Notes under the pieces: generated by a model
Told to the model about the DNA's origin: nothing
Seen by the model: the letters and a program-made list of their open reading frames with translations, nothing else
Database searches by the model: none
Translations under genes and position numbers: made by a program
In this document: piece after piece, positions 1 through 64,000 of the stretch
How positions within the stretch are numbered: position 1 is the first letter of the stretch
Layout of the letters: each line of letters begins with the position of its first letter
Assembly: GCA_002718395.1 (NCBI GenBank)
Contig: PBEG01000016.1
Coordinates: forward strand, 1,003-65,002
Length of the DNA: 64,000 bases
Reading direction: 5' to 3'
Source of the DNA: Chloroflexota bacterium
Lineage (GTDB): Bacteria; Chloroflexota; Dehalococcoidia; UBA2979

Positions 1-1
1 C

Positions 2-1192
2 GTAGCGCCTGGTAATGCTGGAACTTCGCTAGAGCCTAAAGCTGAGAATATCGAAATCAGTTGCTCTGATATTGAAGGTCTAGTTTCTTTTTCTGAAAAA
101 GAAAATATTGGTCTTGTAATCGTTGGTCCAGAAGATCCATTAGTAAACGGAATTACTGATGCATTCAAGAAAGTCGGGATTGATTGTTTTGGTCCTGAGT
201 CAATGGGAGCAAGACTAGAAGGCTCAAAAGTTTTTGCTAAATCTTTTATGAAAAAACATAACATCCCAACAGCCAACTATGAAAGCTTTACTGATGCAGA
301 TGAAGCTATCAAATATATTCAAAAGAATAAGTTTCCTCTTGTCATTAAAGCTGATGGCTTGGCAGCCGGAAAAGGTGTTGTGATTGTAGAAGACTATGAA
401 AGCGCTAATGAAACCATTAACGCATTTATCAGTGAAACGAAATATGGAGATGCCAGTAAAAAGATCATAGTTGAGGAATTTCTAAAAGGTCAGGAGCTTA
501 GCTATATTGTGATGGTGGATAGAAATGAATATCTCCCACTAGCAACATCACAGGACCATAAAACAATTGGAGAAGGCGATGTTGGATTGAATACTGGCGG
601 AATGGGAGCATATTCACCTGTTCCATTTGTAAACGAGGAACTAGATATATTAATTAAGAAAAAAGTTATCGAACCAACTGTTGACGGGCTTTTACAGGAT
701 GGAATTAGTTTTAGAGGATTTCTATATGCTGGCCTTATGATTGACTCAGATATGGATATAAAAGTATTAGAGTATAACTGCAGATTTGGAGACCCAGAGA
801 CTCAACCAATAATGCTGAGACTAAAATCAGACCTTATTGAGATGATCCAGACATGCTTCTCTGGGGGCATCAGTAATTATAAAGTTGAATGGGATCAAAA
901 GTCAGCTATGGGTATAGTGATGTCTAGTATCGGTTATCCAGAATCATATGAAACTGGTAAAAAAATCTCTGGGCTCGATGCATTTTCTGGCAGAGATGAT
1001 ATCAAAGTCTTTCATTCCGGTACACGCATAGAGAATCAAAATTTTCTTACCAATGGAGGCAGAGTTTTATGTTTAACTGCTCTTGGAGATGACTTAGATC
1101 AGTCCAATCAGAATGCATATTCCGCTATTGATAAGATTGAATGGGATGGAAAATATTATAGAAAAGATATTGGTTTTAGGGTAATGAAATAG
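2..1192 (+). CDS. purD: phosphoribosylamine--glycine ligase, 5'-truncated by the window edge (the frame is open from base 2; the ORF track starts at an internal Met at 203)
   Basis: ATP-grasp GAR synthetase C-terminal region. The frame continues unbroken to the window start with PurD-like sequence (IVGPEDPLVNGITDAFKKVGI...). Confidence 0.85.
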   Translation, partial: VAPGNAGTSLEPKAENIEISCSDIEGLVSFSEKENIGLVIVGPEDPLVNGITDAFKKVGIDCFGPESMGARLEGSKVFAKSFMKKHNIPTANYESFTDADEAIKYIQKNKFPLVIKADGLAAGKGVVIVEDYESANETINAFISETKYGDASKKIIVEEFLKGQELSYIVMVDRNEYLPLATSQDHKTIGEGDVGLNTGGMGAYSPVPFVNEELDILIKKKVIEPTVDGLLQDGISFRGFLYAGLMIDSDMDIKVLEYNCRFGDPETQPIMLRLKSDLIEMIQTCFSGGISNYKVEWDQKSAMGIVMSSIGYPESYETGKKISGLDAFSGRDDIKVFHSGTRIENQNFLTNGGRVLCLTALGDDLDQSNQNAYSAIDKIEWDGKYYRKDIGFRVMK

Positions 1193-1194
1193 CT

Positions 1195-2577
1195 TTATTT
1201 CTTCATTGATTCAAAAAAATCATTATTAGTTTTTGTATCTTTCATTTTATTCAAAAGAAACTCAACTGCAGCAATCTCATCCATATCGTGGACAACTTTC
1301 CTAAGAACCCACATTTTTTGAAGCTCCTCTGGATCCATTAGTAGGTCTTCTCGTCTTGTTCCAGATCTATTGATATGAACTGCTGGATATACTCTCTTAT
1401 CGGCGATTCTCCTATCGAGAGCAATTTCCATATTACCCGTACCTTTGAATTCTTCAAAAATCACTTCATCCATTCTAGAACCAGTTTCAACTAGTGCAGT
1501 TGCAATGATTGTTAAGCTTCCACCTTCCTCAAGATTTCTAGCAGCACCAAAAAATCTTTTTGGTTTTTGGAGGGCGTTTGCATCTACGCCACCAGTTAAT
1601 ACCTTACCTGAGGCAGGTGCAACAGTGTTGTATGCTCTCGCTAATCTTGTTATTGAATCTAGAAGAATTACAACGTCTTTTTTATGCTCTGAGAGTCTCT
1701 TGGCTTTCTCCAATACCATATCAGCAACTTGGACATGCCTTGATGCAGGCTCATCAAATGTACTAGAAACTACTTCTCCTCTGACAGTTCTAATCATATC
1801 TGTAACTTCTTCTGGTCTTTCATCTATAAGAAGTACGATTAGATGTACGTCTGGGTAATTTGCTGTAATTGAAGATGCTATATTTTGCAGAAGAATCGTT
1901 TTCCCAGCCTTTGGAGGTGAAACAATTAGTCCTCTTTGTCCCATACCTATGGGTGATGCTAAGTCTATGATCCTTGCAGTTAAGTCTTCGACACTTCCTG
2001 TTCCTTGTTCCAGCTTTAATCTCTCTTCAGGAAAATATGGTGTTAAATTCTCAAACAATGCTTTTGTTCTTACATTCTCTGGATCCTCAAAATTAATTTC
2101 TGAAACTTTTAATAAAGCAAAGTATCGCTCATTGTCTTTAGGAGGCCTGACTGAGCCTGAAAGAGTATCACCAGTTCTAAGATTAAATTTCCTTATTTGG
2201 GTTGGTGAAACATAAACATCATCTGGTCCAGCAATATATGATGTGTCTGATGATCTGAGAAAACCAAATCCATCTTGCAAAATTTCCAAAACACCTTCAC
2301 CAAAGATTCTCTTATCTTCTGCAGCATGCGCTTTCAAAATGGAAAATGTGATATCTTGCCTTCTAGCTCTTGAGATATTTTCAATCCCCATATCTTCAGC
2401 GGTTTTCTGAATCTCTGTTATTGATTTAGTTCTTAACTCAGGAAGACTTAGAACATCATCACCTTCAAGCTCAGATTTCGATATAACGTCATCATCTGTG
2501 AAAGTTGCAGCTCTATCTTGGAAATCCTTCTTATGTCTTGAATTTCTTTTTCTTCTGTTTTTACCGTTTGATGGCAT
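1195..2577 (-). CDS. rho: transcription termination factor Rho (with ~40 aa basic N-terminal extension)
   Basis: Aligns along the full length with E. coli Rho (RNA-binding domain [17 protein letters not shown], Walker [14 protein letters not shown]-terminal NDFFESMKK). The N-terminus [17 protein letters not shown] precedes the conserved start with no internal Met. Confidence 0.95.
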
Positions 2578-2583
2578 ATAAAA

Positions 2584-2904
2584 TTAAATATTTTGATTAA
2601 TGAATTCTTGAATCTGTGCCTTAGAAGCTGCGCCAATATGCTGAGCTTTTACAGCACCTTCGCTAAAAATTATTAGTGTTGGGATACTCCTTATTGCATA
2701 GTCCATTGCTGTCTTTTTGCTATTATCTACATCAACCTTGACAATCTTTATCTTTCCATTGAGTTCCTGGTCTAATTCCTCTAGTGCAGGTGCAATCATT
2801 TTACATGGGCCACACCACTCAGCCCAAAAATCAACAAGAACAGGTGTCTGTGATGATATGACATCTACTTGAAAATTCTCATCTGTAGTTTGAACTATAC
2901 CCAT
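2584..2904 (-). CDS. trxA: thioredoxin 1 (ORF extends to 2979; the internal Met at 2904 gives the canonical ~106 aa protein)
   Basis: WCGPCK active-site motif. The sequence from MGIVQTTDENF aligns with E. coli TrxA. The 25-aa upstream extension has no thioredoxin counterpart. Confidence 0.9.
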   Translation of the reverse strand: MGIVQTTDENFQVDVISSQTPVLVDFWAEWCGPCKMIAPALEELDQELNGKIKIVKVDVDNSKKTAMDYAIRSIPTLIIFSEGAVKAQHIGAASKAQIQEFINQNI

Positions 2905-3080
2905 TTTATTTTGAAAATTTAATTGCTTGATAAAAGATGTAACGATTTTTCTATAGAACTCTGGATAGAGATAATTCATTGTCCCTAAATAAAGTGTAAT
3001 AAAGCAAGTCTTTTTTTAAAAAAATATATTCTAAACTCATCACTAATACATTTTATAGTGAACTCTAATCACAGTAGTCT

Positions 3081-3896
3081 ATGATAATCATTGTGATAAC
3101 AAATAAAGACATCCTAAGAGAAGTTATAAAGATTTCAGTTGAAGCTGGAGAAATAATCATTGATTTATACAAGAACTCCGATATTGATATCCAACTAAAA
3201 AATGATGAATCACCACTTACTAGAGCAGATATCTCATCAAATAATCACATAATTAACAGGATAAAAAAGCTTACTCCAGAAATTCCTATTTTATCCGAAG
3301 AATCCAAAAGATTTACTCTTCAAGAAAGATCTAGATGGAAAGAGTATTGGCTAATTGATCCACTTGATGGAACAAAAGAATTTATCAATAGGAATGGTGA
3401 ATTCACTGTAAACATAGCTCTAATTTCCAACAATAGACCAACATTTGGCGTAATTCACATTCCTGTATCTCATGAAACTTACTGGGGTCATCAAGATTAT
3501 GGTTCTTATTTTATAAATTCAGATTCCGAAGAGCGAAAAATAAGTGTAAACAAAAGAAATAGAAAAAAAATTAGGGTTACTGCTAGTAGATCACATAACA
3601 ATAGCAAACTAACAGACTTCCTCAATAATATAGTAGATTATGAAATCTTATATGCTGGAAGCTCCTTAAAGTTTTGCCTCATAGCGAGGGGTCTAGCAGA
3701 TATCTACCCGAGACTGAGCCCTACATCAGAGTGGGATATTGCGGCTGGTGAAGCTATCTTATTAAATGCAGGTGGAAAATTACTGACACTAAGCAATAAA
3801 GAGATTAGTTATAATAAGAGCATTGATTTCATCAATCCTAGCTTTATTGCTTCAAATAATCTTTTATATATGAAAAATAGTAATGAGAATATATGA
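3081..3896 (+). CDS. cysQ: 3'(2'),5'-bisphosphate nucleotidase (inositol monophosphatase family)
   Basis: Close match to E. coli CysQ (WLIDPLDGTKEFINRNGEFTVNIALI, SSLKFCLIARG). The exact start is uncertain (ATG at 3081 or GTG at 3093). Confidence 0.85.
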   Translation: MIIIVITNKDILREVIKISVEAGEIIIDLYKNSDIDIQLKNDESPLTRADISSNNHIINRIKKLTPEIPILSEESKRFTLQERSRWKEYWLIDPLDGTKEFINRNGEFTVNIALISNNRPTFGVIHIPVSHETYWGHQDYGSYFINSDSEERKISVNKRNRKKIRVTASRSHNNSKLTDFLNNIVDYEILYAGSSLKFCLIARGLADIYPRLSPTSEWDIAAGEAILLNAGGKLLTLSNKEISYNKSIDFINPSFIASNNLLYMKNSNENI

Positions 3897-3909
3897 TTTC
3901 TAAAAAGTT

Positions 3910-5088
3910 TTAGCTTTCACCAAATAGATCCCTTGTGTAAATTTTCTCCGTAGTATCTGATAAATCTTCATGCATTCTGTTTGCCAAGATCAAAGATGAA
4001 GAATCTTTGAATTTCTCCAAGTTCGTAAATACTTCAGAACCATAGAATTGACTTTGAGTAATAAGTGGCTCATAAACAATCACTCTGACTCCTTTAGCTT
4101 TTATTCTCTTCATAATACCCTGAACTGAGGATGATCTTATATTATCTGATCCTTCCTTCATTATTAATCTGTATATACCAACACAATCAGGATTCTTCTT
4201 CATGATATCATCAGCAATATAATCTTTTCGTGAAACATTGGCATCAACTATCGCCCCAATTATATTCTGTGGAACTGAATTATAATTTGCTAACAGTTGC
4301 TTTGTGTCTTTTGGGAGACAATAACCTCCATATCCAAAGGAGGGATTATTATAACCCCGTCCTATTCTTGGATCTGAGCAAACAGCGGATATTATCTTTT
4401 CGGTATCCAATCCTAGGTTGAGAGCGTATGAGTCTAGCTCATTGAAATATGCTACCCTTAGTGCAAGATATGAATTTGAAAATAATTTCACAGATTCTGC
4501 TTCCTCAGGAGCAAGAAAAAAGCAAATTGGATCATTAAGCGCAATCTCCTCAAAAAGCTCACTAATTCTTTTTGCCAGATTAGAATTATCGCCAATAACA
4601 ATCCTAGATGGGTTGAGGTTGTCCTCTATGGCATGCCCCTCCCTCAAGAATTCAGGTGAGAATATTATCTGAATTTCTGGAAATTTACTTCTTATTTTAG
4701 ATATAAAGCCAACAGGTATTGTCGACTTAATCAGTATAGGTATTTTTGGATCATTGATTCTTATTTGATCAATTGTATCTTCTAGTATTGATGTATCAAA
4801 ATAGTTACCTTTCGGATCATAATTAGTAGGCAAAGCAAGAATATATAAATCTGTTTTTCCAAAAGTAGGCTCCAAATTTGGATAAGCTATTAATCTAGAT
4901 TTGTTAGATTCCAGAAACTCTTTAATCAGGGGATCATTAATTGGAGAGTTTGATGAATTAATCAGTCTTACTTTCTCTTCATCGATATCAATAATGCTAA
5001 CATTGTAATTTTGGCTCAATAAAACTGCTATTGAGTTACCAACATATCCAGCGCCAATTACTGAAATATTAGAAAAATTTTTCATCAA
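3910..5088 (-). CDS. ugd: UDP-glucose/GDP-mannose dehydrogenase family protein, probably UDP-glucose 6-dehydrogenase
   Basis: N-terminal Rossmann GAGYVG and catalytic-Cys motif GYGGYCLPKD. Size 392 aa. Adjacent to a UDP-GlcA epimerase-like gene. Confidence 0.75.
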   Translation of the reverse strand: MMKNFSNISVIGAGYVGNSIAVLLSQNYNVSIIDIDEEKVRLINSSNSPINDPLIKEFLESNKSRLIAYPNLEPTFGKTDLYILALPTNYDPKGNYFDTSILEDTIDQIRINDPKIPILIKSTIPVGFISKIRSKFPEIQIIFSPEFLREGHAIEDNLNPSRIVIGDNSNLAKRISELFEEIALNDPICFFLAPEEAESVKLFSNSYLALRVAYFNELDSYALNLGLDTEKIISAVCSDPRIGRGYNNPSFGYGGYCLPKDTKQLLANYNSVPQNIIGAIVDANVSRKDYIADDIMKKNPDCVGIYRLIMKEGSDNIRSSSVQGIMKRIKAKGVRVIVYEPLITQSQFYGSEVFTNLEKFKDSSSLILANRMHEDLSDTTEKIYTRDLFGES

Positions 5089-5133
5089 TCACACTCCTCA
5101 TTTTTTCCCATAACAAGCTGTAGATTAGAAAAT

Positions 5134-6144
5134 TTATATAGAGTAATAATCTCTATACCAATTTACAAAATTCTTCACTCCTTCCTCAATCGTTATTTTA
5201 GGTCTATATTTTGTTACCTCAAAAAGTCTTTCTGTATCAGCATGAGTAGTTAAAACATCGCCTGGCTGCATGGGTTGAAACTCTTTTTTTGCCTTGATAG
5301 ATAAATGTCTTTCCAATGTTGAGATAAAATCTAATAAACTAACTGGTCTACCATTTCCAATATTATATATAGAATATGGTGCAATTTTACTGCATGAAGG
5401 ATCTAGTTCATTATCCGAGCTAACGCTGCTTTTTTTGGGAAGTATTTCTTGTATTCTTACAATCCCCTCTACAATATCATCAATGTAGGTAAAGTCTCTC
5501 AACATATCACCATTGTTATTGATCTTTATTGGATCCCCATTGATTATAGATCGTGTAAATTTAAATAATGCCATATCTGGCCTACCCCATGGCCCATAAA
5601 CTGTGAAAAATCTTAAGCCAGTACATGGAATATTATAGAGATGTGAATATGCGTGTGACATCAACTCATTAGATTTCTTAGTCGCAGCATAGAGAGATAC
5701 AGGATGATCTGTGGAACTTGATTCAGATAGAACTTCATAGTCCTGAAATCCGTAAATGGAGCTTGATGAGGCATACACTAAATGATCAACATCAATAGAT
5801 CGACAAGCCTCCAGGACAGATAAATGACCAACCAAATTAGATTGTCCATAAATATAAGGATGATCGATTGAATATCTCACTCCAGGCTGAGCAGCAAGAT
5901 GAATCACACGATCAATTGCGCCCTCTTTCATTATTTGTGTAAGTTTATCAGTATCAATGATATCCATTAATTTAAATTGATAATTTCTATAATTCTCTAA
6001 AATGGAAAGTCTGTCTTTTTTTAACTTAACACTGTAATAATCACTGAGGTTGTCAATTCCAATTACGTCATACCCTAGCTCACATAATCTCATTGCAGTA
6101 TGAAAACCAATAAATCCTGCAGAACCTGTTAAGAGAAATTTCAT
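5134..6144 (-). CDS. NAD-dependent epimerase, probable UDP-glucuronate 4-epimerase
   Basis: Extended SDR (TGSAGFIGFH, YAATKKSNE YxxxK). Typical pairing with ugd in polysaccharide loci. Confidence 0.65.
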   Translation of the reverse strand: MKFLLTGSAGFIGFHTAMRLCELGYDVIGIDNLSDYYSVKLKKDRLSILENYRNYQFKLMDIIDTDKLTQIMKEGAIDRVIHLAAQPGVRYSIDHPYIYGQSNLVGHLSVLEACRSIDVDHLVYASSSSIYGFQDYEVLSESSSTDHPVSLYAATKKSNELMSHAYSHLYNIPCTGLRFFTVYGPWGRPDMALFKFTRSIINGDPIKINNNGDMLRDFTYIDDIVEGIVRIQEILPKKSSVSSDNELDPSCSKIAPYSIYNIGNGRPVSLLDFISTLERHLSIKAKKEFQPMQPGDVLTTHADTERLFEVTKYRPKITIEEGVKNFVNWYRDYYSI

Positions 6145-6171
6145 AAGAACTAGATTACCAGATAATAATCC

Positions 6172-8148
6172 TTAAATTTTCTCTGCTACAGAAACTCTAA
6201 AACGAAAAGATGGAATAGATCCATCTGGCTTCAATGTGTCATCTATCTCTTGCAGTGAAAATACCAACCGATTTAGGTAGCCATTCTTGTCTTGTTTATT
6301 GATTAACATTGGTAGTGCTGCACATTGATGAGGCTCCCAATTAACAGATATTGAGGAATCCTTGTTTGAAATTAATATTTCACCTCCAGTTACAGGAATT
6401 GCAGTCGTGCTTGAAACAAGGCTAGAAATTGGCTTTGTATGATCAAAATCACCATTAATTCTCAAAACCTCTCTTTGTCTACCTCCGCTTAGATATGAAA
6501 TCTCAATTTCATTTCCCCAGAAATCTGGTAAAAGAGTTAAGTAACCGACTCTCAGAAAATACTTGCCTCTCTTCCAATTTGGGAATTCATAATTGAGAGT
6601 AATCATTGGCTTTTGTCTTGAAATTGACAATCTTTTTTCAATATCTCCTAGAGCTGTATTGTGACTAGTTATTAATGTTATTGAAGATTTATCACTAATT
6701 ATCTCTGGCTCAACAACTTGTAGGTCAGATATTTTCTGGCCCTCAAAAAATCCCTGAGATTGAACGCCTCCAGTATAGAAATCTGCACCCAACAATATTG
6801 AATCGAAATAACCATGTGGCAATGTTCCAAATGCAGGATTATCAAATTTTGAAAACTGTAATTTATTAATAGTTAGGCCTTTTCTTAGGTTAAGGGATGC
6901 AATAACGTCCTTTGTGGATAATTTAAGTATTGTGTTCTCCTCATCAGTCGAATATTCAAAATTACTGTCATGATTTTCACAAGAATCATCGATTTCAGTT
7001 TTCGTATCAGTAGTTTTATCCCTAATTTTTATATTTGAATCAATGTGTTCATTGATCTGATGAATTTGTCCTACCGCTTTGTCCCATCTGTTTTTAGTTA
7101 TATGAGTTCTTAAATCACTCGACCATAAATCACATAGCCGTCTCTTTAAATCTTTGGATGCTCTGAGCTCAGAATCATCCATCATTTTATTAAATATCTG
7201 GTAACACATTGTATTAATCCATACATCATTCCGCCCTGATAGCGCCCAACGTGTAATATTGTATTTGGGCTGTTTCTTTACAGGAGCAGGATTTGCTGAG
7301 CTTACCAATATTCGAGCCTTTGTGTCTTGAGATGCAATATCAGGCATTATCTCTGAAGGAGTTGACCAAGTAATATCTCTATTTTTTGTCAAGTAAATCA
7401 TCAATTCTTTGATCCTATTCCATTCACCATGTGGGTGAATTGTTGACTCTGTATTGAATCGTCCAGGTCTATAATCAAAACATTCAGCATCATTTGTATA
7501 GAAAGGGACAATACCCATTTGAGAAGACTTATATTTATCAAAAAAATCAAGGTAGCTTTCAAAATTAATATCACCATGAGCAAATTGCTGGAGTTTTTGA
7601 AAAATAAATGAATTAGACCATAGAACAGGCATCTCATAGTTTGAAGGACTGAGAGCTTTGTTAGGCATCAGGCCATCCCACTCTTGATCATATTTAAAGG
7701 AAAGCTTTATGTTGCTCTCATCCATGATGAAGGAATCATATCCAACCTCATAAATTACATCTATGATACTACTAGAAAAGGCCATTTCATTGATAAGAGC
7801 AGTTTTAGGTCTTACATTCAGATAACGTTCATAAATTTCTAGACCTAAAAGATGATTCCAGTGATTGACCTCATAAGGAGTTAGAGGTGCGATCATTTGC
7901 ACGTAACCACTTCCAATCAGTTCCACTTTATCTTCATCAATTAATGATGAAAGCTTCTTGATCCAATTGTCATCAATCAAATTTATTCTCTCGAGCGTTT
8001 TTCCACTTGCTTCTATTGAAATCTTTATCCTATCTTCTTCACATAAGTCTAGAAGTGGCCAATAACATTTTTCTATAATAGATTCATGCTCATCTTCCTC
8101 TATTGATGAAAAAGAGAGATTCAAATGAAATGTGGTATACAATCTCAT
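6172..8148 (-). CDS. glycoside hydrolase family 57-like / carbohydrate-deacetylase-fold protein, function unknown (start probably at Met18 at 8148, coupled to the upstream stop)
   Basis: N-terminal TTFHLNLSFSS..EDE and later acidic motifs (ALINEMAF, YTNDAECFDYRPG) resemble the GH57 conserved regions. C-terminal half is beta-rich. Assignment by eye only. Confidence 0.35.
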   Translation of the reverse strand: MRLYTTFHLNLSFSSIEEDEHESIIEKCYWPLLDLCEEDRIKISIEASGKTLERINLIDDNWIKKLSSLIDEDKVELIGSGYVQMIAPLTPYEVNHWNHLLGLEIYERYLNVRPKTALINEMAFSSSIIDVIYEVGYDSFIMDESNIKLSFKYDQEWDGLMPNKALSPSNYEMPVLWSNSFIFQKLQQFAHGDINFESYLDFFDKYKSSQMGIVPFYTNDAECFDYRPGRFNTESTIHPHGEWNRIKELMIYLTKNRDITWSTPSEIMPDIASQDTKARILVSSANPAPVKKQPKYNITRWALSGRNDVWINTMCYQIFNKMMDDSELRASKDLKRRLCDLWSSDLRTHITKNRWDKAVGQIHQINEHIDSNIKIRDKTTDTKTEIDDSCENHDSNFEYSTDEENTILKLSTKDVIASLNLRKGLTINKLQFSKFDNPAFGTLPHGYFDSILLGADFYTGGVQSQGFFEGQKISDLQVVEPEIISDKSSITLITSHNTALGDIEKRLSISRQKPMITLNYEFPNWKRGKYFLRVGYLTLLPDFWGNEIEISYLSGGRQREVLRINGDFDHTKPISSLVSSTTAIPVTGGEILISNKDSSISVNWEPHQCAALPMLINKQDKNGYLNRLVFSLQEIDDTLKPDGSIPSFRFRVSVAEKI

Positions 8149-8149
8149 T

Positions 8150-9091
8150 TTAATTAAGTAAAGTCTTCCAAGAGCTACCCCAATGCTGATCAGAATCAAT
8201 TTCGCTCTCTAGAATCAAATCCAATGACTCAATAGCTCTAAATAAATTGTTTCTATTGATAAATTTGTAATTTCTGAGACTTATCCAGTTGTCAGGATTC
8301 CTTGTGGCTTTCAAAAGCCATTTAAAATCAGACTCATCATCGTCATAATTGAAAGCCAAAATTACTTTTTTGCCATAATATTCTGCCTCTTGCAGAATAG
8401 TCCCAAATGAGGTGATGATTATAGACGCATTGGCAATTTCAGTTTGCATATCTTCTGAATTAAAAACAAAATCAATTTCAGGGTATTTACTCAATAAATA
8501 ATCTTTTTTGTGCTTATAACCTGGCCCAATAATAATTTTCAATCTATTCATATAGTTTGAGTCATACAACAAATTAAGAACAATACTCGAAATATCGTTT
8601 GGGTCACTACCTCCAAAGGTCAGAAGAATCTTATCGTTAAGCTCTTTTTTGTATAGCTTTGGCTCTTTCAGAACTGAATAATGTTTCCCCCATAAGATTG
8701 AATTTTCTGAAATATAACTTTTCTTTATCTTATCTTTATTAATAAAGAAGGATGGAACTATAACTTCTCCAGAATGAATAGCCCACCTGTCAACCCTATC
8801 AATTATTATGGTATTTTCTTTATTTTTAAAAAAACCATCAATCATATCCATGCAATCGTATTTAGAGTCTACAAAAGCGTAACTGAAATTAAAATCATTA
8901 TGAGTTTGTTGCTTTATTATTTTAAATTTTCTCTTCTTAAGAAATTGACTCTCTATATCGTTTGTGGCCAAAAATATGGATTTATTTTTGAGTCCCATAA
9001 TCTCTATAATGTTAGTGAGTCTATACAAATGACCAAATCCTATTTCAACTCCGCCAGACGCGAAACATAGAATTTTCTCACTATGACTCAC
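8150..9091 (-). CDS. pseG: UDP-2,4-diacetamido-2,4,6-trideoxy-beta-L-altropyranose hydrolase-like (PseG family GT-B)
   Basis: N-terminal GGVEIGFGHLYRL (the GxGHxxR signature of PseG), ~310 aa. Adjacent to a NeuB-family gene. Confidence 0.6.
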   Translation of the reverse strand: MSHSEKILCFASGGVEIGFGHLYRLTNIIEIMGLKNKSIFLATNDIESQFLKKRKFKIIKQQTHNDFNFSYAFVDSKYDCMDMIDGFFKNKENTIIIDRVDRWAIHSGEVIVPSFFINKDKIKKSYISENSILWGKHYSVLKEPKLYKKELNDKILLTFGGSDPNDISSIVLNLLYDSNYMNRLKIIIGPGYKHKKDYLLSKYPEIDFVFNSEDMQTEIANASIIITSFGTILQEAEYYGKKVILAFNYDDDESDFKWLLKATRNPDNWISLRNYKFINRNNLFRAIESLDLILESEIDSDQHWGSSWKTLLN

Positions 9092-9097
9092 TTGAAC

Positions 9098-9946
9098 TTA
9101 GAAACTACTTCTTATTTTCTTCATAGGGCGAAGTCCATCAGTTGGGTCAGCCCTCCAATCTCGGTCAGCTATTTCTGAGTCTGATGGCTCCTTATTACCA
9201 TGACCATCAGCATCTATACCTTCACGGACTTCCTTAATGACAACCTCAATCTCCTTTGGCAACCAACAATGTCCCGATGAGAACTCTTCGCCTTTCTTAT
9301 CTAGATCGAGATGAAACTCTATTATGCTCGCATTCCATTTATGGATTGCTCTGTGAATCACACTAGGGCTGACTGTATGATCAGACCACCCAACATTACA
9401 TCCTGTTTTATCTCTTATCGTTTGTATTGCAGATAAATTGGCGTCTCTCAGCGGTGTCGGATATGAGGAATTGCAATGTAGAAATGTCAAGTCAGTACAA
9501 TTATTCTTATGTGCAATTTCTTTGGCATGTAATATTTCAGGAATTGTTGCCATACCTGTAGAAAGTATTAGGGGTTTCGAAGTATTTGAGCATTTCTCAA
9601 TTAATGAATCCCATAGTAATTCATAAGAAGCGATCTTAAGGAAATCTACATAGTCATCAAGAAGATCGACGGCGCTAAGGTAAAAAGGTGTGCAAGAAAA
9701 CTTTATACCTCTAGACTTAGAATGCTCATAAAGCAATGGGATATATTCCTCTGGTAACTCCCATGACTTTCTATCTCTATGATTTTTAGACTTTTCTAGA
9801 ATCTCACTTGAAAATAGTTGCTCTATTCTAAATAACTGAAATTTTACAGCATCACAGCCAATATCAGATGCACAATCAATAAATTCTTTGCATCTTTCCA
9901 GGTCATTACCATGATTACTTGATACCTCTGCAATGAAATATGTCAT
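9098..9946 (-). CDS. NeuB/PseI-family nonulosonic acid synthase lacking the C-terminal SAF domain
   Basis: FIAEVSSNHGNDLERCKEFI...AVKFQLF TIM-barrel signature of N-acylneuraminate/pseudaminate synthases. Ends after the linker (GHGNKEPSDSE) at 282 aa versus ~340 aa for PseI. Confidence 0.65.
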   Translation of the reverse strand: MTYFIAEVSSNHGNDLERCKEFIDCASDIGCDAVKFQLFRIEQLFSSEILEKSKNHRDRKSWELPEEYIPLLYEHSKSRGIKFSCTPFYLSAVDLLDDYVDFLKIASYELLWDSLIEKCSNTSKPLILSTGMATIPEILHAKEIAHKNNCTDLTFLHCNSSYPTPLRDANLSAIQTIRDKTGCNVGWSDHTVSPSVIHRAIHKWNASIIEFHLDLDKKGEEFSSGHCWLPKEIEVVIKEVREGIDADGHGNKEPSDSEIADRDWRADPTDGLRPMKKIRSSF

Positions 9947-9947
9947 A

Positions 9948-11111
9948 TTATTCCACTTCTATAGTAATAGTATTTAGAGCTAGTTGACAACGATGCTCGG
10001 CCTCACTTCGATCTTTTCCTGAAACTATAACATAACCGAATCTATCTGGATGCATCCTGATAGATGGTTGAATCTCACCTTTATCTCTAAAAAAACCAAA
10101 CTTCACAAAGCCAGGAACATTTTCTAATTCTTCTATTCCATGAATATCCTTGATGACACCTTCTTTTGGAAACCAATATCTTATTGAAGTAGCATTTCTT
10201 TTCTTAGGCTTAAGGTCTATCTCATCAATAGGAATAGAAAGTGAATGATGCATAACAATCTCTACTAAATTCACTCCCGTTGCTATTGGAACTTGATGAG
10301 TAGCAAACCAACCTCCAGATAGTCTTGCAGCAATTTCTATTACTTTTATATTTCCATTGTTATCAATAACAATGTCCCCTTTAATGATGCCCTCACTGAT
10401 ACCAATAGCCAAAGCACTATTCAGAATTATATGATCAATTTCTTCAAGTTCAGATTTACTGAGTTCTGGAGGAATATCACCACCGTCTTCGATAATATAT
10501 GGTTTGAATTGTGTCAATCTAGAATAGTTTCTTTCTGCAATTGCAGGGGTAAAACATCTTCCATCTAAAATAAAGCTCTCGGTGGAATATTGCTTACCCT
10601 CAATATATTCTTCCAAAATCAGTTTTCCTGAATCTCCCCATCTTATAGATTCTTCGAAAGCCCAATATAAATCTATATCCTGATCCAGGATTAAAACCCC
10701 TCTCGCGCCTCTTCCATCGTTTGGCTTTAAAACGAATCTTTCGTTATCACTATCCTCAATTATTCGTTTTAAATCCTGAAATGATGACAATTCATAATGG
10801 GCCGGACAGGGAATCTGATTTGCGGTGAAAGACTTTTTCATTAGTAGTTTATCTGATGCTATTTTCGCTGATTCAATCGATATTGATGGCAAACCAAGCT
10901 CAGTGGCTGTAAGTGCAACAGTGTATGGCACATCATTTGCAATTGTCATAACTCCGTCAATTGGGATTTTCTTAGAAAAGTTTTTTGACATTCTTGCTGT
11001 TTTCTCGGCATCTCTAGTAGATACTTTTATGAAATAGTCAGATAAATTAACAGAAGGAGCATTTGGATCTAAATCTGTAGCAATTGTTCTGATACCTTTT
11101 TGTTTTGCCAA
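9948..11111 (-). CDS. ATP-grasp domain ligase (carboxylate-amine ligase family)
   Basis: Pre-ATP-grasp plus ATP-grasp motifs (RFVLKPNDGRGARGVLIL, LILEEYIEGKQYSTESF, IEIAARLSGG). Confidence 0.65.
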   Translation of the reverse strand: MAKQKGIRTIATDLDPNAPSVNLSDYFIKVSTRDAEKTARMSKNFSKKIPIDGVMTIANDVPYTVALTATELGLPSISIESAKIASDKLLMKKSFTANQIPCPAHYELSSFQDLKRIIEDSDNERFVLKPNDGRGARGVLILDQDIDLYWAFEESIRWGDSGKLILEEYIEGKQYSTESFILDGRCFTPAIAERNYSRLTQFKPYIIEDGGDIPPELSKSELEEIDHIILNSALAIGISEGIIKGDIVIDNNGNIKVIEIAARLSGGWFATHQVPIATGVNLVEIVMHHSLSIPIDEIDLKPKKRNATSIRYWFPKEGVIKDIHGIEELENVPGFVKFGFFRDKGEIQPSIRMHPDRFGYVIVSGKDRSEAEHRCQLALNTITIEVE

Positions 11112-11163
11112 TTTATAGGCAGGGGCTTGTTCAGCTCCTGCGCCAACTATTAATAAATGCTTT

Positions 11164-11892
11164 TCAGGAGAAATAAATGCCTCCGTTTATATTAAGGGTT
11201 TGCCCTGTAATATAATTTCCATCTTCAGCTAGAAAGAATGCAAGTGAAGCAACATCAGAAGGGTCGCCCAATCTTCCAAGAGGAATCTGACTTTCTAACT
11301 CTTCCAGATTAATCGACGATAGTTCATCTTTCGTCATATCGGTTTCGATTAATCCTGGCGCTATTGCATTTGTACAAATTCCTTCATTTGAGAATTTTTT
11401 AGCCATAGATTTTGTTAGATTAATTAGAGCTGCCTTGGATGCTGCATAATGTACCTGATGAATCCCGCCCCATTGGCCACCCAATGATGAAATATTAATG
11501 ATTTTTCCAAATTTATTTTCTCTCATCTTGATAACAGCTCTCTGTGAACAACGGAAAGCACCAATAAGATTTACCGATAGCATGTTAAACCAATCGTCAT
11601 CCTCTAACTCTTCAAATAATTTGACTTGAGAAATCCCAGCATTATTTATAAGAATATCAATAGAACCATGGCTAGATTCAATTTCATCAAATGCGGCATT
11701 TACTGAAAGCGTAGAGCTAACATCAATATTAATTGCATATGCATTACCTGTGGATGCTAATTCTTCTGCTTCAATTTTTTTATCCTTGAAACCTATGAAG
11801 ACTTCGAAGTCTGATTGGATAAATTTTTCAGCAATTGATTTACCGATTCCTCTGCTAGCACCCGTAATAAAAACTCTCTTTTTTCTATTCAT
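11164..11892 (-). CDS. short-chain dehydrogenase/reductase (FabG-like 3-oxoacyl reductase family)
   Basis: TGASRGIGKSIA cofactor motif, NNAG, YAASKAAL catalytic YxxxK. 242 aa. Confidence 0.8.
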   Translation of the reverse strand: MNRKKRVFITGASRGIGKSIAEKFIQSDFEVFIGFKDKKIEAEELASTGNAYAINIDVSSTLSVNAAFDEIESSHGSIDILINNAGISQVKLFEELEDDDWFNMLSVNLIGAFRCSQRAVIKMRENKFGKIINISSLGGQWGGIHQVHYAASKAALINLTKSMAKKFSNEGICTNAIAPGLIETDMTKDELSSINLEELESQIPLGRLGDPSDVASLAFFLAEDGNYITGQTLNINGGIYFS

Positions 11893-11898
11893 TCAAAC

Positions 11899-13617
11899 TT
11901 ATCCCTTCCACATATCATCCATAGTTTGTCCAGCAAGTAGCATTGGTCTTACATCTGCTGATGGATCGATCATCACATCCAATAAGGCAGGACCTTTTTG
12001 TTCCCAAATCCATTCTATTTTTGCTCTAATATCTTCTTTTTCACTAAGCTTATTTGAATTGATCCCAAATCCATTAGCAATTGATCTAAAGTCTTGGGGC
12101 CTGAAGTCACCTGTTGTCGGATCTACACCCCAAGTTATGAGTTGAAATTGAGAAACTATTCCAAGCCTTGAGTTATTGAATACAATAATTTTGATATCCA
12201 GGTCTGAGTCTTTCAAGAATGCTAACTCCTGAATATTCATAAGCGCAGAACCATCGCCAACAATGCATACAATTCTTTTCTCTGGTGATGCCATTGCTGC
12301 TCCGATTGAGGAAGGAATATCATATCCCATTGTTCCATGACCAGCCGAGGTTAAAAATGTGTTAGTTTTAGGCTTAAAAGGGAGATGCCTTGCTGCCCAA
12401 TGTTGATGGCAACCCACACCAGTTACTAGAATTGTTTCATCTTGAGAAATCAGGCCGGCCAGTTTATCTAAAAAGTCTCTAGGTTGTATATTATTAGATC
12501 TCTTCATAGGGATATCATCCAGTCTTTGTTCAATCATGTTTTCCATGCTTGACTTCCAGCTCGAGTCTGAGAAAGACTTATTATGTTCCAAACTCTTTTG
12601 CAAGCCTCTACAAAAAAGATTTACGTCCACATTAATTGGCCAGTCTATGTGTACTCTAGAGTTATCTAATTCTTTTTGATCATTGTTAACAGATATAACT
12701 TTTGCATTACTAGCAAAACTTGTAACCTCTGTACCAGTTTGGCGAACATCAAGCCTGGAACCTAATACTAAAAGAAGGTCACAATTAGCTATAGCAAGGT
12801 TGGCAACCTGATGGCCTGTATGACCTATATATCCTAAAAATCGCTCACTAGATGAATCAAAACTCCCAAGACCTAAGAAGCTTGATACCACTAAAGCATC
12901 CATATTCTTTGAGATAGTCTCTAGCAAACTTGAATCATGAAGAGATAAAGAGCCGTGACCTAACAATATAACTGATCTTTTTGACTCTGATATAGCCTCG
13001 AGTATGCCCTCTTCAATAATTATTTCCTCGCTTTCTGATAGTTTCTCCAGATTTGAGTTGCTTCTTGTTGGTAAATCAAATGAAGAAATTTCTGTTCTTT
13101 GAACGTCCATTGGAAAGTCTAAAACGCAAGGGCCCATTCTACCTTTCACTGTGATATCAAATGCATCTGGGACCTCTGAGAAAACATCATCAGTAGTTAA
13201 AAGACAACTAGATTTCTTTGAAATTGGCTTGGTAATATCAACTGTTGGAGTTTCTTGAAAGCCTCTCTGCCTCACTTCTAGCCGAGTAGTTAAGTCTGCA
13301 GTCCCAATTTGCCCGGTAATAACGATTAATGGAGTTGAGTCATAATATGCATCAGCAAGAGGTGAAATTACATTTGTCACGCCAGGTCCGGATGTAACCA
13401 TAACAACTTGCGGCTTATTTCTTATTCTAGAATATGCCAACGCAGCATAAGCAGAGCCTTGCTCATTGTTAAAGCATTCAATCTTAATATTAAATTTTAT
13501 ACATGCATTAATAAGAGGTGCTATTGTTCCTCCTGGATACACAAATACTCTATCTATGCCTTCCATTACGAATTTATATGCTACCCAATCAGCAATATTA
13601 TCAATATTTCTCTTCAT
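11899..13617 (-). CDS. thiamine-pyrophosphate enzyme, acetolactate synthase large-subunit-like
   Basis: Three-domain ALS architecture, 572 aa. TPP motif IVGDGSALMNIQELAF...N. Pyrimidine-binding domain at the N-terminus. Confidence 0.8.
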   Translation of the reverse strand: MKRNIDNIADWVAYKFVMEGIDRVFVYPGGTIAPLINACIKFNIKIECFNNEQGSAYAALAYSRIRNKPQVVMVTSGPGVTNVISPLADAYYDSTPLIVITGQIGTADLTTRLEVRQRGFQETPTVDITKPISKKSSCLLTTDDVFSEVPDAFDITVKGRMGPCVLDFPMDVQRTEISSFDLPTRSNSNLEKLSESEEIIIEEGILEAISESKRSVILLGHGSLSLHDSSLLETISKNMDALVVSSFLGLGSFDSSSERFLGYIGHTGHQVANLAIANCDLLLVLGSRLDVRQTGTEVTSFASNAKVISVNNDQKELDNSRVHIDWPINVDVNLFCRGLQKSLEHNKSFSDSSWKSSMENMIEQRLDDIPMKRSNNIQPRDFLDKLAGLISQDETILVTGVGCHQHWAARHLPFKPKTNTFLTSAGHGTMGYDIPSSIGAAMASPEKRIVCIVGDGSALMNIQELAFLKDSDLDIKIIVFNNSRLGIVSQFQLITWGVDPTTGDFRPQDFRSIANGFGINSNKLSEKEDIRAKIEWIWEQKGPALLDVMIDPSADVRPMLLAGQTMDDMWKG

Positions 13618-13651
13618 TATTTTTCCTAATATATGCTCAATTTTTCCTAAG

Positions 13652-14755
13652 CTAGGAAGGCTTTTTTCTTGAGCCAGTTAAAAGTAGCATTATTATTAAT
13701 AAAGTAATGTACCCATAAAATAAATTATACTCTTTCAAATTAAAGTGGACTGAAATCATAGCTAGAGTGGCTGTTATCATTGAAATGAAAATAAAAATAA
13801 TTAAAACACTTCTATCAGAAAATCCTGCATTTGAAAGAATATGATGAAAATGTTCTCTATCGGCCAAAAATGGAGATCTTAATGCAATTAATCTTCTAGC
13901 AATTGTCATTAAAGCATCAGTGATGGGAAGAAAAGCAAACCAAATTGCTGATATTGCAGTGATAATTTTTTCTTCTTGAGATAAGAAAATTAAGATCCAT
14001 GCAATTATATGGCCTAGTGCATTTGATCCATGATCTCCAAGAAAGATTTTTCTCTCGACTCCAAAAAAACCTAAATTAAATAGAAGGAAAATAATTAAGC
14101 TTGAGATAATCACTAAACCCATCATGAATATGGTGCCCTGAAAAAAAAGCAGCATAAAAATAGAGGAAACTATAACTATTGCAACTGATGCTGCCAAGCC
14201 GTCTCTTCCATCTAACATGTTAAAAGCATTACATAATCCAACCACACCCAAGATTGTAAAGGGTATGCCGAATCCACCAAGATTAACTATGCCTTGACCA
14301 AATAGATTTCCCAGATCACGAACATATATATCAGTAGTTAAGATTACAATCCAGCTTGCAAGAATTTGTCCTACCAATCTTAATGTCCAAGGTACTTCAA
14401 TTGCCTTAAGCCCGTCTAGTGTCCCTATTATCATAATTGGTAGCAAGGAGGCTATGATATAGATATAGAAAGTATTCACTCCAAAAACAAAAGCGCCATA
14501 AATGATTGAAATAAATAATATTAATCCACCAGTAAGCGGTATCGCCCCTTTATGATCCTTTCTACGACCATCTGCTTCATCTACTAAATTAATACTTTTA
14601 GCTATTGAAGAGGCAATAAATGTAATGACCAATATTCCTATTAAGCCAAGGATAAATGACTGCACTGAAATTAACGGGCCTTCTGAGTATGCGACAATAA
14701 TCACGAGGACATAAATTGATAATACTAAAAAGATACTTAAGTTTTTGAGTATCAA
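13652..14755 (-). CDS. polyprenyl-phosphate HexNAc-1-phosphate transferase (WecA/WbpL/MraY family), initiating glycosyltransferase
   Basis: About 10 TM segments. Motifs NAFNMLDGRDGLAAS, FLGDHGSNALG and REHFHH match the WecA signatures. Confidence 0.85.
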   Translation of the reverse strand: MILKNLSIFLVLSIYVLVIIVAYSEGPLISVQSFILGLIGILVITFIASSIAKSINLVDEADGRRKDHKGAIPLTGGLILFISIIYGAFVFGVNTFYIYIIASLLPIMIIGTLDGLKAIEVPWTLRLVGQILASWIVILTTDIYVRDLGNLFGQGIVNLGGFGIPFTILGVVGLCNAFNMLDGRDGLAASVAIVIVSSIFMLLFFQGTIFMMGLVIISSLIIFLLFNLGFFGVERKIFLGDHGSNALGHIIAWILIFLSQEEKIITAISAIWFAFLPITDALMTIARRLIALRSPFLADREHFHHILSNAGFSDRSVLIIFIFISMITATLAMISVHFNLKEYNLFYGYITLLIIMLLLTGSRKKPS

Positions 14756-14807
14756 GAATTATTCTCCCCAGACTTAATTTATTTCTATAAACTTATTTGA
14801 TAAAAAA

Positions 14808-15581
14808 TTAAGGCTTCCACGGTGCATTTCCACTGCTCCAGAGGCTTTCAAGATAATTTTTGTCCCTCAAAGTATCCATTGGTTGCCAAAAGCCTTGGTG
14901 TTTATATAAGTTGAGTTCTCCAACCTCAACAAGCCTATTTAGGGGCTCATTCTCCCAAGAAGTAGTATCATCATCAATAAAATCAAGACACTTTGGAGAT
15001 AGTACAAAAAATCCACCATTTATAAGGCCGCCATCTCCCTTGGGTTTTTCCATAAACTCAATAACCTTATTCTCATTATGCTTTATAGCACCAAATCTTC
15101 CTGGAGGAGCAACTGCAGTAATAGTTGCTAAATTCCCCTTTTTCTTATGAAAATCAATCAATGAGGTTATATCAATATCACTTAAACCATCTCCATAAGT
15201 GAAACAGAAAAACTCCTCATTCTTTAGATACTTTTTTAGACGCTTCAATCTCCCTCCAGTCATTGTATCTTCACCAGTATCAATCAGGGTTACTTTCCAT
15301 TCTTCGGTATGGCGCTCATGTACCTCCATATTATTATTGACCATATCAAAGGTAACGTCTGAGGTATGAAGAAAGTAGTTAGCGAAATATTCTTTAATTA
15401 CATAACCCTTATACCCACAACAAATTATGAAATCATTCAATCCATATTTTGAGTAGTGTTTCATTAGGTGCCATAGAATAGGTTTTCCTCCTATTTCAAT
15501 CATAGGCTTTGGCTTCAGTGTTGTTTCTTCACTGATCCTAGTACCTAATCCGCCTGCTAATATAACGACCTTCATGCTCAT
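14808..15581 (-). CDS. rfbF: glucose-1-phosphate cytidylyltransferase
   Basis: 257 aa, near-colinear with Salmonella RfbF/DdhA (ILAGGLGTR..KPKPMIEIGGKPILWH..GFWQPMDTLRDK). Confidence 0.9.
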   Translation of the reverse strand: MSMKVVILAGGLGTRISEETTLKPKPMIEIGGKPILWHLMKHYSKYGLNDFIICCGYKGYVIKEYFANYFLHTSDVTFDMVNNNMEVHERHTEEWKVTLIDTGEDTMTGGRLKRLKKYLKNEEFFCFTYGDGLSDIDITSLIDFHKKKGNLATITAVAPPGRFGAIKHNENKVIEFMEKPKGDGGLINGGFFVLSPKCLDFIDDDTTSWENEPLNRLVEVGELNLYKHQGFWQPMDTLRDKNYLESLWSSGNAPWKP

Positions 15582-16549
15582 TACCTTAAATTATATTCTC
15601 TTAGCTTACTTCCAAGCTTACTTTTAACATGATAATAGTTTAAAAAATAATAATACCAAATTACTAATAAGTATAAGGATATCTGATCTTTGAGACCTGA
15701 TTGATTTTCTTTGATAAATGATTTTATGACTGGAAGTGGCTTTTCATCAAACCTTTTATGGGCTTGTTGCAAAGCATGATGTGAGAAGTAATAAAAAATA
15801 TACATATACACCATAATCTTCCTGGGGATTTGTAATTGCCTTACTAGCATTAATACTGAAATAAATTGCTCTAGCTTAGGGTTAGTTGCATAAACTCTTT
15901 TGCCTCTCATTTCAGAGAAATCGTCTTTTTCACCCATTTGAACTATCGCATGAGGGAAATAATATAATGAAGTATCTATCGAATAAGAGATCAAAGCTGC
16001 AGCTGTAGTTGGATAAACGTCTCCTTTGCTTCTACTACAATAATCAATCATGAAATCATGGGCCTGATTGGTCCATATTTTAGTATTTATAACGGTGCTG
16101 CCTATGTGCGCTGTTTCACCTAAGGCATCGTAAAGATACTTATTTCTCTGCCATGAGGCATCTTTATATATTTGACCATCTGAATCATTTACAGACATTA
16201 CTATCAAAGAATATCCATTCCTCTTTTCAAGAAAAGAATATAACTCCTTAAGCCTTTCCTTGATTAAATAATCCTCATCACTTATCACATGGAGATATTT
16301 GCAATTACATAGGTCTATTAACATTTTATAGTTTCTTGATATTCCAACATTTTCATTCTGCTCGAAGAATGTAATTACACTGGTCTCTTTTTTTTCTACA
16401 AAATTCTTAATCTTCTCTTCTTGTGAATTTGAAGAAATAATTATTTGATCAAATATATTTAATTCCAGTGCTTGTTCTATTACCTTGATAGCTGCATCTG
16501 GTCTCTTATATGTTGGTATACCAAGTGCTAACAAACTTTGCTTAGACAT
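15581..16549 (-). CDS. family 2 glycosyltransferase
   Basis: GIPTYKRP N-terminal GT2 signature and DxD-type acidic region. 322 aa. Confidence 0.7.
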   Translation of the reverse strand: MSKQSLLALGIPTYKRPDAAIKVIEQALELNIFDQIIISSNSQEEKIKNFVEKKETSVITFFEQNENVGISRNYKMLIDLCNCKYLHVISDEDYLIKERLKELYSFLEKRNGYSLIVMSVNDSDGQIYKDASWQRNKYLYDALGETAHIGSTVINTKIWTNQAHDFMIDYCSRSKGDVYPTTAAALISYSIDTSLYYFPHAIVQMGEKDDFSEMRGKRVYATNPKLEQFISVLMLVRQLQIPRKIMVYMYIFYYFSHHALQQAHKRFDEKPLPVIKSFIKENQSGLKDQISLYLLVIWYYYFLNYYHVKSKLGSKLREYNLR

Positions 16550-16565
16550 AATGAAATTCTATTTA

Positions 16566-17411
16566 TTACGAATTAAGTATTTGATTAAGGTATTTTCTAT
16601 CGCCCCAGAAACTCTTTGGTTCAAATTCTCTATAGGGATATGCTCCTAAATCAAGATCAATTATTTGGCCGCTCTCATTAATCCACTTCTTAACGAGATC
16701 AACAAGCCTTGTTGGCTCCCCCTTACAAATATTTATGAACCCTAGATTAGGTTTCTTGCATATGATCAATTTTGTTAACACCTCTGTTACTTCATCAACT
16801 GATAGATAATCTAATAATTGATCACCATTTGACATTCTAAATATTTTTTCTCTATTTTTAATAGCTTCATGTAATTGATTATATATTGTCGATGATATTT
16901 GACCTTTTCCATATACGTAAAATAATCTGGCCCAAGTTATATTGAAATTTGTCTTTTTCTGTAAAGCTAAAAGCTCCTGACTCAGTCTCTTCTTTGCAAT
17001 ACCATATTTAGTGATCGGTTGAGTTTCATTATTCTCATTAATCATCCCACTACACATTCCATACTCATAGCATGTTCCTAAAACAAAAACATTATTTACA
17101 CCGCGACCAATTATTTCTCTCAGAAAATTGAGGTGTTCTGGGAGATACTCTTTAACATGTCGGTCAGAATTTACGTTAGTTATATCATTCCATGCTAAGT
17201 GCACAATGGTATCGTAATCATTAGAAATCTCATCGGGCAAAGAATCTTTTCCGCCAATTTCATATTCCTTAATTAACAGTTGCTTATTATGACCTGTACT
17301 AATGCCTTTCTTTGATCTCACGAGAGATAGGACTTCTGTGTCTGATTTCAATAAGGATTCAGTCAAATATTTGCCTAAAAAACCAGTTCCACCTGTAAGA
17401 ATTACTCTCAC
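16566..17411 (-). CDS. NAD(P)-dependent sugar reductase/epimerase (short SDR, CDP-sugar 4-reductase-like). Start GTG at 17411 overlapping the upstream TGA (GTGA)
   Basis: TGGTGFLGK Rossmann motif immediately after the GTG. YGIAK YxxxK. ~280 aa, like the RfbS/Prt class. The ORF-track start at 17459 overlaps the upstream gene by 52 bp. Confidence 0.6.
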   Translation of the reverse strand: MRVILTGGTGFLGKYLTESLLKSDTEVLSLVRSKKGISTGHNKQLLIKEYEIGGKDSLPDEISNDYDTIVHLAWNDITNVNSDRHVKEYLPEHLNFLREIIGRGVNNVFVLGTCYEYGMCSGMINENNETQPITKYGIAKKRLSQELLALQKKTNFNITWARLFYVYGKGQISSTIYNQLHEAIKNREKIFRMSNGDQLLDYLSVDEVTEVLTKLIICKKPNLGFINICKGEPTRLVDLVKKWINESGQIIDLDLGAYPYREFEPKSFWGDRKYLNQILNS

Positions 17412-18652
17412 TCTAAAATTTCTAGTGTGGGAACAGCTATAACAAATCTTCCTCCCCACTCAGATATATAATTATTTTGATCAATTACCTCTTTTGCAAT
17501 ATTCCAAGGAAATATAAATACATAGTCTGGTTTATCTTTTTTTAAGTAATCAATATCTAGTATAGGTATATGAGAACCAGGCATATACTTACCTTGCTTA
17601 GATTCTGCCATATCACATATATATGGAATTAAATCTGGTTTGACGCCAGCATAATTAAGAAGTGTATTACCTTTTGCAGCAGCGCCATATCCTGCTACTT
17701 TTTTGTTTTCTTTCTTTGCTTGCAATAAGAAGCTCAGAAAAGAATTTTTGATTTCGTCTATTTCACTCTGGAATGTTTTATATGAGTCGAGGTTGTCAAG
17801 ACCCATCTCTTTTTCTTCATTAAGAATTTTATCAATGTATTCAGCATTATTTTGTATACTTGCGTCTTTCTTACAACCGTATATTCTCAAACTACCACAA
17901 TGTGTGGGAATCTTTTCAACATCATATATCCGCAAACCATGTCTTTCGAAGATATTGATAACTGTAGTTAGAGAATAATATGAAAAATGTTCATGATAGA
18001 GTGAATCAAATTGTTTTTCTCTTAACATATTAACTAAATGAGTAAACTCGATTGTTATTGTTCCATCATCTTTCAAAAGTAGAAAAAGTCCTTTGGTGAA
18101 ACTTTTTATATCAGGTACATGAGCATAAACATTATTTGCAATTATAAGGTCAGCTTTAGATTCCTTAGATACGTCTATTGCAGTTTCCTTCCCAAAAAAC
18201 CTTTCCTCAACCCTTATGCCTTTTGATCGAGCAATTTCAGCAGTAGATTTTGTTGGCTCTATGCCTAAGCAAGGGATTTCTCTTTTAAGGAAGTTCTTCA
18301 AAAGATATCCATCGTTAGATGCAATTTCAACAACAAAGCTATTACTATCAAGAGTTAATCTTTCTATGATTTTATTGGAGTAATCTTCGCAGTGATCGAG
18401 AAAACCTTTAGATGTTGAAGAAAGATAAGCATAGTCTTCATTAAAGATAGTCTCTGGAAGCACAAAATCTTGAGTCTGAACCAGAAAACAAGACTCACAA
18501 ACGTCTACTCTTAATGGAAAATAATGCTCCAACTGATTCAAATCATTTTCAGTCAGATATGCATTAGATGGCGGCGAGAAGCCTAAATCAGCAAAACTTA
18601 TGGATAGTGGATTATCACAGTTTCTGCATTTCATTATTTTGCTCTTAGTCAT
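17408..18652 (-). CDS. NDP-hexose C-methyltransferase (TylC3/NovU family; Zn-ribbon + Methyltransf_13/14-like)
   Basis: N-terminal CxxC...CxxC (CRNCDN...CESC). SAM fold in the middle. C-terminal C-MT domain. ~414 aa. Confidence 0.65.
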   Translation of the reverse strand: MTKSKIMKCRNCDNPLSISFADLGFSPPSNAYLTENDLNQLEHYFPLRVDVCESCFLVQTQDFVLPETIFNEDYAYLSSTSKGFLDHCEDYSNKIIERLTLDSNSFVVEIASNDGYLLKNFLKREIPCLGIEPTKSTAEIARSKGIRVEERFFGKETAIDVSKESKADLIIANNVYAHVPDIKSFTKGLFLLLKDDGTITIEFTHLVNMLREKQFDSLYHEHFSYYSLTTVINIFERHGLRIYDVEKIPTHCGSLRIYGCKKDASIQNNAEYIDKILNEEKEMGLDNLDSYKTFQSEIDEIKNSFLSFLLQAKKENKKVAGYGAAAKGNTLLNYAGVKPDLIPYICDMAESKQGKYMPGSHIPILDIDYLKKDKPDYVFIFPWNIAKEVIDQNNYISEWGGRFVIAVPTLEILE

Positions 18653-18676
18653 TCAAAAAAATTTGTGTAATGATTA

Positions 18677-19918
18677 TTATGGCACGTAGTGGGGCTCTGG
18701 CAGTGGGTGTAAAAACTTACCGCCTTTTTCTAAATATAATGCTTGTTGCTCAATAATTTCATCGGCAAAATTCCACGCACATAATAATATGACATCAGGT
18801 AAGTCCTCATGAATATGTTCGGTTGGAAAAATAGGAATATGAGTACCAGGAGTTATTTTGCCGTGCTTTAATTCACTCTTATCAACAACATAATCTACAA
18901 CTGAGTTATCAATTTGACAAAATTGCAAAAGACATTGTCCCTTTCCTGAAGCGCCATAGACTGCAATCTTTTTCCCTTGTTGTTTAAGCTCAATGATTTT
19001 CTTGCTTATTGAATCTTTGTGAGCAATAGCTCTATTTGCAAATTCGTTCCATGAAGAAATTTCATATAATCCCAATTCCCTTTCTTCATCAATCAATTGC
19101 TGAACACGATTTGATATTTTCCTTGGTCCGTCTTTATGCTGAAGATAAACTCTGATTGATCCTCCATGAATCCAAATCCTCTCCACATCAAATACTTCCA
19201 TTCCAAATCTTGAATATAATTTACAAAAGCTATCAAGTGAATGATATCCAATATGTTCATGAAAGACCTGGTCATACTGCAGTTCTTCAAACATGGTTTG
19301 TAGATGTGGCACCTCTATGACTGCAAAGCCATCTTGAGAAAGTGTAATGCTTATACCTTCTGCAAATCCATGAAGATCTGCAACATGAGCCATTACATTT
19401 CTTCCGATAACAATATCAAAAGTCCCATGATTATTTAGTATTGATTCTGCGCTCTCTAAATTAAAGAAACCAGCAATAGAATTTATCCCTCGATTATTTG
19501 CTATTTCTACAATATTTTCAGCTGGATCAATTCCGAGTACTTCTGAGCCGTTATCCTTGAAAATAGATAATACGGTACCATCATTACTTGCTACCTCTAG
19601 TACTTTTGGAGCATGTTGATTTTCATTTTCATGATGTGTTTTACGAATGCTGTCATGAAACTCTTTTGCATACTTAATGACAGCATCCGAAAATCCTGTT
19701 GCATAAATATAATCCGAAAATAAATCTCCTGGATCTAGGATTTCATCAATTTGAAGATGATTACATTCTCTGCAAAAACATAGATTCATTGGAAATTTCT
19801 TCTCATTTTCAATTTCATCAATGGAATCAAGAAAACTGTCAGAAAGTGCCATTTCTTTATAATCTAAGATAACCTCAAGAGCGTCAGCACCACAAATTCT
19901 GCAATTATTTATTTTCAT
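18677..19918 (-). CDS. NDP-hexose C-methyltransferase paralog (TylC3/NovU family)
   Basis: Same architecture as the adjacent gene (CRICGAD...CREC, VLEVASNDG, C-terminal domain). ~30% identity to its neighbour by eye. Confidence 0.65.
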   Translation of the reverse strand: MKINNCRICGADALEVILDYKEMALSDSFLDSIDEIENEKKFPMNLCFCRECNHLQIDEILDPGDLFSDYIYATGFSDAVIKYAKEFHDSIRKTHHENENQHAPKVLEVASNDGTVLSIFKDNGSEVLGIDPAENIVEIANNRGINSIAGFFNLESAESILNNHGTFDIVIGRNVMAHVADLHGFAEGISITLSQDGFAVIEVPHLQTMFEELQYDQVFHEHIGYHSLDSFCKLYSRFGMEVFDVERIWIHGGSIRVYLQHKDGPRKISNRVQQLIDEERELGLYEISSWNEFANRAIAHKDSISKKIIELKQQGKKIAVYGASGKGQCLLQFCQIDNSVVDYVVDKSELKHGKITPGTHIPIFPTEHIHEDLPDVILLCAWNFADEIIEQQALYLEKGGKFLHPLPEPHYVP

Positions 19919-19968
19919 ATTAATACTCGTTTAATCTAATAAAATTCATTTGGCCTTGACTAAAATGA

Positions 19969-21066
19969 TCAAGTACCAATCCATGGTTGTCCTCTATCAT
20001 TTGCAAGCTTACTATATTCCTCTATCTGATCCATACTAAATGAAAACATGTCATGCACAGATTGCTGGGAATCATGTTTATACCATTCTGCTGTGAATCT
20101 TATGCACTCATGAAAATTAAGAGTTGGCTCCCAATCAAGCAATCTTTTAGCTTTAGTGCAATCTAGTTGAAGTAAACATGATTCATTGAATTGTTGATTC
20201 CTATCTATGGATATTTCTCCCGAACCCCAAACTGAAATAATCTCTTTTGCGACCTCGTTGACAGTTTTGGTCTCCCCAACTTTTGGTCCAAAATTCCATC
20301 CGGTGCTAAAAATATCCTGACCTGTTGATAAATGCATACCTAATAATAGATAGCCGCTAAGTGGCTCTAGAACATGTTGCCAAGGTCTAGTGGACTCAGG
20401 ATTACGAATAATTATAGGATCATCATTATTTAATGCAGTTATGCAGTCTGGGACTAATCGGAACTTAGATCTGTCTCCTCCCCCTATAACATTACCTGCT
20501 CTAGTAGAGGCAATATGCTTATTTGTGCCTCTAAAAAAACTTTCTATGTAGCTTGCAATTACAAGTTCTGCTCCTCCCTTGCTAGCACTGTATGGGTCAT
20601 CTCCGCCTATGGTATCGTCTTCGACATAGCCCTCATCTTTTTCAACATTTCTATAACACTTGTCACTAGTAATTATTACAGCAGTGCATTTTTTCTCATA
20701 GTTTCTTATTGCTTCCAAAATATTGAGTGTTCCAACAATATTTGTCTCAAATGTATAATGTGGGTTCTCAAAGCTAACTCCCACTATTGCTTGTGCAGCA
20801 AGATGGAAAATAAAATCTGGCTTAAAAGAATCTACCTCTCTCTGAACTGATTCATAATTTCTTATATCTAAATACTTATAATCAATCTTATCTGCCAGCT
20901 TTATTGAATTAAAATGATCGTCCATATACTCAGATTCAAGTGCTATACCATATACCTCAGCACCTAGCTCTTTTAACCAAAGGCAAAGCCAAGAACCCTT
21001 AAATCCTGTACATCCTGTAACAAGAACCTTTTTATTCCTGTAAACATCATTAAAAAACTTGAACAT
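19969..21066 (-). CDS. rfbG: CDP-glucose 4,6-dehydratase
   Basis: VLVTGCTGFKGSWLCLWL, IRNPESTRPWQHVLEPLSGYL and WNFGP align with Salmonella RfbG/DdhB. Confidence 0.9.
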   Translation of the reverse strand: MFKFFNDVYRNKKVLVTGCTGFKGSWLCLWLKELGAEVYGIALESEYMDDHFNSIKLADKIDYKYLDIRNYESVQREVDSFKPDFIFHLAAQAIVGVSFENPHYTFETNIVGTLNILEAIRNYEKKCTAVIITSDKCYRNVEKDEGYVEDDTIGGDDPYSASKGGAELVIASYIESFFRGTNKHIASTRAGNVIGGGDRSKFRLVPDCITALNNDDPIIIRNPESTRPWQHVLEPLSGYLLLGMHLSTGQDIFSTGWNFGPKVGETKTVNEVAKEIISVWGSGEISIDRNQQFNESCLLQLDCTKAKRLLDWEPTLNFHECIRFTAEWYKHDSQQSVHDMFSFSMDQIEEYSKLANDRGQPWIGT

Positions 21067-21105
21067 ATATTTGCTTCCTATTCATAATTTATTAGAGATA
21101 AAACA

Positions 21106-21909
21106 TTATTTTGTAATCTTATATGCTGAATCAATGAGTCTTTTTGGAACAAAAGTATACATTTTTGCAAAAACTAATGATATTGCTCCCGAAATTGGTT
21201 TTCTCCATGAAAAGTTTTTTCTTCGTGCAAGAAAATTATACTGAAAGTTTTCACCAAATCTTTTGTCACTAAAATTTCCTACAACCCTATAACTTAGAAG
21301 AAATTGTTCAAGATTATAAATCTTATGGTTGTTGTTCATTAACCTAAGCCAAAGCTCTAGATCTTCTGCTTTTGAAAAATCCTCATCATATAAAAACCCT
21401 TCATCTATTATACCTCTTCTCATCATCACAGTGGGATGTGCGAGTGGATTCCTAAAAATTGACCATAATTTAAGTGCGGATGAAGATTTAGGATACTTTC
21501 TTGATGATATTTCTAATCCATTCTCATCAATTATCTGAATTGCTGAACCTACAATTGAATAGCGAGGATTATTTTCAAGAAAATCTACCTGAGATTCTAG
21601 CCTTATCGGATGAGATATATCATCAGGGTCCATCCTAGCTATAAATTTTCCTTTAGCTTTCTCTAATCCTAGATTCAGAGCTTGTGAGAAAATTTTTTTC
21701 TCCTCTGTTCTAAGAACCTTAATTCTATGATCCATCGAAGATATTTGATTAATTATATCTACTGTCTTTTGCTCAGTGCTATCATCCACGATAATTAGCT
21801 CGATATTCTTCAATGTTTGCTGAGTAATGCTATTGATAGATCGTTTGAGAAGTCTAACATCTTCATTGAAAGCAACCAGAATGACTGAAACTATTGGTTC
21901 GTCTTGCAT
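21106..21909 (-). CDS. family 2 glycosyltransferase
   Basis: VSVILVAFNE...IVDDSTEQ GT2 N-terminal motifs. 267 aa. Confidence 0.7.
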   Translation of the reverse strand: MQDEPIVSVILVAFNEDVRLLKRSINSITQQTLKNIELIIVDDSTEQKTVDIINQISSMDHRIKVLRTEEKKIFSQALNLGLEKAKGKFIARMDPDDISHPIRLESQVDFLENNPRYSIVGSAIQIIDENGLEISSRKYPKSSSALKLWSIFRNPLAHPTVMMRRGIIDEGFLYDEDFSKAEDLELWLRLMNNNHKIYNLEQFLLSYRVVGNFSDKRFGENFQYNFLARRKNFSWRKPISGAISLVFAKMYTFVPKRLIDSAYKITK

Positions 21910-21945
21910 GAAAGCATTTAGAAGAAAATGATTTTTCTATTATTG

Positions 21946-22521
21946 CTAGTAGAGAACTCTCATCATGCAGTGATCTATGATCATATGAAGATCTTCTGCG
22001 ATCTGCATATCATGAATAGGAACATTAACATTATATTGAGCAATTGAACCTAATGTTCCTCCACTGTATCCCGTCAATCCAATAGTTGTCCCACCATTTT
22101 CATTGGCATATTCAACTGCCTTGATAACATTCATCGAATTGCCTGATCCAGATATACCAAATACAACATCTCCCTCTTTGAAATGATTCTTTAGCTGCTC
22201 TACAAAAATGTCCTCATAAGAGACATCATTTGCATAAGCCATCATTGATGGAATATTGTCATTTAAGGAAAAAAACTTATATCTCTTTTGGTTTTCCTGA
22301 GTAAGGCCTTTATTGAAGTCGCAAACATAATGTGAAGCCGTAGCGGCTGAACCACCATTACCCATAATGAATATAGTCTTATCTCCATCTTTCGATTCCT
22401 CAAGAACATTCATTAGCGTATTCATGTCATCTAATGAAACTTTATCTATAGTATCTTTAAGCTTAGAAAAGTACTCCAAGATGTCATTTTTATAATCTTT
22501 ATTGTATTGAACTGCTTCCAT
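21946..22521 (-). CDS. gmhA: phosphoheptose (sedoheptulose-7-phosphate) isomerase, SIS domain
   Basis: FIMGNGGSAATASH, GISGSGNS SIS motifs. 191 aa. Confidence 0.85.
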   Translation of the reverse strand: MEAVQYNKDYKNDILEYFSKLKDTIDKVSLDDMNTLMNVLEESKDGDKTIFIMGNGGSAATASHYVCDFNKGLTQENQKRYKFFSLNDNIPSMMAYANDVSYEDIFVEQLKNHFKEGDVVFGISGSGNSMNVIKAVEYANENGGTTIGLTGYSGGTLGSIAQYNVNVPIHDMQIAEDLHMIIDHCMMRVLY

Positions 22522-23501
22522 CAGTTTTCCATTAAGTTAATTATTTTTGACCCTTTTGACTCAAAATTGAATTTCAATTCAAAGAAATCAATCATATTCT
22601 GCCTAAATTCTTCTTGTTTTTCCAGCGGACAGTAAAATAATATGAATCCTCCTCCTCCAGCTCCACATAGTTTTCCTCCAAGAGCGCCTGACTTAATTCC
22701 CCTATCATAAATATCATCAATGCCTGTATTAGAGATCTCACTAGTCAAACTTTTCTTCAGATTCCATCCTTCATGCAATATCTGGCCAAAGTCATCCAAT
22801 CTTCCTCCCTCAAGCGACTCTCTCAATTTATCAGCCTGTCTGACCATTAAATTCATTTGATCAATTTTATTTTTTTTTGAAATTTCTTCATTCTGCTTTT
22901 TTAGAATTTTTGAAGCAGATCTTGTTCCCTCTGTGAAGATCATGATCAAATTTCTATCTAACTCTTCTTTGAGATTATTCTGCATCTTAATAGGTTCAAC
23001 ATTGACTGTTCCGTCAGGAAAAAATTTAATGTGATTCAATCCTCCATATGATGCAGCATACTGATCCTGCTTCCCTATAGGATTTTTCAGACGATCAATT
23101 TCAATGTAACAAGCCTTACTAGCTAATTCCTCTTTAGATAAATTCTCACCAATATAACTATATACAACATTTAGTAGACCAACCGTAAATGAGCTGCTTG
23201 AGCCTAAACCGGTTCCAGATGGAGCATCTGCTATTGAGTTAATATCTATGCCCGTAATGCCTTTCTCTTCCAGTACTGCTTTAAAGATTTGATGTTCAAT
23301 TTCTTCAATAGAGGAAACTAATTCTGTTTTAGAATATTTTAACTGTATCTTCTCTCTGAAAAAGAACGGATGCATAGCGAGATATACATATTTATCAATT
23401 GTTGTACTTACAACAGCTCCTATTTGATCTTGATAGAATGATTGAAGATCAGTTCCCCCTCCGGCAAATGATATTCTAAAAGGCGTTCTTGAAATCAACA
23501 T
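22521..23501 (-). CDS. hddA: GHMP-family sugar kinase, D-glycero-alpha-D-manno-heptose 7-phosphate kinase-like
   Basis: PSGTGLGSSSS GHMP motif, RISFAGGGTD N-terminus. Sits between gmhA and hddC-gmhB. Confidence 0.75.
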   Translation of the reverse strand: MLISRTPFRISFAGGGTDLQSFYQDQIGAVVSTTIDKYVYLAMHPFFFREKIQLKYSKTELVSSIEEIEHQIFKAVLEEKGITGIDINSIADAPSGTGLGSSSSFTVGLLNVVYSYIGENLSKEELASKACYIEIDRLKNPIGKQDQYAASYGGLNHIKFFPDGTVNVEPIKMQNNLKEELDRNLIMIFTEGTRSASKILKKQNEEISKKNKIDQMNLMVRQADKLRESLEGGRLDDFGQILHEGWNLKKSLTSEISNTGIDDIYDRGIKSGALGGKLCGAGGGGFILFYCPLEKQEEFRQNMIDFFELKFNFESKGSKIINLMEN

Positions 23502-24752
23502 TTAAATAATACTCTTAACTTGATCTAATAGTGCATTTTTGGAATTGGTTTCAATTAGAAAACTTTCTTTCAAGCCAGCATTTTTACCGGCATTTATATC
23601 TCTTTGATGATCTCCAATCATATATGATTCATCTAGTTTAATATTCCATTCATTAGATGCTGAAAAAAACATTCCAGGTGCAGGCTTTCTACATTCACAC
23701 TTGATCTTATATTCTTTTCTCTCCTCAGGAAAACCTCCATCTGGATGATGAGGGCAGAAGTATATTGCATTTATAAAAGCCCCCTGATTACCCAAAAGGG
23801 TTTCTAATTTTTTATGGATATCATCTAACTCTTCTAGAGAACACAAGTTTCTGGCAATAACAGGCTGATTAGTAATAACGATAGCCATAAAATTGCTTTT
23901 ATTTATGAGCTTGATTGCCTCTACAACTCCATCAATTAACTCAATTTTATTAATATCATGCAATAGATCAACTTCTTCATTAATAACACCATCTCGATCC
24001 ATGAATATTGCTTTTTGTGGACTATCCAAACTCATAAAGGTCAATTTTTTTTGAGAAATATCTTCGCAAACTTGGGTAAATCTGATTGGTGTTCCCATGT
24101 CCTTTATGTATTCGGGTGTATTATATGCGAAGAGATGGAAGCCTTCTTCTATAGACCGTATTAATATATCACTCACAAGATCAGACTTTTGATTCTCTGG
24201 AATCAAACTGAGCATCTTGGGTGAGAGAATATAAACACCTGCATTGACCAGGTTTTTATAAATCAGTGCATCATTATGAGGCTTTAATAAAAAACTAGTA
24301 ATATGATTTTCATGATTTGTCTCTATTAGATCTGAATCAAATGGATGATCATTAGGATGAACCAACAAAGTGGAATCTGAATTTTCTCTTTTATGATAAT
24401 CAATCATTCTTTGTATATTAAATTCCATAATAATATCTCCATAGAATAGGAGAAAATCTTCATTTAATTGATTTCTTAGATTACCTAGAGCTCCTGCAGA
24501 TCCTAGAGGAACATCTTCCTGATGATAAGAAATCATAATATCCCAGTCTGAACCATCACCAAAATAATCTTTTATTTTTTGGCCTAGATATCCAATACAA
24601 ATGATTATTTCTCTGATTCCATACTTTTTTGCGAGCAATATTTGTCGCTCTAAAACTGGTATTCCTTCAACTTTGATTAGAGGTTTAGGAATATCAACAG
24701 AGATTTCGGAAACTCTGGTACCCTTTCCTCCTGCCATTATGACTAATTTCAT
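23502..24752 (-). CDS. bifunctional heptose-1-phosphate nucleotidyltransferase / HAD-type D,D-heptose 1,7-bisphosphate phosphatase (HddC::GmhB fusion)
   Basis: N-terminal MAGGKGTR nucleotidyltransferase fold. C-terminal HAD-IIIA domain FMDRDGVIN...GD with CPHHP..C.CRKP zinc motif typical of GmhB. Confidence 0.8.
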   Translation of the reverse strand: MKLVIMAGGKGTRVSEISVDIPKPLIKVEGIPVLERQILLAKKYGIREIIICIGYLGQKIKDYFGDGSDWDIMISYHQEDVPLGSAGALGNLRNQLNEDFLLFYGDIIMEFNIQRMIDYHKRENSDSTLLVHPNDHPFDSDLIETNHENHITSFLLKPHNDALIYKNLVNAGVYILSPKMLSLIPENQKSDLVSDILIRSIEEGFHLFAYNTPEYIKDMGTPIRFTQVCEDISQKKLTFMSLDSPQKAIFMDRDGVINEEVDLLHDINKIELIDGVVEAIKLINKSNFMAIVITNQPVIARNLCSLEELDDIHKKLETLLGNQGAFINAIYFCPHHPDGGFPEERKEYKIKCECRKPAPGMFFSASNEWNIKLDESYMIGDHQRDINAGKNAGLKESFLIETNSKNALLDQVKSII

Positions 24753-25657
24753 AATTCTTTTATTGTTTTAGCTAGTCCTTCACGAATAGAGAGTTTTGGT
24801 TTCCAGCCAAGATAACTTTCGGCTTTAGCATATGAGCCAAATTCAATTGATTCTTCATCATATCTAAATAATGATTGATCAGATTGAATATCAATTCTTA
24901 GATCAAACAAATCTTCAATTTGATTAACTATTTCTTCTGCACTTAAAGCAAGGCCTGATGATAAATTGAAGGTTTCATTTCCTGTTTCAATTTCAGTGCT
25001 TATTGCGAGGCTAAATGCATCTGCGATATCATCAACATGAATATAATCTCTTTTAGCTTTTATATCACCAAGCGTGATTTTTTGTTTATCTCTGTTATCA
25101 AAATTAATTTGCTTGATAATTGTTGGAATTAAAAAATGATCAACTTGGCCTGCCCCATATGCCTGAAAAATCCTAAAAGTAATATATGTCTTATCATTCG
25201 TTGAATAAAAATCAATAAGCCTCTCAGCAATTAATTTTGACTTACCCAGTATATTAATTGGATCCGTCGTGGATTTTTCAGCCAGAGGTAACTCGGAAAT
25301 CTTTCCATAAACTTTTCCTGTTGAGGCATATATGAATTTCTTAGCTTTTTTTGATGAATTAAATGCACTAAGAACGTTTTTAGTGCCATCAAGATTAATA
25401 TCTAAGGTTTGGTATTTTTTATCAATAATTTCTTCATGGGCAGTGATTGCTGCAAGATGAATTACAATATCAACTTCTGCAATCTTACTAGAAATGAATT
25501 TTTTATCGAGAATCGAGCCTGAATCGTACTGATCTAGATACTTTGAAATAGCCTTTTTTTGAATATCAATCCCTAGAATCTTAAATCCAGCATCTGAAAG
25601 TTTCTTTGCTATATTTCTTCCTAAAAAGCCGTTTACACCTGTGATGAGAATATTCAA
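24749..25657 (-). CDS. NAD-dependent epimerase/reductase (GDP-heptose-modifying reductase-like)
   Basis: ILITGVNGFLGRN Rossmann, SDR fold, 302 aa. 4-bp overlap with the upstream gene. Confidence 0.55.
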   Translation of the reverse strand: MNILITGVNGFLGRNIAKKLSDAGFKILGIDIQKKAISKYLDQYDSGSILDKKFISSKIAEVDIVIHLAAITAHEEIIDKKYQTLDINLDGTKNVLSAFNSSKKAKKFIYASTGKVYGKISELPLAEKSTTDPINILGKSKLIAERLIDFYSTNDKTYITFRIFQAYGAGQVDHFLIPTIIKQINFDNRDKQKITLGDIKAKRDYIHVDDIADAFSLAISTEIETGNETFNLSSGLALSAEEIVNQIEDLFDLRIDIQSDQSLFRYDEESIEFGSYAKAESYLGWKPKLSIREGLAKTIKEL

Positions 25658-26635
25658 TTAATAGTAACCTTTATCTATGAATTCTCTCCAATAGCTCAAC
25701 ACAGATTCCATCGTCTGCTCAAAAGGAATTTTAGGTTCCCACCCTGTCAGATCACGGAACTTCTTAAACTCACCTATAAATGTTTTCAACTCAGTAGGCC
25801 TTACTCTGATTGGGTCTACCTCATATGAAATCTTATCAGCACTTGTTGATAAGCTTATTAGTACCTCAAGACACTCTTTCATAGTATAAATATTTTGTGA
25901 ACCAATCAGATAAAGCTCTGATGGAACACCCTTTTCCATTGCTAGTGTGTAGGCTCTTACTAGATCTAATACGTCAGTAAAATTTCTAGTTGCTTCCAGG
26001 TTGCCTACCTTGATTACTGGATCTTGCAATCCTCTTTCAATAGATGCAATTTGAAAAGCAAATGAGGCGTTTGCACCTAATATACCTCTTCGCGGGCCCT
26101 CATGATTGAATGCTCTCGTTCTTATTATTGGAATATCATAACTAGCAGAATAGACCATTGAAACCATATCCTGAGCAGCCTTACTTGCAGCATATGGATT
26201 TATTGGATGCACTCTAGTTTCTTCTGTAATCGGGATAAGATTTTCAGGAACATCTCCAAATTCTTCAGGGGTGCAAGAAAGAAACACCTTCGCTTTAGAT
26301 CCTTGATTTCTCATTGCCTCAAATAGATTAATTGTACCAATTGCATTTGTCTGCATATATGCTGCTGGCATATCCCAGCTGGGCGTAACCCAACTAAGTG
26401 CTCCTAAATGATATATTTCATCGGGTTGAGTATCCTGGATGAGTTTGATTAGACTAGTTTGATCAATCAAATCGCCGTCATGAAGTGATATCTTATCAAC
26501 TATATGATGAATATTTCTTAGTTGAGAATTCGGCCTCTTTAAACCAAAAATTTCATTTTCTGGATTTTCAAGCAGTAGGTCTGCTAGATGGCTTCCAACA
26601 AAACCTGTAATGCCCGTGATTAGTATCTTTTTCAC
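25658..26635 (-). CDS. GDP-sugar 4,6-dehydratase family (Gmd-like; probable GDP-heptose 4,6-dehydratase or Rmd-like reductase)
   Basis: ILITGITGFVGSHL, YAASKAA, RAFNHEGPRRG (compare FNHESPRRG of Gmd). This is a second copy in addition to the bona fide gmd at 32521. Confidence 0.6.
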   Translation of the reverse strand: MKKILITGITGFVGSHLADLLLENPENEIFGLKRPNSQLRNIHHIVDKISLHDGDLIDQTSLIKLIQDTQPDEIYHLGALSWVTPSWDMPAAYMQTNAIGTINLFEAMRNQGSKAKVFLSCTPEEFGDVPENLIPITEETRVHPINPYAASKAAQDMVSMVYSASYDIPIIRTRAFNHEGPRRGILGANASFAFQIASIERGLQDPVIKVGNLEATRNFTDVLDLVRAYTLAMEKGVPSELYLIGSQNIYTMKECLEVLISLSTSADKISYEVDPIRVRPTELKTFIGEFKKFRDLTGWEPKIPFEQTMESVLSYWREFIDKGYY

Positions 26636-26656
26636 TGATTTTCTTCCGCCTAAAGA

Positions 26657-27658
26657 TTATTCGCTATAGTATACATGGATATCCTCGTTATTCTCCATGA
26701 ATTCATAAACAATGGTTTGCTCCAAAGCAGAGTGAAAATTAACAGGTGATATAAAACCTGTTTCACTGATAGATGATGAAAAAACGCTCTCACTACAGAA
26801 CTTTTTTACTCTTATTGAACTTATTCCATAGTCTTTTCCTGTTGCAAATGATAGAAGATCAAAAACCTTTCCAATTAGAAGTGCTAAGAAGATTGGAACT
26901 CGAAGATTTCTGTCATAATTTCTTCCAAATATTTTCTTAACAAAAGCTACAAGCTGATTCATAGTGAGATCAGGTTTATCGACAAAATTGTAAACATGTA
27001 TACCTGGATCAAATGATATTGAATATTCTATAAAAGCGGCTAGATTCTCAACATAAGCCATAGATTTTTTATTTAATCCGCTGCCTATCATTAAAAAAAA
27101 CTTTGAATAGATCTGGTTAAATAGGTTGTAAACATTTCCTCGATTCCTCTCTCCAAAAACCACAGTTGGCCTTATGATTACAAGACTTCTTAAATGAGGT
27201 TCTTCCTCTTGCCATGATTTATATACACTTTCTGCAAGCAATTTTGTTCTTCCATAATCATTGGATGGATTTGTTTCACTTGTCTCATCAACCTCACTAG
27301 TAACTTGACCATATACAGCTACAGAGCTAGTAAAAATTATGGTATTAATTTTCTTCTCTCTTGCTAGATCACAAACATTAGTCGCTCCATCCACATTTAC
27401 TTCATCATATAGACTTACAGGCCTCACATTATCTTTATGCTCAGCCGCAAGATTAATTATTATGGAATCATGGTTAATGGCATCCATTAGCTCCATTTTT
27501 GAGCGAACATCTGCAATTTTTGTTCTTTCTGGAAAGTTAAAGCTTGATGACTTATCGATAATCGAAAAATCTGCTTTCTTCTCGTCTAGCCTCTTACATA
27601 ATCTTGAGCCAATAAAACCACTTCCTCCTATAACATCAATTTTGATTTTGTCTTTCAT
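26657..27658 (-). CDS. NAD-dependent epimerase/dehydratase family protein (start probably Met21 at 27658)
   Basis: IDVIGGSGFIGSRL Rossmann, YGRTK YxxxK. The longer ORF-track start overlaps wzy by 56 bp. Confidence 0.6.
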   Translation of the reverse strand: MKDKIKIDVIGGSGFIGSRLCKRLDEKKADFSIIDKSSSFNFPERTKIADVRSKMELMDAINHDSIIINLAAEHKDNVRPVSLYDEVNVDGATNVCDLAREKKINTIIFTSSVAVYGQVTSEVDETSETNPSNDYGRTKLLAESVYKSWQEEEPHLRSLVIIRPTVVFGERNRGNVYNLFNQIYSKFFLMIGSGLNKKSMAYVENLAAFIEYSISFDPGIHVYNFVDKPDLTMNQLVAFVKKIFGRNYDRNLRVPIFLALLIGKVFDLLSFATGKDYGISSIRVKKFCSESVFSSSISETGFISPVNFHSALEQTIVYEFMENNEDIHVYYSE

Positions 27659-27662
27659 TTCT

Positions 27663-28895
27663 CTATTTTGATACATTAACTCTGTCTTCCGAAAAATATT
27701 TTTTCGATCCATAGACAATAGCTATAGATAGGACATATGAAAAAACGATGAATAATTTTTCGAAACCGCTATTTATAACTAACATTAGGAACATTGAGCC
27801 AATTATTGAAAATTTCACCCTCCAGTTTGATCTTATAGATAATACCCTTGATGTGATGACTGAAAATAAGAGCAAGAAAGTTAAAATACCAGCATCATAA
27901 GTAAAACCAGTTACAAAACCATCGCCACTGATTTTGCCCTCTCCTGATAGAAATAATCCGGTATTACCCCCAATGCCAGTTCCTAATATAAATTCTAGTA
28001 ATGTAAAATTTTTAAATAAAAGTAACCAGCTTTCTAACCTTTGTGAATCAGATGCATTGAAGTCGCTATAAAATTCCTGGATGGTCTCAAAGTTAATTAC
28101 AAATAGGAGAAGTGGAACAATTATGATCATTAACGAGAGAATTGCTCTCTTTATGTTTTTGAATGAAATTACATGAACAAATAGTATAAAAAATAGAGAC
28201 AAATATAGCGCTCTAGAAAAAGCCAAGAAGCTTGTAATGGCAAAAATTACTAATAAACAGTTTCTTGTTGATTTGCTTTTAAAATGACTGAAAAATAAAA
28301 TCCATGAGAAAGCAAGCAAGAAGTTAGCATAGTCAACGACAGTCCCGCCTATCCCGCCATTTGCTCTAAAGGTTACTAATGGGTTAGCACTCGTAAAATT
28401 ACTTCCGTATTCTCTGAGTATTCCAACATTTAAAATTTGTGGATGCTGGAGCACACAATAAAAAAACGTAATCAAAAAATATGCCACTAAATAATTTTGT
28501 GCAGAAATAAATATCTCTTTATCTCTTCTTGATGTTAAAAGTATTTGAAATAGATAAACCAACAAAAATGTTCTCAACAGAACATAGAGGCCTGAAATCA
28601 AGCCCATTACATCTCCAGTGAAAAACTGAAATAAAGCCTGAATAATGAAAATAATTGATATTGATACCAATAAAAGTGCTGAAGGTATATGTGTTTTTTT
28701 GTAAAAGTTTGAATCCAAAACAGTGATAAAAAGTAATAAAATTAGAAATTGTACTGCGGTTATTAACTGATTATTTATTGGCAAAAGAAAATCAAGCCAT
28801 GGTCTTAAAGCATTCAAAATAAATATAGCAGCTATTAAAGCTATGACGATTGTATCTGTTTTAAAAATATATTTACTGCTTAACGTCTTCATCAA
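27663..28895 (-). CDS. wzy: O-antigen polymerase/ligase-family membrane protein
   Basis: About 10-12 hydrophobic spans with a large periplasmic-loop region (Wzy_C-like: ...FSRALYLSLFF...). 410 aa. Confidence 0.6.
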   Translation of the reverse strand: MMKTLSSKYIFKTDTIVIALIAAIFILNALRPWLDFLLPINNQLITAVQFLILLLFITVLDSNFYKKTHIPSALLLVSISIIFIIQALFQFFTGDVMGLISGLYVLLRTFLLVYLFQILLTSRRDKEIFISAQNYLVAYFLITFFYCVLQHPQILNVGILREYGSNFTSANPLVTFRANGGIGGTVVDYANFLLAFSWILFFSHFKSKSTRNCLLVIFAITSFLAFSRALYLSLFFILFVHVISFKNIKRAILSLMIIIVPLLLFVINFETIQEFYSDFNASDSQRLESWLLLFKNFTLLEFILGTGIGGNTGLFLSGEGKISGDGFVTGFTYDAGILTFLLLFSVITSRVLSIRSNWRVKFSIIGSMFLMLVINSGFEKLFIVFSYVLSIAIVYGSKKYFSEDRVNVSK

Positions 28896-28912
28896 CTATG
28901 TCATGATAATAA

Positions 28913-29812
28913 TTAATCCTTTTCGTCAAAATTTTTATAGCTAGTAAAGCTGCTAGGTAATTCATTAGCAGAAAAAATGTCAGTAACTAACCTTATACCT
29001 CTGAAAGATGCCCAAAGGAATTGCTCGATGGAGAATAATACAATACCAATGAATGTATTAGGAATCAGTAACTTGAAAATTCCTAGTTCTTTATAGTTTT
29101 TCGATAGTGTATGCAACTCTTTCATTCTAATCTCAGGTATCTGTGATCTCATTGATTTTGTTATTGATCCCTGGTTATTTTGATTCGATAGTATTATTAA
29201 ATCTTTACAAAAAAACCAATTATCAATTTCTAATAGTTGTCTATAAAACCAATCAACGTCAACCAACCATGATAGCTCTGAATTGAATTGCAGTGCTTTT
29301 GTTTTTTTAACTACAATATTGCTAGGCGATCCTATGAGATTTCTTCTAAATAAATACTGTGGAAGTTTATCTAAAATAAATGAAGTCATATAATCGGGCA
29401 TATGGAATTTATATCTCGTACTTGGTTCTTTGATTAAAGCTGATCTGAGTATAATTAGATCTAGGCTAGGATCATTGTTGAGTAACCTCTTAAGATCTTC
29501 AAAAAATCTAGATTTTAATGGGCATTCATCATGATGCATAAATAATAAATATTCGCCTTCGCAGTCTCTGATTAGGTTGTTCCAATTGCTTACTGCACCC
29601 AGATTATTAATATTCTTTCGATACTGAATTTTCCCCTGAGAAAAAAGATTATGATTCTTAACAGTTTTTGAAACTCTATCGGACTCTGAGTCGTCATAAA
29701 TGAGGCACTCATATTCATATATTTTAGATTGCTCTAAGTGATCTAGTATAATTTGGATGCCAACTGGCTCTTCATAAGCTGGAATTAGAATACTTACCCA
29801 TGGTTTTCTCAT
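28913..29812 (-). CDS. family 2 glycosyltransferase
   Basis: VSILIPAYEE...IYDDSESD GT2 motifs. 299 aa. Confidence 0.7.
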   Translation of the reverse strand: MRKPWVSILIPAYEEPVGIQIILDHLEQSKIYEYECLIYDDSESDRVSKTVKNHNLFSQGKIQYRKNINNLGAVSNWNNLIRDCEGEYLLFMHHDECPLKSRFFEDLKRLLNNDPSLDLIILRSALIKEPSTRYKFHMPDYMTSFILDKLPQYLFRRNLIGSPSNIVVKKTKALQFNSELSWLVDVDWFYRQLLEIDNWFFCKDLIILSNQNNQGSITKSMRSQIPEIRMKELHTLSKNYKELGIFKLLIPNTFIGIVLFSIEQFLWASFRGIRLVTDIFSANELPSSFTSYKNFDEKD

Positions 29813-29840
29813 TATTATTTCTATTTTCTTAATTCTAAGC

Positions 29841-30626
29841 TTAATTCAAAAAAAATTTTCTAATTCTATGCTGAAAATAATTTGGAATGATTTTTCTAAA
29901 AATCCAAGATCTTAGTCTCACATACTGGTAATAAATATCCTCTTTGATTGTCATAATCTTTATATTTTTTGATGAAACAGAAAACCCCTCCTTATAAAGA
30001 TATTTATATACCTTCCTAACCCATTTGCCTTTGACAACTCCATTCAGGTATGGGAGCACTGTGGTATCTACTGAATAGAAATCTGAATACTTATTGCTTC
30101 TCTCGCTTCCATATATTTCAAAATCCCATGCAGACTCCTCAGCTTTAAGAAGATCTTTGAGTACTTCTTTTTTAAAAAGAGACCATACAGTTGCGGTTCG
30201 ATATAATCTATCTTCATGTATCCTTCCAATTCCCTTTAAGATTTTATAATCATATTTAGGAAGAGGGCTTAATCTTAGACAGCTCCAATTGTTCTCAACA
30301 GCTAATTCTGAAAAATAAATTACTTTCTTTGTGTCTATTTCTTTGTAGAGAAAAATGTCATCAAATATCATAAGAATATATTCTTGATCAATTTTCTCAA
30401 TACACTTAATTATATTGTCAGACCAAGAGGTTTCGCTCCCAATTTTAAGTGGAATAAAAGGCTCTATACTTGGAGTCTTTTCATTTGTCCCTAAATAAAT
30501 TTTAAATGGGCAATCAGGCCAAAAATTTTTATATGTTTCTGAGAGAGGCAGCCATAAATCTTCAGCTCCATCATAGCTACATATTAGAATACAAATATCA
30601 TTTGATAGGTTATTTGAGTTAGGCAT
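29841..30626 (-). CDS. hypothetical protein, possible GT-A-like glycosyltransferase
   Basis: ICILICSYDG...MIFDDIF resembles a GT-A DxD core. No firm family assignment. Confidence 0.3.
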   Translation of the reverse strand: MPNSNNLSNDICILICSYDGAEDLWLPLSETYKNFWPDCPFKIYLGTNEKTPSIEPFIPLKIGSETSWSDNIIKCIEKIDQEYILMIFDDIFLYKEIDTKKVIYFSELAVENNWSCLRLSPLPKYDYKILKGIGRIHEDRLYRTATVWSLFKKEVLKDLLKAEESAWDFEIYGSERSNKYSDFYSVDTTVLPYLNGVVKGKWVRKVYKYLYKEGFSVSSKNIKIMTIKEDIYYQYVRLRSWIFRKIIPNYFQHRIRKFFLN

Positions 30627-30645
30627 TAAACGACGAATCTTTTTT

Positions 30646-31527
30646 TTAATCTTCCTTGCCGATAATTATAATATCTTGAAAGCTAAGATAGTTAGATCTA
30701 CCACACCATGATCCATAATGGATTGGATTGATAACACTCAGTCTATTCTCTCTGATATACGAAATCATAGTTTTCTCGTCATAAGCTATCGCCTCTTCAG
30801 GTGCATCTTTGTCTGTTGTTAAACATGTTTCAGTTTCAACCTGATGTATGAAGTTCATTGTGCTCTTTTTATCCTCAATGAGCTTAGATGATTCTGGATT
30901 CAGCAAGAAAAATGTTGCGAAACATCTACCATCATCTTTTAGAACTCTCTGAATCTCAGATAAATAATTATTTAGATCATTTGGGAGCATATGTGTAAAA
31001 ACTGAGGTGAGAAATATGAAATCGAAGTAACTATCATTGAAGGGGAAATTATATTTATCAGCATCAATACCATCTTTGTTATAAATTGGATTAACAACTT
31101 CAACATGCTGAAAATGAAAGTTATCATATTTATCTGAGATATTATTTTGAGCCCATTCAACTTGGTCTTTCATTATATCAAAACCAAAATACTGCCCAGT
31201 TTCAGATAAATAATCAGTGAAGGAAACTGCCATTCTACCTGTGCCACAGCCTATGTCTAAAACTGTATCATTTTGTTTTACACCTCCAAGTTCAACAAAA
31301 TAATCAAAAAATTCTTTCCCAATACCTAAATAGTTCTCTTTTCCTATAAAATGGGTAGATGGCGGAGGAACCATGCTCTTTGATCCTCCACTCAAATAGT
31401 ACTTGAAATCTAAAATTCCAAAAAAGACTTTTTTTATGCCTGACCTAAGAAAATTAGGTAACAATCCTCTAAGGCTTTGTCCAATTCGATCTGATTTTGC
31501 TTGAATCTCTGAAGCTGTCTTTTTCAT
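30646..31527 (-). CDS. class I SAM-dependent methyltransferase
   Basis: VLDIGCGTGRMAV motif I, acidic motif II FDFIFL. 293 aa. Confidence 0.75.
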   Translation of the reverse strand: MKKTASEIQAKSDRIGQSLRGLLPNFLRSGIKKVFFGILDFKYYLSGGSKSMVPPPSTHFIGKENYLGIGKEFFDYFVELGGVKQNDTVLDIGCGTGRMAVSFTDYLSETGQYFGFDIMKDQVEWAQNNISDKYDNFHFQHVEVVNPIYNKDGIDADKYNFPFNDSYFDFIFLTSVFTHMLPNDLNNYLSEIQRVLKDDGRCFATFFLLNPESSKLIEDKKSTMNFIHQVETETCLTTDKDAPEEAIAYDEKTMISYIRENRLSVINPIHYGSWCGRSNYLSFQDIIIIGKED

Positions 31528-31544
31528 TTACTCCCTTCCTTGGG

Positions 31545-32495
31545 TTAGTTATTGCTTTCTAAATAAAACTGATATGTCTTTTTTAGCCCATCTCTTAACT
31601 TTGTTTTTGGATATATATTGAAGTTATTTAGTATTGATGTGTCTAGAAGTTTCCTTGGTGTTCCATCTGGCTTAGATTTATCAAATATAATTTCACCTTC
31701 AAATCCAACAACCTCTTTAATTAATTTTGATAAATCTGCTATGGAGATATCTTTGCCATACCCTACATTCAGATGCGATGAATTATCAGGAAGATTTGAG
31801 AAGAAAGCCTCCTTCTCTATCGACATTACTTCAAGTATCACCTCAGCCAAATCATCAACATAAAGAAATTCTCTCATTGGCTCTCCTGATCCCCAAACAA
31901 CAACCTCAGAGTCATTATTTAACTTAGCATTATGCATTCTATTCATTAGGCCTGGGATAACGTGAGAACTTAAATCATGAAAATTATCATTTGCTCCATA
32001 TAAATTTGTTGGCATCAGGCTTCTAAAATCTGTTTTGAATTGTTTATTGAATGCCTCGCACATTTTTAGACCAGCAATTTTTGCAATTGCATAGGACTCG
32101 TTTGTTTTTTCTAGATAGTCTGATAATAAATATTCCTCTTTAATAGGCTGAGGACATTCTTTTGGATAGATGCAACTACTGCCTAAGAATAGAACTTGTT
32201 TGACGTGATATTTCAAACAAGCTTTCATTAAGTTTGTCTGTATCATTATGTTTTCATATATAAAATCAGCAGGATATGAAGAGTTGGCAACAATACCACC
32301 GACCTTTGCTGCAGCAATTACGACACAATCAGGCTGATTAATTTTGATAAAGCTATGAACTGCTTTACTGTTTGTGAGATCTAAATTTTCTTTGGACTCA
32401 GTAACTAGATCATATTCTTTTGGATATAATTCTACTGATCTTCTAACAGCGCTTCCTACCATTCCATTATGTCCAGCTATGAATATTGTTTTCAT
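31545..32495 (-). CDS. fcl: GDP-L-fucose synthase (GDP-4-keto-6-deoxymannose 3,5-epimerase/4-reductase)
   Basis: IFIAGHNGMVGSAVRR, AAAKVGGI, YPADFIYEN, SKPDGTPRKLLD: colinear with E. coli Fcl. Confidence 0.9.
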   Translation of the reverse strand: MKTIFIAGHNGMVGSAVRRSVELYPKEYDLVTESKENLDLTNSKAVHSFIKINQPDCVVIAAAKVGGIVANSSYPADFIYENIMIQTNLMKACLKYHVKQVLFLGSSCIYPKECPQPIKEEYLLSDYLEKTNESYAIAKIAGLKMCEAFNKQFKTDFRSLMPTNLYGANDNFHDLSSHVIPGLMNRMHNAKLNNDSEVVVWGSGEPMREFLYVDDLAEVILEVMSIEKEAFFSNLPDNSSHLNVGYGKDISIADLSKLIKEVVGFEGEIIFDKSKPDGTPRKLLDTSILNNFNIYPKTKLRDGLKKTYQFYLESNN

Positions 32496-32520
32496 CGGTT
32501 ATTTCCGTGCATGAATAGTC

Positions 32521-33558
32521 TTACTCAATTCCACCAAAATCATTGTACTTAAGGTCATAATTTACCATGCCTGAAACGAGCTCTTTGAAAGATATTTTTC
32601 TTTCCCACCCCAGCTCTCTCTCTGCCTTAGAAGGATCGCCAAGTAGTATTTCAACTTCGGCTGGTCGATAATACCTAGGATTAATTTTGACAATCTTGTC
32701 TCCAGTTTCAGAGTTCATCCCAATCTCATCCTCTCCTTTTCCTTTCCATTCTATAGAGATCCCCACTTCTTCAAATGCGAGTTCAACAAATTCTCTAACA
32801 GTATGAGTCTCTCCGGTTGCAATCACATAATCCTCGGGTTCTTCTTTTTGAAGCATCAGCCACATAGCTTCAACATAATCTTTTGCATGGCCCCAATCTC
32901 TTTTCGCATCGATATTTCCAAGCTCTAAAATTTCTTGTCTTCCTTGTTTGATTCTAGCAACAGCTCTTGTTATCTTCTTTGTTACAAATGTTTCCCCTCT
33001 CCTTGGAGATTCGTGATTAAACAAAATTCCATTACATGCAAACATTCCATAGGATTCTCGATAGTTCACAGCTAACCAATATGCGTATAATTTAGCTGCA
33101 CCATATGGAGACTTTGGATAGAAAGGTGTTTTTTCACTCTGTGGTTCGGTTCCAGGAAGGCCACCAAATAGTTCTGAAGTAGATGCTTGATAATATTTGC
33201 ATTCAACTTTAGCATCTCTAATTGCATCCAATAACCTAGCTGCACCAATACCACTTACTTCAGCTGTATACTCTGGCAATTCGAATGAGACCGCAACATG
33301 TGACTGGGCTCCTAAATTATATATCTCATTGGGCTGTATTTTTGAAATTAGTCTGTGCAAATTGCTAGAGTCAGTTAAATCGCCATGATAGGTATGAAGA
33401 TTTGGATGATCCATTATGTGGTCAATCCTTTTTGTGGTGAAGACTGACGATCTTCTTAAAATGCCATGTACCACATAGCCTTTAGAAAGCAAAAGCTCAC
33501 AAAGGTAAGAGCCATCTTGCCCAGTAATACCAGTAATAAAGGCCACATTATTAGTCAT
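32521..33558 (-). CDS. gmd: GDP-mannose 4,6-dehydratase
   Basis: [33 protein letters not shown], colinear with E. coli Gmd. 345 aa. Confidence 0.9.
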
Positions 33559-33610
33559 ATTTATTCCTCCAGTATCTTAAACTAATGCACGAACGATAAC
33601 TGATAAGACA

Positions 33611-34753
33611 TTAGGTTAATGTTTTAAAGATATCCATAGTTTCCTCTGCGCATCTATCCCAAGAGAAAATCTTAGCCCTCTCCTTTCCACGCTCACTTAA
33701 TTTGGATTGGAGATCTTTATCGCTCAAAACTTCTGTTATAGCTTTCTCCATTTCAATTGGATCTCTGGGATCATCTATCATATAGGCAGCATCACCGACC
33801 ACTTCTGGAAGAGAAGACATATTACTACATATAACTGGTGCACCACAGAACATTGCCTCTAAAGGAGTGATATTAAATCCTTCATATAGTGATGAACACA
33901 TAAATACATCTGCTGCTTTGTAGAAATTGAATATTTCCTCATCATCAGTGTATTTAATCCATCGAAGATAATTTTTTATTCCATGCTTCTCTGCCATTTC
34001 ATCTATGTCAAAGTAAGGATATGAGTGATTCTTTCCAATAATAACTAAATTGATTTCCTCCCCTGTCTTTTTAATTATCTTAGAAAGAGATTCCATTAAT
34101 ACAGGAACATTTCTTCTGTTCATAATTAATCCAACAAACAAGACTATCTTTCCTCTAATATTATGTTTGAGTTTTAGTTTATTAACTGCTTCATCATCGC
34201 TTTTTAAATCTAGTTTTAGAAATTCATCTTCTACCCCTAGATTGGTGACAAATATTTTATTGTCATCTACATCATAATATTTCAGTATTTCTTTTTTTGT
34301 TGCCTCTGAGCCTGTAAGAATAATTTCTGCTCTATGGACAGTAGGGCCTGTGAGCATCTTTAGAGCTGCAAGATTTCTCTTTGGAAACCATTCGGGATGA
34401 GCAATATATGAAATATCAAATATAGTTACTATTTCTTTAATTCTTTGAGGAAAGACTGGCAATGTATAATTTGACGTGAAATAAAGGTCTGCAGTTTTAT
34501 TCTTTCTGAGTGCGTTGGGTAAAAAAACATTCTCCCAAATAGGTCCGATATTCATACTCTTTGGTGGAGTAACAAGAGTGCTTTCTACGTTTGAAGCATT
34601 AATAAATTGATCTGAAGAAATCTCGTCTTTAAAGAATATTTTATAGTTATTCTCTTGATATTTTTCGCTCCAAATACGAATTATATTTGCTAAATATCTT
34701 CCAACTCCGGTCCTTTTGCCCTCTAAGTTCCTCCCGTTTATGAGTATCTCCAT
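33611..34753 (-). CDS. family 4 (GT-B, group 1) glycosyltransferase
   Basis: C-terminal EX7E region ([25 protein letters not shown]). 380 aa. Confidence 0.75.
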
Positions 34754-34764
34754 GCAACACCTTT

Positions 34765-35694
34765 CTAGTTATTATTCTTAAGCCAATCTACAGTTTTAGC
34801 TAAACCATCCTTTAATGAAGTTCTCTGGCAAAAGCCTATTTTCTTGATCTTAGAAATATCTCCATACCACTTAGGAACATCACCTGGGAAAGATTCTCCA
34901 GAAGTTTTAATCTCTATTTCTGAACAGTCCATTTCTATAGCTATTAATTGAGCCAGATCTAATAGCTTGACTTGCTCGCCACTTGCCAGATTATAATCCT
35001 CACCTGCTTCACCACTGGATGCAATTATTTCAAGGCCATGAACTGCATCATCAATATAAAGATAATCCCTTATTTGTTCTCCATCGCCCAGGATTTCTAA
35101 GCTTTTATTATTGTTCTGTATCTTTTTGACAATATCGTGTATCGCAAACCGATTCATTCCTAAACCATAAACACTGAACATTCTTGCAATTCTAACATCT
35201 AATCCATAGCATCGATTGTATACAAAGCAATAAGACTCACCTGCAACTTTGGCTGCCCCATAAGGAGATGATGGTTTTACATAAGATTTTTCAGAAACTG
35301 GCAATTCATTTGTTGTATCAAATATGGATGCAGTAGATGGAAAGATTACTCTACAGTTAAATCGTCTAGCTGACTCAAGCACTTGAAAAAGTCCATACAA
35401 TGTATTTTGGAAATCATTAGAAGGATCATTTACTGAACTAGCAACATTAGCATTAGCTGCCATGTGAAAAATTACTGTATCTTTAGTGAGAAATTGATCG
35501 AGTATATTCTCTTCTTTTATATCAAATATTTTAGATTTGTTGTGAGTTCTTTCGCATGGCAATTGGTCAATAGCCACTATCTCGATAGATTGCTTATGAA
35601 GACTTTCAACCAATGCATTGCCTATAAAACCTGAGGCACCAGTTATTAGGGCTCTTCTTATTTCATGATTTAAGTTAATGTCAGACTCTTTCAC
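34765..35694 (-). CDS. NAD-dependent sugar epimerase/dehydratase (GalE-like extended SDR)
   Basis: ALITGASGFIGNAL, YGAAKVAGE YxxxK. 309 aa. Confidence 0.65.
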   Translation of the reverse strand: MKESDINLNHEIRRALITGASGFIGNALVESLHKQSIEIVAIDQLPCERTHNKSKIFDIKEENILDQFLTKDTVIFHMAANANVASSVNDPSNDFQNTLYGLFQVLESARRFNCRVIFPSTASIFDTTNELPVSEKSYVKPSSPYGAAKVAGESYCFVYNRCYGLDVRIARMFSVYGLGMNRFAIHDIVKKIQNNNKSLEILGDGEQIRDYLYIDDAVHGLEIIASSGEAGEDYNLASGEQVKLLDLAQLIAIEMDCSEIEIKTSGESFPGDVPKWYGDISKIKKIGFCQRTSLKDGLAKTVDWLKNNN

Positions 35695-36617
35695 GGTATT
35701 TCAATTACTTCCTTCACCTTTACATTCTTTTGAAGATCTATATCAAATATCTCTTCATTTTGAATATTTCTTAACCTTTCCTCAAAATTGTCAAAAGTCA
35801 ACTTGCCATTCTTATCCTTATATTCTCTAAAATTAGCTTTCTGATAGGCTTCTTGAGGAGAGAGGACAGTTAAATTTGATAGCAAGTCATTCCTTACAAA
35901 AAAGATGTTGTTGCCAGCAGTATTCCCTGCCACTAGACAATAGCCTTTTCTCTTTGCAAGATCATCCAAAGCTTTAATTGATGCGCCATAAAGAACTCCT
36001 GAGTGATGTTCTGAGTGCCTAGTGAAGTCATTTCTATAACAAGTAGTTACTTTGGCATCAGGACCAAAAATACTATTGTATTCGCATATTACTATTCTAG
36101 GGTGAAATGATTCTATAGATTCCCAAATCCAATAGTCATTACCATCTATGTCAATAGAAAGTATTCCTAAATCAGGATCGATTCCACTATCACTGAGAAT
36201 CGACTCAATATTCTTCTTAGTGATAAATGCATTTTCAGCCTTGATATTATGTGCCCAATAAATTTGATCTTGTTTTAGATAATCAATGTCTGACCTATTT
36301 CCATCTATAACTAGGCCTGACCAATAATTATTTACTAGAAGGAATCTTGTATTTGATTGCAAATAATTCTCAACGCCAAATTCAACGAATACTTTATTCT
36401 TAATCTCAATCTTGTTAATGAGATACTGGATAATTCCATCTTCACCCCATTGAGAAAAGACTCTGAATTCACTATCAGATATAGTGAGATCTGAATCATT
36501 TATTTGACGTGCTTCTATTCTTCCTAAAGCCTCTTGAATCAAGTTAATTTTTGAAAGTAGTTTCTTAAAAAAACGGATATATTTTCTTGGATCAATGTAA
36601 TTAAATAATTTCTTCAT
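35691..36617 (-). CDS. hypothetical protein, possible SAM-dependent methyltransferase-like fold
   Basis: FSQWGEDGII and VFVEFGVENY motifs only. No confident family. Confidence 0.25.
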   Translation of the reverse strand: MKKLFNYIDPRKYIRFFKKLLSKINLIQEALGRIEARQINDSDLTISDSEFRVFSQWGEDGIIQYLINKIEIKNKVFVEFGVENYLQSNTRFLLVNNYWSGLVIDGNRSDIDYLKQDQIYWAHNIKAENAFITKKNIESILSDSGIDPDLGILSIDIDGNDYWIWESIESFHPRIVICEYNSIFGPDAKVTTCYRNDFTRHSEHHSGVLYGASIKALDDLAKRKGYCLVAGNTAGNNIFFVRNDLLSNLTVLSPQEAYQKANFREYKDKNGKLTFDNFEERLRNIQNEEIFDIDLQKNVKVKEVIEIP

Positions 36618-36683
36618 GATGGCTAGCTCATTGATGCATTGAATTTAAATTATTTTTATAATCTTTAATGCTAAATATCACTC

Positions 36684-37253
36684 TTATGGGTTATCCAATT
36701 TTTTTATGAGTTTTGCTGGATTTCCAGCAAAAAAACAGTCTTCTGGGACATTATCTAAAACAAGACTATTTGCACCAATAATCGACCTCTCTCCTATTTT
36801 TACACCCTTCATAATCGTAACATTTGCACCAATCCATACATCATCCTCAATAACTACTTCCTCTTCTTTTAAATCTATTTCTTTAGGTTGGCCTTTTGTA
36901 ATAATCTCTTTGTATTGAAGGTGTCTATCTATTGGATCTTTTGGATGTGTATCATTGTCAAAAATATTGCAATTATGGCTTATCAGGACTCTATTGCCAA
37001 TCTTTATTGATTTTCCAGACCATATATGAGTATTTCTTCCAACAAAACAATAATCTCCTATGATGATCTTGCCTCCATGACCAAGTATCATAAATAATTC
37101 AGCTCTAACATGAGTATTATCACCAATTACTAAATCTTCCTTTCTACCATTAACATTAGACATATCTACACAAGGATAGATCACGCTATTTTTCCCTAAA
37201 ATATATGGCCTTTTAGGAAATAATTTTCGAAAAATTCGCTTTAAGAAATTCAT
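36684..37253 (-). CDS. left-handed beta-helix (hexapeptide-repeat) acetyltransferase
   Basis: Repeated [LIV]GxxxxI hexapeptide units (IGDNTHV, IGDYCFVGRNTHI, IGANVTI, IGERSIIGANSLV). 189 aa, WbbJ/maltose-acetyltransferase-like. Confidence 0.75.
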   Translation of the reverse strand: MNFLKRIFRKLFPKRPYILGKNSVIYPCVDMSNVNGRKEDLVIGDNTHVRAELFMILGHGGKIIIGDYCFVGRNTHIWSGKSIKIGNRVLISHNCNIFDNDTHPKDPIDRHLQYKEIITKGQPKEIDLKEEEVVIEDDVWIGANVTIMKGVKIGERSIIGANSLVLDNVPEDCFFAGNPAKLIKKLDNP

Positions 37254-38606
37254 CTACTCTCTCTCACAGATAATATCATCGATCCATTCTAATTCCTTTT
37301 TGGAGGATTCAAAGTCAGATATATAATCTCCTAAAGTAGTCATCTGCTTTTTAAGTATTTCTTGATTATACTCATCATCACTAAGTCTCCTATTCAACTC
37401 CACAAAAAGATCATCAATATAAACCTTAGATTCTGGTAGATTATCATAATAAACAAATGGGTTATTATATAGCTCGGGAATATCTAAACAAATTACCGAA
37501 GTTTCGGTCATAAAAGCCTCCAACGCAATACTAGAGCTTATTAGCATTAGAATCTTGCTCTTTTTTAAAATGAGCTCATTATTATCAGTATGAATTTCAT
37601 AATTCATTTTGAAGGCATCTTTATAAATACTCTTCAAAAAATAATCCTCCCAATATTCTTGATTCATGGATGGGTGAAGTTTAAGAATAAATGTATATTC
37701 TTCTTGTTCGGTTGACTCCATCTCAGATAAAAGTTTTGGGATCTTGTTCAAAAGAAAATGATTTAGTTCATCACTTCTTGGATTAACAGCTAAAGTCAAA
37801 TAATTCTTTAATTTTTTAGAGTTACTTTCTAAATAATGATTATGAATATCAGTACCGAAGACCTTGATCTCAGATTTCTTTATTTGATCAACAAAATCAC
37901 GCTTTGTTTTTTCACCCCAAACAACTAGATAATCTGAAATCGTGTAATCATACATTCGATTTGTTGGGGCCATCTGGCCATGCTGATGTGTTATGGTTGG
38001 AATATTTTTTAATTGTGATGATTCAGTAAAAACTCTCTCAAATAAATGTAAATCACAAACTGTTAAGGTAACTTTAGGTTTATACTCATCTATCAATTTC
38101 TTAGAAAAAGAAATATATCTTTTTACCTTTGAGAGAATGAAGGACTCTTCTGCAGTCAAATGCTTAAAAGTCCAAATATATTTATCAAAACAAATCCCGG
38201 ATACTTTCATGTATATGCAAGCGATACTTTCCGATGTGTAATAATTAAAAACACTTTTACAATCTGTAACAATCAAGATTTCTCTTTTGTCAGTGACTTC
38301 TGAAATCAGATTATTCAATACAGGAAATGCTCTATGTGAATCTGGATAATTACTAACAAAAAGATATTTCTTTTTGAAATTTGAATTCAGAGTAAGAATC
38401 TTATTTTTTTTAAGCTCTGACCTTCCAATAGAGAAAGTCCCAAAGTTCGAAAGACTCCATAGCAATTCTTTGATCTTTTTTTTGAACATATCTTGTGGCT
38501 TATGTGACGAAATATGAGCAGAACCGTAAAAAGTTATCAAATAATCACTTAAGTTGAATCCTTCAAAAAAAATTGGATTAACTTTCATATGATCAGGTGT
38601 TTTCAT
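37254..38606 (-). CDS. putative GT-B capsule-synthesis-family glycosyltransferase (KpsS-like; candidate nonulosonic-acid transferase)
   Basis: 450 aa, no TM, Rossmann-like alternation. Position next to Pse-pathway genes. Family call is weak (by eye). Confidence 0.3.
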   Translation of the reverse strand: MKTPDHMKVNPIFFEGFNLSDYLITFYGSAHISSHKPQDMFKKKIKELLWSLSNFGTFSIGRSELKKNKILTLNSNFKKKYLFVSNYPDSHRAFPVLNNLISEVTDKREILIVTDCKSVFNYYTSESIACIYMKVSGICFDKYIWTFKHLTAEESFILSKVKRYISFSKKLIDEYKPKVTLTVCDLHLFERVFTESSQLKNIPTITHQHGQMAPTNRMYDYTISDYLVVWGEKTKRDFVDQIKKSEIKVFGTDIHNHYLESNSKKLKNYLTLAVNPRSDELNHFLLNKIPKLLSEMESTEQEEYTFILKLHPSMNQEYWEDYFLKSIYKDAFKMNYEIHTDNNELILKKSKILMLISSSIALEAFMTETSVICLDIPELYNNPFVYYDNLPESKVYIDDLFVELNRRLSDDEYNQEILKKQMTTLGDYISDFESSKKELEWIDDIICERE

Positions 38607-38718
38607 GCTAATAACTTTCTAGTCAAAAAATGGAGGATGAGATTTATTTAAATCAGACAGTCTATAGGTCCCTTTTTATATTTGGTAGATATCTAAATTA
38701 TGAATTATAGATCTTGGA

Positions 38719-40374
38719 CTAATTTGGGCTGAATATTTGCTCCTTATCAAGCCTACAAAGCCTATCATTTTCTTTGTCAGCTATAATTATGGATCTATCA
38801 TTAAGTCTATGAATCTTAACAGGGTTATTCCAATTATAGTCTTCCCTTCCTTCTGGATTGATGTTCTTGATAACTTTCCCACTATAATCTATTGCTAGAA
38901 TCTGATGTTCTCCTCTTACACATAAAAGAATAATATCATTAAAAGGGCAGACAGCTCTGATCACATGAATGTCACTTTTCAAGAAAGAAAAGTCTATTGT
39001 ATTAATTAATTTCAGTTCTGAATTAAATTCATAAACAATTAACTTATCAAAATCTGCTGTGAAAATATGATTATCATCTCGGATTGATATGGTCTTTATA
39101 AGTATCCTTTTATTTCCAGATACTTCGGCCATATTAACTTCGTCTTGGAAAATTCCCTCAAAATCAACCTTCAATATTCTTCTATTTAAAGTATCGGCTA
39201 TAAAAATATACCCTGAATCAGATGCGTCCATATCTTGTGGGTCATTTAGAGCTGGCTGACCAGAGTAAGAGCTATGTTTAATTAGATTATTGTTTTTTAA
39301 TTTATATATATTCAATTCAGACTCGTTTGAGATCCTTCTTTCAATAATCGCAAAAAGACTTTCTTCGCCATGCTGATGGAAACAAATTGATGAAGGTCTC
39401 TCAAGCTTCTTATCTTGGATTTTAAGAACGTCTAGATATTCAAGATCCTTATTAAATAACTGAATAACCCCATTCCCCCTATCAGCAATAAATAATCTAC
39501 TTTCAGAATCTGATGTAACTCCAGAAGGTCTATTGAGCTCCCCAGGAAAATATTGTCTTTTGATAAAACTTTCTAGGTGCTTTGAGTCTAGATCCATTTT
39601 CATAATTCTGTCATTGTTCATGTCACATATATAAAGAAAATTACCATCGACAAGACCAGAAATTGGTAAATCGAAAAAATTAATCTCATGTCCCTTGGAA
39701 CCAATCTGGAAAAGGAAGTTCATCTCATGATCAAAAAATTGCACTAGGTAATTCTTATTATCAAATACAATTAAATATCTTTCTGTAATACTTATATCAG
39801 ATGGATTTCTTACTTTCCCATATCCTCCTCTCCCGAATTCTAAGTGTTCTGTATATTTGATTTTTTCTTTAGTTAGTTCAATCCTAATGAGTTTTGGGGA
39901 ATCAGAATCAAGCATAAAGATGCTTTTTTTCTTTATTATCATTGAGACAATATCTTTATTTTGATTTAGATCAGAGTAATCAAAGTGAGCAGTAAGTAAA
40001 TCCTCTTTCTCATCAAATTTCATAATGACTGAATTCTCGGTATCACAAAGAAATATTGCTCCGTGTTCCTCAGAGCAATTAATTGAGCTGTAATTGCCAT
40101 GCTTTAGTTTTATGCTTTTCTGCTGTATGAGCTTTAGATCAAATTGCCTTAACAATTTATTTTCTACATCTAAGACATATATATTTTTATTATTTATAGA
40201 GAATAAAGATGATTCGTGAAGACTTAATTCATCAAAACTTTTTGATGCCAAACAGACGTCGTCGTCCAGTACAAATATTTTCTCTTCAGGTGGTCCACAA
40301 ATTATTATCATTTTTCTATCGCTTGATAGAAGTATCTGCTTCGGTCTTGTGAATCCTTTTATTTCAACTGCCAT
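38719..40374 (-). CDS. NHL-repeat beta-propeller protein (cytoplasmic, 551 aa)
   Basis: Recurrent NHL-type blades (DRGNGVIQLF, NDRIMKMD, LNRRILKVD, NDRLCRLD). No signal peptide. Confidence 0.55.
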   Translation of the reverse strand: MAVEIKGFTRPKQILLSSDRKMIIICGPPEEKIFVLDDDVCLASKSFDELSLHESSLFSINNKNIYVLDVENKLLRQFDLKLIQQKSIKLKHGNYSSINCSEEHGAIFLCDTENSVIMKFDEKEDLLTAHFDYSDLNQNKDIVSMIIKKKSIFMLDSDSPKLIRIELTKEKIKYTEHLEFGRGGYGKVRNPSDISITERYLIVFDNKNYLVQFFDHEMNFLFQIGSKGHEINFFDLPISGLVDGNFLYICDMNNDRIMKMDLDSKHLESFIKRQYFPGELNRPSGVTSDSESRLFIADRGNGVIQLFNKDLEYLDVLKIQDKKLERPSSICFHQHGEESLFAIIERRISNESELNIYKLKNNNLIKHSSYSGQPALNDPQDMDASDSGYIFIADTLNRRILKVDFEGIFQDEVNMAEVSGNKRILIKTISIRDDNHIFTADFDKLIVYEFNSELKLINTIDFSFLKSDIHVIRAVCPFNDIILLCVRGEHQILAIDYSGKVIKNINPEGREDYNWNNPVKIHRLNDRSIIIADKENDRLCRLDKEQIFSPN

Positions 40375-40387
40375 TTTTGATGAGTAT

Positions 40388-41284
40388 CTAATCTAATGAT
40401 TTAGGATAGTAAATTTTTCCTTTTATATAATGATCCAAATAATGTTTTTCAAAATTAATGCCTTGTCTAATTGCCTCTTTCCTCATTCTAAATGGAGGCT
40501 CGAGACCAATATCTAGTAATACATATCCGCTGGTTTCCAATATGAGGTCAAACTTTATTAGATATTCCTCTAATTTTAGGCTCTTCATGATCTTTTTTAG
40601 TGAGCCTATTATTCCGAAATCTCTAATTTCGTCATGAAATTTATGAGTAAGAATCCCGGTTTCAAAATCTAAAACATTAAATCTATCTCCATATACGTTT
40701 ACACGTAATGAAACTCCTGGATGCTCTGGTTGTAAGATATATTTTTCCTTAAAATACCTGTCTTTATTCCAATTAAAGAGTTCAAATGGGATTGAATTTG
40801 CATTAAACCTATATACATAGTTAGGGTTCTTGCTAAAGTCAGATTTCAACCAATACCAACCATTATCTTTTTCATTGAGTGCATCTTTAAGGGTATCCTC
40901 AGAATCTATATATGAAGTTTCAGGTATAGGCACACCTAAATTAGCGAAATGCTCATAATATTTCTCTTTATTTAAGCAAATTTCCACTGACTTACTTGGG
41001 ATATATTTAATAGAAAAAGTTTCACAAAACAATGCTGCGCTCAAGTGGGCAAACTGAGCAGATGCAGTAAAAACTAGATCATCTTCAGAAAAATCCTCAG
41101 ATCTACCTATCTCTATCAGTTCGCTGATAGAGTCATACCCACACTGAAAAAATTTATCGCAGTACAGCCTCCCTGGTGCATTTTCATTAATATCTGTCCC
41201 AATTATTTTTAAATTATAATCTTTTATTGTCTCTAAGTATGGGATCTGAGCAAAATTGCAACCTAAAAAAAGTATCTTTTTCAT
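40388..41284 (-). CDS. ATP-grasp domain protein
   Basis: N-terminal Rossmann-like pre-ATP-grasp, central ATP-grasp features (YILQPEHPGVSLRVNVYGD). 298 aa. 4-bp overlap with the upstream ATP-grasp gene. Confidence 0.5.
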   Translation of the reverse strand: MKKILFLGCNFAQIPYLETIKDYNLKIIGTDINENAPGRLYCDKFFQCGYDSISELIEIGRSEDFSEDDLVFTASAQFAHLSAALFCETFSIKYIPSKSVEICLNKEKYYEHFANLGVPIPETSYIDSEDTLKDALNEKDNGWYWLKSDFSKNPNYVYRFNANSIPFELFNWNKDRYFKEKYILQPEHPGVSLRVNVYGDRFNVLDFETGILTHKFHDEIRDFGIIGSLKKIMKSLKLEEYLIKFDLILETSGYVLLDIGLEPPFRMRKEAIRQGINFEKHYLDHYIKGKIYYPKSLD

Positions 41285-42369
41285 ATTCCCGCCTTAATTA
41301 TTTCTTGCTCTAGTTCCTCTTGTGTATTTGCAGAAAATGTCTTAAAACCTCTTTTCCTATTTATCGAATCTACCTTTTTAAAGAGTATTGCTGTTGGTTT
41401 AATATAATCACTTAAGTCTGGTACATCGCCTCCAGCCATAACATTAAGTGCCGTTTCAAGAAAGTCATATGAAAGAGCTTTTGGATAGAAGCCTTCAATA
41501 AGAAGGTCACCACCAAAATCTAAATGTATTTCGATTAAATGTAATTTCCCCTTTTGGTCTTGCCTAAAATTAATTAATAAGGGTGACCTAGATATTTTAT
41601 AGCTATCTATCAAATATTTAGCAAGTTGATGAGCTTCCTTTTGCAATTGGTTATCTTTGGAATCTGAAAATGTTTTAAAACCTTGGCCTGATATTGTCCC
41701 ATCACTAAGATTAAGCTTATTTATCTCCTCTAATAAACAAATAGGCAATAATTCACTATCGGAGACTAAACTTATTAGTGAATAATCCTTTCCTGGAAGA
41801 TACTCTTCAATAAGAATAGTTTCATCCATTGTTGCTTTCCTGGCAAGAATGATAGCTTTTTCAATATCTTCTTTTTTTTTCACCAAAGTAACGCCACTTT
41901 TACCGATTAAACTAAGAGATGGCTTTATAATTACTGGATAATCAAATACAAAGTCATTAAGTGAACTCCCTTTTTTTATGATCTTAAATTCAGGTGTGGG
42001 AATATTGTTTGGGCATGATTCCCTGAGTTTGTACTTATGAACAATTTTATCAGCACTATCTATAGGTAAAGATGGTATTTCAAAATACTCAGAAATCTTA
42101 CTTGCAACGATTACTGGTAAGCCAGAGCTTCTATTTAAAACTCCAGAAACACGATACTTCTCTTTAATCTTTGATAAATCGTAAAGCATTTCATTGAATG
42201 AATATGTGCTTTTCTGAATATAATGGTCAACGTATTTTAGCCCAATTGCTGAAGGATCTTTATCTATTGCAATTATAATATACCCGAGTTTTTTCGCTGA
42301 TAAAATTAATGGTAATTGTGATGGGCCAGCTGCAATACAGATAATTGCTTCCTGTTCAATATTTGTCAT
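41281..42369 (-). CDS. ATP-grasp domain ligase
   Basis: VIIKPSLSLIGKSGVTLV, ILIEEYLPGKDYSL, HLIEIHLDFGGD: ATP-grasp B and C subdomains. 362 aa. Confidence 0.55.
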   Translation of the reverse strand: MTNIEQEAIICIAAGPSQLPLILSAKKLGYIIIAIDKDPSAIGLKYVDHYIQKSTYSFNEMLYDLSKIKEKYRVSGVLNRSSGLPVIVASKISEYFEIPSLPIDSADKIVHKYKLRESCPNNIPTPEFKIIKKGSSLNDFVFDYPVIIKPSLSLIGKSGVTLVKKKEDIEKAIILARKATMDETILIEEYLPGKDYSLISLVSDSELLPICLLEEINKLNLSDGTISGQGFKTFSDSKDNQLQKEAHQLAKYLIDSYKISRSPLLINFRQDQKGKLHLIEIHLDFGGDLLIEGFYPKALSYDFLETALNVMAGGDVPDLSDYIKPTAILFKKVDSINRKRGFKTFSANTQEELEQEIIKAGI

Positions 42370-42385
42370 TTATGGCTCTCTTCCT

Positions 42386-43066
42386 TTAGAGATTTTGATA
42401 TATTTGTTCCGCTCTTTTCCAATCATCAAGATCATCAATATCAACAACTCTCCAGCTAGGTATCAAAATTACTGTCGCATTAAGATGATAGCCTTTTGAC
42501 TTTTCTATCCAAGTTTTTGGTTTTGCCCAATAAAATTGTCCAGCATCATGAAGTGCAACTGGCAAGTCTTGAGATCTAGATGAGTAATACTCTGGGTAAA
42601 GCATTTTTAATCCTCCGGATTCTAATTTCTCAAAGGATCTAAATATTGGATAATTGAAAGTAGTTGCTGCGAATACATTTTCCCAATCCCCATTCTTAAT
42701 CAATTCATAACCTTGAAGAATATCTTTTGATTGTACTAGGGGTGATGTGGGATAAATGGAACAAACATAATCTAAATCGTACCCAATTCTTATTAACTCA
42801 CTTACGGCATGACCAATAACCTCATGAGTTCCAGTAAAGTCATCCGAAATTTCAGATGGTCTCATGAATGGTACCTCGGCACCATATTTCATCGAAATCT
42901 CTGCTATTTCTTCATCATCTGTAGAAACAATAATCTTATCGAATATACTTAGAGCCCTAGCCACCTCTATCGAATAAGCAATTATTGGCTTTCCCAAAAA
43001 ATTCTTTATATTTTTCCTTGGAATTCTCTTGCTTCCACCTCTAGCAGGGATAATTGCTATATTCAC
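42386..43066 (-). CDS. pseF: acylneuraminate/pseudaminate cytidylyltransferase (CMP-NeuAc synthetase family)
   Basis: IAIIPARGGSKRIPRKN N-terminal signature. 226 aa. Translationally coupled to pseC. Confidence 0.8.
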   Translation of the reverse strand: MNIAIIPARGGSKRIPRKNIKNFLGKPIIAYSIEVARALSIFDKIIVSTDDEEIAEISMKYGAEVPFMRPSEISDDFTGTHEVIGHAVSELIRIGYDLDYVCSIYPTSPLVQSKDILQGYELIKNGDWENVFAATTFNYPIFRSFEKLESGGLKMLYPEYYSSRSQDLPVALHDAGQFYWAKPKTWIEKSKGYHLNATVILIPSWRVVDIDDLDDWKRAEQIYQNL

Positions 43067-44238
43067 AATAATTCTCTTAAAGCCTCAATAACAAATTTCT
43101 GTTCATCAGATGTCATAGTTGGGAACAAAGGAAGCGTTATTACTCTTTGACTATAATCTTCTGCATTCAAACAATACCCCTCCTTAAAACCTAAATCTTT
43201 ATAGAAAGGATGAAGGTGAACTGGCATGTAATGTATATTTACGCCAATACCTCGATCTCTCAATAAGTTGAATAATTCTTCTCTCGATTTATTGGCCTCA
43301 TTCTGATCGACTAGCACAACATATAGATGAAATGCAGATAAATTTTCTCTTCTTACAAATGGTAACTGTAAGGGGAGATCTGATAATTGATTATTATATT
43401 GTTGAGCAAGGAAGTTTCTTTTTTGAACATAATCATCCACTCTTTTCAGCTGACTAAGCCCCAGTGCTGCGTTTAGGTCTGGCATTCTATAATTGAAGCC
43501 CAAAACATGTTGTTCGTAAGACCAAATTGGAGAGTTTGTTTGTAACATTCTATTCTTGTCTCTTGTTATCCCATGAGACCTATATAGTTCCATCTTATCT
43601 CTCAATTTTTTATCATTTGTCAGACCGATACCGCCTTCTGCGGTGGTAATAATTTTTACTGGATGGAAACTAAATATAGTGATATCAGACCAAAGACAAT
43701 TACCAATCTTTTGACCATTCCTACTTGCACCTATGGCATGTGCAGCATCTTCAATGATCTTGATTTCATATTTTTCTGTAAGCTCTCTTATTATCTCTTG
43801 ATCACAAGGCTGCCCTGCAAATGCAACTGTTACAAGAATCTTTGGTAATATCTTTTTCTTTTCAGCAATTTTAAGTCTTCTTTTTAATTGCTCAATATCA
43901 ATATTATATGTGCTCTTATCAATATCTATGAAATCAACTTTAGCGCCACAATATAAAGCACAATTTGCAGAGGCAACAAAGGTATTTGGAACTGTCCATA
44001 GTATATCTTCTGGGCCCAGGTTGAGAGCTAAACATGCCAGATGTAATGAGCTTGTAGCTGAGTTAGATGCAACCGCATATTTAGCATCTACATATTCTGC
44101 TACGCTATCTTCAAAGCTCCCCACTATTGGTCCCTGAGTAATGAAATCAGACTTCAAGACATCTATAACAGATTTAATATCATCTTCAGTTATATCCTGC
44201 CTTCCGTAAGGTATTGGTTGGTGTTTTCTTTTATTCAT
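43063..44238 (-). CDS. pseC: DegT/DnrJ/EryC1-family PLP aminotransferase (UDP-4-keto-6-deoxy-HexNAc 4-aminotransferase)
   Basis: AAT fold type I. Conserved Lys region (FSFHPVKIITTAEGG). Adjacent to pseB. Confidence 0.8.
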   Translation of the reverse strand: MNKRKHQPIPYGRQDITEDDIKSVIDVLKSDFITQGPIVGSFEDSVAEYVDAKYAVASNSATSSLHLACLALNLGPEDILWTVPNTFVASANCALYCGAKVDFIDIDKSTYNIDIEQLKRRLKIAEKKKILPKILVTVAFAGQPCDQEIIRELTEKYEIKIIEDAAHAIGASRNGQKIGNCLWSDITIFSFHPVKIITTAEGGIGLTNDKKLRDKMELYRSHGITRDKNRMLQTNSPIWSYEQHVLGFNYRMPDLNAALGLSQLKRVDDYVQKRNFLAQQYNNQLSDLPLQLPFVRRENLSAFHLYVVLVDQNEANKSREELFNLLRDRGIGVNIHYMPVHLHPFYKDLGFKEGYCLNAEDYSQRVITLPLFPTMTSDEQKFVIEALRELL

Positions 44239-44283
44239 AAAATGATTGGCTATCTAACCAGTCTTTACTCTTATATGGAAATA

Positions 44284-45285
44284 CTAGATTTTTCCTATCT
44301 TATCTTTATTCTTTTTTATCCAATCTCTTAATTGATCTACCTTCATCCAGTCTTTGTTTGAATCGGATGTATAGACAAAATCTTTATTTACTTTTTTTCC
44401 ACCTTTAGTATTAGGGGCATCTCCACCCCATTTCCCTATTGAAGGAAGAATCTTATAATAGTCAGTAAACTCATATGTATGATCAGAATCTTCAAATCCA
44501 ATCATCTGCTCATGAACTTTCTCACCAGGTCTTATGCCAATTATCTTGTGAGGAAGTCCAGGTGCAATTGCCTCAGCAATTTCAGTTACCTTCATCGAAG
44601 GTATTTTTTTAACAAATATTTCTCCTCCTGCCATTTCGTCAAATGCTTTCCAAACTAAGTCCACTCCTTGCTCAAGAGTGATCATAAATCGAGTCATTCT
44701 TATATCAGTTATTGGTATTTCCTCTGAAGACTCTGCTAGATTCATGAAGAATGGAATGATAGAACCTCTTGATCCAAGTACATTCCCATATCTCACAACT
44801 CCAAATCTTGTATTATTCGCACCTGCATAATTGTTGCCTGCAATAAATAATTTATCTGATGCTAGCTTTGTCGCTCCATAAAGATTTACAGGATTGCTAG
44901 CCTTATCTGTCGAAAGTGCTACGACTCTTTTAACCTTCTTATCAATGGCTGCATCGATTAAATTCATTGCACCATGAATATTGGTTTTCACACATTCAAA
45001 TGGATTATATTCTGCAGTTGGAACAATCTTTGTAGCAGCCGCATGAACCACGAAATCTATATCGTCGAGTGCTCTGCTGAGTCTCTCTTTATCTCTAACG
45101 TCTCCAATGAAGAATCTAACTCTTTTATCATCTTGATATAACTTTGCCATTTCCCATTGCTTCATTTCATCTCGTGAATATATAACTAAGCGTGATGGAT
45201 TATATTTCTGGAGTGTCATTGGAACAAATGTATGTCCAAATGAACCTGTTCCACCTGTTATAAGGATATTTGAATTTTCTAACAT
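44284..45285 (-). CDS. pseB: UDP-N-acetylglucosamine 4,6-dehydratase (inverting), PseB/FlaA1 family
   Basis: ILITGGTGSFG, YSRDEMKQWEMA, GATKLASDKLF match PseB. 333 aa. Confidence 0.85.
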   Translation of the reverse strand: MLENSNILITGGTGSFGHTFVPMTLQKYNPSRLVIYSRDEMKQWEMAKLYQDDKRVRFFIGDVRDKERLSRALDDIDFVVHAAATKIVPTAEYNPFECVKTNIHGAMNLIDAAIDKKVKRVVALSTDKASNPVNLYGATKLASDKLFIAGNNYAGANNTRFGVVRYGNVLGSRGSIIPFFMNLAESSEEIPITDIRMTRFMITLEQGVDLVWKAFDEMAGGEIFVKKIPSMKVTEIAEAIAPGLPHKIIGIRPGEKVHEQMIGFEDSDHTYEFTDYYKILPSIGKWGGDAPNTKGGKKVNKDFVYTSDSNKDWMKVDQLRDWIKKNKDKIGKI

Positions 45286-45295
45286 ACTATATTCC

Positions 45296-47107
45296 TCAAT
45301 TAATAATTGTTGCCATTTCTAAAAATTCTTTATTGTTTTCTAGTAAGTATTCATAATTGCCACTATCAACTACATGTCCATTATCAATAAGATAAAGTTT
45401 GTCACATTTTTGAACGGTGCTTAGTCTATGGGCAACTATTATTATTGTCTTTGTCTTCGCAAAATTATTTATAGCATCCATAACTAGTGCTTCAGTAACA
45501 TTATCAAGGGAGCTAGTTGCCTCATCAAAAATCAAAATCTCACTCTCTCTGTATAGGGCTCTTGCTATACCAATTCTTTGTCTTTGCCCACCAGATAGCT
45601 GCATTCCATTTTGACCAACCTGAGTATCTAACCCATCTGGCAAAGTTGAAATAAACTCATCCAAATTCGCCAACATAACTGAATTTTGAATTTTAGATTT
45701 ATTTATCTCATTCATTGATTTCCCAAAGGCTATATTCTCTTTGATTGAAGCATCAGATAAAAATATAGATTGGGGGACAAAACCAATCTTTTCCTGCATC
45801 AGGCTAATATTATTTTTATGAATTACAAATTCTCCATCAATTACAATTTCACCACTATCTGGCGTTATAAGGCCTAATATAATGTCGATTATTGTTGATT
45901 TTCCTGAGCCTGATGAACCTACTATTCCAATTGTTTTATTAACTGGAATCTCAATATTGAGATTATTAAGTGCTGAATTTAATTTACCTGGATATGAAAA
46001 ACTTATATCCCTTAACTCGATTGTTTGTCCAATTTTAAATTGATCAAAATTATATTCATTTTCTTTTTCAATTAGTAACTTTTCATTTTGGCTATTCTTA
46101 AAATCTTCTCTGATACTATCAAATGCTGATAAATTACCTTGAATCGTTGAAATGCTAGCATAGACTTGTTGAAAAGCAGGTAGCAGCTTAACTCCTGCTA
46201 ATGCATAAACAGATAAAACGGGTACAACTCCACTAAGAGATCCGTCATGAGACCTGATTAGGTAAAGTATAAAAATTATAATTGAGCTAAATGCAATCAG
46301 TTCCATAAAGTATCTAGGAATCTGAGACAGCGCAACAATTGAACCTTGCCCTCTCGCAAACACTCTTCCAGATCTTTTGAATCTTTTCATATATTTCTCT
46401 TGAATACGAAGAAATAATACATCTCTAATTCCACCTAAGCCCTCAGAAAGCTCTTTGTATCTTTCCGTATGAGAATTTGAAACATCCTTACTATTTTTAG
46501 AGAGCCTGGATCTAATCATTTGATATATAGAAAGATATGCAATGCCAAAGATTAATAGTGCAATTATAGCAACATATGGATCATAAATTACCATGCTCGT
46601 TATTATGAATATTGCTGTAAATATCCTTGCATTAAGCATGATAAGAGGATTAATAATCCCAGACTTTACTCTATTGGTTTCGGCAGTTATTTGTTTAATT
46701 AGATTAGCGCTGTTTTCTTTAGAGTGAAAAAGCCAGTTTTTATTTAGATAATAATTAAATAGTGTATTTTGAATGCTCACTCCCAGTTCTTGGCCAAATA
46801 GTGATAGAACCCATATTGTATATGTAGAAATCATTGTTCCAATAGCCAAGATACTTATAACTATTCCCCCTAGGAATAATACAAACTCACTTGTATCCCC
46901 TGATCCAGACCATTCATATACGTTAGCTAAAATATTTTCACCATATAAAGTTCCAGGATCAGTAACCACCAACATAAATGGTCCTATTGATGCTACCGTT
47001 ATCAACTCAAAACCAGCAGTTATGATTGCGAGAAGTTGTATCAGAAAGAATTTCTTCCTCTGGATAGATCCTAGAAGCAAAATGAGTTCAGTAACTTTTT
47101 TTATCAT
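45296..47107 (-). CDS. ABC exporter, fused permease-ATPase (MsbA/PglK/Wzk-like candidate lipid-linked-oligosaccharide flippase)
   Basis: N-terminal 6-TM domain, Walker A GIVGSSGSGKST, signature LSGGQRQRIGIARAL, Walker B ILIFDEATS. 603 aa. Confidence 0.8.
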   Translation of the reverse strand: MIKKVTELILLLGSIQRKKFFLIQLLAIITAGFELITVASIGPFMLVVTDPGTLYGENILANVYEWSGSGDTSEFVLFLGGIVISILAIGTMISTYTIWVLSLFGQELGVSIQNTLFNYYLNKNWLFHSKENSANLIKQITAETNRVKSGIINPLIMLNARIFTAIFIITSMVIYDPYVAIIALLIFGIAYLSIYQMIRSRLSKNSKDVSNSHTERYKELSEGLGGIRDVLFLRIQEKYMKRFKRSGRVFARGQGSIVALSQIPRYFMELIAFSSIIIFILYLIRSHDGSLSGVVPVLSVYALAGVKLLPAFQQVYASISTIQGNLSAFDSIREDFKNSQNEKLLIEKENEYNFDQFKIGQTIELRDISFSYPGKLNSALNNLNIEIPVNKTIGIVGSSGSGKSTIIDIILGLITPDSGEIVIDGEFVIHKNNISLMQEKIGFVPQSIFLSDASIKENIAFGKSMNEINKSKIQNSVMLANLDEFISTLPDGLDTQVGQNGMQLSGGQRQRIGIARALYRESEILIFDEATSSLDNVTEALVMDAINNFAKTKTIIIVAHRLSTVQKCDKLYLIDNGHVVDSGNYEYLLENNKEFLEMATIIN

Positions 47108-47661
47108 CTTTTTTTATTGAAAATTTCAGCCTTGCACAATTTGATTGCTAATGTATCTCTCTCATTTAAAACGGGCTCGGACACAAAAGGCCATTTAATT
47201 GATATCTGATTATCATTCCAAATTATAACTCTCTCGTGCTCAGGAGAATAAAACTCGGTTGTTTTGTAAACTAATTCAGCACTTTCTGTGATTGTATAGA
47301 ATCCATGGGCGAATCCCTCTGGTATCCATAGCTGTTTCTTATTCTCTGAAGATAAGATTTCTCCTACCCAAGAACCAAATGTTTCTGAGTCTTCTCTTAT
47401 ATCAACTGCAACATCAAATACTGAACCATCAATAACTCGGACAAGTTTTCCTTGAGACATTGGTGGCAACTGATAATGCAAACCTCTCAAGACTCCTTTA
47501 GATGATTTGGAATGATTGTCTTGAACGAAATTTACTTCAATACCAGCAACCTCCTCAAAAACTCTTTTATTGAAACTTTCGTAAAAAAAACCTCTTTCGT
47601 CACCAAATATTTCTGGCTCAAAAAGTATAATTTCAGGAATGCTTAATAAACTGTATTTCAT
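47104..47661 (-). CDS. rmlC: dTDP-4-dehydrorhamnose 3,5-epimerase
   Basis: Cupin RmlC motifs (RGLHYQ, DIRE...GSW). 185 aa. Confidence 0.9.
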   Translation of the reverse strand: MKYSLLSIPEIILFEPEIFGDERGFFYESFNKRVFEEVAGIEVNFVQDNHSKSSKGVLRGLHYQLPPMSQGKLVRVIDGSVFDVAVDIREDSETFGSWVGEILSSENKKQLWIPEGFAHGFYTITESAELVYKTTEFYSPEHERVIIWNDNQISIKWPFVSEPVLNERDTLAIKLCKAEIFNKKR

Positions 47662-47671
47662 AATTATGATA

Positions 47672-48562
47672 TTAGTGATTTAATCCATTGTTTAGAATTT
47701 TGAGCAAATAATCACTGTATTCATTATTACTAATCTCTTCGCTCAAATGCCTTAGCTTTTTATCATCAATCCAAGAATTTACATATGCGATCTCTTCGGG
47801 ACATGCAATCTTCAAACCATCTCTATTTTCAATAGCATGCACAAACTGTTGAGCATCAAGTAAACTTTGATGAGTTCCAGTGTCGAACCATGCATCCCCC
47901 CTTTCCAAGATCTCAACCGATAATTTGTTCTCCCTTAAATAAGCAAGATTTAAATCTGTAATCTCAAGCTCCCCTCGTGAAGAGGGTTTCAATGATTTTG
48001 CAATTTCGCTGGCGTATCCATCATAAAGATATAATCCGGTAACAGCATAATTTGTCTTTGGTTTCTTTGGCTTTTCAATAATAGTTTTTGCCTTTCCTTC
48101 TTTATCAAAGGATATAACTCCATACTGTTTTGGATTTTTGACATAATAAGCAAATACGGATGCTCCATCCGTGAACGAATTTGCTCGATTAATAGCTAAT
48201 TGAATAGAATTTCCATGAAAGATATTATCTCCCAATATTAATGCTGAGGGAGAGCCAGATAAGAAATTCTCTGCAATAAGAAAGGCTTGCGCTATTCCCT
48301 CAGGCCTTTTTTGAACTTCGTATGATAGACTTATTCCCCATTGACCTCCGTCACCCAATAGGTTTTTAAAACTCTGAATGTCTCTTTCGGTTGAGATTAT
48401 CAATATTTCCCTTATTCCAGACATCATAAGCGTAGAAAGAGGGTAGTAAATCATTGGCTTGTCATACACTGGCAGAAGTTGCTTCGATATGACTTTCGTT
48501 AATGGATATAACCTAGTACCAGAACCTCCAGCTAAAATTATTCCTTTTCTATCTTTACTCAT
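47672..48562 (-). CDS. rmlA: glucose-1-phosphate thymidylyltransferase
   Basis: GIILAGGSGTRLYPLT. 296 aa. Confidence 0.9.
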   Translation of the reverse strand: MSKDRKGIILAGGSGTRLYPLTKVISKQLLPVYDKPMIYYPLSTLMMSGIREILIISTERDIQSFKNLLGDGGQWGISLSYEVQKRPEGIAQAFLIAENFLSGSPSALILGDNIFHGNSIQLAINRANSFTDGASVFAYYVKNPKQYGVISFDKEGKAKTIIEKPKKPKTNYAVTGLYLYDGYASEIAKSLKPSSRGELEITDLNLAYLRENKLSVEILERGDAWFDTGTHQSLLDAQQFVHAIENRDGLKIACPEEIAYVNSWIDDKKLRHLSEEISNNEYSDYLLKILNNGLNH

Positions 48563-49479
48563 TCTGTATTAGCAACTATTTTCTCTAATAGATCATTAGA
48601 ATAGTGCTCCCAATTTAAAATATCAGTTCCAAATGTTTCAATAATCTTTGCTGTGCTTAATTTTGAATTCTTTGGCCTTTTAGCCGGAAGAAGATACTCA
48701 TCCGATGAGATTTGATTGATTGAATTTGTTTTCATATCTTTGTAACCCAAGCTTTTAAGTCTCTCAAAGATTGAAACTGCAAAACCATGCCAACTAGTCT
48801 CACCTTTAGCCGTCATATTGTATATTCCAATAACCTCATTTAATGAAGTATCTTGGTAAAATATTTTTTTCAAGCAATTTAGAGTTAATTCAGAAATTAA
48901 ATTAGAGCTTGTAGGAGTACCTATCTGGTCGTCCACTACATTGATGAATTCTTTTGTCCTGAAAGCGTTAATCATTGTTAGTAGAAAATTTTTCCTTCTT
49001 TCTGAATATACCCAACAAGTTCTAAATATGAGGTACTTACAACCACTTCTAATTATACTCTCCTCTCCAAGTAATTTAGATTTGCCATAAACTGATAAGG
49101 GATTTACTCTACTTTCCTCTGTATAGCTTCCTCCGAAATAACCATCAAAAACATAATCAGTTGAATAATGAAGCAATAAGGCATCCTTCAGTTTTGCCAT
49201 CTCTGCAAGGTGTTGAACGAGATCTGCATTTACCCTAAAAGCCTCATTGGAATCACTTTCTGCTTTGTCAACATCTGTATAAGCTATTGCATTTATGATT
49301 ACATCTGGAGAAAACTTTTCAATGATTGAATCTAGTCTTTCAAAATCTTGAAGATTAATATCTGATCTATTAACTAGCTTTAGATTAAAAAAAGGTTTTA
49401 ATGAATTGTTTAGCTCAAAACCTACCTGACCAGAAGAGCCTAATAATAAAACTTTTATGAGTAATTCTTTTTTATCCAT
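48559..49479 (-). CDS. rmlD: dTDP-4-dehydrorhamnose reductase
   Basis: VLLLGSSGQVG, RmlD fold. 306 aa. Overlaps the rmlB end by 25 bp. Confidence 0.85.
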   Translation of the reverse strand: MDKKELLIKVLLLGSSGQVGFELNNSLKPFFNLKLVNRSDINLQDFERLDSIIEKFSPDVIINAIAYTDVDKAESDSNEAFRVNADLVQHLAEMAKLKDALLLHYSTDYVFDGYFGGSYTEESRVNPLSVYGKSKLLGEESIIRSGCKYLIFRTCWVYSERRKNFLLTMINAFRTKEFINVVDDQIGTPTSSNLISELTLNCLKKIFYQDTSLNEVIGIYNMTAKGETSWHGFAVSIFERLKSLGYKDMKTNSINQISSDEYLLPAKRPKNSKLSTAKIIETFGTDILNWEHYSNDLLEKIVANTE

Positions 49480-50507
49480 TCTCTATAGGCGCCGCCAATA
49501 ATGTTATCAGTCCATTCTTGATTCTCAAGATACCAAATCACAGTCTTTCGAATTCCAGATTCAAATGATTCATAAGGCATCCATCCAAGCTCTTTATTAA
49601 TTTTATCGCAATCTATTGCATATCTTCTGTCATGGCCTGGCCTATCTTTTGTAAAATTTATTTGAGACTTATATGATTGATTACTTGGTCGGATTTCATC
49701 AAGAATCTCACAAATATCTTCAGCAAGTTGAAGGTTGGTAATCTGATTAAGGCCACCAATATTATAAACATCGCCCGGAAGTCCATTTTTTAGAACTCTA
49801 TTTAGTGCATCACAATGGTCCGTGACGTATAGCCAATCTCTTATTTGCTGGCCATCACCATATATTGGTATTTCCTCGCCCTTTATTGCTCTCAGTATTG
49901 TGAGGGGTATAAATTTTTCAGGGAATTGGTAGGGACCATAATTATTTGAGCAATTAGTGATGATAGTTGGTAATTCATAAGTTCTGTTGTAAGCCCTAAC
50001 TAAAAAATCAGATGAAGCCTTGCTAGCAGAATACGGGCTATTTGGCTTATATCTAGTCTTTTCATTAAAAGCAGGTCCTGAAGGTGATGCTGATCCGAAC
50101 ACTTCATCTGTAGAAACATGCAAAAACCTGAATTTAGGTCTTCCATTTTCGCGTAGGTGACTAAAATACTCTCTCGTACACTCAAGAAGGTTAAATGTTC
50201 CAACGATGTTTGTTTGTATGAATCCTGAGGGCTCATGAATTGATCGATCTACATGTGATTCAGCAGCAAAATTGATAATCGCCCTTGGTTCATATGTCTT
50301 TAAGATTTTATTAACCAAATTTCTGTCACCAATATCGCCATGAAAGAATTGATAGTTTTTACTATCTTCTATAGAGGAGAGATTTTCAGGATTTCCTGCA
50401 TATGTAAGAAGGTCAAGATTAATAACCGTTTCTTGAGTATCTTCTAAAAAATTAATGATGTAGTTACTGCCTATAAATCCAGCACCACCAGTAACAAGAA
50501 TTGCCAT
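49455..50507 (-). CDS. rmlB: dTDP-glucose 4,6-dehydratase
   Basis: ILVTGGAGFIGSN, YSASKASSD. 350 aa. rmlBDAC order as in enterobacteria. Confidence 0.9.
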   Translation of the reverse strand: MAILVTGGAGFIGSNYIINFLEDTQETVINLDLLTYAGNPENLSSIEDSKNYQFFHGDIGDRNLVNKILKTYEPRAIINFAAESHVDRSIHEPSGFIQTNIVGTFNLLECTREYFSHLRENGRPKFRFLHVSTDEVFGSASPSGPAFNEKTRYKPNSPYSASKASSDFLVRAYNRTYELPTIITNCSNNYGPYQFPEKFIPLTILRAIKGEEIPIYGDGQQIRDWLYVTDHCDALNRVLKNGLPGDVYNIGGLNQITNLQLAEDICEILDEIRPSNQSYKSQINFTKDRPGHDRRYAIDCDKINKELGWMPYESFESGIRKTVIWYLENQEWTDNIIGGAYREWIKKNYS

Positions 50508-50565
50508 AATTATATTTTTTCTAACAAACCTTTATTTTATGAATTTTCCTGAGTTAGGTTGCTGA

Positions 50566-51498
50566 TTAATTATGTTCAGAGACCAATGCGTAATGTCTAA
50601 AAACTATCACTAAGATTCCTAGTATTGTTCCCAGAATTGTCCCCAAGATACAAATCATAGGCCTATTTGGATAATTTTTTGCTTCAGGGATCAGTGGTGG
50701 CTCAATCATTTGCAATACATATTCGCTGCTGATTCTTGCCATCATCTGAGTTTTTAGTTGAGCTTCAATTAGATCATTCATAGAGTTTCTAAGCTCAACA
50801 AGCCTTGTATTTTCCATTTCAGATTTGAGGAAATCTAGAGCATCTGAGGACTCTTGCAAATCTTTTTCTTGTAGCAACGAGTTAACTCCATTGATAATTA
50901 ACATTAAGAAGTCTTTAGCAAAAACTGGTGATATATGTTCTACAGATATGCTGATATATCCGTTGATTGGACTTTGATTTGCAGAAACTATGCCCATATA
51001 TCTTGGATATACTTCTTGAACAGATGGTATCTGAGATGTTGGAGGATTAACTCTTCTTATCCATTTGTCCAGTTTATAATCATATTTACTTGCATCAAAC
51101 CTAATTAAACCGGTTTCTGGATCATATGATTTAGCTGCCATAATTGATGGTAAAACTGCTCCCTCGGATTCAATAAGACTCTGCAAGAAAGCCTTTGATT
51201 GAATATGTGCCAGTATAAGATGACCCTTCTCCTCCCTACCAGATGCTGGCAGTGAAATACCAGCTAAAGAGGCGATACTACCTAACCCACCACTATTAAA
51301 TGACTGGCTTGATTCAGAAACAACATTAAGCAATGATGATGATTTATATGTATTAGTAAGCGATAGTGAATAAAGAACAGATATTACAGCAGATATCGCT
51401 GCGACAGTGATAATAAAAGATTTACCGTCCCATAAAACAGAAAAGAACTCTTTCAGATCAACTTCATAATCCCTGTTAATTTTATTTGATTCTTTCAT
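50566..51498 (-). CDS. wzz: polysaccharide co-polymerase (Wzz-type chain-length determinant, no kinase domain)
   Basis: Two TM helices (residues ~25-45 and C-terminal ICILGTILGTILGILVIVF) flanking a periplasmic coiled region. 310 aa. Confidence 0.7.
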   Translation of the reverse strand: MKESNKINRDYEVDLKEFFSVLWDGKSFIITVAAISAVISVLYSLSLTNTYKSSSLLNVVSESSQSFNSGGLGSIASLAGISLPASGREEKGHLILAHIQSKAFLQSLIESEGAVLPSIMAAKSYDPETGLIRFDASKYDYKLDKWIRRVNPPTSQIPSVQEVYPRYMGIVSANQSPINGYISISVEHISPVFAKDFLMLIINGVNSLLQEKDLQESSDALDFLKSEMENTRLVELRNSMNDLIEAQLKTQMMARISSEYVLQMIEPPLIPEAKNYPNRPMICILGTILGTILGILVIVFRHYALVSEHN

Positions 51499-51809
51499 AA
51501 CTCTTTTTTAAGTTTTTTAATCTCTTTTTTGAGTTCATTGTACTCTTCTGAGCGTCTTTTCAGGAAGTTTTTTGTTAGAAGGGCTCTCTCAGATATAGCC
51601 TTAGGAGTTAGAATATATATATAGCTTTTTTTATTATTCGAATCTCTAAAGTTAGATAATTTCAAGAACCCTTTGTCTATAAGGCCCTTAATAATGTAAT
51701 TCGTTTTGCCTAAACTAAGTCCCAACATCGCAGAAATTTCTCTTTGAGTGAGATTTGGATCTTCCTCATATATCCTTAGTACTCTGTATTCATAGTCTTG
51801 ATCATTCAT
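51495..51809 (-). CDS. small MarR-family winged-helix regulator (EPS-associated MarR type)
   Basis: 104 aa. wHTH (LTQREISAMLGLSLGKTNYIIKGLIDKGFL). Coiled C-terminus. Sits at the head of the polysaccharide operon. Confidence 0.6.
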   Translation of the reverse strand: MNDQDYEYRVLRIYEEDPNLTQREISAMLGLSLGKTNYIIKGLIDKGFLKLSNFRDSNNKKSYIYILTPKAISERALLTKNFLKRRSEEYNELKKEIKKLKKEL

Positions 51810-51822
51810 AATTGAAACAATA

Positions 51823-51830
51823 GCTACCGC
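51823..51830 (-). promoter_or_regulatory. ops-like element GCGGTAGC (core of the RfaH recruitment site GGCGGTAGnnTG) in the operon leader, 13 nt upstream of the marR-like start
   Basis: Minus-strand (non-template) reading ctaGCGGTAGCtattg. Lies between the rfaH ortholog and the first gene of the ~48 kb operon. An 8-mer may also occur by chance (~2 expected in the window). Confidence 0.4.
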
Positions 51831-51949
51831 TAGATTTTAGTAGCTAAAACCTTATTATAGTTTAAAATTTTTCTATCTCTGTTCATTTGATGAACAGCTA
51901 CATTATAATAAGATTATTTGTTCATGCAATGAACATAAGTTCAATTAGA

Positions 51950-52498
51950 TTATTTTTTATCTATTAACTTAAATGTTTCACTGCTAATGCTATCTTCAAT
52001 ATGATTAAATGGGATCTCTGTTTTTATATCCTGATTCAATATACTCATTAGTACTAAAACTCTATTTTTACTAGTTTTAGTTAGAAATCTAGCATTTAGA
52101 TTCTTAAATATACTTTTATTGATTTCTACCTTTTCCCCCTTTTTATGTTCTTTCTTGATGTCCTTCAAATGACAAATATCATTATGATCTAAATATGAAC
52201 AAATCTTTTGAATTGCCTCCCTAGGAACAAAAGAAAGTTTATTGCCAAATGTGATTAGATTAGAGACTCCTACAGTGGAGTTTATTTTGTTCCAATCTTC
52301 TTTATATAGATGAACTGAAATAAAAATATATCTAGGAAACATTGGCTTGACTTGAGAAGGATGTGAGTCATTAATGCTACTCTTTGAAATCATTGGAAGA
52401 AGTGTCATAAAACCTTGATTTGTAAGGTTCTTTTGAGCCTCAACTTCACTTCCTGGCTTAGTATATGCGAGTAACCATTTTTTATTCTTATGATCCAA
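51950..52498 (-). CDS. rfaH: NusG-family operon-specific antiterminator, RfaH ortholog
   Basis: NGN domain KKWLLAYTKPGSE..LLPMIS..PMFPRYIFISV and KOW-like KKGEKVEINKSIFKNLNARF align well with E. coli RfaH. Confidence 0.75.
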   Translation of the reverse strand: MDHKNKKWLLAYTKPGSEVEAQKNLTNQGFMTLLPMISKSSINDSHPSQVKPMFPRYIFISVHLYKEDWNKINSTVGVSNLITFGNKLSFVPREAIQKICSYLDHNDICHLKDIKKEHKKGEKVEINKSIFKNLNARFLTKTSKNRVLVLMSILNQDIKTEIPFNHIEDSISSETFKLIDKK

Positions 52499-52553
52499 GA
52501 TGAGTTTATTGACTTAGTTATATCAAAGCTGTAAAAGTTATTAACTTAAGATA

Positions 52554-55415
52554 TTAAAAACTATTTACTGCTGCTGCTGCAAGTGCCATTTGATATATTA
52601 TTTGTGTGACTTCTGTAGTAGCTTGAATACTTGAGAACGGTTGTACCTGTAATGGTATAACAATTGTATCTCCAGGAGCTAGCTGTGACCCCCGTCCTCT
52701 AAAAAACCCTGATGACAACTGTGATGGTGAAACTACACTTCCGTCTGATTTAATCAGATAGAGATTGGCTTCATCAGCAAATGATGTTAATCCTCCACTC
52801 AAGCTAATATAGTCATTAATTCCTAGATCTTTTTTGTATAAGTGTGAATTTGACACAAAAACTTCACCGATGACTGAAATACTTTGAATCTTTTTAGGGA
52901 TATGTAGCTTATCTCCATCTTCAAGAATTATATCATCTATACCTCCTGATAATATTCCATCAAGATCAATAACTAGTCGGCCAAGAACTTCGGTATCATT
53001 GGTGTCTGATGATATTAGAGATGTAAGTTGACTTATAGAATTACTATCAAGAGAGTCTTTGCCTAGACCGCCAGCCTGACTCGATAGCAGTATTTTTCTT
53101 TTCAACTCATCTTGAGCACTTTTTAATCTGTCTTTTTCTGCTTCTTGAATAGCCTCTCTTTGATAGTAAGCTGCATCGATTGATCCAAATTCAGTTACTC
53201 CTCCTGCTCTTCTTATGAGCTCGCCCAATGTTTGATTCTCTGTTATTGGATAAGTACCTGGAAAGAAGACCTCTCCGCTAATTTCAACTGACTGAAAATC
53301 TGTGGCCAACTGTTTTAGTATTACAGTATCCATCTCATTTAACTTAATCTCACTTGCCTCTTTTATAGAAGCAAAGTTATTTTTACTGATAAATTTCTTA
53401 TCTTGTTGATTTATAGTATTAAGCTCAATTTCAGCCTGATAAGTTCCATTCTTGGGTCCTCCAGCCGCTTTGATAGCATCTGACAAGATCATTTGGTTTG
53501 TGAGTGGATATTGACCAGGGAAATGGACATTTCCATAAACTGAAACGAGACTGAGTTTTTCTTTAGTATCATTCCTCTCTATCAAATCTATAATTGGATC
53601 AAGTAACTCTTGCCTACATAAAGATGTAATTGTTTTTGATAACGCCTCGCTTTGATAGTTCTCATTCTGAAGCTCTATCCTTTCTCTCTCCAAAGTTTGC
53701 TGAAGAATTAAGAAATCTTCTGGCGTTGAAAGTTTTTCTAGATCTTCTATAGGAATTGATTTCTTTGGTCTGAATCCAGATTCTTCAATTATCTTAATAG
53801 CCAAATCTTCTGGTAAAGTGCAGTAATCATAAACACTATACTCATAGTATCTCATAATGTCTGATTCTGACATTTCCAAATCTGGTTGGGTTTGTATTTC
53901 ACCAATGCTCATTGTATTTTTCTTATCAAGAGCTAGCTTTTCCTCCATAAGTGATTTTCTAAGATAGGTCAAAGATGTCCATTCGTCCTCAAGAACCATC
54001 ATATTGGAATCCTTATCAAGAACATATCGATCTCGTATCAGCCTAGTTGTGATTTGATCAGGAGTAATAATGGAAGGAAATAGGATAATTTCATCATGAT
54101 CCTTTAGAGTCAAATTTTTACTAGATTCAGGATTGCTAAATAGATCCTCTAAATCTATTTGATGAAACTCAAATAGTTGTGATTTTTTATTTTTTCTTTT
54201 TACTAGGACATAATTCAAATCTGTCATCTCCAGTAAGTCATCTGAATCATTAAAGAGATCCAATAATTTCATTCCACTTTGCCAAGGATAGAATCCAGGT
54301 TCTTGAGCATGTCCAGAAATTAGGACGGCATTTTTAAGATTATTGGGAACAGAAAATACTGAAACAACATCGCCATTCATCATCTCAAAATTTTGACTAT
54401 CTTTTTTATTCATATCGATTGAAAGAAGGTCAAATGAATTATTGATAGTATTTATCCTAGTAATATTTGTTGAAGAGAGGTTTGCTTTTGGTTTTAGATT
54501 TCCAGAATATTTTAGAAGGTGCTCTAAGTTCTCATCATTTTTGAGTTCATATATTCCAGGCTTATTTACCTCTCCTCTTATCGCAACTGTTTTTCCAATT
54601 GGCTCGATGAAAACTACATCGCCTTGCATTAATCTAGAATCATTACTAGTATCTCCATTTAGTAGAAGGTCGTAAAAATCAAATGTTGTAACGACATTAC
54701 CGTTTCTTTTAAGCTTGATATTTCTTAGCGAACCTGCCTTGCCTATACCCCCGCTCTTCATTATTGCATTTGTAAGTGAAGATAAAGCACTTATGCTGAA
54801 CATGCCTGGATTACTGGCTGATCCCAAAACAAAAATATCAATTGCTCTCAGAGTACCCATTGTAACGCTTACTTGTGCACCGATTAGTTGATTAGAAATT
54901 ATATTCTTCAGTAGCTCTTTCAAATCTCCAAAAGTAATGCCAGCAACAAACACTGGTCCAATTTCTGGAAGAAAGATATCACCATCTCTAGTGACTTTAA
55001 GTTCATACTTACTGTTCTTGCTCCCAAAAAGAATTATCTTAATTGTGTCATTTGGTCCAATCATATAATCGGGTGGAACAGGAACATCCTTTAAAGGAGC
55101 AAATGTAGACAGATTGTTTTGAAAGTAACTATATCCGAAATAATCTAGAGGCTCATTTGGTAATCTTACATTAGGGGGGTTAACAAAATTCTTGCCTCCA
55201 GTATATCCATAATCACTATCTGAAAAGTCAATTGTCTCTTGCCTTTTTTCATCGATTTCATCCTCATCATCTGACTCAAAATCGGAAACTTGATCAGCGT
55301 CACTGTTACCTAATCCGCTAGCTAGGTTAGTTAGTATTGATGCCTCCATTTGAGCATAAGAATTCTGTCCTATAATCAAAACTAATAGCAAAATAATTTT
55401 GTAGTTAAGTTTCAT
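52554..55415 (-). CDS. wza: outer-membrane polysaccharide export protein (Wza/OPX family, giant multi-SLBB form, 953 aa)
   Basis: Signal peptide. Poly_export-like region (PPDYMIGPNDTIKIILFG) followed by several soluble-ligand-binding beta-grasp-like repeats. Comparable in size to Vibrio WbfF/OtnA. Confidence 0.75.
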   Translation of the reverse strand: MKLNYKIILLLVLIIGQNSYAQMEASILTNLASGLGNSDADQVSDFESDDEDEIDEKRQETIDFSDSDYGYTGGKNFVNPPNVRLPNEPLDYFGYSYFQNNLSTFAPLKDVPVPPDYMIGPNDTIKIILFGSKNSKYELKVTRDGDIFLPEIGPVFVAGITFGDLKELLKNIISNQLIGAQVSVTMGTLRAIDIFVLGSASNPGMFSISALSSLTNAIMKSGGIGKAGSLRNIKLKRNGNVVTTFDFYDLLLNGDTSNDSRLMQGDVVFIEPIGKTVAIRGEVNKPGIYELKNDENLEHLLKYSGNLKPKANLSSTNITRINTINNSFDLLSIDMNKKDSQNFEMMNGDVVSVFSVPNNLKNAVLISGHAQEPGFYPWQSGMKLLDLFNDSDDLLEMTDLNYVLVKRKNKKSQLFEFHQIDLEDLFSNPESSKNLTLKDHDEIILFPSIITPDQITTRLIRDRYVLDKDSNMMVLEDEWTSLTYLRKSLMEEKLALDKKNTMSIGEIQTQPDLEMSESDIMRYYEYSVYDYCTLPEDLAIKIIEESGFRPKKSIPIEDLEKLSTPEDFLILQQTLERERIELQNENYQSEALSKTITSLCRQELLDPIIDLIERNDTKEKLSLVSVYGNVHFPGQYPLTNQMILSDAIKAAGGPKNGTYQAEIELNTINQQDKKFISKNNFASIKEASEIKLNEMDTVILKQLATDFQSVEISGEVFFPGTYPITENQTLGELIRRAGGVTEFGSIDAAYYQREAIQEAEKDRLKSAQDELKRKILLSSQAGGLGKDSLDSNSISQLTSLISSDTNDTEVLGRLVIDLDGILSGGIDDIILEDGDKLHIPKKIQSISVIGEVFVSNSHLYKKDLGINDYISLSGGLTSFADEANLYLIKSDGSVVSPSQLSSGFFRGRGSQLAPGDTIVIPLQVQPFSSIQATTEVTQIIYQMALAAAAVNSF

Positions 55416-55553
55416 GTAATTATTTCAATAATACTTCTTTTTTTTAAATCAACTTTTTCGAGTGATAGTATCTTATATAAAGAGTATATAAAAACAAATT
55501 TATATTGTAAGAGATACACTTTTTTAGACATATCTGCTATCAAGAGGGACTCT

Positions 55554-57077
55554 TCAAGAGAAGTATTTATTTTTATATTCTTTAAACGTAATTATATCTT
55601 TTTCGAGCATGCATTGTTTCTTTATTGAGCTTTCTGTTTCAATATTTAGTTTTTTCCAATTGGAATTATTCTTTGAATTTAACTCAAGAAATTTTAGTTT
55701 ATTCTTATGAGAAATAGACTCTCCAAGACGAATAAATGATCTTTTTTCTATGAGTGATTCTAAGATCATAGCTGAGGGAGTTAAAGAAGGGTCATTGATT
55801 CTTGCTCTCATAAGCTCAATATTTTCAGAGTGTCCAATTTCTTTGTGGTTATCCAAAAAATTAGCTATTGGAAGCATTTCATCAAGAATTTCATTTGCCC
55901 AATCTGTTAAAGAAATATTCTTATCATTTCTTACTAATTTCAAATTTGGCTTCCTGCCCATCTTTGCAACTTTGATATCATTTTTAAATATCTGTTTTTC
56001 TTCTATTTTATTGATGGGATCACTTTCCTTTACGAACGCATAGAGCATGAAGATCTCTAGAAAAATTATAGTCTCTTCACTAATCCCAATTGGAGAATAT
56101 GGATCCAGATCCAGTGACCTTAATTCAATGAAATCAACACCGCCATTCAATAACTTCTTTGCAAAACGAACATCTGATTTATCTATACTCTTAGCTCTAG
56201 CAGCGGCATAGTACTCATCTTCTATTTGTAATTGGTTAGCATTAATTTGAGAGAGCGTATCCCCTGTTTCATCAAAAATCTTTGAAAATGAATCGCTTTT
56301 TTGATTAGTTGCTTTTAACAGATCAGTGGTATATGAATTCAATGAATTTGTTGAAATATTAATTTTCGCCCTCGATAAATTTTGATACCCATACTCACTC
56401 ATCCTGATTGAAGTTCCGTATGGGGAAAATAAAGTGTTTTTATCTAACTTGACAAAATCATCATTTAAACCTGATAAAAAATCTTTAGTTATTGAAGGAG
56501 AACAACCAAATAAATAGAGAATTAGCCAATTCATTCTTAGAACATTTCTAAGAATAGAGAAATAATTCTCAGATCTTAATTCAAGAGATTCTCTTTCATG
56601 ATTTTTAAATATAGAGCTTGTCCAAATTTTTCTTGGTAATGAATAATTAAAGTGGACACCGGAAATAGTTTGCATTAATCGGCCATATCTATGAGATAAA
56701 CCTTTTCGATACACATGCTTAAAGAGTCCTTTGCTTGAAGTTCCAAATTTTGCAATAGGTATGCCGCCCTTACCTATATAAAATGGCATACTAAAAGGCC
56801 AGAGCATTTCGTCATCAACACTAGAGTAAAAAAAATGATGAATATCTAAAAGAAAATTAAGTGCTTTTCTTTTGTCAGAAAAAGGTGGTGTAATGAATTC
56901 TAGTTGAGCCTCAGAGAAATCAGTTGTTATATAACTATTACATAATGAGGAGCCTAATGATTTTGGATGGGGTTCTTGTGAAATCTTTGAATTCAAATAT
57001 CTTAAGCTTTCTTTTTCAATTCCTACTTCTGAGCACTTTATATATGGCTCTATCTCAGATAATAGTTCCTGTTTCAT
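55554..57077 (-). CDS. gshA: glutamate--cysteine ligase (E. coli type)
   Basis: LGSSLCNSYITTDFSEAQLEFITP, YGRLMQTISGVHFNYSLP, VDFIELRSLDLDPYSPIGI colinear with E. coli GshA. 507 aa. Confidence 0.9.
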   Translation of the reverse strand: MKQELLSEIEPYIKCSEVGIEKESLRYLNSKISQEPHPKSLGSSLCNSYITTDFSEAQLEFITPPFSDKRKALNFLLDIHHFFYSSVDDEMLWPFSMPFYIGKGGIPIAKFGTSSKGLFKHVYRKGLSHRYGRLMQTISGVHFNYSLPRKIWTSSIFKNHERESLELRSENYFSILRNVLRMNWLILYLFGCSPSITKDFLSGLNDDFVKLDKNTLFSPYGTSIRMSEYGYQNLSRAKINISTNSLNSYTTDLLKATNQKSDSFSKIFDETGDTLSQINANQLQIEDEYYAAARAKSIDKSDVRFAKKLLNGGVDFIELRSLDLDPYSPIGISEETIIFLEIFMLYAFVKESDPINKIEEKQIFKNDIKVAKMGRKPNLKLVRNDKNISLTDWANEILDEMLPIANFLDNHKEIGHSENIELMRARINDPSLTPSAMILESLIEKRSFIRLGESISHKNKLKFLELNSKNNSNWKKLNIETESSIKKQCMLEKDIITFKEYKNKYFS

Positions 57078-57113
57078 ATTCTCTGTTTCATTATTTAAAA
57101 TTGACCCAAGTAT

Positions 57114-59309
57114 TTAAATACTCTCTCTTGGTGATGTACTAAATCCATTGAAAATCTTTTTGATGGACCATGATTTTTGGCTAATAATATCTAATTCATC
57201 TGAAGCATCGGTTACTAGGTTATATAAGCCTCCCCCTGACTCAACTTTTGTGCCAGCATCTTTTGTGAGAGGGCTCCAAGAATATCCTGTTTTTTGTCTA
57301 GTAGAAGAACTTATAAAAAATAAGTCCATTGGCATCTCAAAATAGATCCATTTATTAAAACTACCTTCTCCGACACACTGAGAATCACAATCAGTTAATG
57401 CTACTATTGCTCCAACCCTTGCGCCTGTATCAAATCTTCTGGATATATCTATATGTGCGCCAACATCTTTACCTAGAAATTTACCCATACTTATTTTTAG
57501 GCGTGTATCGTAAAAAGGAATGTCACGGTAATAAGACAGAAATCCCGTTACAGTCTCATAATCCTGAAAACCAAACCTCTGATCAAAGTCTCTTTGCTTT
57601 ACCCAGAAAGCCTCTAAACCTAATGCCCATCTTCTATTATCTGGTAAATATAAAACCTCTCCTCCATATCCTCCATACATCCATTCGAGATAACCAGCAG
57701 AGAGCTTAGCTTTTATGTTTGTGCTTAATCCAAATACATAATCAATAGCCATTCTTCTTAATCCTGACTCACCCTCAGTTAAATATAATCTTCTGTTTTG
57801 CCTGACATGATAAAGCTCTCCATCCGGAACATGATATGTATAGTCTCTATAGTTATTTGCGATATCAATTCCAATATCAGTCGTAAATGTCAATCCTTTC
57901 TTAATTGCATATTCAGTGTGAATTAGGGCCTCAAGCTGCCAGAAGTAAAACTTTTCTTGGTGTTGAAGTGTACCTAGAGCATGAGGCTTTATTTCCCAGG
58001 AAAAATTTGGGTATAAAAAATCATTTTTAATAACAGTTACGTCATTCTCGAGTGGTCTATAGATATCATAAGAAAACATTTCTTCTTCTAGAGGCTGATC
58101 TCTAACAATTCTTTTAATATCTCCTTTTCTTATGGTTGACCTTATTGTTTCAATACCCTGATCAATATTTATAATTGTTATATGTTCAATATTTTTTGGA
58201 GCATTACTTGCCAAAACTCTACTAGCCAAGTCAAGAGCTTGGGATGTCTTGCTGAATCTTCCCTGGCTTATCTCGGCTGCTAACTCATCCCCATTGAAAA
58301 AAATATTATGTGTTACAAAACCAACATTTGCCATCTCTCGAAATATCCTGTTAGTAAGAAATTTCTTCCAGTTATCATTTGTGGTGCTGTAGTTATCAAT
58401 ATTCGTATTTCTTAGTATTTCTGGCCCTAAAACTATGCTTGGGCGTCCTTTAAAATTAAGATTCGAATGTACAGATGCATTCAAGTAAATGGTGTTACCT
58501 CTAACATATCCTAGTGATAAATCTAATTTATCTCTATCACCTAGATTCATTCTGTAATTGAATGAATAATTAAATCTAGAGTCTAGTTGAAATTTATCCC
58601 CCGTTTCATCAAACCTTTTTTCAAGACCGATTATTCTTGAATAATTTGAAGAATCATATTCTAGCTTAAATGTGAAATTATCAATTGGGCTCAGATACTC
58701 TAAACCACCAAAAAATGCTGCGTCGCCTGAGAATAATCTGCCAAAGCTAACAAGACCGCCTAGAGTTCCTTTCTCGCCGCCTCTAATTTTTTTTGATTCA
58801 ATGAAATGCCCCAAAGGATTATTGAATGTATTTTTACCTGCAAGTCTCCCCCAACCCAAACCAAAGCTCAAATCAAAATTATTGATTTTCTTAGACCCTA
58901 CGATATATTCGCTTGCATATGCTCCTGTACCACCAAAATCAGTTATCCCCATTGCTATCTGGGGGAAATTATCTCTTTCTTTAAGTAACAAAAAACGAAA
59001 ATCAATACCTTTATCTTTCCATGTTTGCTGACTACCTTTCATGTAAGGCCTAGAGGTACCCTCGGTATATTTGAGCGTTGCTTCCATCCAGGGGAATATC
59101 TGGACTGATGAGTAGAGACGGTTATAAACTTCTTCTGAAGAGATTCCAAAAACAAACTCTCCATCATCTAAGAATCTGGCTGAGGGAGTTTCAATTAAAC
59201 CTATGCCACCATATGTCGATTGGAAATAAGGTGAACTATAATCATCTGCATACACCGTAATTGAAACGATGCAGCTAAAAAATATTAATAATGAAATTTT
59301 CTTAAGCAT
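57114..59309 (-). CDS. YjbH/GfcD-family outer-membrane beta-barrel protein (exopolysaccharide/group-4-capsule assembly)
   Basis: Signal peptide. YGGIGLIETPSARF..YSSVQIFPWMEATLKYTE..GITDFGGTGAYASEYIVGSK..FDLSFGLGWGRL and C-terminal PMDLFF..SWSPLTKDAG align with E. coli YjbH. Confidence 0.8.
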   Translation of the reverse strand: MLKKISLLIFFSCIVSITVYADDYSSPYFQSTYGGIGLIETPSARFLDDGEFVFGISSEEVYNRLYSSVQIFPWMEATLKYTEGTSRPYMKGSQQTWKDKGIDFRFLLLKERDNFPQIAMGITDFGGTGAYASEYIVGSKKINNFDLSFGLGWGRLAGKNTFNNPLGHFIESKKIRGGEKGTLGGLVSFGRLFSGDAAFFGGLEYLSPIDNFTFKLEYDSSNYSRIIGLEKRFDETGDKFQLDSRFNYSFNYRMNLGDRDKLDLSLGYVRGNTIYLNASVHSNLNFKGRPSIVLGPEILRNTNIDNYSTTNDNWKKFLTNRIFREMANVGFVTHNIFFNGDELAAEISQGRFSKTSQALDLASRVLASNAPKNIEHITIINIDQGIETIRSTIRKGDIKRIVRDQPLEEEMFSYDIYRPLENDVTVIKNDFLYPNFSWEIKPHALGTLQHQEKFYFWQLEALIHTEYAIKKGLTFTTDIGIDIANNYRDYTYHVPDGELYHVRQNRRLYLTEGESGLRRMAIDYVFGLSTNIKAKLSAGYLEWMYGGYGGEVLYLPDNRRWALGLEAFWVKQRDFDQRFGFQDYETVTGFLSYYRDIPFYDTRLKISMGKFLGKDVGAHIDISRRFDTGARVGAIVALTDCDSQCVGEGSFNKWIYFEMPMDLFFISSSTRQKTGYSWSPLTKDAGTKVESGGGLYNLVTDASDELDIISQKSWSIKKIFNGFSTSPRESI

Positions 59310-59460
59310 ATCTAATTTTAGTCAACTATAAATAATCTCACACAGTCTATAAGTTATATTAACGTTTTTAGAAGTGTCTAGATGATATTTAGTAACTAAT
59401 ACTTACCCAAATGTCTCAACTAAGGAGAAATCTTGGGCAAGTACCTAAGTAAGATATTGT

Positions 59461-60045
59461 CTAGTTACTTGACGAAGTAGTTGTACTACTAGTTGTGGTA
59501 GTAGTCGTAGTTACACCCGTTGTTGTTGTTGCTGCTGCTGATGTAGTTGTAGTAACTGGATCAGTTGTAGTAGCTGTTGTAGTTGTTGTAACTGGATCAG
59601 TTGTAGTAGCTGTTGTACTACTAGTAGTTGTTGTAGTTGCTGGCGTCGGTGTCGGCGTCGGCGTCGGTGTAGGTGTCGGCGTCGGTGTAGGTGTAGGTGT
59701 AGGTGTCGGCGTCGGTGTAGGTGTAGGTGTAGGTGTAGGTGTTACAGGATCATTGCCAGATGGGGTAGTGTATTCCGAAGAACCGCCACTAAAAAGTCCT
59801 AAAATTGCTCCAGTAATCGCAACCCAGACTCCAGCTCCAGCCACACCAGCTGCACCAGCTGATGATGAGCCGCCAGCTGCTTCTGCTGCTTCTGCTGCTT
59901 CTGCTGCTTCTGCTGCTTCTGCATTAGGATCTTCAAATTCCCCAGCTCCTTCTTCACCCTCTGATGCAATAGACTTAAAGCTTGCGCCAGATAGGACAAG
60001 AGTTAACATTGAGAAGTATGTACCGAGTTTTTTCAATAATTTCAT
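59461..60045 (-). CDS. YjbE/GfcA-like secreted Thr/Pro/Ala-rich low-complexity protein
   Basis: Signal peptide, (AEA)n block, Gly/Ala hydrophobic segment, (TP)17 linker, poly-Thr tail. Immediately upstream of the yjbH-like gene, as gfcA/yjbE is in E. coli. Confidence 0.6.
   Translation of the reverse strand: MKLLKKLGTYFSMLTLVLSGASFKSIASEGEEGAGEFEDPNAEAAEAAEAAEAAEAAGGSSSAGAAGVAGAGVWVAITGAILGLFSGGSSEYTTPSGNDPVTPTPTPTPTPTPTPTPTPTPTPTPTPTPTPTPTPATTTTTSSTTATTTDPVTTTTTATTTDPVTTTTSAAATTTTGVTTTTTTTSSTTTSSSN
59552..59617. repeat. 36-bp direct duplication (gtaactggatcagttgtagtagctgttgta ...) encoding a repeated TATTTDPVTTTT unit
   Basis: Two near-identical copies at 59552..59581 and 59588..59617. Confidence 0.8.
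59642..59743. repeat. hexanucleotide tandem repeat (GGTGTC/GGCGTC/GGTGTA)x~17, encoding (Thr-Pro)n on the minus strand
   Basis: Directly visible: ggcgtcggtgtcggcgtcggcgtcggtgtaggtgtcggcgtcggtgtaggtgtaggtgtagg... Confidence 0.9.
59877..59923. repeat. 9-bp tandem repeat (GCTGCTTCT)x5 encoding (Ala-Glu-Ala)n on the minus strand
   Basis: gctgcttctgctgcttctgctgcttctgctgcttctgctgcttctgca. Confidence 0.9.
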
Positions 60046-60254
60046 CTGTGATGATCCTTTAAATTAGTTTGTATTTTAATCTACCCACCCCAGGTTTTCA
60101 TATACCTAAGGTGTAAGTTTTAATCAATTAGCATTGTTTGTAAACAACATTTTCACTTTTTTGCATAAAGTTACATGTGTTAGTTGAAGAGGATTATAGT
60201 TGAAACTAAAAGTATTAAATACCCTTTTATTGAGTTATTTTTTTAGCCATAAAA

Positions 60255-60857
60255 CTAAGCTTTATCATCAAATGGGCGAATTGACATTCTTTTCACTATA
60301 TATTCTTGAAGATTATTTATGTCTTTTTCAGTCAAAGCACCATCAAAAACTCCAGTGAATAATTGATCAAAATCCTGAACTACACTTGTAAAGTATATTG
60401 TTAAAGGTTTCATCATCTCTTCAGAAATGCGATAGAGCGTTCTTCTTGAATCGGCAGGATCTTTTTCTCTTATAAAAATCTCACTATCAACGCCAATAGA
60501 GAGTACTTTTCTGAAATTTGCGAATGTAGTTGCTGGAAAAATATCACAAATAGAATCATATAAATCATCTCTACTAACCCCATTATCACCTCTGAATTGA
60601 AACAAAATAACTGAACAAATAATTTGAACTTGGAGATAGCCAGATCTGATGTAATTGGATAGTTTTCTAGGCTGAAGATCTCTATTTGATAATCCTAAAG
60701 CTCTTATAGTGGCGGCATATGCAAGAACCTCTATGCCTTGATTTGTATCCTTGAAATCAATTGTAGACTGATTGACAGCTTCTGATAGACTGCCCTTTTT
60801 CTTGTTGATCTCCCATTTCTCAATACTTTTATTTATCTGGCTGACTTTATTGTTCAT
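60255..60857 (-). CDS. hypothetical protein, possible C-terminal winged-helix (MarR/PadR-like wing REKDPADSRRTLYRIS)
   Basis: No signal peptide or TM. Only a weak wHTH-like pattern in the C-terminal half. Confidence 0.25.
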   Translation of the reverse strand: MNNKVSQINKSIEKWEINKKKGSLSEAVNQSTIDFKDTNQGIEVLAYAATIRALGLSNRDLQPRKLSNYIRSGYLQVQIICSVILFQFRGDNGVSRDDLYDSICDIFPATTFANFRKVLSIGVDSEIFIREKDPADSRRTLYRISEEMMKPLTIYFTSVVQDFDQLFTGVFDGALTEKDINNLQEYIVKRMSIRPFDDKA

Positions 60858-60927
60858 TATTCAATTAAAATAAATATTTTTATTGGATATAATCTATTAC
60901 TCTTTAGTAAATATCTCAAATGGATAA

Positions 60928-61275
60928 ATGGATATGTTTAAGAAAAAAATATTTTTAATTGTTTCATTGATAACTTTCAGCTCAATGACTTTCGCTGAAT
61001 GCAATTACCCAAAGAAAAAGTTTGATATTCCCTCAGGGAAAAAAGCAACTGAAGCCGAAATGGTTGAAACCATGGGTAAAGTAAAACAATTTCAGGCTGA
61101 TCTAGGGGTTTACAGAATATGCTTGGATAATGAGTTAGCCAAAGTCTCTCCTGAGCTTGAGTCATATGAGGAAATTGAGAGAATGAATGCTCAAAAATAC
61201 AATGCCTCAGTCGAAGACGAACAAAAAATGGCTGAAGAATGGGGCGAAGCTGTCAGGGCCTTTAAATCAAAATAA
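60928..61275 (+). CDS. small secreted/periplasmic hypothetical protein (115 aa, signal peptide, 2 Cys)
   Basis: N-terminal MDMFKKKIFLIVSLITFSSMTFA signal-like segment. Helical, charged mature part. Divergent from the 60255..60857 gene. Confidence 0.4.
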   Translation: MDMFKKKIFLIVSLITFSSMTFAECNYPKKKFDIPSGKKATEAEMVETMGKVKQFQADLGVYRICLDNELAKVSPELESYEEIERMNAQKYNASVEDEQKMAEEWGEAVRAFKSK

Positions 61276-61293
61276 TCAAATAAGGATCAAAAA

Positions 61294-62265
61294 GTGTCTA
61301 AAACTGTGACCATCACTGGTGCAGCTGGTCAGATTGGATATCAGCTCGCATTCAGAATTGCTTCTGGTCAACTTCTAGGAGCAGATGAAAAAATTAATTT
61401 AAGTCTTTTAGAGATTACCCCTGCATTAGATGCGCTGAAAGGAGTTGCTATGGAACTAGAAGACTGTGCTTTTGAGTCGCTAGTTGAGATTACTATTTCA
61501 GATGATCCTAATGAAGCATTTAAAGATAGTGATTATGCATTTTTAGTTGGCGCTAAACCCAGAGGGCCAGGAATGGAGAGAAGCGACTTATTACAAGAAA
61601 ATGCAAAAATCTTTTCAGCTCAAGGAAAAGCAATAAATGAAAATTCATCAAGAGATATAAAAGTACTCGTTGTAGGAAATCCAGCTAATACAAATGCTTT
61701 GATCGCAATGTCAAATGCACCAGATATTGATCAAAGTGCATTTACTGCAATGACGAGACTTGATCACAACCGTGCGCTTGCGCAGCTTGCATCTAAATTA
61801 GGTTGTCATTCAAGCGAACTAAGCAATATGACTATTTGGGGAAATCATTCAACAACTCAGTATCCAGATGTGAGTAATTTGAAGCTAGAAGGTGAAAAAA
61901 TATTAAGTAGACTTGATCACGCATGGATAAAGGACAACTTTATTCCGCGTGTACAAAATAGAGGCGCAGAGATTATTAAAGCCAGAGGTTTATCTAGTGC
62001 AGCTTCTGCTGCATCTGCGGCAATTGATCATATGAGAGATTGGACATTGGGAACAAAAGACAATGATTGGGTAAGTATGGCTATACCTAGTGATGGATCA
62101 TATGGCATCAGTAAAGGCATCATCTATTCTTTTCCTGTGACATGCGAAAGTGGATCATATTCGATTGTACAAAATCTTGAAATCGATAATTTTAGTAAGG
62201 AATCAATGGAAATAACTGAAACAGAGCTTCTCGATGAAAAGGCAGCAATTGAGCATTTGCTGTAA
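61294..62265 (+). CDS. mdh: malate dehydrogenase (NAD, LDH-like family 2). GTG start with AAGGA Shine-Dalgarno 7 nt upstream
   Basis: [15 protein letters not shown]-binding and substrate Arg/His (DHNRA) motifs. 323 aa. Confidence 0.9.
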
Positions 62266-62290
62266 ATTTAGACAAGACCTAATTTAATCT

Positions 62291-62329
62291 GTAGAATCCA
62301 TGATCCGGATTACTACGAAATTATTTTTT
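62291..62329 (+). terminator. candidate intrinsic terminator after mdh (imperfect hairpin gtagaatcc..ggattactac followed by a T-tract)
   Basis: Imperfect ~9-bp stem with a bulge, loop atgatcc, then gaaattatttttt. Weak, AT-rich stem. Confidence 0.25.
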
Positions 62330-62354
62330 AGGGATTAATTTTCAAAAACTTCAA

Positions 62355-64000
62355 ATGATTTTTTTTATAGCGACAGTCATACTTTCTATTTGGATATTTT
62401 ACACCGCAATGGAATTGAGAAAAGCAACCCTGTTAGTGGGATTACTCCTTGCTGTATACACCCTGATTGGTGATCCAAACAGCATCTTCATCTCAATATT
62501 ATGGATTTTGTTTGGTCTTCTTGTTTCTCTCAATATTCCAGAAATTAGAAGAAACTACATTACCAAAAGAATCTTGGAGGTATATAAAGAGCTTCTACCG
62601 AAGATCTCACGAACAGAACAAGAAGCAATCGATGCAGGAAATGTTTGGTGGGATGCAGAACTATTCACGGGAAATCCAAACTGGGAAGTATTGAGATCTA
62701 ACCCAAAAGCGGAGCTTCCATCTGAAGAACAAGCTTTCCTAGATGGTCCAGTGAATGAACTTTGTGAAATGATTGATGAGTGGAAAGTTGCACATAAAGA
62801 TTATGACCTACCTCAGGATGTTTATGATTTTGTTAAAGAAAAAGGATTCTTTTCATTCATCATTCCGAAACAGTACGGCGGGCTTGAATTTTCTCCTCTT
62901 GGCCTCATATATGTAATGGCTAAAGTGGGTTCCCGAAGCGGGACCTTGGCCTCAATGGTCGGTGTTCCAAACTCCTTGGGGCCAGCAGAACTCCTTATGC
63001 ACTATGGGACAGAAGAACAAAAGAACGAACTGCTTCCAAAGCTTGCATCTGGTGAACATGTACCATGTTTTGCACTCACTGGTCCTTATGCAGGTTCAGA
63101 TGCAACATCTATGCCAGATACAGGGATAGTCTGTAAGGGTAATTTCGATGGAGAAGAAATCATTGGAATTAAGCTAAATTTCAGCAAAAGATATATCACT
63201 CTGGCACCGATAGCGACACTTATAGGTCTTGCTTTCAAAATGTATGATCCGGATCATCTATTAGGTGATACTGAGAATTATGGGATTACTTGTGCCCTTC
63301 TTCCAAAAGAAACAAAAGGACTAGAAACAGGAAGAAGACATATACCAATCGGTAGTCCTTTTATGAATGGCACTATTACTGGTGAAGACGTATTTATCCC
63401 GCTTGACTATATCATTGGTGGCGTTGAACAAGCTGGACAAGGGTGGAAAATGCTAACAGATTGCTTATCCGCTGGAAGAGCAATAGTTTTACCATCTGGT
63501 GCAATGAGCGGTGCAAAATCTGCTGTAGCTGTAACAGGTCCATATGCAAGAGCTAGAGAACAGTTTGGAATGCCAATTGCCGAATTTGAAGGAATTCTTG
63601 AACCTCTTGGAAGAATGGCAGGAAATTCGTATATGATCTCCTCTTCTGTATCTACCACAGCAATGGCAATTGGAGCTGGTGAGAAGCCATCAGTAATCTC
63701 AGCAATTCTTAAATATCATTCAACAGAACTTGCGAGAAATATAGGAAGAGACGCCATGGATATTCATGGAGGTAAGGCTGTCATGCTTGGGCCTAAAAAC
63801 TATTTGGCAGGCGGATATGAGAGCACTCCTGTAGGGATTACGGTTGAAGGTGCGAATATCATGACAAGGAGTTTGATCATTTTTGGACAAGGCGCCTTCA
63901 GATGTCATCCATATGTACTCAAAGAAATTGAAGCGGTCAATATGGAAGATAAAAATGAGTCACTTGAGCAATTTGATCTTCATCTATTTGGTCACATCGG
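62355..64000 (+). CDS. fadE: acyl-CoA dehydrogenase FadE (3'-truncated by the window end)
   Basis: N-terminal membrane-anchor-like region, then colinear with E. coli FadE (SRTEQEAIDAG..WW, EQAFLDGPV, GVPNSLGP, CFALTGPYAGSDA, RCHPYVL). The frame is open to base 64000. Not in the ORF track because it has no stop. Confidence 0.9.
   Translation, partial: MIFFIATVILSIWIFYTAMELRKATLLVGLLLAVYTLIGDPNSIFISILWILFGLLVSLNIPEIRRNYITKRILEVYKELLPKISRTEQEAIDAGNVWWDAELFTGNPNWEVLRSNPKAELPSEEQAFLDGPVNELCEMIDEWKVAHKDYDLPQDVYDFVKEKGFFSFIIPKQYGGLEFSPLGLIYVMAKVGSRSGTLASMVGVPNSLGPAELLMHYGTEEQKNELLPKLASGEHVPCFALTGPYAGSDATSMPDTGIVCKGNFDGEEIIGIKLNFSKRYITLAPIATLIGLAFKMYDPDHLLGDTENYGITCALLPKETKGLETGRRHIPIGSPFMNGTITGEDVFIPLDYIIGGVEQAGQGWKMLTDCLSAGRAIVLPSGAMSGAKSAVAVTGPYARAREQFGMPIAEFEGILEPLGRMAGNSYMISSSVSTTAMAIGAGEKPSVISAILKYHSTELARNIGRDAMDIHGGKAVMLGPKNYLAGGYESTPVGITVEGANIMTRSLIIFGQGAFRCHPYVLKEIEAVNMEDKNESLEQFDLHLFGHI

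Follow-up and report, generated by a model that had tools for sequence, protein, structure and literature searches.

A probable replacement-type surface-polysaccharide island beside cysQ in an uncultured marine bacterium

Swappable surface-sugar islands are already well known. Replacement flexible genomic islands carrying 'glycotype' or O-chain clusters have been described in marine Alteromonas (PMC4898812, PMC3542563, PMC4033161), and HVR2/OBC of SAR11 (PMC2217521, PMC11898729) and an island of Salinibacter (PMC2800850) belong to the same class. In Enterobacteria and Vibrio, Wzx/Wzy-dependent O-antigen clusters and those for group-4 ('O-antigen') capsules carry wecA, wzz, wzy, wza and gfcD/yjbH under RfaH-ops/JUMPStart control. 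Along a further route, a fused ABC exporter (Wzk or PglK) flips the O-antigen of Helicobacter pylori and the N-glycan of Campylobacter (PMC2841628).

The locus characterized here, found in a window of 64 kb (the whole stretch of DNA that was analysed), is an elaborate example rather than a new kind of system. Like the marine glycotype islands it occupies a fixed chromosomal site among conserved genes, encodes surface-glycan functions, differs in version among related genomes and lacks mobility genes. It differs from them in being unusually large (51-52 genes) and pathway-rich, in belonging to an uncultured, unplaced lineage, and in that its strain-level diversity is visible via one junction fragment only. 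The MAGs that contain its contigs are labelled Chloroflexi or Marinimicrobia; the host is a marine proteobacterium, probably a gammaproteobacterium. Judged from gene content and divergence, we consider the locus, with a probability of about 0.85, to be a replacement-type island for a surface polysaccharide (O-antigen and/or O-antigen capsule), held at a fixed site by rho-trx-cysQ-ugd, exchanged by recombination and subject to module swapping. The proposal of the preliminary description that this is an O-antigen or capsule type biosynthesis and export locus is thus supported by its gene families.

The preliminary description had also reported about 50 tightly packed genes on one strand with ATGA/GTGA coupling, and the open reading frame listing agrees. 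An uninterrupted run of 51 minus-strand frames extends over 3910-60045, or 52 with g56 (60255..60857, minus strand), a 200-aa protein that is the final co-oriented frame and has no match in Pfam, PHROG or PADLOC; this places about 50 co-oriented genes in a block of 52-57 kb. Intergenic gaps have a median of 17 nt; 45 of 51 are below 60 nt and 16 of 51 are at or below zero, including seven 4-nt ATGA/GTGA overlaps and two of 1 nt. Since the widest gap is 209 nt, there is no room for a further hidden gene. Approximately ten independent assemblies supply contigs at least 99.9% identical to the window that together span every junction, and the contiguity of the locus is therefore no assembly artefact.

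On the left the island is bordered by purD, rho, thioredoxin and cysQ (3081..3896, plus strand; Pfam Inositol_P), a 3'(2'),5'-bisphosphate nucleotidase gene that converges on the island and adjoins a glycan cluster in all relatives examined; it is the conserved left anchor. The right border is formed by a secreted protein of 115 aa together with mdh and an acyl-CoA dehydrogenase of the FadE type. The core flanks named earlier hold for cysQ, mdh and FadE but not for the housekeeping glutamate-cysteine ligase gene gshA (55554..57077, minus strand; TIGR01434, 426 > 393), which is embedded between yjbH and wza. Contigs break at gshA (55560-55589), and no cluster mate at 90% identity or more was found for it, whereas the neighbouring YjbH has such mates. 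The last gene of the block, the UDP-glucose 6-dehydrogenase gene ugd (3910..5088, minus strand; TIGR03026, 309 bits > 190, a subfamily-level assignment), shares 71% amino acid identity with sister lineages at a dS of 1.2-1.35, like cysQ, and by these values behaves like a core flank gene. Searches of the locus revealed neither mobility enzymes (transposase, integrase) nor a tRNA nor flanking direct or att-like repeats, in line with the earlier statement on mobility genes and consistent with exchange by homologous recombination. Composition, whose deviation had been proposed as a check, does not set the island apart from the flanks: GC is 33.8% against 35.9%, with equal GC3.

Gene identities were called with Pfam and curated NCBIfam/TIGRFAM models, using equivalog cut-offs as thresholds. 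RmlB, RmlD, RmlA, RmlC, Gmd, RfbF, RfbG, PseB, PseC, PseF and Ugd scored at or above the curated NCBIfam cut-offs; WecA, RfaH, PseG, PseI, GmhA, HddA, Fcl and Wzy_C scored below them. All modules lie on the minus strand. The dTDP-L-rhamnose genes rmlC, rmlA, rmlD and rmlB (47104..50507) all exceed their TIGRFAM equivalog cut-offs. The CDP-sugar module (14808..21066) consists of rfbF (g14; TIGR02623, 456 > 300), a GT2 (g15), an SDR reductase (g16), tandem Methyltransf_13/14 C-methyltransferases recognized by Pfam (g17, g18) and rfbG (g19; TIGR02622, 439 > 278). Adjacent to it, at 21106..27718, Pfam and NCBIfam place a GT2 (g20) and a heptose module (g21-g26) of a GmhA-like protein, an HddA-like GHMP kinase, a nucleotidyltransferase-HAD phosphatase fusion and three SDR epimerase/dehydratase/reductases, with best NCBIfam matches (GmhA, HddA, GmhB, Man1P-GTase) that are all below equivalog cut-offs. 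The segment at 28913..38606 encodes a GT2 (g28), a SAM methyltransferase (g30), fcl (g31; 442, just under the cut-off of 500), gmd (g32; 543 > 415 bits), a GT4 (g33), an SDR (g34), a WbbJ-like hexapeptide O-acetyltransferase (g36), a 450-aa protein (g37) with a weak match to TIGR04396 (surface carbohydrate biosynthesis protein), and two proteins without assigned function (g29, g35). The dTDP-, GDP-, CDP-, UDP- and CMP- carriers listed earlier are all represented by curated models, with fcl just short, the UDP-carrier genes being ugd and pseB/pseC. For GDP, gmd is secure, whereas a GDP carrier for the heptose is suggested by sub-threshold matches. Family membership shows near-complete or complete routes to dTDP-L-rhamnose, GDP-L-fucose, CDP-6-deoxyhexose and a CMP-pseudaminic-acid-type nonulosonate, together with UDP-glucose 6-dehydrogenase; sub-threshold matches point to a putative UDP-GlcA 4-epimerase and a putative NDP-heptose route.

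The nonulosonate genes depart from the described CMP-pseudaminic acid pathway (PseB, C, H, G, I, F) in several respects, and they are divided between 42-45 kb and 8-10 kb, at both ends of the island. The first group (38719..45285) contains an NHL beta-propeller (g38), an ATP-grasp-like protein (g39), an ATP-grasp protein (g40) and pseF (g41), pseC (g42) and pseB (g43), whose products all exceed their equivalog cut-offs (PseF 294 > 206; PseC 516 > 424; PseB 529 > 408). The second is a lineage-specific 3' module of seven genes (g06-g12, 5134..13617; Pfam, NCBIfam) for an NAD-epimerase resembling UDP-GlcA 4-epimerase, a GH57-like protein of 675 aa, a PseG-like protein, a NeuB/PseI-like protein of 282 aa (g09), an ATP-grasp ligase, a FabG-like SDR and an acetolactate-synthase-like TPP enzyme. 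PseG-like and NeuB/PseI-like genes are thus present as in the known pathway, but g09 lacks the C-terminal SAF domain and no PseH-type GNAT was found in the island. Three ATP-grasp ligases and the NHL propeller accompany the pse genes, and the TPP enzyme, SDR and GH57-like protein do so in this lineage only; this company suggests a non-standard N-acylated nonulosonate.

Assembly and export proteins, likewise all on the minus strand, resemble those of the enterobacterial and Vibrio loci. The initiating enzyme is a WecA/WbpL-type polyprenyl-phosphate HexNAc-1-P transferase (g13, 13652..14755; Pfam Glycos_transf_4; TIGR02380 204 bits, <326) with about ten TM helices by hydropathy and 88-90% identity to sister lineages. 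Pfam recognizes four glycosyltransferases (three GT2, one GT4) besides this initiator, fewer than the 'at least six' counted previously. The Wzy-like polymerase (g27, 27663..28895; about 11 TM helices) has a Wzy_C match of 25.4 bits (<31.7) and only 24 homologues among 5.8 billion proteins; its AF2 model (pLDDT 79.6) has one significant PDB fold match, WaaL (7tpg, TM 0.52). A PCP-1 type Wzz with two TM helices (g49; Pfam Wzz) is coupled by an ATGA overlap to a 104-aa winged-helix protein (g50; HTH_24/MarR-like, HTH_24 45 bits) at 50566..51809. Beyond them are a 953-aa outer-membrane polysaccharide export protein of the Wza/OPX family (g52, 52554..55415; Poly_export and SLBB, by Pfam and NCBIfam export families) and a YjbH/GfcD-family outer-membrane exopolysaccharide export accessory protein (g54, 57114..59309; Pfam YjbH), about 90.5% identical to both sister lineages. 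Of the proteins claimed beforehand, Wzz and Wza-type, Wzy-like, WecA-type and RfaH-like ones are present, with Wzy_C, WecA and RfaH matches below cut-offs. Further likenesses to the enterobacterial and Vibrio loci are a Thr-rich small protein, the rml, gmd/fcl, rfbF/G, ugd and pse genes, and a long unidirectional operon behind an ops-like element and an RfaH-like factor. The differences are the embedded gshA, an RfaH-like gene inside the island, the absence of matches there to the JUMPstart model or to the complete ops of E. coli (12 nt), and the failure to detect Wzx, Wzc/Etk kinase, Etp phosphatase or GfcB/GfcC in the island.

A census of membrane proteins found no Wzx flippase in the locus, and flipping would thus fall to a Wzx encoded elsewhere or to g44 (45296..47107; Pfam ABC_membrane and ABC_tran), the sole flippase candidate in the locus. 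This fused, MsbA-like ABC half-transporter (six TM helices by hydropathy plus ATPase) matches PglK best among curated models (318 bits), and with the Wzk/PglK route the locus also shares WecA-type initiation on undecaprenyl phosphate and the lack of a Wzx. However, the PglK cut-off is 1000 bits, MsbA (316) and HepA (306) score alike and also below their cut-offs, and the H. pylori route lacks Wzy and Wzz, whereas the present locus appears to have both together with an outer-membrane exporter.

Upstream of g50 lies a 140-bp leader/promoter region (51810..51949, minus strand). It contains an ops-like GCGGTAGC at 51823-51830, 14 nt before g50 begins; this is the one exact ops-core match in 64 kb and lies on the coding strand. 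Two perfect palindromes TGTTCAT-N3-ATGAACA (51880-51896, 51919-51935) flank a TATAAT-like box, and all of these elements are kept in sister lineage C. At the leader, neither the complete ops of E. coli (12 nt) nor the Rfam JUMPstart model is matched. Next to it is g51 (51950..52498, minus strand), an RfaH-like NusG paralogue (Pfam NusG; TIGR01955 117.6 bits, <144.5) that scores 64 bits against the UpxY model. With its RfaH-like gene inside the locus, the arrangement is closer to UpxY of Bacteroides than to rfaH of E. coli.

Together these features suggest a model in which transcription of a 48-kb operon would begin in the leader after the RfaH-like gene, where, given the ops-like element, the locus-encoded paralogue could keep RNA polymerase elongating. 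The WecA-type enzyme would start the repeat unit on undecaprenyl phosphate, and the four recognizable glycosyltransferases, probably with some unannotated proteins, would lengthen it. Decoration by methyl-, acetyl- and ATP-grasp acyl-transferases, flipping across the inner membrane, Wzz-controlled polymerisation by the Wzy-like protein and export by way of YjbH and the 953-aa Wza-type channel could then follow.

Comparison with relatives bears on how the island is inherited. At the cysQ site, more distant relatives (Rho 84-93% identical) have glycan genes unrelated to those of the island, while two sister lineages, B and C, share a colinear backbone of about 35 island genes at 75-98% amino acid identity and differ by two swapped modules. 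The 3' module is replaced in both by Inositol_P - mannitol-DH - ATP-grasp - 321 aa - NeuB; the CDP-sugar module is kept in B at 84-95% and replaced in C. Against the sister lineages, five flank genes near saturation (purD, rho, trx, cysQ, ugd) give a dS of 0.93-1.97, whereas island genes give 0.25-0.8, and g38-g45 (pse module, ABC exporter, rmlC) is 93-98% identical to lineage C with a dS of 0.05-0.22. Island dS is thus 2- to 30-fold below flank dS, which argues for lateral exchange by recombination. Alteromonas 'glycotype' islands behave alike (PMC4898812), with ~95% versus 81% there standing beside a dS of 0.05-0.8 (island) versus 0.9-2.0 (flanks) here. Our island is probably passed between related lineages by homologous recombination within conserved genes, either flanking or internal to it, and diversified by module swapping.

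It is improbable that the clade has inherited an essentially fixed LPS/capsule locus vertically, one that is conserved and neither variable nor exchanged. Gene order is identical in the approximately ten assemblies, all contigs with identical Rho or CysQ carry this island and no alternative, the B/C backbone is colinear, GC3 is native-like and mobility genes are missing, all as a fixed locus would have it. Yet such a locus accounts poorly for the low island dS, the replaced modules and the unrelated gene sets at the cysQ site, or for one contig that follows the window with one mismatch over 3.85 kb of flank and then switches abruptly to a divergent g06 allele at ~5494, inside g06. Replacement at strain level is read from this single 255-nt contig tail and coincident contig breaks. 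The 'strain-specific, hypervariable' character proposed earlier accordingly stands for distant relatives, swapped modules and the g06 allele, but not among the assemblies with identical Rho/CysQ or for the backbone kept in B and C despite saturated flanks.

A replacement-type island could still house two or more adjacent glycan systems instead of one highly decorated repeat unit, a tentative alternative that we regard as possible. For example, a Pse polymer or glycoconjugate using the ABC exporter (rmlC-ABC-pse-ATP-grasp) might lie beside a Wzy-dependent fucose/heptose/CDP-sugar O-unit, with Wzz, Wza and YjbH serving the export of both. Seven potential donor sugars for four recognizable glycosyltransferases, the divided pse pathway, the separate recombination histories of the blocks (dS of 0.05-0.22 in g38-g45, 0.4-0.8 in the rest) and an ABC exporter side by side with a Wzy-like protein would fit this arrangement. 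It is opposed by the occurrence of the initiating transferase, Wzz and OPX as a single copy each, by gaps of at most 112 nt throughout 51.8-3.9 kb and a single ops-like site, which suggest one operon, and by the PglK/MsbA type of the exporter, since classical polysaccharide pathways that depend on ABC transporters use the Wzm/Wzt or KpsMT type. About as improbable as a fixed locus is that part of the genes serves general O-linked protein glycosylation, with g27 as a PglL-type oligosaccharyltransferase, g44 as a PglK-like flippase and g55 (59461..60045, minus strand) as substrate. The WaaL/Wzy_C fold, the only one that g27 matches, is also that of PglL enzymes, PglK is the best match of the exporter, and g55 is an exported low-complexity Ala/Pro/Thr-rich protein beside the locus. 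However, characterized WaaL and PglL enzymes need an invariant histidine, which the g27 family alignment lacks; g27 (~410 aa) has no detected PglL-specific domain, and Wzz, the Wza-type exporter and YjbH are polysaccharide-specific. We also take g55 to fit a Thr-rich GfcA/YjbE-type partner of YjbH/GfcD.

By sequence and tandem repeats, g55 is a secreted or anchored protein composed of a signal peptide, (EAA)n, a Gly/Ala segment, about 16 TP repeats and a Thr-rich tail. Its repeat length differs between samples (indels of +9 and -30 nt), and six assemblies break within it at ~59.70 kb.

ORF listing placed 52 minus-strand ORFs in an unbroken run (3910-60857), 51 of them within the range (3910-60045) that the preliminary description had assigned to a surface-glycan island. 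The co-oriented, tightly packed block described there was borne out, with a median gap of 17 nt, zero or negative spacing at 16 junctions, seven ATGA/GTGA overlaps and a largest gap of 209 nt. The left flank consists of purD, rho, a thioredoxin gene and cysQ (3081-3896, plus strand), the last of which is convergent with the island; the right flank carries plus-strand genes for a small secreted protein, Mdh and a FadE-type acyl-CoA dehydrogenase. Every junction of the window is covered by contigs at least 99.9% identical to it from approximately ten assemblies, some of which may have been built from Tara Oceans runs in common. Because these contigs jointly span all junctions, the window contig is not a chimera.

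The gene gshA (55554-57077, minus strand; TIGR01434 above cut-off) had been taken as part of the flank; it was found instead within the block, with yjbH on one side and wza on the other. This housekeeping gene is wedged into the glycan block, beginning 36 nt after yjbH. No protein clusters with its product at 90% identity or more; YjbH and Wza are ~88-90% identical in the sister lineages described below. Contigs end at 55560-55589 in at least two assemblies, suggesting that recombination has a boundary there, where the 3′ end of gshA lies.

The five nucleotide carriers previously proposed (dTDP, GDP, CDP, UDP and CMP) proved real by NCBIfam profile matches, with the heptose part of the GDP branch being presumptive. 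The dTDP-L-rhamnose pathway is complete, comprising RmlA (TIGR01207, score 450 against a cut-off of 361), RmlB (TIGR01181, 479 against 365), RmlC (TIGR01221, 257 against 156) and RmlD (TIGR01214, 290 against 224). The GDP-L-fucose pathway is represented by Gmd (TIGR01472, 543 against 415) and a full-length Fcl (NF047922, 442, slightly under the cut-off of 500); neither manB nor manC was found in the locus. For GDP-D-glycero-alpha-D-manno-heptose, the GmhA, HddA, GmhB and HddC activities are all represented by three ORFs (g21, g22 and the fusion g23), with every equivalog score below cut-off. We infer that this heptose is carried on GDP, with g23 as the putative nucleotidyltransferase. The CDP-hexose branch contains the glucose-1-P cytidylyltransferase RfbF (TIGR02623, 456 against 300) and the CDP-glucose 4,6-dehydratase RfbG (TIGR02622, 439 against 278), followed by two tandem sugar C-methyltransferases (Pfam). 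Because RfbH/E1-E3 genes are absent from the locus, this route does not lead to a 3,6-dideoxyhexose. Ugd scored above the curated NCBIfam cut-off at the subfamily level. For CMP-pseudaminic acid, PseB (529 against 408), PseC (516 against 424) and PseF (294 against 206) exceeded curated cut-offs, a PseG-like protein reached 61 bits (cut-off 154) and a PseI/NeuB-like protein 177 bits (cut-off 340). A GNAT-type PseH was not found in the locus; ATP-grasp ligases are present there instead. The PseI/NeuB-like protein (g09, 9098-9946) has 282 residues and lacks the C-terminal SAF domain; the sister lineages carry a 293-aa NeuB that is 50% identical. Fcl, GmhA, HddA, the nucleotidyltransferase-GmhB fusion, PseG and NeuB/PseI, together with the WecA and RfaH homologues, are best matches that are full length and below cut-off.

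The earlier count of at least six glycosyltransferases was not reproduced. Pfam recognised four (three GT2 and one GT4) in addition to the initiating transferase, and the ORFs g08, g29, g35 and g37 are candidates for further ones. A search of PDB sequences returned no match for g37 and only a marginal match to a GH57 glucanotransferase for g07 (6172-8199). The latter, next to g09, encodes a protein of 675 residues whose N-terminal domain is GH57-like, a family unusual in a glycan biosynthesis locus; both g07 and g09 are missing from the sister lineages. Other Pfam content includes a hexapeptide O-acetyltransferase, a SAM methyltransferase, six further SDR epimerase/reductases, three ATP-grasp proteins, an NHL propeller, an acetolactate-synthase-like TPP enzyme, a FabG-like SDR and the GH57-like protein. 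The TPP enzyme is less likely to act in the CDP-sugar branch in the manner of YerE, because its gene and the SDR gene vary together with the NeuB module and not with the CDP module: one sister lineage, B, has the CDP module without either gene.

Only four membrane proteins were found by a hydropathy census of the block: g13 (~10 TM helices), g27 (~11), g44 (six) and g49 (two). The initiating transferase is g13, a Pfam Glycos_transf_4 protein whose best NCBIfam match is WecA (204 bits, under the exception-level cut-off of 326), and the chain-length regulator is g49 (Pfam Wzz). No Wzx (MOP family, ~12 TM helices) is among these membrane proteins, and Wzx is also missing from the islands of both sister lineages; as no gap exceeds 209 nt, there is no room for a hidden copy. 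The fused ABC exporter g44 has a fold and topology that fit a type-IV ABC exporter (six TM helices plus NBD), and homologues ~50% identical occur in many Gammaproteobacteria. Its scores were similar for PglK (NF050066, 318 bits against a cut-off of 1000 for curated PglK membership), MsbA (316) and HepA (306), each far below the respective cut-off. The outer-membrane components are g52, a 953-aa Wza/GfcE OPX protein (Poly_export plus SLBB), and g54, a YjbH protein (PF06082). Pfam families for GfcB/YjbF, GfcC/YjbG, the Etk (Wzc) kinase and the Etp phosphatase were not found among the 52 ORFs, and the Thr-rich product of g55 resembles GfcA/YjbE by composition only.

Assignment of g27 required a polymerase to be weighed against a ligase. 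Wzy_C scored 25.4 bits, below its cut-off of 31.7, and an AlphaFold model built from the 24-member family (pLDDT 79.6) could not separate Wzy from WaaL by fold search, WaaL being the sole match among solved structures. The alignment of the 24 members contains no invariant His; from what is known of WaaL, this absence speaks for a polymerase over a ligase. The g27 protein is a putative Wzy-like polymerase. The g27 (27663-28895) family is very small, with 24 homologues at E≤1e-5 among 5.8 billion proteins; none is organism-named and several are from Tara Oceans.

These gene contents can be compared with established export routes. Wzy-dependent O-antigen and group-4 capsule loci resemble the island mechanistically, but it lacks their Wzx. 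The nearest precedent is H. pylori Wzk and C. jejuni PglK (PMC2841628), in which WecA-initiated synthesis without Wzx uses a fused ABC flippase, but that precedent has neither Wzy nor Wzz. A tentative model, to which we assign a probability of roughly 0.2, is a hybrid route in three lineages, in which a PglK/Wzk-type ABC protein rather than Wzx would flip the undecaprenyl-linked unit, which would then pass to the Wzy-like protein, Wzz and a giant Wza-YjbH system. The same model would have the lineage-specific modules (TPP, SDR, ATP-grasp, SAF-less NeuB and GH57-like genes; CDP-sugar genes with twin C-methyltransferases) yield chemically undescribed sugars. If true, such a hybrid route has not been described so far.

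Regulatory elements were found at the head of the operon. The locus encodes its own RfaH-like protein (g51), which scored 117.6 bits with TIGR01955 (cut-off 144.5) and 97 with NF006534 (cut-off 124), with NusG (62) and UpxY (64) lower. Between g51 and the first operon gene, g50, lies a 140-bp leader (51810-51949). A single exact match to the 8-nt ops core GCGGTAGC occurs in the 64 kb; it lies on the coding strand and precedes g50 by 14 nt. At least one match to the core within the window arose in 8 of 100 shuffles. The E. coli ops element (GGCGGTAGnnTG) differs from the leader site at positions 1 and 10-12. Further upstream than the ops-like site, a TATAAT-like box is flanked on each side by a perfect palindrome of 17 bp (TGTTCAT-N3-ATGAACA), the two copies being 39 bp apart. 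The ops-like core and both palindromes are kept in sister lineage C. The palindromes are candidate operators, possibly for the protein encoded by g50, a 104-aa winged-helix protein translationally coupled to wzz. No Rfam family, JUMPstart included, matched at gathering score in the window, and nothing relevant appeared at E≤10 within 51400-52100. With JUMPstart unmatched, RfaH/ops control of the operon is a well-placed but presumptive arrangement.

The preliminary description had proposed comparing the locus across related genomes, and here gene content differed at the same cysQ site. A metagenome scan with CysQ returned nothing between 100% and 58% identity. In distant relatives (metagenome contigs; Rho 84-93% and CysQ 52-58% identical), the order purD-rho-trx-cysQ is kept and is followed by a convergent glycan cluster of unrelated genes, encoding a cadherin-domain protein, DUF6044, an AT3-SGNH acyltransferase, a heparinase II/III-like protein, a UDP-GlcNAc 2-epimerase, or a PglF-like protein together with Rml. 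Two sister lineages, B and C (CysQ 69-70% identical), were recovered by using the ABC exporter, Wzy and CysQ as protein queries, together with context look-ups. Lineage B is represented by a 56,004-bp contig with cysQ, the wzy-like gene and yjbH, and lineage C by a 47,354-bp contig running from wza to cysQ, with ~45 kb between them compared to 51.5 kb in the window. The backbone from the initiating transferase (g13) to the ABC exporter (g44) is colinear in both, at 75-98% amino-acid identity to the window, and in lineage C colinearity extends through rml, wzz, the HTH gene, the RfaH-like gene and wza. YjbH is ~90.5% identical to that of the window in B and C. Modules have been swapped in both: the g06-g12 module at the 3′ end of the island is replaced by Inositol_P, mannitol dehydrogenase, ATP-grasp, a 321-aa protein and NeuB, and the CDP-sugar module is retained in lineage B and replaced in lineage C. 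On lineage B contig L202, positions 1-1371 upstream of the ABC gene lack rmlC and contain two small ORFs, one of which encodes part of a C-methyltransferase C-terminal domain; a 5′ truncation affects the ABC gene itself. The region looks like another rearrangement scar.

Synonymous divergence between the window and the sister lineages was calculated as Nei-Gojobori dS. Values were 0.93-1.97 for the flanking genes purD, rho, trx and cysQ and for ugd, 0.25-0.8 for the island backbone and 0.05-0.22 for g38-g45 compared to lineage C. Because dS of the island is far below that of the flanks, the island and its sub-blocks appear to have moved between lineages after their divergence. By the same measure ugd groups with the conserved frame and not with the exchanged part. 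A mobile-element origin was rejected, as no tRNA, att-like direct or inverted repeats, or transposase/integrase Pfam families were found in the window. With the island less diverged than its flanks and no mobility genes present, exchange by homologous recombination in conserved genes is the simplest reading. Among the unannotated proteins, there were no PADLOC defence-system matches and no notable PHROG match, the only one being weak (g50, E 1.4e-4). Composition was rejected as an island marker: GC is 33.8% compared to 35.9% in the flanks, and GC3 is indistinguishable (~0.26). Tetranucleotide distance was uninformative, with only 8.5 kb of flank for comparison.

The window proteins are deposited in GenBank (MBI51959-MBI52011, from a 65,355-bp contig) as 'MAG: Chloroflexi bacterium'. 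A Rho 96% identical, from a sister lineage, is labelled 'Candidatus Marinimicrobia bacterium', and one 95% identical 'Gammaproteobacteria bacterium'. Among the matches listed for Rho against GTDB genomes, the top ones are Gammaproteobacteria (72-78%), the closest being the single-cell genome AG-447-N20 (78%), which has no island at its site. Because the best Rho matches and the RfaH, GshA and Wza/YjbH families fit a proteobacterium, the host is probably a proteobacterium, pointing to Gammaproteobacteria, and the Chloroflexi and Marinimicrobia labels are probably binning errors. Users should be cautioned that public MAGs hold these probably mis-binned contigs. The rho gene (1195-2577) encodes a basic N-terminal extension of ~42 aa that is absent in the 80 best genome matches, all of which align from residue ~43.

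Surface-glycan islands set phage receptors and grazing/immune recognition, and serve as marine strain-diversity markers. The island matches what has been called 'glycotype' clusters or 'replacement flexible genomic islands' in Alteromonas, and likewise the hypervariable regions and O-chain clusters known from SAR11 (PMC11898729, PMC2217521). It is a mosaic and unusually large member of this known class, set apart most by its lack of a Wzx and by sugar-tailoring modules that are uncharacterised. The established picture is unchanged. The analysis documents a glycan island in an uncultured lineage without a close reference genome, uses dS to show a ~50-kb island and its sub-blocks passing between lineages with substitution-saturated flanks, and provides a natural example of a Wzy/Wzz locus without Wzx. 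In practice it offers a locus with clear limits on which glycan chemistry and flippase activity can be studied.

The preliminary description is largely right on function, and its evolutionary reading needs revision: the island is a mosaic with swappable modules, exchanged between lineages, and its site differs in content over the wider clade. Hypervariability among strains is at most a putative feature. All 11-12 contigs with identical CysQ or Rho carry the same island. One contig (L023, sample ERZ27286485) follows the window over 3.85 kb (1645 to ~5493) with a single mismatch, and identity then drops abruptly to ~67% in g06. The divergent stretch (L023 3860-4120) corresponds to window ~5494-5750 and covers 255 nt. 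The 54-kb island contig of the same sample stops at ~5470, and contigs of other assemblies break at 5097, 5584/5585 and 55560-55589. On a basis of 255 nt, the switch and the breaks look like an assembly graph branching where strains have a common flank and differing islands. In L023 itself, recombination that joins the flank to a different version of the island, carried by a co-occurring strain, is the likely source of the switch; a chimeric assembly is the less favoured explanation.

A further contig break at ~59.70 kb, seen in at least six assemblies, was rejected as an island border, its cause being the TP/Thr tandem repeats of g55 (59461-60045). The product of this gene has a signal peptide, (EAA)n, a Gly/Ala stretch, ~16 Thr-Pro repeats and a Thr-rich tail, and an antisense ORF (59495-60067, 190 aa) is a spurious product of the same repeats. 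The repeat length varies by sample, with a 9-nt insertion at 59843 and a 30-nt deletion at 59666-59695, and the surrounding 17 kb has only 2-3 SNPs.

Follow-up and report, generated by a model that had tools for sequence, protein, structure and literature searches.

Five minus-strand genes lie tightly packed at 8150-13617 of a 64-kb window (the whole stretch of DNA that was analysed, 64,000 nucleotides), in the surroundings of a Wza/Wzz/WecA/Wzy-like surface-polysaccharide locus that contains no flagellin or Maf gene. In the direction of transcription they encode an AHAS-like ThDP carboligase (572 aa, 11899-13617) with all three TPP-enzyme Pfam domains, which probably also binds FAD; a FabG-like NAD(P)H short-chain ketoreductase (SDR, 242 aa, 11164-11892; adh_short_C2, 192 bits) in which TGASRGIG and YAASK motifs are visible; an ATP-grasp carboxylate-amine ligase of the L-amino-acid-ligase type (408 aa, 9948-11174), carrying ATP-grasp_3/4 and LAL_C2 domains (the latter at 54.8 bits, cut-off 29.4) and best matched in the PDB by L-amino-acid ligase 3VOT; a NeuB-family synthase lacking a SAF domain (282 aa, 9098-9946; PF03102 only); and a divergent PseG-like GT-B UDP-sugar hydrolase (313 aa, 8150-9091). 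A sequence-only reading of this DNA had described the same five-gene set at these coordinates, with a full three-domain ALS-like TPP enzyme, as a translationally coupled run, and our analysis agrees. Intergenic gaps measure 6, 1 and 6 nt, and for the ATP-grasp gene ATT 11174 is almost certainly the true start codon, in place of the listed TTG 11111: GGAGG lies 5 nt upstream, and this start restores the conserved N-terminus and overlaps the SDR stop by 11 nt. Representative-library matches to the ATP-grasp protein (607 clusters at E<=1e-30) align from about target residue 20.

The module is larger than the 8150-13617 proposed earlier. Its conserved sixth gene, overlooked in that reading along with pseB, pseC and pseF of the same window, encodes a GH57/GH38-fold protein (6172-8148, minus strand; PF03065, 69 bits) with orthologues at 36-59% identity. 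The AF2 model of this protein (pLDDT 86.9) resembles GH38 mannosidases and GH57 4-alpha-glucanotransferase in fold, and E138 and D237, both invariant, align with E123 and D214 of 1K1W, so that the catalytic dyad is intact.

Pseudaminic acid (Pse) is a sialic-acid-like bacterial surface sugar. Genes for PseB, the inverting UDP-GlcNAc 4,6-dehydratase (44284-45285; TIGR03589, 528.6 bits, cut-off 407.75), PseC aminotransferase (43063-44238; TIGR03588, 515.7 bits, cut-off 423.5) and PseF, the CMP-pseudaminic acid synthetase (42386-43066; TIGR03584, 293.8 bits, cut-off 205.7), all on the minus strand, lie at 42.4-45.3 kb, 28 kb upstream of the cassette, and all three exceed their NCBIfam equivalog cut-offs. 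The pseB here is 55-74% identical to the pseB that adjoins the cassette in other loci. No pseH was found in the 64-kb window, which contains a single NeuB gene and a single TPP gene. Beside pseF, an accessory pair (40388-42369, minus strand) comprises a second ATP-grasp (41281-42369; Pfam ATP-grasp_4) and a 298 aa protein of weak ATP-grasp similarity (40388-41284), 40-51% identical to a pair that some dozen loci (e.g. L009, L097, L101, L129) have within the cassette.

Divergent synthase, hydrolase and carboligase

Pfam detects the NeuB domain alone, and no SAF domain, in the 9098-9946 product, which scores 177 bits against the PseI model (cut-off 340). Its best PDB match is the SAF-less 6NCS (290 aa), followed by PseI 8H2C; the metal-binding histidines of SDH and EFH are aligned, and we presume it to be a pseudaminic-acid-type synthase. 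In the NeuB of N. meningitidis, the SAF/antifreeze-like domain contacts the N-acetyl group of the substrate. The 8150-9091 product has no Pfam match and reaches only 61 bits with TIGR03590 (cut-off 153), yet the pseG-like label given to it earlier is supported by its AF2 model (pLDDT 84.6), whose best PDB fold match is C. jejuni PseG (3HBN/3HBM, TM 0.63-0.69), and by the motifs GxGH..R (G18, G20, H21, R24) and TFGGSDP, invariant among its relatives. This product is also matched (E=6e-9) by an HMM derived from 29 ORFs at syntenic positions in other loci.

The ThDP enzyme retains the GDG..NN motif, catalytic Glu52, FQE and R292 (At R377), and its family is distinguished by an invariant VRQRG insertion and by the substitutions K to M170 and W574 to F491. 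R292 corresponds to the arginine with which AHAS holds the carboxylate of its acceptor; the invariance of R292 across the family suggests that the acceptor bears a carboxylate.

Conservation and modular replacement

The six-gene cassette is widespread among aquatic bacteria. Its synteny extends across phyla and to dozens of metagenome contigs, and it usually adjoins pseB, pseC and pseF, with orthologue identities of 49-66% (59-66% for the SAF-less NeuB, 49-59% across phyla for the ThDP enzyme). In six relatives with Pfam annotation, drawn from different phyla, pseB/pseC (pseF) stand beside the arrangement TPP-SDR-ATP-grasp-NeuB-(PseG-like)-GH57-like, and none of the six has an acetyltransferase.

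We surveyed 80 metagenome loci, using the ATP-grasp gene as the anchor, with denominators that vary for each neighbour. The immediate upstream neighbour of the ATP-grasp is the SDR in 58 of 75 related loci; downstream of the ATP-grasp come NeuB in 42 of 59 and the GH57-like gene in 30 of the 36 with enough flanking sequence. A ThDP enzyme adjoins the ATP-grasp in 43 of 54 loci, appearing either in the AHAS-like form (29) or as a split transketolase (14); in loci that lack it, the place upstream of the ATP-grasp is taken by Fe-alcohol dehydrogenases with either a DAHP-synthase-family gene or a second paralogue of NeuB. The 'chain-building' position of the cassette, held here by the AHAS-like enzyme, is the variable one; the ATP-grasp, NeuB, PseG-like and GH57-like genes are kept when that enzyme is replaced. 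This pattern of replacement suggests a variable acid-building module feeding a constant core of ligase and synthase.

A candidate route to N-acylated pseudaminic acid and its alternatives

The presence of PseB, PseC and PseF together with the lack of PseH makes N-acylation by the ATP-grasp enzyme, in place of acetylation, the most economical reading. We give about even odds to the proposal that the five genes and the GH57-like gene form the specialised half of a modified Pse pathway, in which a hydroxy-acid attached by the ATP-grasp ligase replaces the acetylation by PseH. We infer its substrates, step order, amide linkage to N7 and acyl-unit size as follows. PseB and PseC would produce UDP-4-amino-4,6-dideoxy-AltNAc, while the AHAS-like carboligase would join a C2 unit from pyruvate to an acceptor, either a keto-acid or an aldehyde, and the FabG-like reductase would convert its product to a hydroxy-acid. 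The ATP-grasp enzyme would then activate this acid as an acyl phosphate and join it to the sugar amine, the future N7 of the nonulosonate; the divergent PseG-like hydrolase would remove UDP, the SAF-less NeuB would condense the bulky N-acyl hexose with PEP, and PseF would supply the CMP donor for the surface polysaccharide of the surrounding locus. The acyl-amide idea of the sequence-only reading is partly supported, in that the TPP enzyme beside nonulosonate genes is not IlvB and PseBCF occur without PseH; the chemistry of the acyl unit still belongs to the inferred part.

Two flagellin glycans bear on that chemistry. In Shewanella oneidensis MR-1, flagellin carries mono-N-acetyl Pse (274 Da) and an N-free, O-methylated C9H16O7 unit, a glycan that requires the sfm genes (PMC3765264). 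T. denticola flagellin carries, in the summary of Kurniyati 2017 given by PMC13439194, a nonulosonic acid (L-glycero-L-manno) with a 2-methoxy-4,5,6-trihydroxyhexanoyl group; on that account hydroxy-acyl nonulosonic acids exist. The 2-4 carbon unit predicted earlier finds no counterpart in the Shewanella C9H16O7 with its methyl groups (PMC3765264), nor in the methoxy-trihydroxyhexanoyl group as summarised for T. denticola. The modified Pse pathway must itself be tempered by several observations: the conserved GH57-like enzyme has no step in the scheme, and a simple order of making the acid and then ligating it does not predict the Shewanella deletion phenotypes, in which loss of sfmE (ATP-grasp) leaves flagellin partly modified and loss of the TPP, SDR or methyltransferase gene abolishes modification (PMC3765264). 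The outer Shewanella unit is also lost very easily in MS, which a glycosidic or ester link might equally explain.

The ThDP enzyme and SDR may instead be a YerE/YerF- or ErwE/ErwF-type pair that attaches an acyl branch, acetyl or longer, to a keto-sugar and reduces it to a C-branched sugar, possibly the N-free C9 unit of Shewanella in glycosidic linkage to the nonulosonate, with a different and late role for the ATP-grasp enzyme. We regard this as unlikely. Pairs of ThDP enzyme and ketoreductase are otherwise known for C-branched sugars, not free acids (PMC12247030, PMC4753412), a further point against the modified Pse pathway, and YerE-like decarboxylase-type enzymes and transketolases both form acyl-branched sugars whose branch a ketoreductase then reduces (PMC12247030, PMC4753412, PMC9306805), the same alternation of AHAS-like enzyme and transketolase as in the cassette. 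The partly dispensable ATP-grasp and MS-labile outer unit of Shewanella, and a 274 Da core that behaves as if it had a free amine (PMC3765264), point the same way, as do CDP-glucose pathway genes just upstream in the window. Against it, only 2 of 86 loci have rfbF/CDP-sugar genes in the neighbourhood of the cassette, and with the family profile PpYerE (5AHK) scores no better, at 377 bits, than true AHAS does (392-397 bits, AHAS I 397), so that the YerE analogy drawn earlier is not specifically supported; profile classification between ALS and YerE leaves the enzyme short of every ALS cut-off, with AHAS I ahead of PpYerE. Moreover, neither a nucleotidyltransferase nor a glycosyltransferase dedicated to a second sugar is conserved in the cassette, the C4 keto group on the product of PseB is needed by PseC, the invariant R292 suggests an acceptor with a carboxylate, and the LAL-type ATP-grasp, the most conserved gene, is left without explanation.

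Quite improbable, in our estimate, is a scheme in which the SAF-less NeuB makes a 3-deoxy-2-ulosonic acid that the SDR reduces to the side chain, with the nine-carbon backbone supplied by an enzyme whose gene lies elsewhere in the genome. A second NeuB paralogue with an alcohol dehydrogenase does occupy the 'acid-building' position in four related loci, the acyl chain of T. denticola, as summarised in PMC13439194, has the 3-deoxy pattern expected from PEP-aldose condensation and reduction, and by our own arithmetic the Shewanella C9H16O7 fits a dideoxy-nononoyl unit. Those paralogues, however, form a separate distant clade (28-32% identity); the conserved NeuB is the sole NeuB homologue here and in most loci, all with pseB, pseC and pseF; and all glycosylation is lost on deleting its Shewanella counterpart sfmA, called pseI (PMC3765264; 10.1101/2023.12.03.569772).

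An ordinary IlvB acetohydroxyacid synthase for branched-chain amino acids, placed in a glycan locus by chance, is a next-to-negligible prospect: although AHAS catalytic subunits are the best PDB and NCBIfam matches of the ThDP enzyme, it falls below every NCBIfam ALS cut-off (412 bits for its best match, acolac_lg, TIGR00118, against 538), gaps of 6 and 34 nt are too small for a regulatory-subunit gene, identity is 31-34% to genomic IlvB genes and 49-77% to cassette orthologues, always in Pse-type cassettes, the active-site changes are specific to its family, and a split transketolase takes its place in 14 loci. The orthologous IlvB that the earlier reading had set against its own proposal is thus not what lies here, and in at least 29 independent loci the enzyme keeps company with genes for nonulosonic acids.

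Comparison with known systems

The yersiniose and erwiniose systems (YerE/YerF, ErwE/ErwF; PMC12247030, PMC9306805) resemble the cassette in pairing an AHAS-like ThDP carboligase with a ketoreductase in a cell-surface glycan locus, and in having transketolase-type enzymes as an alternative for the same kind of step. The cassette differs in its ThDP family, no nearer PpYerE than AHAS, in having no conserved CDP-3,6-dideoxy-4-keto-sugar pathway, and in never having the pair apart from an ATP-grasp ligase and nonulosonate genes.

With the canonical PseB-PseC-PseH-PseG-PseI-PseF pathway of Campylobacter/Helicobacter the window shares true equivalogs of PseB, PseC and PseF, a hydrolase of PseG fold that has the catalytic-His motif, and a NeuB-family synthase that has the metal-binding histidines. 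Unlike that pathway, it has no PseH, neither its PseG-like nor its PseI-like protein comes near the equivalog cut-off, its synthase has no SAF/antifreeze-like domain, and four enzymes are added (ThDP enzyme, SDR, ATP-grasp, GH57-like).

The T. denticola glycan, likened by chemistry and not by genes, offers in its summarised form a chemical precedent in which the second amine of a nonulosonic acid bears an O-methylated polyhydroxy acyl chain; by our own arithmetic it shares with Shewanella the 274 Da core (274 + 176 = 450 Da).

In the Shewanella flagellin-modification operon sfmABCDE (SO_3261-SO_3265) the gene set, compared by published descriptions only, is that of the cassette (Bubendorfer et al. 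2013, PMC3765264), so this 'not a textbook pathway' has a precedent after all. The sizes correspond, at 290 and 282 aa for the NeuB-domain protein (SO_3261, treated as pseI in 10.1101/2023.12.03.569772), 581 and 572 aa for the ilvB-like TPP enzyme, 255 and 242 aa for the FabG-like protein, and 412 and 408 aa for the ATP-grasp (from ATT) in Shewanella and here, respectively. Both work with pseB and pseC, and neither has clear PseH, PseG or PseI orthologues. Gene order is not the same, and the window cassette includes PseG-like and GH57-like genes beyond the published sfmABCDE comparison, with no SAM methyltransferase in or beside it; three related loci (L007, L090, L091) are flagellar and contain methyltransferases like SfmD. 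The cassette type is therefore already known genetically, and here it is found in a surface-polysaccharide, not a flagellar, locus.

Gene content of the cassette

The cassette is a run of closely packed minus-strand genes, and all five ORFs named in the sequence-only reading are real and on that strand. They encode, in order of transcription, a TPP (ThDP) enzyme with all three TPP-enzyme domains (11899-13617); a FabG-like SDR (11164-11892); an ATP-grasp protein with an L-amino-acid-ligase C-terminal domain (listed as 9948-11111); a NeuB barrel without SAF domain (9098-9946); and a PseG-like protein (8150-9091). The conserved unit is larger than that reading's and includes a GH57-like gene (6172-8148, minus strand) located 1 nt after the PseG-like gene. 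Gaps within the five-gene run are 6, 1 and 6 nt; from the TPP gene to the NeuB gene they are 6, -11 and 1 nt when the ATP-grasp gene is given the ATT start described below. By published description, the contiguous TPP, SDR, ATP-grasp and NeuB genes hold the same ilvB-like, FabG-like and ATP-grasp set as the sfm flagellin-modification operon of Shewanella oneidensis MR-1 (sfmABCDE, SO_3261-SO_3265). No SAM-dependent methyltransferase is encoded within 6172-14755, and tblastn with cassette-associated methyltransferases, of which many cassette relatives carry 1-3, returned a single weak match, a C-methyltransferase at 17.9-18.4 kb of the window.

The ATP-grasp protein matches LAL_C2 (PF18603) at 54.8 bits (cut-off 29.4) in addition to having the ATP-grasp fold, its best PDB relative is the L-amino-acid ligase 3VOT, and by fold and LAL_C2 domain it is a predicted ligase of the L-amino-acid-ligase class, matched by 607 representative clusters at E<=1e-30. 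The deposited 387 aa protein (TTG at 11111) lacks an N-terminus, KxLLIVGAGxEQxPAY, that is present in all orthologues. A non-canonical, in-frame ATT at 11174, preceded at 5 nt by GGAGG (at 11184) and overlapping the SDR stop, appears to be the true start, giving 408 aa, similar to orthologues of 406-424 aa.

The NeuB-like protein (282 aa; orthologues 283-291 aa) contains PF03102 only, scores 176.8 bits against a PseI equivalog cut-off of 340.25, and has no SAF domain. Its best PDB relative is the SAF-less 6NCS (290 residues), followed by PseI, with both metal-binding histidines aligned; no second NeuB homologue was found in the window. The PseG-like protein has no Pfam match and a weak PseG equivalog score of 61.3 bits, below the cut-off of 153.55. 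A word-index homologue search with it gave 11 matches and plain tblastn found none in loci L007-L009, so that it took a profile to establish homology: built from 29 ORFs at the same syntenic position in other loci, the profile matches the window protein at E=6e-9. Among PDB structures, the AlphaFold model of the window protein (pLDDT 84.6) is matched best by C. jejuni PseG, and the GxGH..R and GGSDP motifs are invariant in its relatives. The earlier pseG-like call is therefore sound, on fold, motifs and syntenic profile, even with a sub-threshold equivalog score. In one comparison locus (L090), a 587 aa CTP_transf_3 protein occupies the PseG position.

The GH57-like protein matches PF03065 at 69 bits (cut-off 21.2) and has >2,600 homologues. 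Residues E138 and D237, invariant in 38 sequences, align with E123 and D214 of Thermococcus litoralis 4-alpha-glucanotransferase; the GH57 catalytic pair (Glu nucleophile, Asp acid/base) is thus present, and the protein is a predicted enzyme. Its model (pLDDT 86.9) has a fold like those of GH38 mannosidases and GH57 4-alpha-glucanotransferase, and it has no signal peptide if translation starts at M18. A role as flagellin glycosyltransferase was rejected, because conservation of the gene is just as strong outside flagellar loci, and because the flagellar loci have TPR or GT proteins of their own.

The family profile of the ThDP enzyme scores acetohydroxyacid synthases (AHAS) of bacteria, plant and yeast at 392-397 bits and PpYerE (5AHK; PMC12247030) at 377 bits, so that on profile scores the family is about equally similar to both. 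Invariant features include the GDG..NN ThDP motif (G454-D455-G456...N481-N482), catalytic E52, F120-Q121-E122 with an invariant six-residue insertion (VRQRG) beside it, and R292, which corresponds to the acceptor-carboxylate arginine R377 of A. thaliana AHAS. Family-specific changes place Met at the DIPKD lysine and Phe at W574. Because the ThDP motif, E52, FQE and R292 are kept, the carboligase mode is probably of AHAS type, and the invariant R292 suggests a carboxylate-bearing acceptor. A true IlvB with a regulatory partner, the identity that the sequence-only reading had set against its own proposal, is rejected: the enzyme falls below every NCBIfam ALS cut-off, there is no space for a regulatory small subunit next to its gene, and its identity to genomic IlvB genes is 31-34%. 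A profile scan of genome contigs, using conserved peptide patterns that are generic ALS motifs, retrieved 80 loci (L010-L089), all of them ordinary IlvB, with 30-35% identity to the ThDP enzyme. An identical protein is also encoded on marine contigs, those of Tara Oceans among them, and homologues of 49-59% identity occur in Methylomonas rapida and in MAGs labeled Comamonadaceae, Verrucomicrobiota, Neomarinimicrobiota and others. No second TPP enzyme was found in the window, and a tblastn search of plasmids with the ThDP enzyme found nothing at E<=1e-100.

The surrounding polysaccharide locus

A single long glycan locus on the minus strand takes up 3.9-59.3 kb of the window (~34% GC). At its head are genes for YjbH, a 953 aa Wza-like exporter, a NusG paralogue, a MarR-type regulator, Wzz and rmlBDAC, followed by an ABC transporter, pseBCF, glycosyltransferases, GDP-mannose and heptose genes and a Wzy-like protein; 34 nt separate the gene of a WecA-like initiating transferase from the TPP gene downstream of it. 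With Wza-, Wzz-, WecA- and Wzy-like proteins in the locus and no flagellin homologue found in the window, the modified pseudaminic acid (Pse) most likely resides in a surface polysaccharide, not on flagellin.

PseB (528.6 bits, cut-off 407.75), PseC (515.7, cut-off 423.5) and PseF (293.8, cut-off 205.7), encoded at 42.4-45.3 kb, all exceed their NCBIfam equivalog cut-offs, as expected of the canonical Pse pathway. The window departs from that pathway in two respects: PseH is missing, and the PseG-like and PseI-like proteins fall under the equivalog cut-offs although their folds and motifs are PseG- and NeuB-like. Scanning of the window genes detected no GNAT family and a sole acetyltransferase, a WbbJ-like hexapeptide O-acetyltransferase (36684-37253); six annotated relatives have no acetyltransferase of this kind either. 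The cassette thus supplies the missing PseG and PseI steps of a Pse pathway that can otherwise be recognized, and adds four further enzymes.

Several other features of the locus were noted. Just downstream of pseF (40388-42369, minus strand) are a second ATP-grasp protein (362 aa) and an adjoining 298 aa protein with weak ATP-grasp similarity, followed by an NHL-repeat protein (551 aa; 38719-40374) and a 450 aa protein without family (37254-38606), both also on the minus strand. Homologues of the pair (40-51% identity) lie inside the cassette in ~12 other loci (for example L009, L097, L101, L129, L133, L135), which hints at a further amide-linked decoration. A minus-strand CDP-glucose pathway (14808-21066) includes RfbF at 456 bits and CDP-glucose 4,6-dehydratase at 439 bits, scores that both exceed their cut-offs. 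Also encoded there are a reductase/epimerase and a tandem pair of TylC3-type sugar C-methyltransferases, but an E1/E3 3-dehydrase is missing; this gene set suggests an unusual C-methylated, possibly doubly branched, 6-deoxyhexose. A heptose-type module (21946-24752, minus strand) comprises a GmhA-like SIS isomerase, a GHMP kinase and a nucleotidyltransferase-HAD phosphatase fusion, and is followed by two SDR epimerase/dehydratases (24749-26635). The NusG paralogue (182 aa) and the small MarR/wHTH protein (51495-52498, minus strand), just after the Wza-like exporter gene, are, by analogy with RfaH or UpxY, candidates for locus-specific antitermination. The phylum label of the source MAG looks doubtful: 'Chloroflexi bacterium' (MBI519xx/MBI520xx, CL779_) sits against Wza, Wzz, YjbH and a GshA-type glutamate-cysteine ligase in the locus, and the 90%-identity cluster of its Rho (1195-2577) also holds proteins labeled Marinimicrobia and Gammaproteobacteria.

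Conservation and modularity across loci

The order TPP, SDR, ATP-grasp, SAF-less NeuB, an unannotated protein of ~300-335 aa and a 650 aa GH57-like protein recurs around six homologues, with identities to the window proteins of 49-56% (TPP), 47-53% (SDR), 40-56% (ATP-grasp), 55-63% (NeuB) and 36-40% (GH57-like). Upstream of that run are pseB, pseC, pseF (or a long PseF fusion) and methyltransferases, often with an aldo-keto reductase and a class-III aminotransferase; flagellin genes lie next to the cassette in three of the six loci and not in a fourth.

Scanning metagenome contigs with an ATP-grasp alignment yielded 80 loci (40-100% identity), which we combined with the six context loci for synteny counts, each count being restricted to loci with enough flank. 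In 58/75 loci the gene immediately upstream of the ATP-grasp gene encodes the SDR, and in 43/54 a ThDP enzyme is encoded immediately upstream of the SDR; downstream of the ATP-grasp gene are NeuB (42/59) and the GH57-like gene (30/36). The ThDP enzyme is AHAS-like in 29 loci and replaced in 14 by a split transketolase (Transketolase_N plus Transket_pyr/Transketolase_C), with a transketolase or divergent TPP enzyme elsewhere in the locus in 4 more. A distant second NeuB paralogue lies directly upstream of the ATP-grasp gene in 4 loci, 2 of these with an Fe-alcohol-dehydrogenase homologue nearby, and 2 loci have an added DAHP-synthase-family gene, a second transketolase and two Fe-ADHs. From these counts and swaps, the constant core consists of ATP-grasp, SAF-less NeuB, PseG-like and GH57-like proteins; the variable part consists of reductases, methyltransferases and C-C bond-forming enzymes of types usual in sugar and keto-acid chemistry.

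Some cassette variants carry extra modification genes (L105 12048-13439, L137 5985-7166, L165 992-2215). In some, a formyltransferase and a PIG-L-type de-N-acetylase lie between NeuB and PseG-like genes, suggesting an N5 acetyl-to-formyl exchange; in others a polysaccharide pyruvyl-transferase homologue adjoins the split transketolase.

Proposed pathway and comparison with known systems

Our favored scheme, an inference, would begin with PseB and PseC forming a UDP-4-amino sugar. The ThDP carboligase would build a hydroxy-acid and the SDR reduce it; with PseH missing, the ATP-grasp protein would take its place as an amide ligase, acylating the sugar amine with that hydroxy-acid. The divergent PseG-like protein and SAF-less synthase would accept the bulkier N-acyl intermediate, and PseF would activate the product. 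[quoted passage not shown] Several points disfavor the scheme in its simple form. The Shewanella ATP-grasp mutant is partly modified, and TPP, SDR and methyltransferase mutants have no modification (PMC3765264); the outer Shewanella unit is very labile in MS; the GH57-like enzyme has no place in it; and ThDP and ketoreductase pairs, transketolases included, are documented for C-branched sugars (PMC12247030, PMC4753412, PMC9306805).

This last precedent speaks for the alternative in which the ThDP enzyme and SDR make a C-branched sugar, as YerE does, an analogy the sequence-only reading had drawn. It is weakened because the family shows no particular closeness to YerE, 5AHK scoring below the AHAS enzymes; CDP-sugar genes (rfbF) occur near the cassette in only 2/86 loci; the window has no E1/E3 (ddhC/D) genes; and the ATP-grasp protein would be left without a role. 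The same synteny gives no support to the window's CDP-glucose and C-methyltransferase genes as the source of the ThDP acceptor.

Returning to N-acylation, the earlier observation is confirmed and extended, and its interpretation as hydroxy-acyl synthesis and amide ligation is partly supported. Our broader reading, held tentatively and rated somewhat short of probable, is that the cassette is one case of a large modular pathway family that N-acylates Pse with a custom sugar-like hydroxy-acid, its constant core and swappable C-C module diversifying aquatic surface nonulosonates. The core would comprise the LAL-type ATP-grasp, SAF-less Pse synthase, divergent PseG and a GH57-fold enzyme, catalytically intact and perhaps in a new, non-amylolytic role; the acid builder would be an AHAS-like ThDP enzyme, split transketolase or PEP-aldolase-type enzyme, with reductases and methyltransferases. 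If true, this would imply combinatorial nonulosonate diversity in aquatic bacteria on polysaccharides and flagellins. The acylation scheme, if confirmed, would account for a new level of variety among sialic-acid-like surface sugars, a variety that bears on how phages and grazers recognize cells in the ocean, and would provide enzymes for making N7-modified pseudaminic acids.

[quoted passage not shown] The glycan of Shewanella consists of a mono-N-acetyl Pse-like residue of 274 Da and an N-free C9H16O7 unit with 0-2 O-methyl groups (PMC3765264); by arithmetic, the T. denticola glycan has this same core with 176 Da added. C9H16O7 fits, among many isomers, a dideoxy-nononoyl chain, and also a C2 unit on 2-keto-3-deoxy-heptonate (an aceto-hydroxy-acid-type adduct) subsequently reduced; these formula fits are arithmetic, not evidence. 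The substituent on the Shewanella flagellin glycan amounts to 236-264 Da, and we found no paper in which the TPP, SDR or ATP-grasp protein is given a reaction.

No Shewanella-named protein occurred among homologue matches in the TPP, PseG-like, GH57-like and ATP-grasp searches, and the two systems are likened here by published descriptions and sizes. Both have a NeuB-domain-only synthase (SfmA, ~290 aa; 282 aa in the window) and an ilvB-like TPP enzyme, FabG-like reductase and ATP-grasp protein in one operon. They differ in that the sfm operon includes an SfmD-type SAM methyltransferase, which the window cassette lacks, and that the Shewanella context is flagellar, whereas the window has polysaccharide genes and no flagellin homologue. 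The cassette is widespread, found in polysaccharide loci besides flagellar ones, with its ThDP enzyme interchangeable with transketolase or PEP-condensing enzymes. Matched on published gene descriptions, it is known genetically through sfm, and its polysaccharide context is new.

Follow-up and report, generated by a model that had tools for sequence, protein, structure and literature searches.

The window, by which we mean the whole 64-kb stretch of DNA that was analysed, is occupied from about 4 to 55 kb by one long polysaccharide island encoding Wzz, a Wza-like exporter, a Wzy-like protein, an ABC exporter, rmlABCD, GDP-sugar genes and heptose-type genes, with purD, rho and trx flanking it on one side and gshA, yjbH and mdh on the other. 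Within the island, six genes on the reverse strand form a tight block, in the order ThDP enzyme, FabG-like reductase, ATP-grasp ligase, NeuBs, PseG-like protein and GH57-like protein. The block opens with an acetolactate synthase (ALS)-like, SfmB-like ThDP enzyme (11899..13617; Pfam TPP_enzyme_N, _M and _C), followed by an SfmC-like short-chain reductase of the FabG kind (11164..11892; Pfam adh_short_C2, 192 bits) and an SfmE-like ATP-grasp amide ligase of the L-amino-acid-ligase type (9948..11111; Pfam LAL_C2 and ATP-grasp_3/4), the latter two fitting the published descriptions of SfmC and SfmE (PMC3765264). The fourth gene (9098..9946), with which this analysis is concerned, encodes a SAF-less, SfmA-like nonulosonate synthase of the NeuB family, here called NeuBs. 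It is followed by the gene for a PseG-like GT-B protein, here called C1 (8150..9091; 61 bits against the NCBIfam PseG model, cutoff 153.55), and, as the last gene of the cassette, by that for a GH57-like protein of ~660-675 aa (6172..8148; Pfam Glyco_hydro_57, 69 bits, residues 29-290), which shows weak similarity to the 4-alpha-glucanotransferase 1k1w and likely starts at ATG 8148 rather than at TTG 8199. A promoter and terminator scan of positions 5900-15000 gave counts equal to the shuffled expectation.

The NeuBs open reading frame, intact between its ATG and its TAA, specifies a protein of 282 aa, ~65 residues shorter than a textbook NeuB/PseI. Pfam NeuB (PF03102) was matched at 192.5 bits, above the cutoff of 22.1 bits, with residues 23-251 covering profile positions 2-240 of 241, and the complete NeuB TIM barrel described in an earlier sequence-only reading of this DNA was thereby borne out. 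The absence of a SAF domain claimed in the same reading was also confirmed: none was found by the Pfam scan of the 282-aa protein, and the SAF part is absent as judged from the NCBIfam PseI (TIGR03586) and NeuB (TIGR03569, NeuB_NnaB) models, both of which were matched in their N-terminal ~275 positions only (2-275 of 327 and 1-273 of 329, respectively). The scores against both equivalog models are below cutoff (176.8 bits for PseI, cutoff 340.25; 173.7 bits for NeuB_NnaB, cutoff 399.65) and nearly equal to each other, and the sugar specificity (Pse/Neu/Leg) is therefore not settled by sequence. That the window holds no separate SAF ORF and no second NeuB, as had been stated, was upheld by Pfam scans of ~57 ORFs of at least 120 aa from the whole 64 kb and by tblastn against the whole window using two SAF domains and one full-length SAF-containing NeuB from related loci as queries, in which the sole match lay at 9296-9943 and every SAF match had E >= 1. 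On the 5' side the stop codon of the ATP-grasp gene lies 1 nt before the NeuBs ATG, and on the 3' side the gene for C1 begins with GTG at 9091, 6 nt past the NeuBs stop, leaving no room for a SAF remnant. A frameshifted SAF-coding remnant downstream, which the sequence-only reading had proposed to look for, is thus ruled out by the 6-nt gap together with the negative tblastn result for the SAF domains.

The spread of the short form was assessed at several levels of divergence. An identical 282-aa protein was found on 17 contigs from independent marine metagenomes or samples, in the same gene context, and a search of 5.8 billion proteins returned 7250 homologues, the top 120 of which are all 281-295 aa in length, 62-87% identical to NeuBs and matched by PF03102 only. 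One scan of GTDB species genomes identified at least 575 carriers, which belong to about ten phyla; the best 80 of these (57-65% identity to NeuBs) come from Alpha-, Beta-, Gamma-, Delta- and Epsilonproteobacteria, Chlorobi, Bacteroidota, Verrucomicrobia, Nitrospinota, Acidobacteria, Gemmatimonadota, Aquificales and Firmicutes. An exhaustive search of 50%-identity cluster representatives yielded 400 with E <= 1e-30, and 124 of the 150 best are 255-310 aa long and align to NeuBs from residue ~1 to ~280; these 124 divergent representatives were used for the residue-conservation percentages reported below. The examination of related genomes suggested by the sequence-only reading has thus returned the same short length time and again. 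Such conservation points to strong purifying selection on the SAF-less gene across phyla, and NeuBs is, judged from these alignments, a member of a large conserved family without any C-terminal SAF cap rather than a broken gene. The earlier label 'truncated' is misleading, since the same short form with a conserved C-terminus is present in hundreds of species, and annotators should not flag NeuB proteins of ~280 aa as truncated.

Residue equivalences were taken from a HMMER alignment of the family profile to Neisseria meningitidis NeuB (1XUU), which paired (NeuBs residue first) E7=E25, K35=K53, Q37=Q55, F88=F112, K104=K129, S107=S132, E109=E134, Y162=Y186, S188=S213, H190=H215, E210=E234 and H212=H236. 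The residue set of the NeuB family, comprising the two histidine metal ligands, the catalytic glutamate and the lysine residues that bind phosphoenolpyruvate (PEP), is present in NeuBs. Across the 124 representatives, K35, Q37, K104, Y162, H190, E210 and H212 are 97-98% conserved and two glutamates vary, mainly to Asp (E7, 67% Glu and 30% Asp; E109, 46% Glu and 33% Asp). The position of N184 in N. meningitidis NeuB is taken by Ser160 in NeuBs, as in C. jejuni PseI ('CTSAYP'). An AlphaFold (AF2) model of NeuBs was obtained with a pLDDT of 91.2 and a pTM of 0.86, and a Foldseek search with this model ranked the SAF-less crystal structure 6NCS (6ncs_A) first (TM 0.80/0.79, 34% identity), followed by C. 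jejuni PseI (8H2C) and N. meningitidis NeuB. NeuBs accordingly fits the SAF-less, single-domain barrel class (~260-300 aa, best structural match a SAF-less NeuB), and the comparison with NeuB/PseI structures that the earlier reading had called for places the catalytic and metal residues on those of 1XUU.

The C-terminus is not, as had been proposed, a stop right after the inter-domain linker, since residues 252-282 (9101..9193, reverse strand) carry a strongly conserved motif of the family, W264-R265-A-D267-P268-x-D270-G271-L272-R273-P274...R279. In 32 close homologues E258, D261, W264, R265, D267, P268, D270, G271, L272, R273, P274 and R279 are invariant, and across the 124 representatives R273 is kept in 97%, G271 in 95% and R265 and D270 in 87% each, compared with 98% for H190 and 97% for H212. 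By this measure the R-x-D-P-x-D-G-L-R-P tail matches the metal ligands in conservation and is not a leftover linker. A second motif specific to the family, H226-C227-W228 (kept in 93%, 79% and 93% of the 124 representatives, respectively), stands in place of the region containing D247 in N. meningitidis NeuB. In the AF2 monomer model the tail has a pLDDT of 67-73 (moderate confidence), a value that would be expected if the tail packs on another chain. The conserved, arginine-rich tail is put forward as a candidate replacement for the SAF arginine contact, possibly together with the PseG-like partner.

A search of PDB sequences with C1 and the GH57-like protein returned essentially no matches, and a fold search was consequently needed for C1. 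The top fold matches of its AF2 model (pLDDT 85) are C. jejuni PseG 3hbn/3hbm (TM 0.65/0.71). G18, G20, H21 and R24 are invariant in C1 and form a G18-x-G20-H21-x-x-R24 loop, which we take to resemble the PseG loop that holds the catalytic histidine. The C1 of the window has only 11 word-based homologues, the most distant of which is named SpsG, and is a fast-evolving protein. ORFs from the 80 best genome loci were clustered without prior labels and counted over the 64 loci longer than 12 kb. The most constant neighbour of NeuBs is the PseG-like C1 (51/64 loci), followed by the ATP-grasp ligase (44), the GH57-like protein (41), the FabG-like reductase (38), an ALS-like ThDP enzyme or, at the same position in some other loci, a split transketolase (37), a SAM methyltransferase (35), PseC (32) and PseB (30). 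Of the 73 loci that extend far enough to include such a gene, at least 38 have C1 directly downstream of NeuBs, and PseC lies directly upstream of NeuBs in 14 loci. C1 is a probable nucleotide-sugar hydrolase and near-universal downstream partner of NeuBs. A second NeuB within 10 kb was found in two of the 80 loci (L025 and L039), in both cases a SAF-containing protein encoded right beside the SAF-less one.

All six genes, in the same order and at 37-64% identity, are found in a Desulfocapsa MAG (L026/L006), a "Proteobacteria bacterium" MAG (L007/L009) and two metagenome contigs (L005 and L008), and in these relatives (L005-L009 and L026) the cassette adjoins fliC, flaG, fliD and fliS. Natural fusions were also observed, joining NeuBs to a PseG-like protein (~640 aa; P0126, P0128, P0149 and P0195), to an SpsF-type cytidylyltransferase (P0122 and P0123) or to a methyltransferase (P0124). 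The fusions link the SAF-less synthase to nucleotide-sugar hydrolysis and CMP activation, the steps that flank it in a nonulosonate pathway.

The remaining Pse genes of the island lie ~30 kb from the NeuBs cassette, also on the reverse strand, and encode PseB, the inverting UDP-GlcNAc 4,6-dehydratase (44284..45285; TIGR03589, 528.6 bits, cutoff 407.75), the aminotransferase PseC (43063..44238; TIGR03588, 515.7 bits, cutoff 423.5) and the CMP-pseudaminate synthetase PseF (42386..43066; TIGR03584, 293.8 bits, cutoff 205.7). Of the four genes pseB, pseC, pseF and pseG that the earlier reading had listed as present, the first three hold at NCBIfam equivalog cutoffs and pseG is represented by a PseG-like gene only, no PseG orthologue being found by the NCBIfam cutoff in the window (C1 scores 61 bits, below cutoff, though its fold best fits PseG). 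A second ATP-grasp ligase is encoded beside PseF (41281-42369) and a 298-aa ATP-grasp-like protein near it (40388-41284), both on the reverse strand and identified using Pfam and NCBIfam. Within the 64-kb window there is no match to a PseH-type (GNAT) N-acetyltransferase and no canonical PseI; nor does the window contain flagellin or flagellar genes, the cassette being located in the Wzz/Wza-like/Wzy-like island. In two SAR86 single-cell genomes (L033 and L047) the corresponding genes are contiguous, in the order PseC ... PseF, ATP-grasp2, NeuBs, ATP-grasp-like, C1 ... ThDP, SDR, ATP-grasp1, with the NeuBs gene placed between the second ATP-grasp ligase and the ATP-grasp-like gene and followed by C1. 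As the ThDP enzyme, reductase and ATP-grasp1 of L047 are 76%, 74% and 72% identical to those of the window, the window looks like a split version of this contiguous SAR86-type cluster in a SAR86-like genome, an affinity suggested by the best-matching loci and by a GC content of 34%. The Pse-type pathway of the island is probably complete.

Taken as a whole, the evidence makes it likely that NeuBs is a functional, SfmA-like, SAF-less nonulosonate synthase that carries out the PseI-equivalent step of the glycan island. The scheme that we infer, which covers the substrate, the sequence of reactions and the function of the tail, is as follows. PseB and PseC would convert UDP-GlcNAc to the UDP-4-amino-6-deoxy-L-AltNAc intermediate, to which the ATP-grasp ligases would probably attach an unusual acyl group, itself a product of the ThDP enzyme and the reductase; the ligases are assigned the acylation because no PseH acetyltransferase is present. 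The PseG-like C1 would then take off the nucleotide to give the free aldose, NeuBs would condense this aldose with PEP in its metal-dependent TIM barrel, and PseF would activate the product with CMP. The arginine contact that the SAF domain of the partner subunit otherwise makes would probably be replaced by the C-terminal tail of NeuBs, possibly helped by docking of C1. A non-acetyl substituent on the second amino group is suggested by three observations together: PseH is missing, the Shewanella sugar is mono-acetylated, and ATP-grasp, ThDP and reductase genes are constant neighbours. On a wider scale, the SAF-less clade may be a widespread alternative Pse-type pathway in which the SAF cap is replaced by the tail and/or by a complex with C1 that channels the bulky N-acyl aldose, a proposal that we advance tentatively and hold to be rather less probable than the functional assignment itself. 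Such a NeuBs:C1 complex is proposed since the two genes lie side by side with little space between them and are fused in some cases; the channelled aldose would bear a bulky, non-acetyl N-acyl group derived from the ThDP, reductase and ATP-grasp enzymes. The alternative pathway so read would span at least 575 species in about ten phyla, including abundant marine SAR86-like bacteria.

Three other explanations were weighed against the functional assignment. NeuBs might be active yet join PEP to a different aldehyde, giving a second ulosonic acid or an extra substituent such as the 236-Da moiety of Shewanella. The two loci in which SAF-containing and SAF-less NeuB proteins lie side by side (L025 and L039), and may do different jobs, are in keeping with this, as are the altered sugar-contact positions (N184 replaced by Ser, the D247 region by a G-H-C-W motif, and R314 absent) and the constant link to ThDP/transketolase enzymes, which build two-carbon-extended carbonyl compounds. 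However, in 78 of the 80 loci the SAF-less protein is the sole NeuB within 10 kb, and many have PseB and PseC directly upstream; Shewanella oneidensis MR-1, which reportedly lacks any further PseI-like gene, nevertheless makes a nonulosonic acid (PMC3765264); and the cytidylyltransferase and PseG-like fusion partners are in line with a nonulosonate pathway. A different substrate of this kind is therefore considered unlikely. Somewhat more doubtful again is the view that a canonical, SAF-containing pseI elsewhere in the genome makes the sugar and that NeuBs is an accessory or redundant paralogue. The 64 kb of the genome visible here and the genomes that carry both forms of NeuB leave space for it, but it is the SAF-less form that most related loci carry amid their PseB, PseC, PseG-like and PseF genes, strong purifying selection acts on it across phyla, and deletion of sfmA alone abolishes glycosylation in Shewanella (PMC3765264).

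A recent truncated pseudogene or an assembly artefact could account for the ~65 residues by which NeuBs falls short of a textbook NeuB/PseI. Against this, no SAF remnant occurs in any frame and the next gene follows 6 nt past the stop, the identical ORF is found on 17 contigs, and the C-terminus is conserved among thousands of homologues of equal length, so that this explanation is effectively refuted. Of the two outcomes left standing by the sequence-only reading, a truncated gene or incomplete pathway has found no support, given the missing remnant, the recurrence of the ORF on those contigs and the presence, in hundreds of species, of the short form beside PseB and PseC with no second NeuB close by. 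The other, a naturally SAF-less functional synthase, appears well supported by conservation, by the 6NCS structure, by linkage and fusion to Pse genes and, by analogy, by the genetics of SfmA.

The existence of SAF-less NeuB proteins has already been described and the present finding is known in kind. SAF was found in only 70% of 13,941 bacterial NeuB sequences, ~30% being without it (Microb Genom 2021, PMC8208679), and the same NulO synthase phylogeny contains whole SAF-less branches from environmental bacteria in which F288 is replaced by Trp (PMC8208679), a substitution that W264 of NeuBs fits. The tail motif, the PseG-like pairing and the link to an sfm-type cassette are not reported in that phylogeny (PMC8208679). 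We found no assayed enzyme from the SAF-less NeuB clade in the literature. The best sequence match to NeuBs (E 6e-31, 34% identity), as well as the best fold match, is 6NCS, a structural-genomics entry from Leptospira borgpetersenii named 'N-acetylneuraminic acid synthetase' and consisting of a SAF-less NeuB barrel of ~285 residues; the alignment stops near W264/R265 ('YR' in 6NCS) and the 6NCS chain is without the D-P-x-D-G-L-R-P part. Canonical PseI proteins (C. jejuni NeuB3, 8H2C; Caulobacter NeuB) share with NeuBs the barrel, the metal ligands, the catalytic Glu and Lys, the Ser of the 'C-T-S-A-Y-P' motif and the pathway neighbours PseB, PseC and PseF, but they possess a C-terminal SAF domain with its arginine, whereas NeuBs is SAF-less, ~25-30% identical to them and below the NCBIfam PseI cutoff. 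Canonical PseI requires its SAF arginine for activity, the R322A variant of the Caulobacter enzyme being inactive (PMC7591256), and the substrate-binding SAF arginine of N. meningitidis NeuB, R314, has no counterpart in NeuBs; substrate recognition in the SAF-less clade must therefore follow another mode, for which the conserved tail motif and C1 provide a candidate element and a candidate partner.

The closest functional precedent is the sfmABCDE operon of S. oneidensis MR-1, in which SfmA (SO_3261) is a NeuB-only protein of 290 aa (Bubendorfer et al., 2013, PMC3765264) and sfmBCDE encode an ilvB-like TPP (ThDP) enzyme, a FabG-like reductase, a SAM methyltransferase and an ATP-grasp protein (PMC3765264). 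Deletion of any one of sfmA to sfmD abolished flagellin modification and motility, and the flagellin glycan contains a 274-Da Pse-like sugar with a single acetyl group plus a moiety of 236, 250 or 264 Da (PMC3765264). MR-1 has PseB and PseC and no clear orthologues of PseH, PseG, PseI or PseF, and the sfm cluster was seen by its authors in just one other Shewanella species (PMC3765264). No follow-up on SfmA or sfmABCDE beyond Bubendorfer et al. (2013) was found in the literature, and no Shewanella is among the best 80 of the at least 575 carrier loci. NeuBs (282 aa) and SfmA (~290 aa) are both NeuB-only proteins whose genes accompany those for an ilvB-like ThDP enzyme, a reductase of the FabG kind and an ATP-grasp protein, and by operon description the ThDP, reductase, ATP-grasp and NeuBs genes of the window correspond to sfmB, sfmC, sfmE and sfmA, respectively; the proposed orthology of NeuBs and SfmA is based on length, domain content and operon composition. 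In contrast to the sfm operon, the cassette of the window has a different gene order, has no SfmD-type methyltransferase and includes a GH57-like gene, and whereas the SfmA operon of MR-1 serves flagellin, the cassette is part of an O-antigen/capsule-type island and has no flagellin genes next to it. The wide phylogenetic spread of the sfm-type cassette, its use by a SAR86-like marine bacterium in an O-antigen/capsule-type island, and the tail motif with the pairing and fusion to PseG-like proteins appear to add to what the cited papers report. In this comparison the sfm-type modification system of Shewanella is phylogenetically widespread and is also found in O-antigen/capsule-type islands of marine plankton, and the family would work with PseB, PseC and a PseG-like partner towards modified nine-carbon surface sugars.

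In two of the related genome loci, a full-length, SAF-containing NeuB (28-29% identical) directly adjoins the SAF-less form of the synthase (L025, positions 7602-8711, and L039, positions 8913-9983). One of these loci is from a Betaproteobacterium and the other from a Gammaproteobacterium, and the direct adjacency of the two forms suggests that they are not redundant with each other. The natural fusion partners of the SAF-less NeuB are a PseG-like domain, an SpsF-type cytidylyltransferase, for which both domain orders occur, and a SAM methyltransferase, and one protein of 963 aa carries two SAF-containing NeuB modules and a cytidylyltransferase (fusion-type representatives P0122, P0123, P0124, P0126, P0128, P0149, P0195 and P0207).

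The PseG-like partner of the synthase (window 8150-9091, minus strand) was without a match in the Pfam search, and the word-based search returned 11 homologues for it as against 7250 for the synthase. This partner is diverging far faster than the synthase, though the two genes are nearly always adjacent. The usual final gene of the cassette encodes a GH57-like protein of ~660-675 aa (6172-8199 as listed, minus strand), which was found in 41 of the 64 long related loci and is only weakly similar to the 4-alpha-glucanotransferase 1K1W. From its listed start, a TTG at 8199, this gene overlaps the one for the PseG-like protein; translation more likely begins at the ATG at 8148. At the other end of the cassette, the gene for the ALS-like ThDP enzyme (11899-13617) lies before that of the FabG-like reductase. 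In many related loci (L010, L015, L018-L020, L028, L037, L045, L061, L062, L081, L083 and L087) the reductase gene is instead preceded by a split transketolase, the N- and C-terminal halves of which are encoded by two genes (protein clusters C10 and C8). This looks like a non-orthologous swap of two ThDP enzymes in the same slot.

Elsewhere in the minus-strand glycan island (17408-19918 and 21946-24752) lie two tandem NDP-sugar C-methyltransferases and a heptose-type module, whose members are a GmhA-like SIS isomerase, a GHMP kinase and a fusion of nucleotidyltransferase and HAD phosphatase. As a set, these enzymes suggest that the island is also responsible for another unusual sugar, a branched or methylated heptose or hexose. 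The island also encodes, on the same strand, an NHL-repeat protein (38719-40374) and three ORFs without family assignment, of 261 aa (29841-30626), 308 aa (35691-36617) and 450 aa (37254-38606), the last with a faint match to a 'surface carbohydrate biosynthesis protein'. A NusG/RfaH-like paralogue (51950-52498, minus strand) is encoded at the upstream end of the island, between the Wza-like exporter and Wzz genes, a position that would fit a role in operon-polarity control of the island's very long run of minus-strand genes.

Two genes adjoin that of PseF (40388-42369, minus strand), one for a second ATP-grasp ligase and the other for an ATP-grasp-like protein of 298 aa without a Pfam match. 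In L033 and L047, both from SAR86, these two genes have the gene for the SAF-less NeuB between them, and the cluster in the window therefore seems to have undergone splitting and rearrangement.
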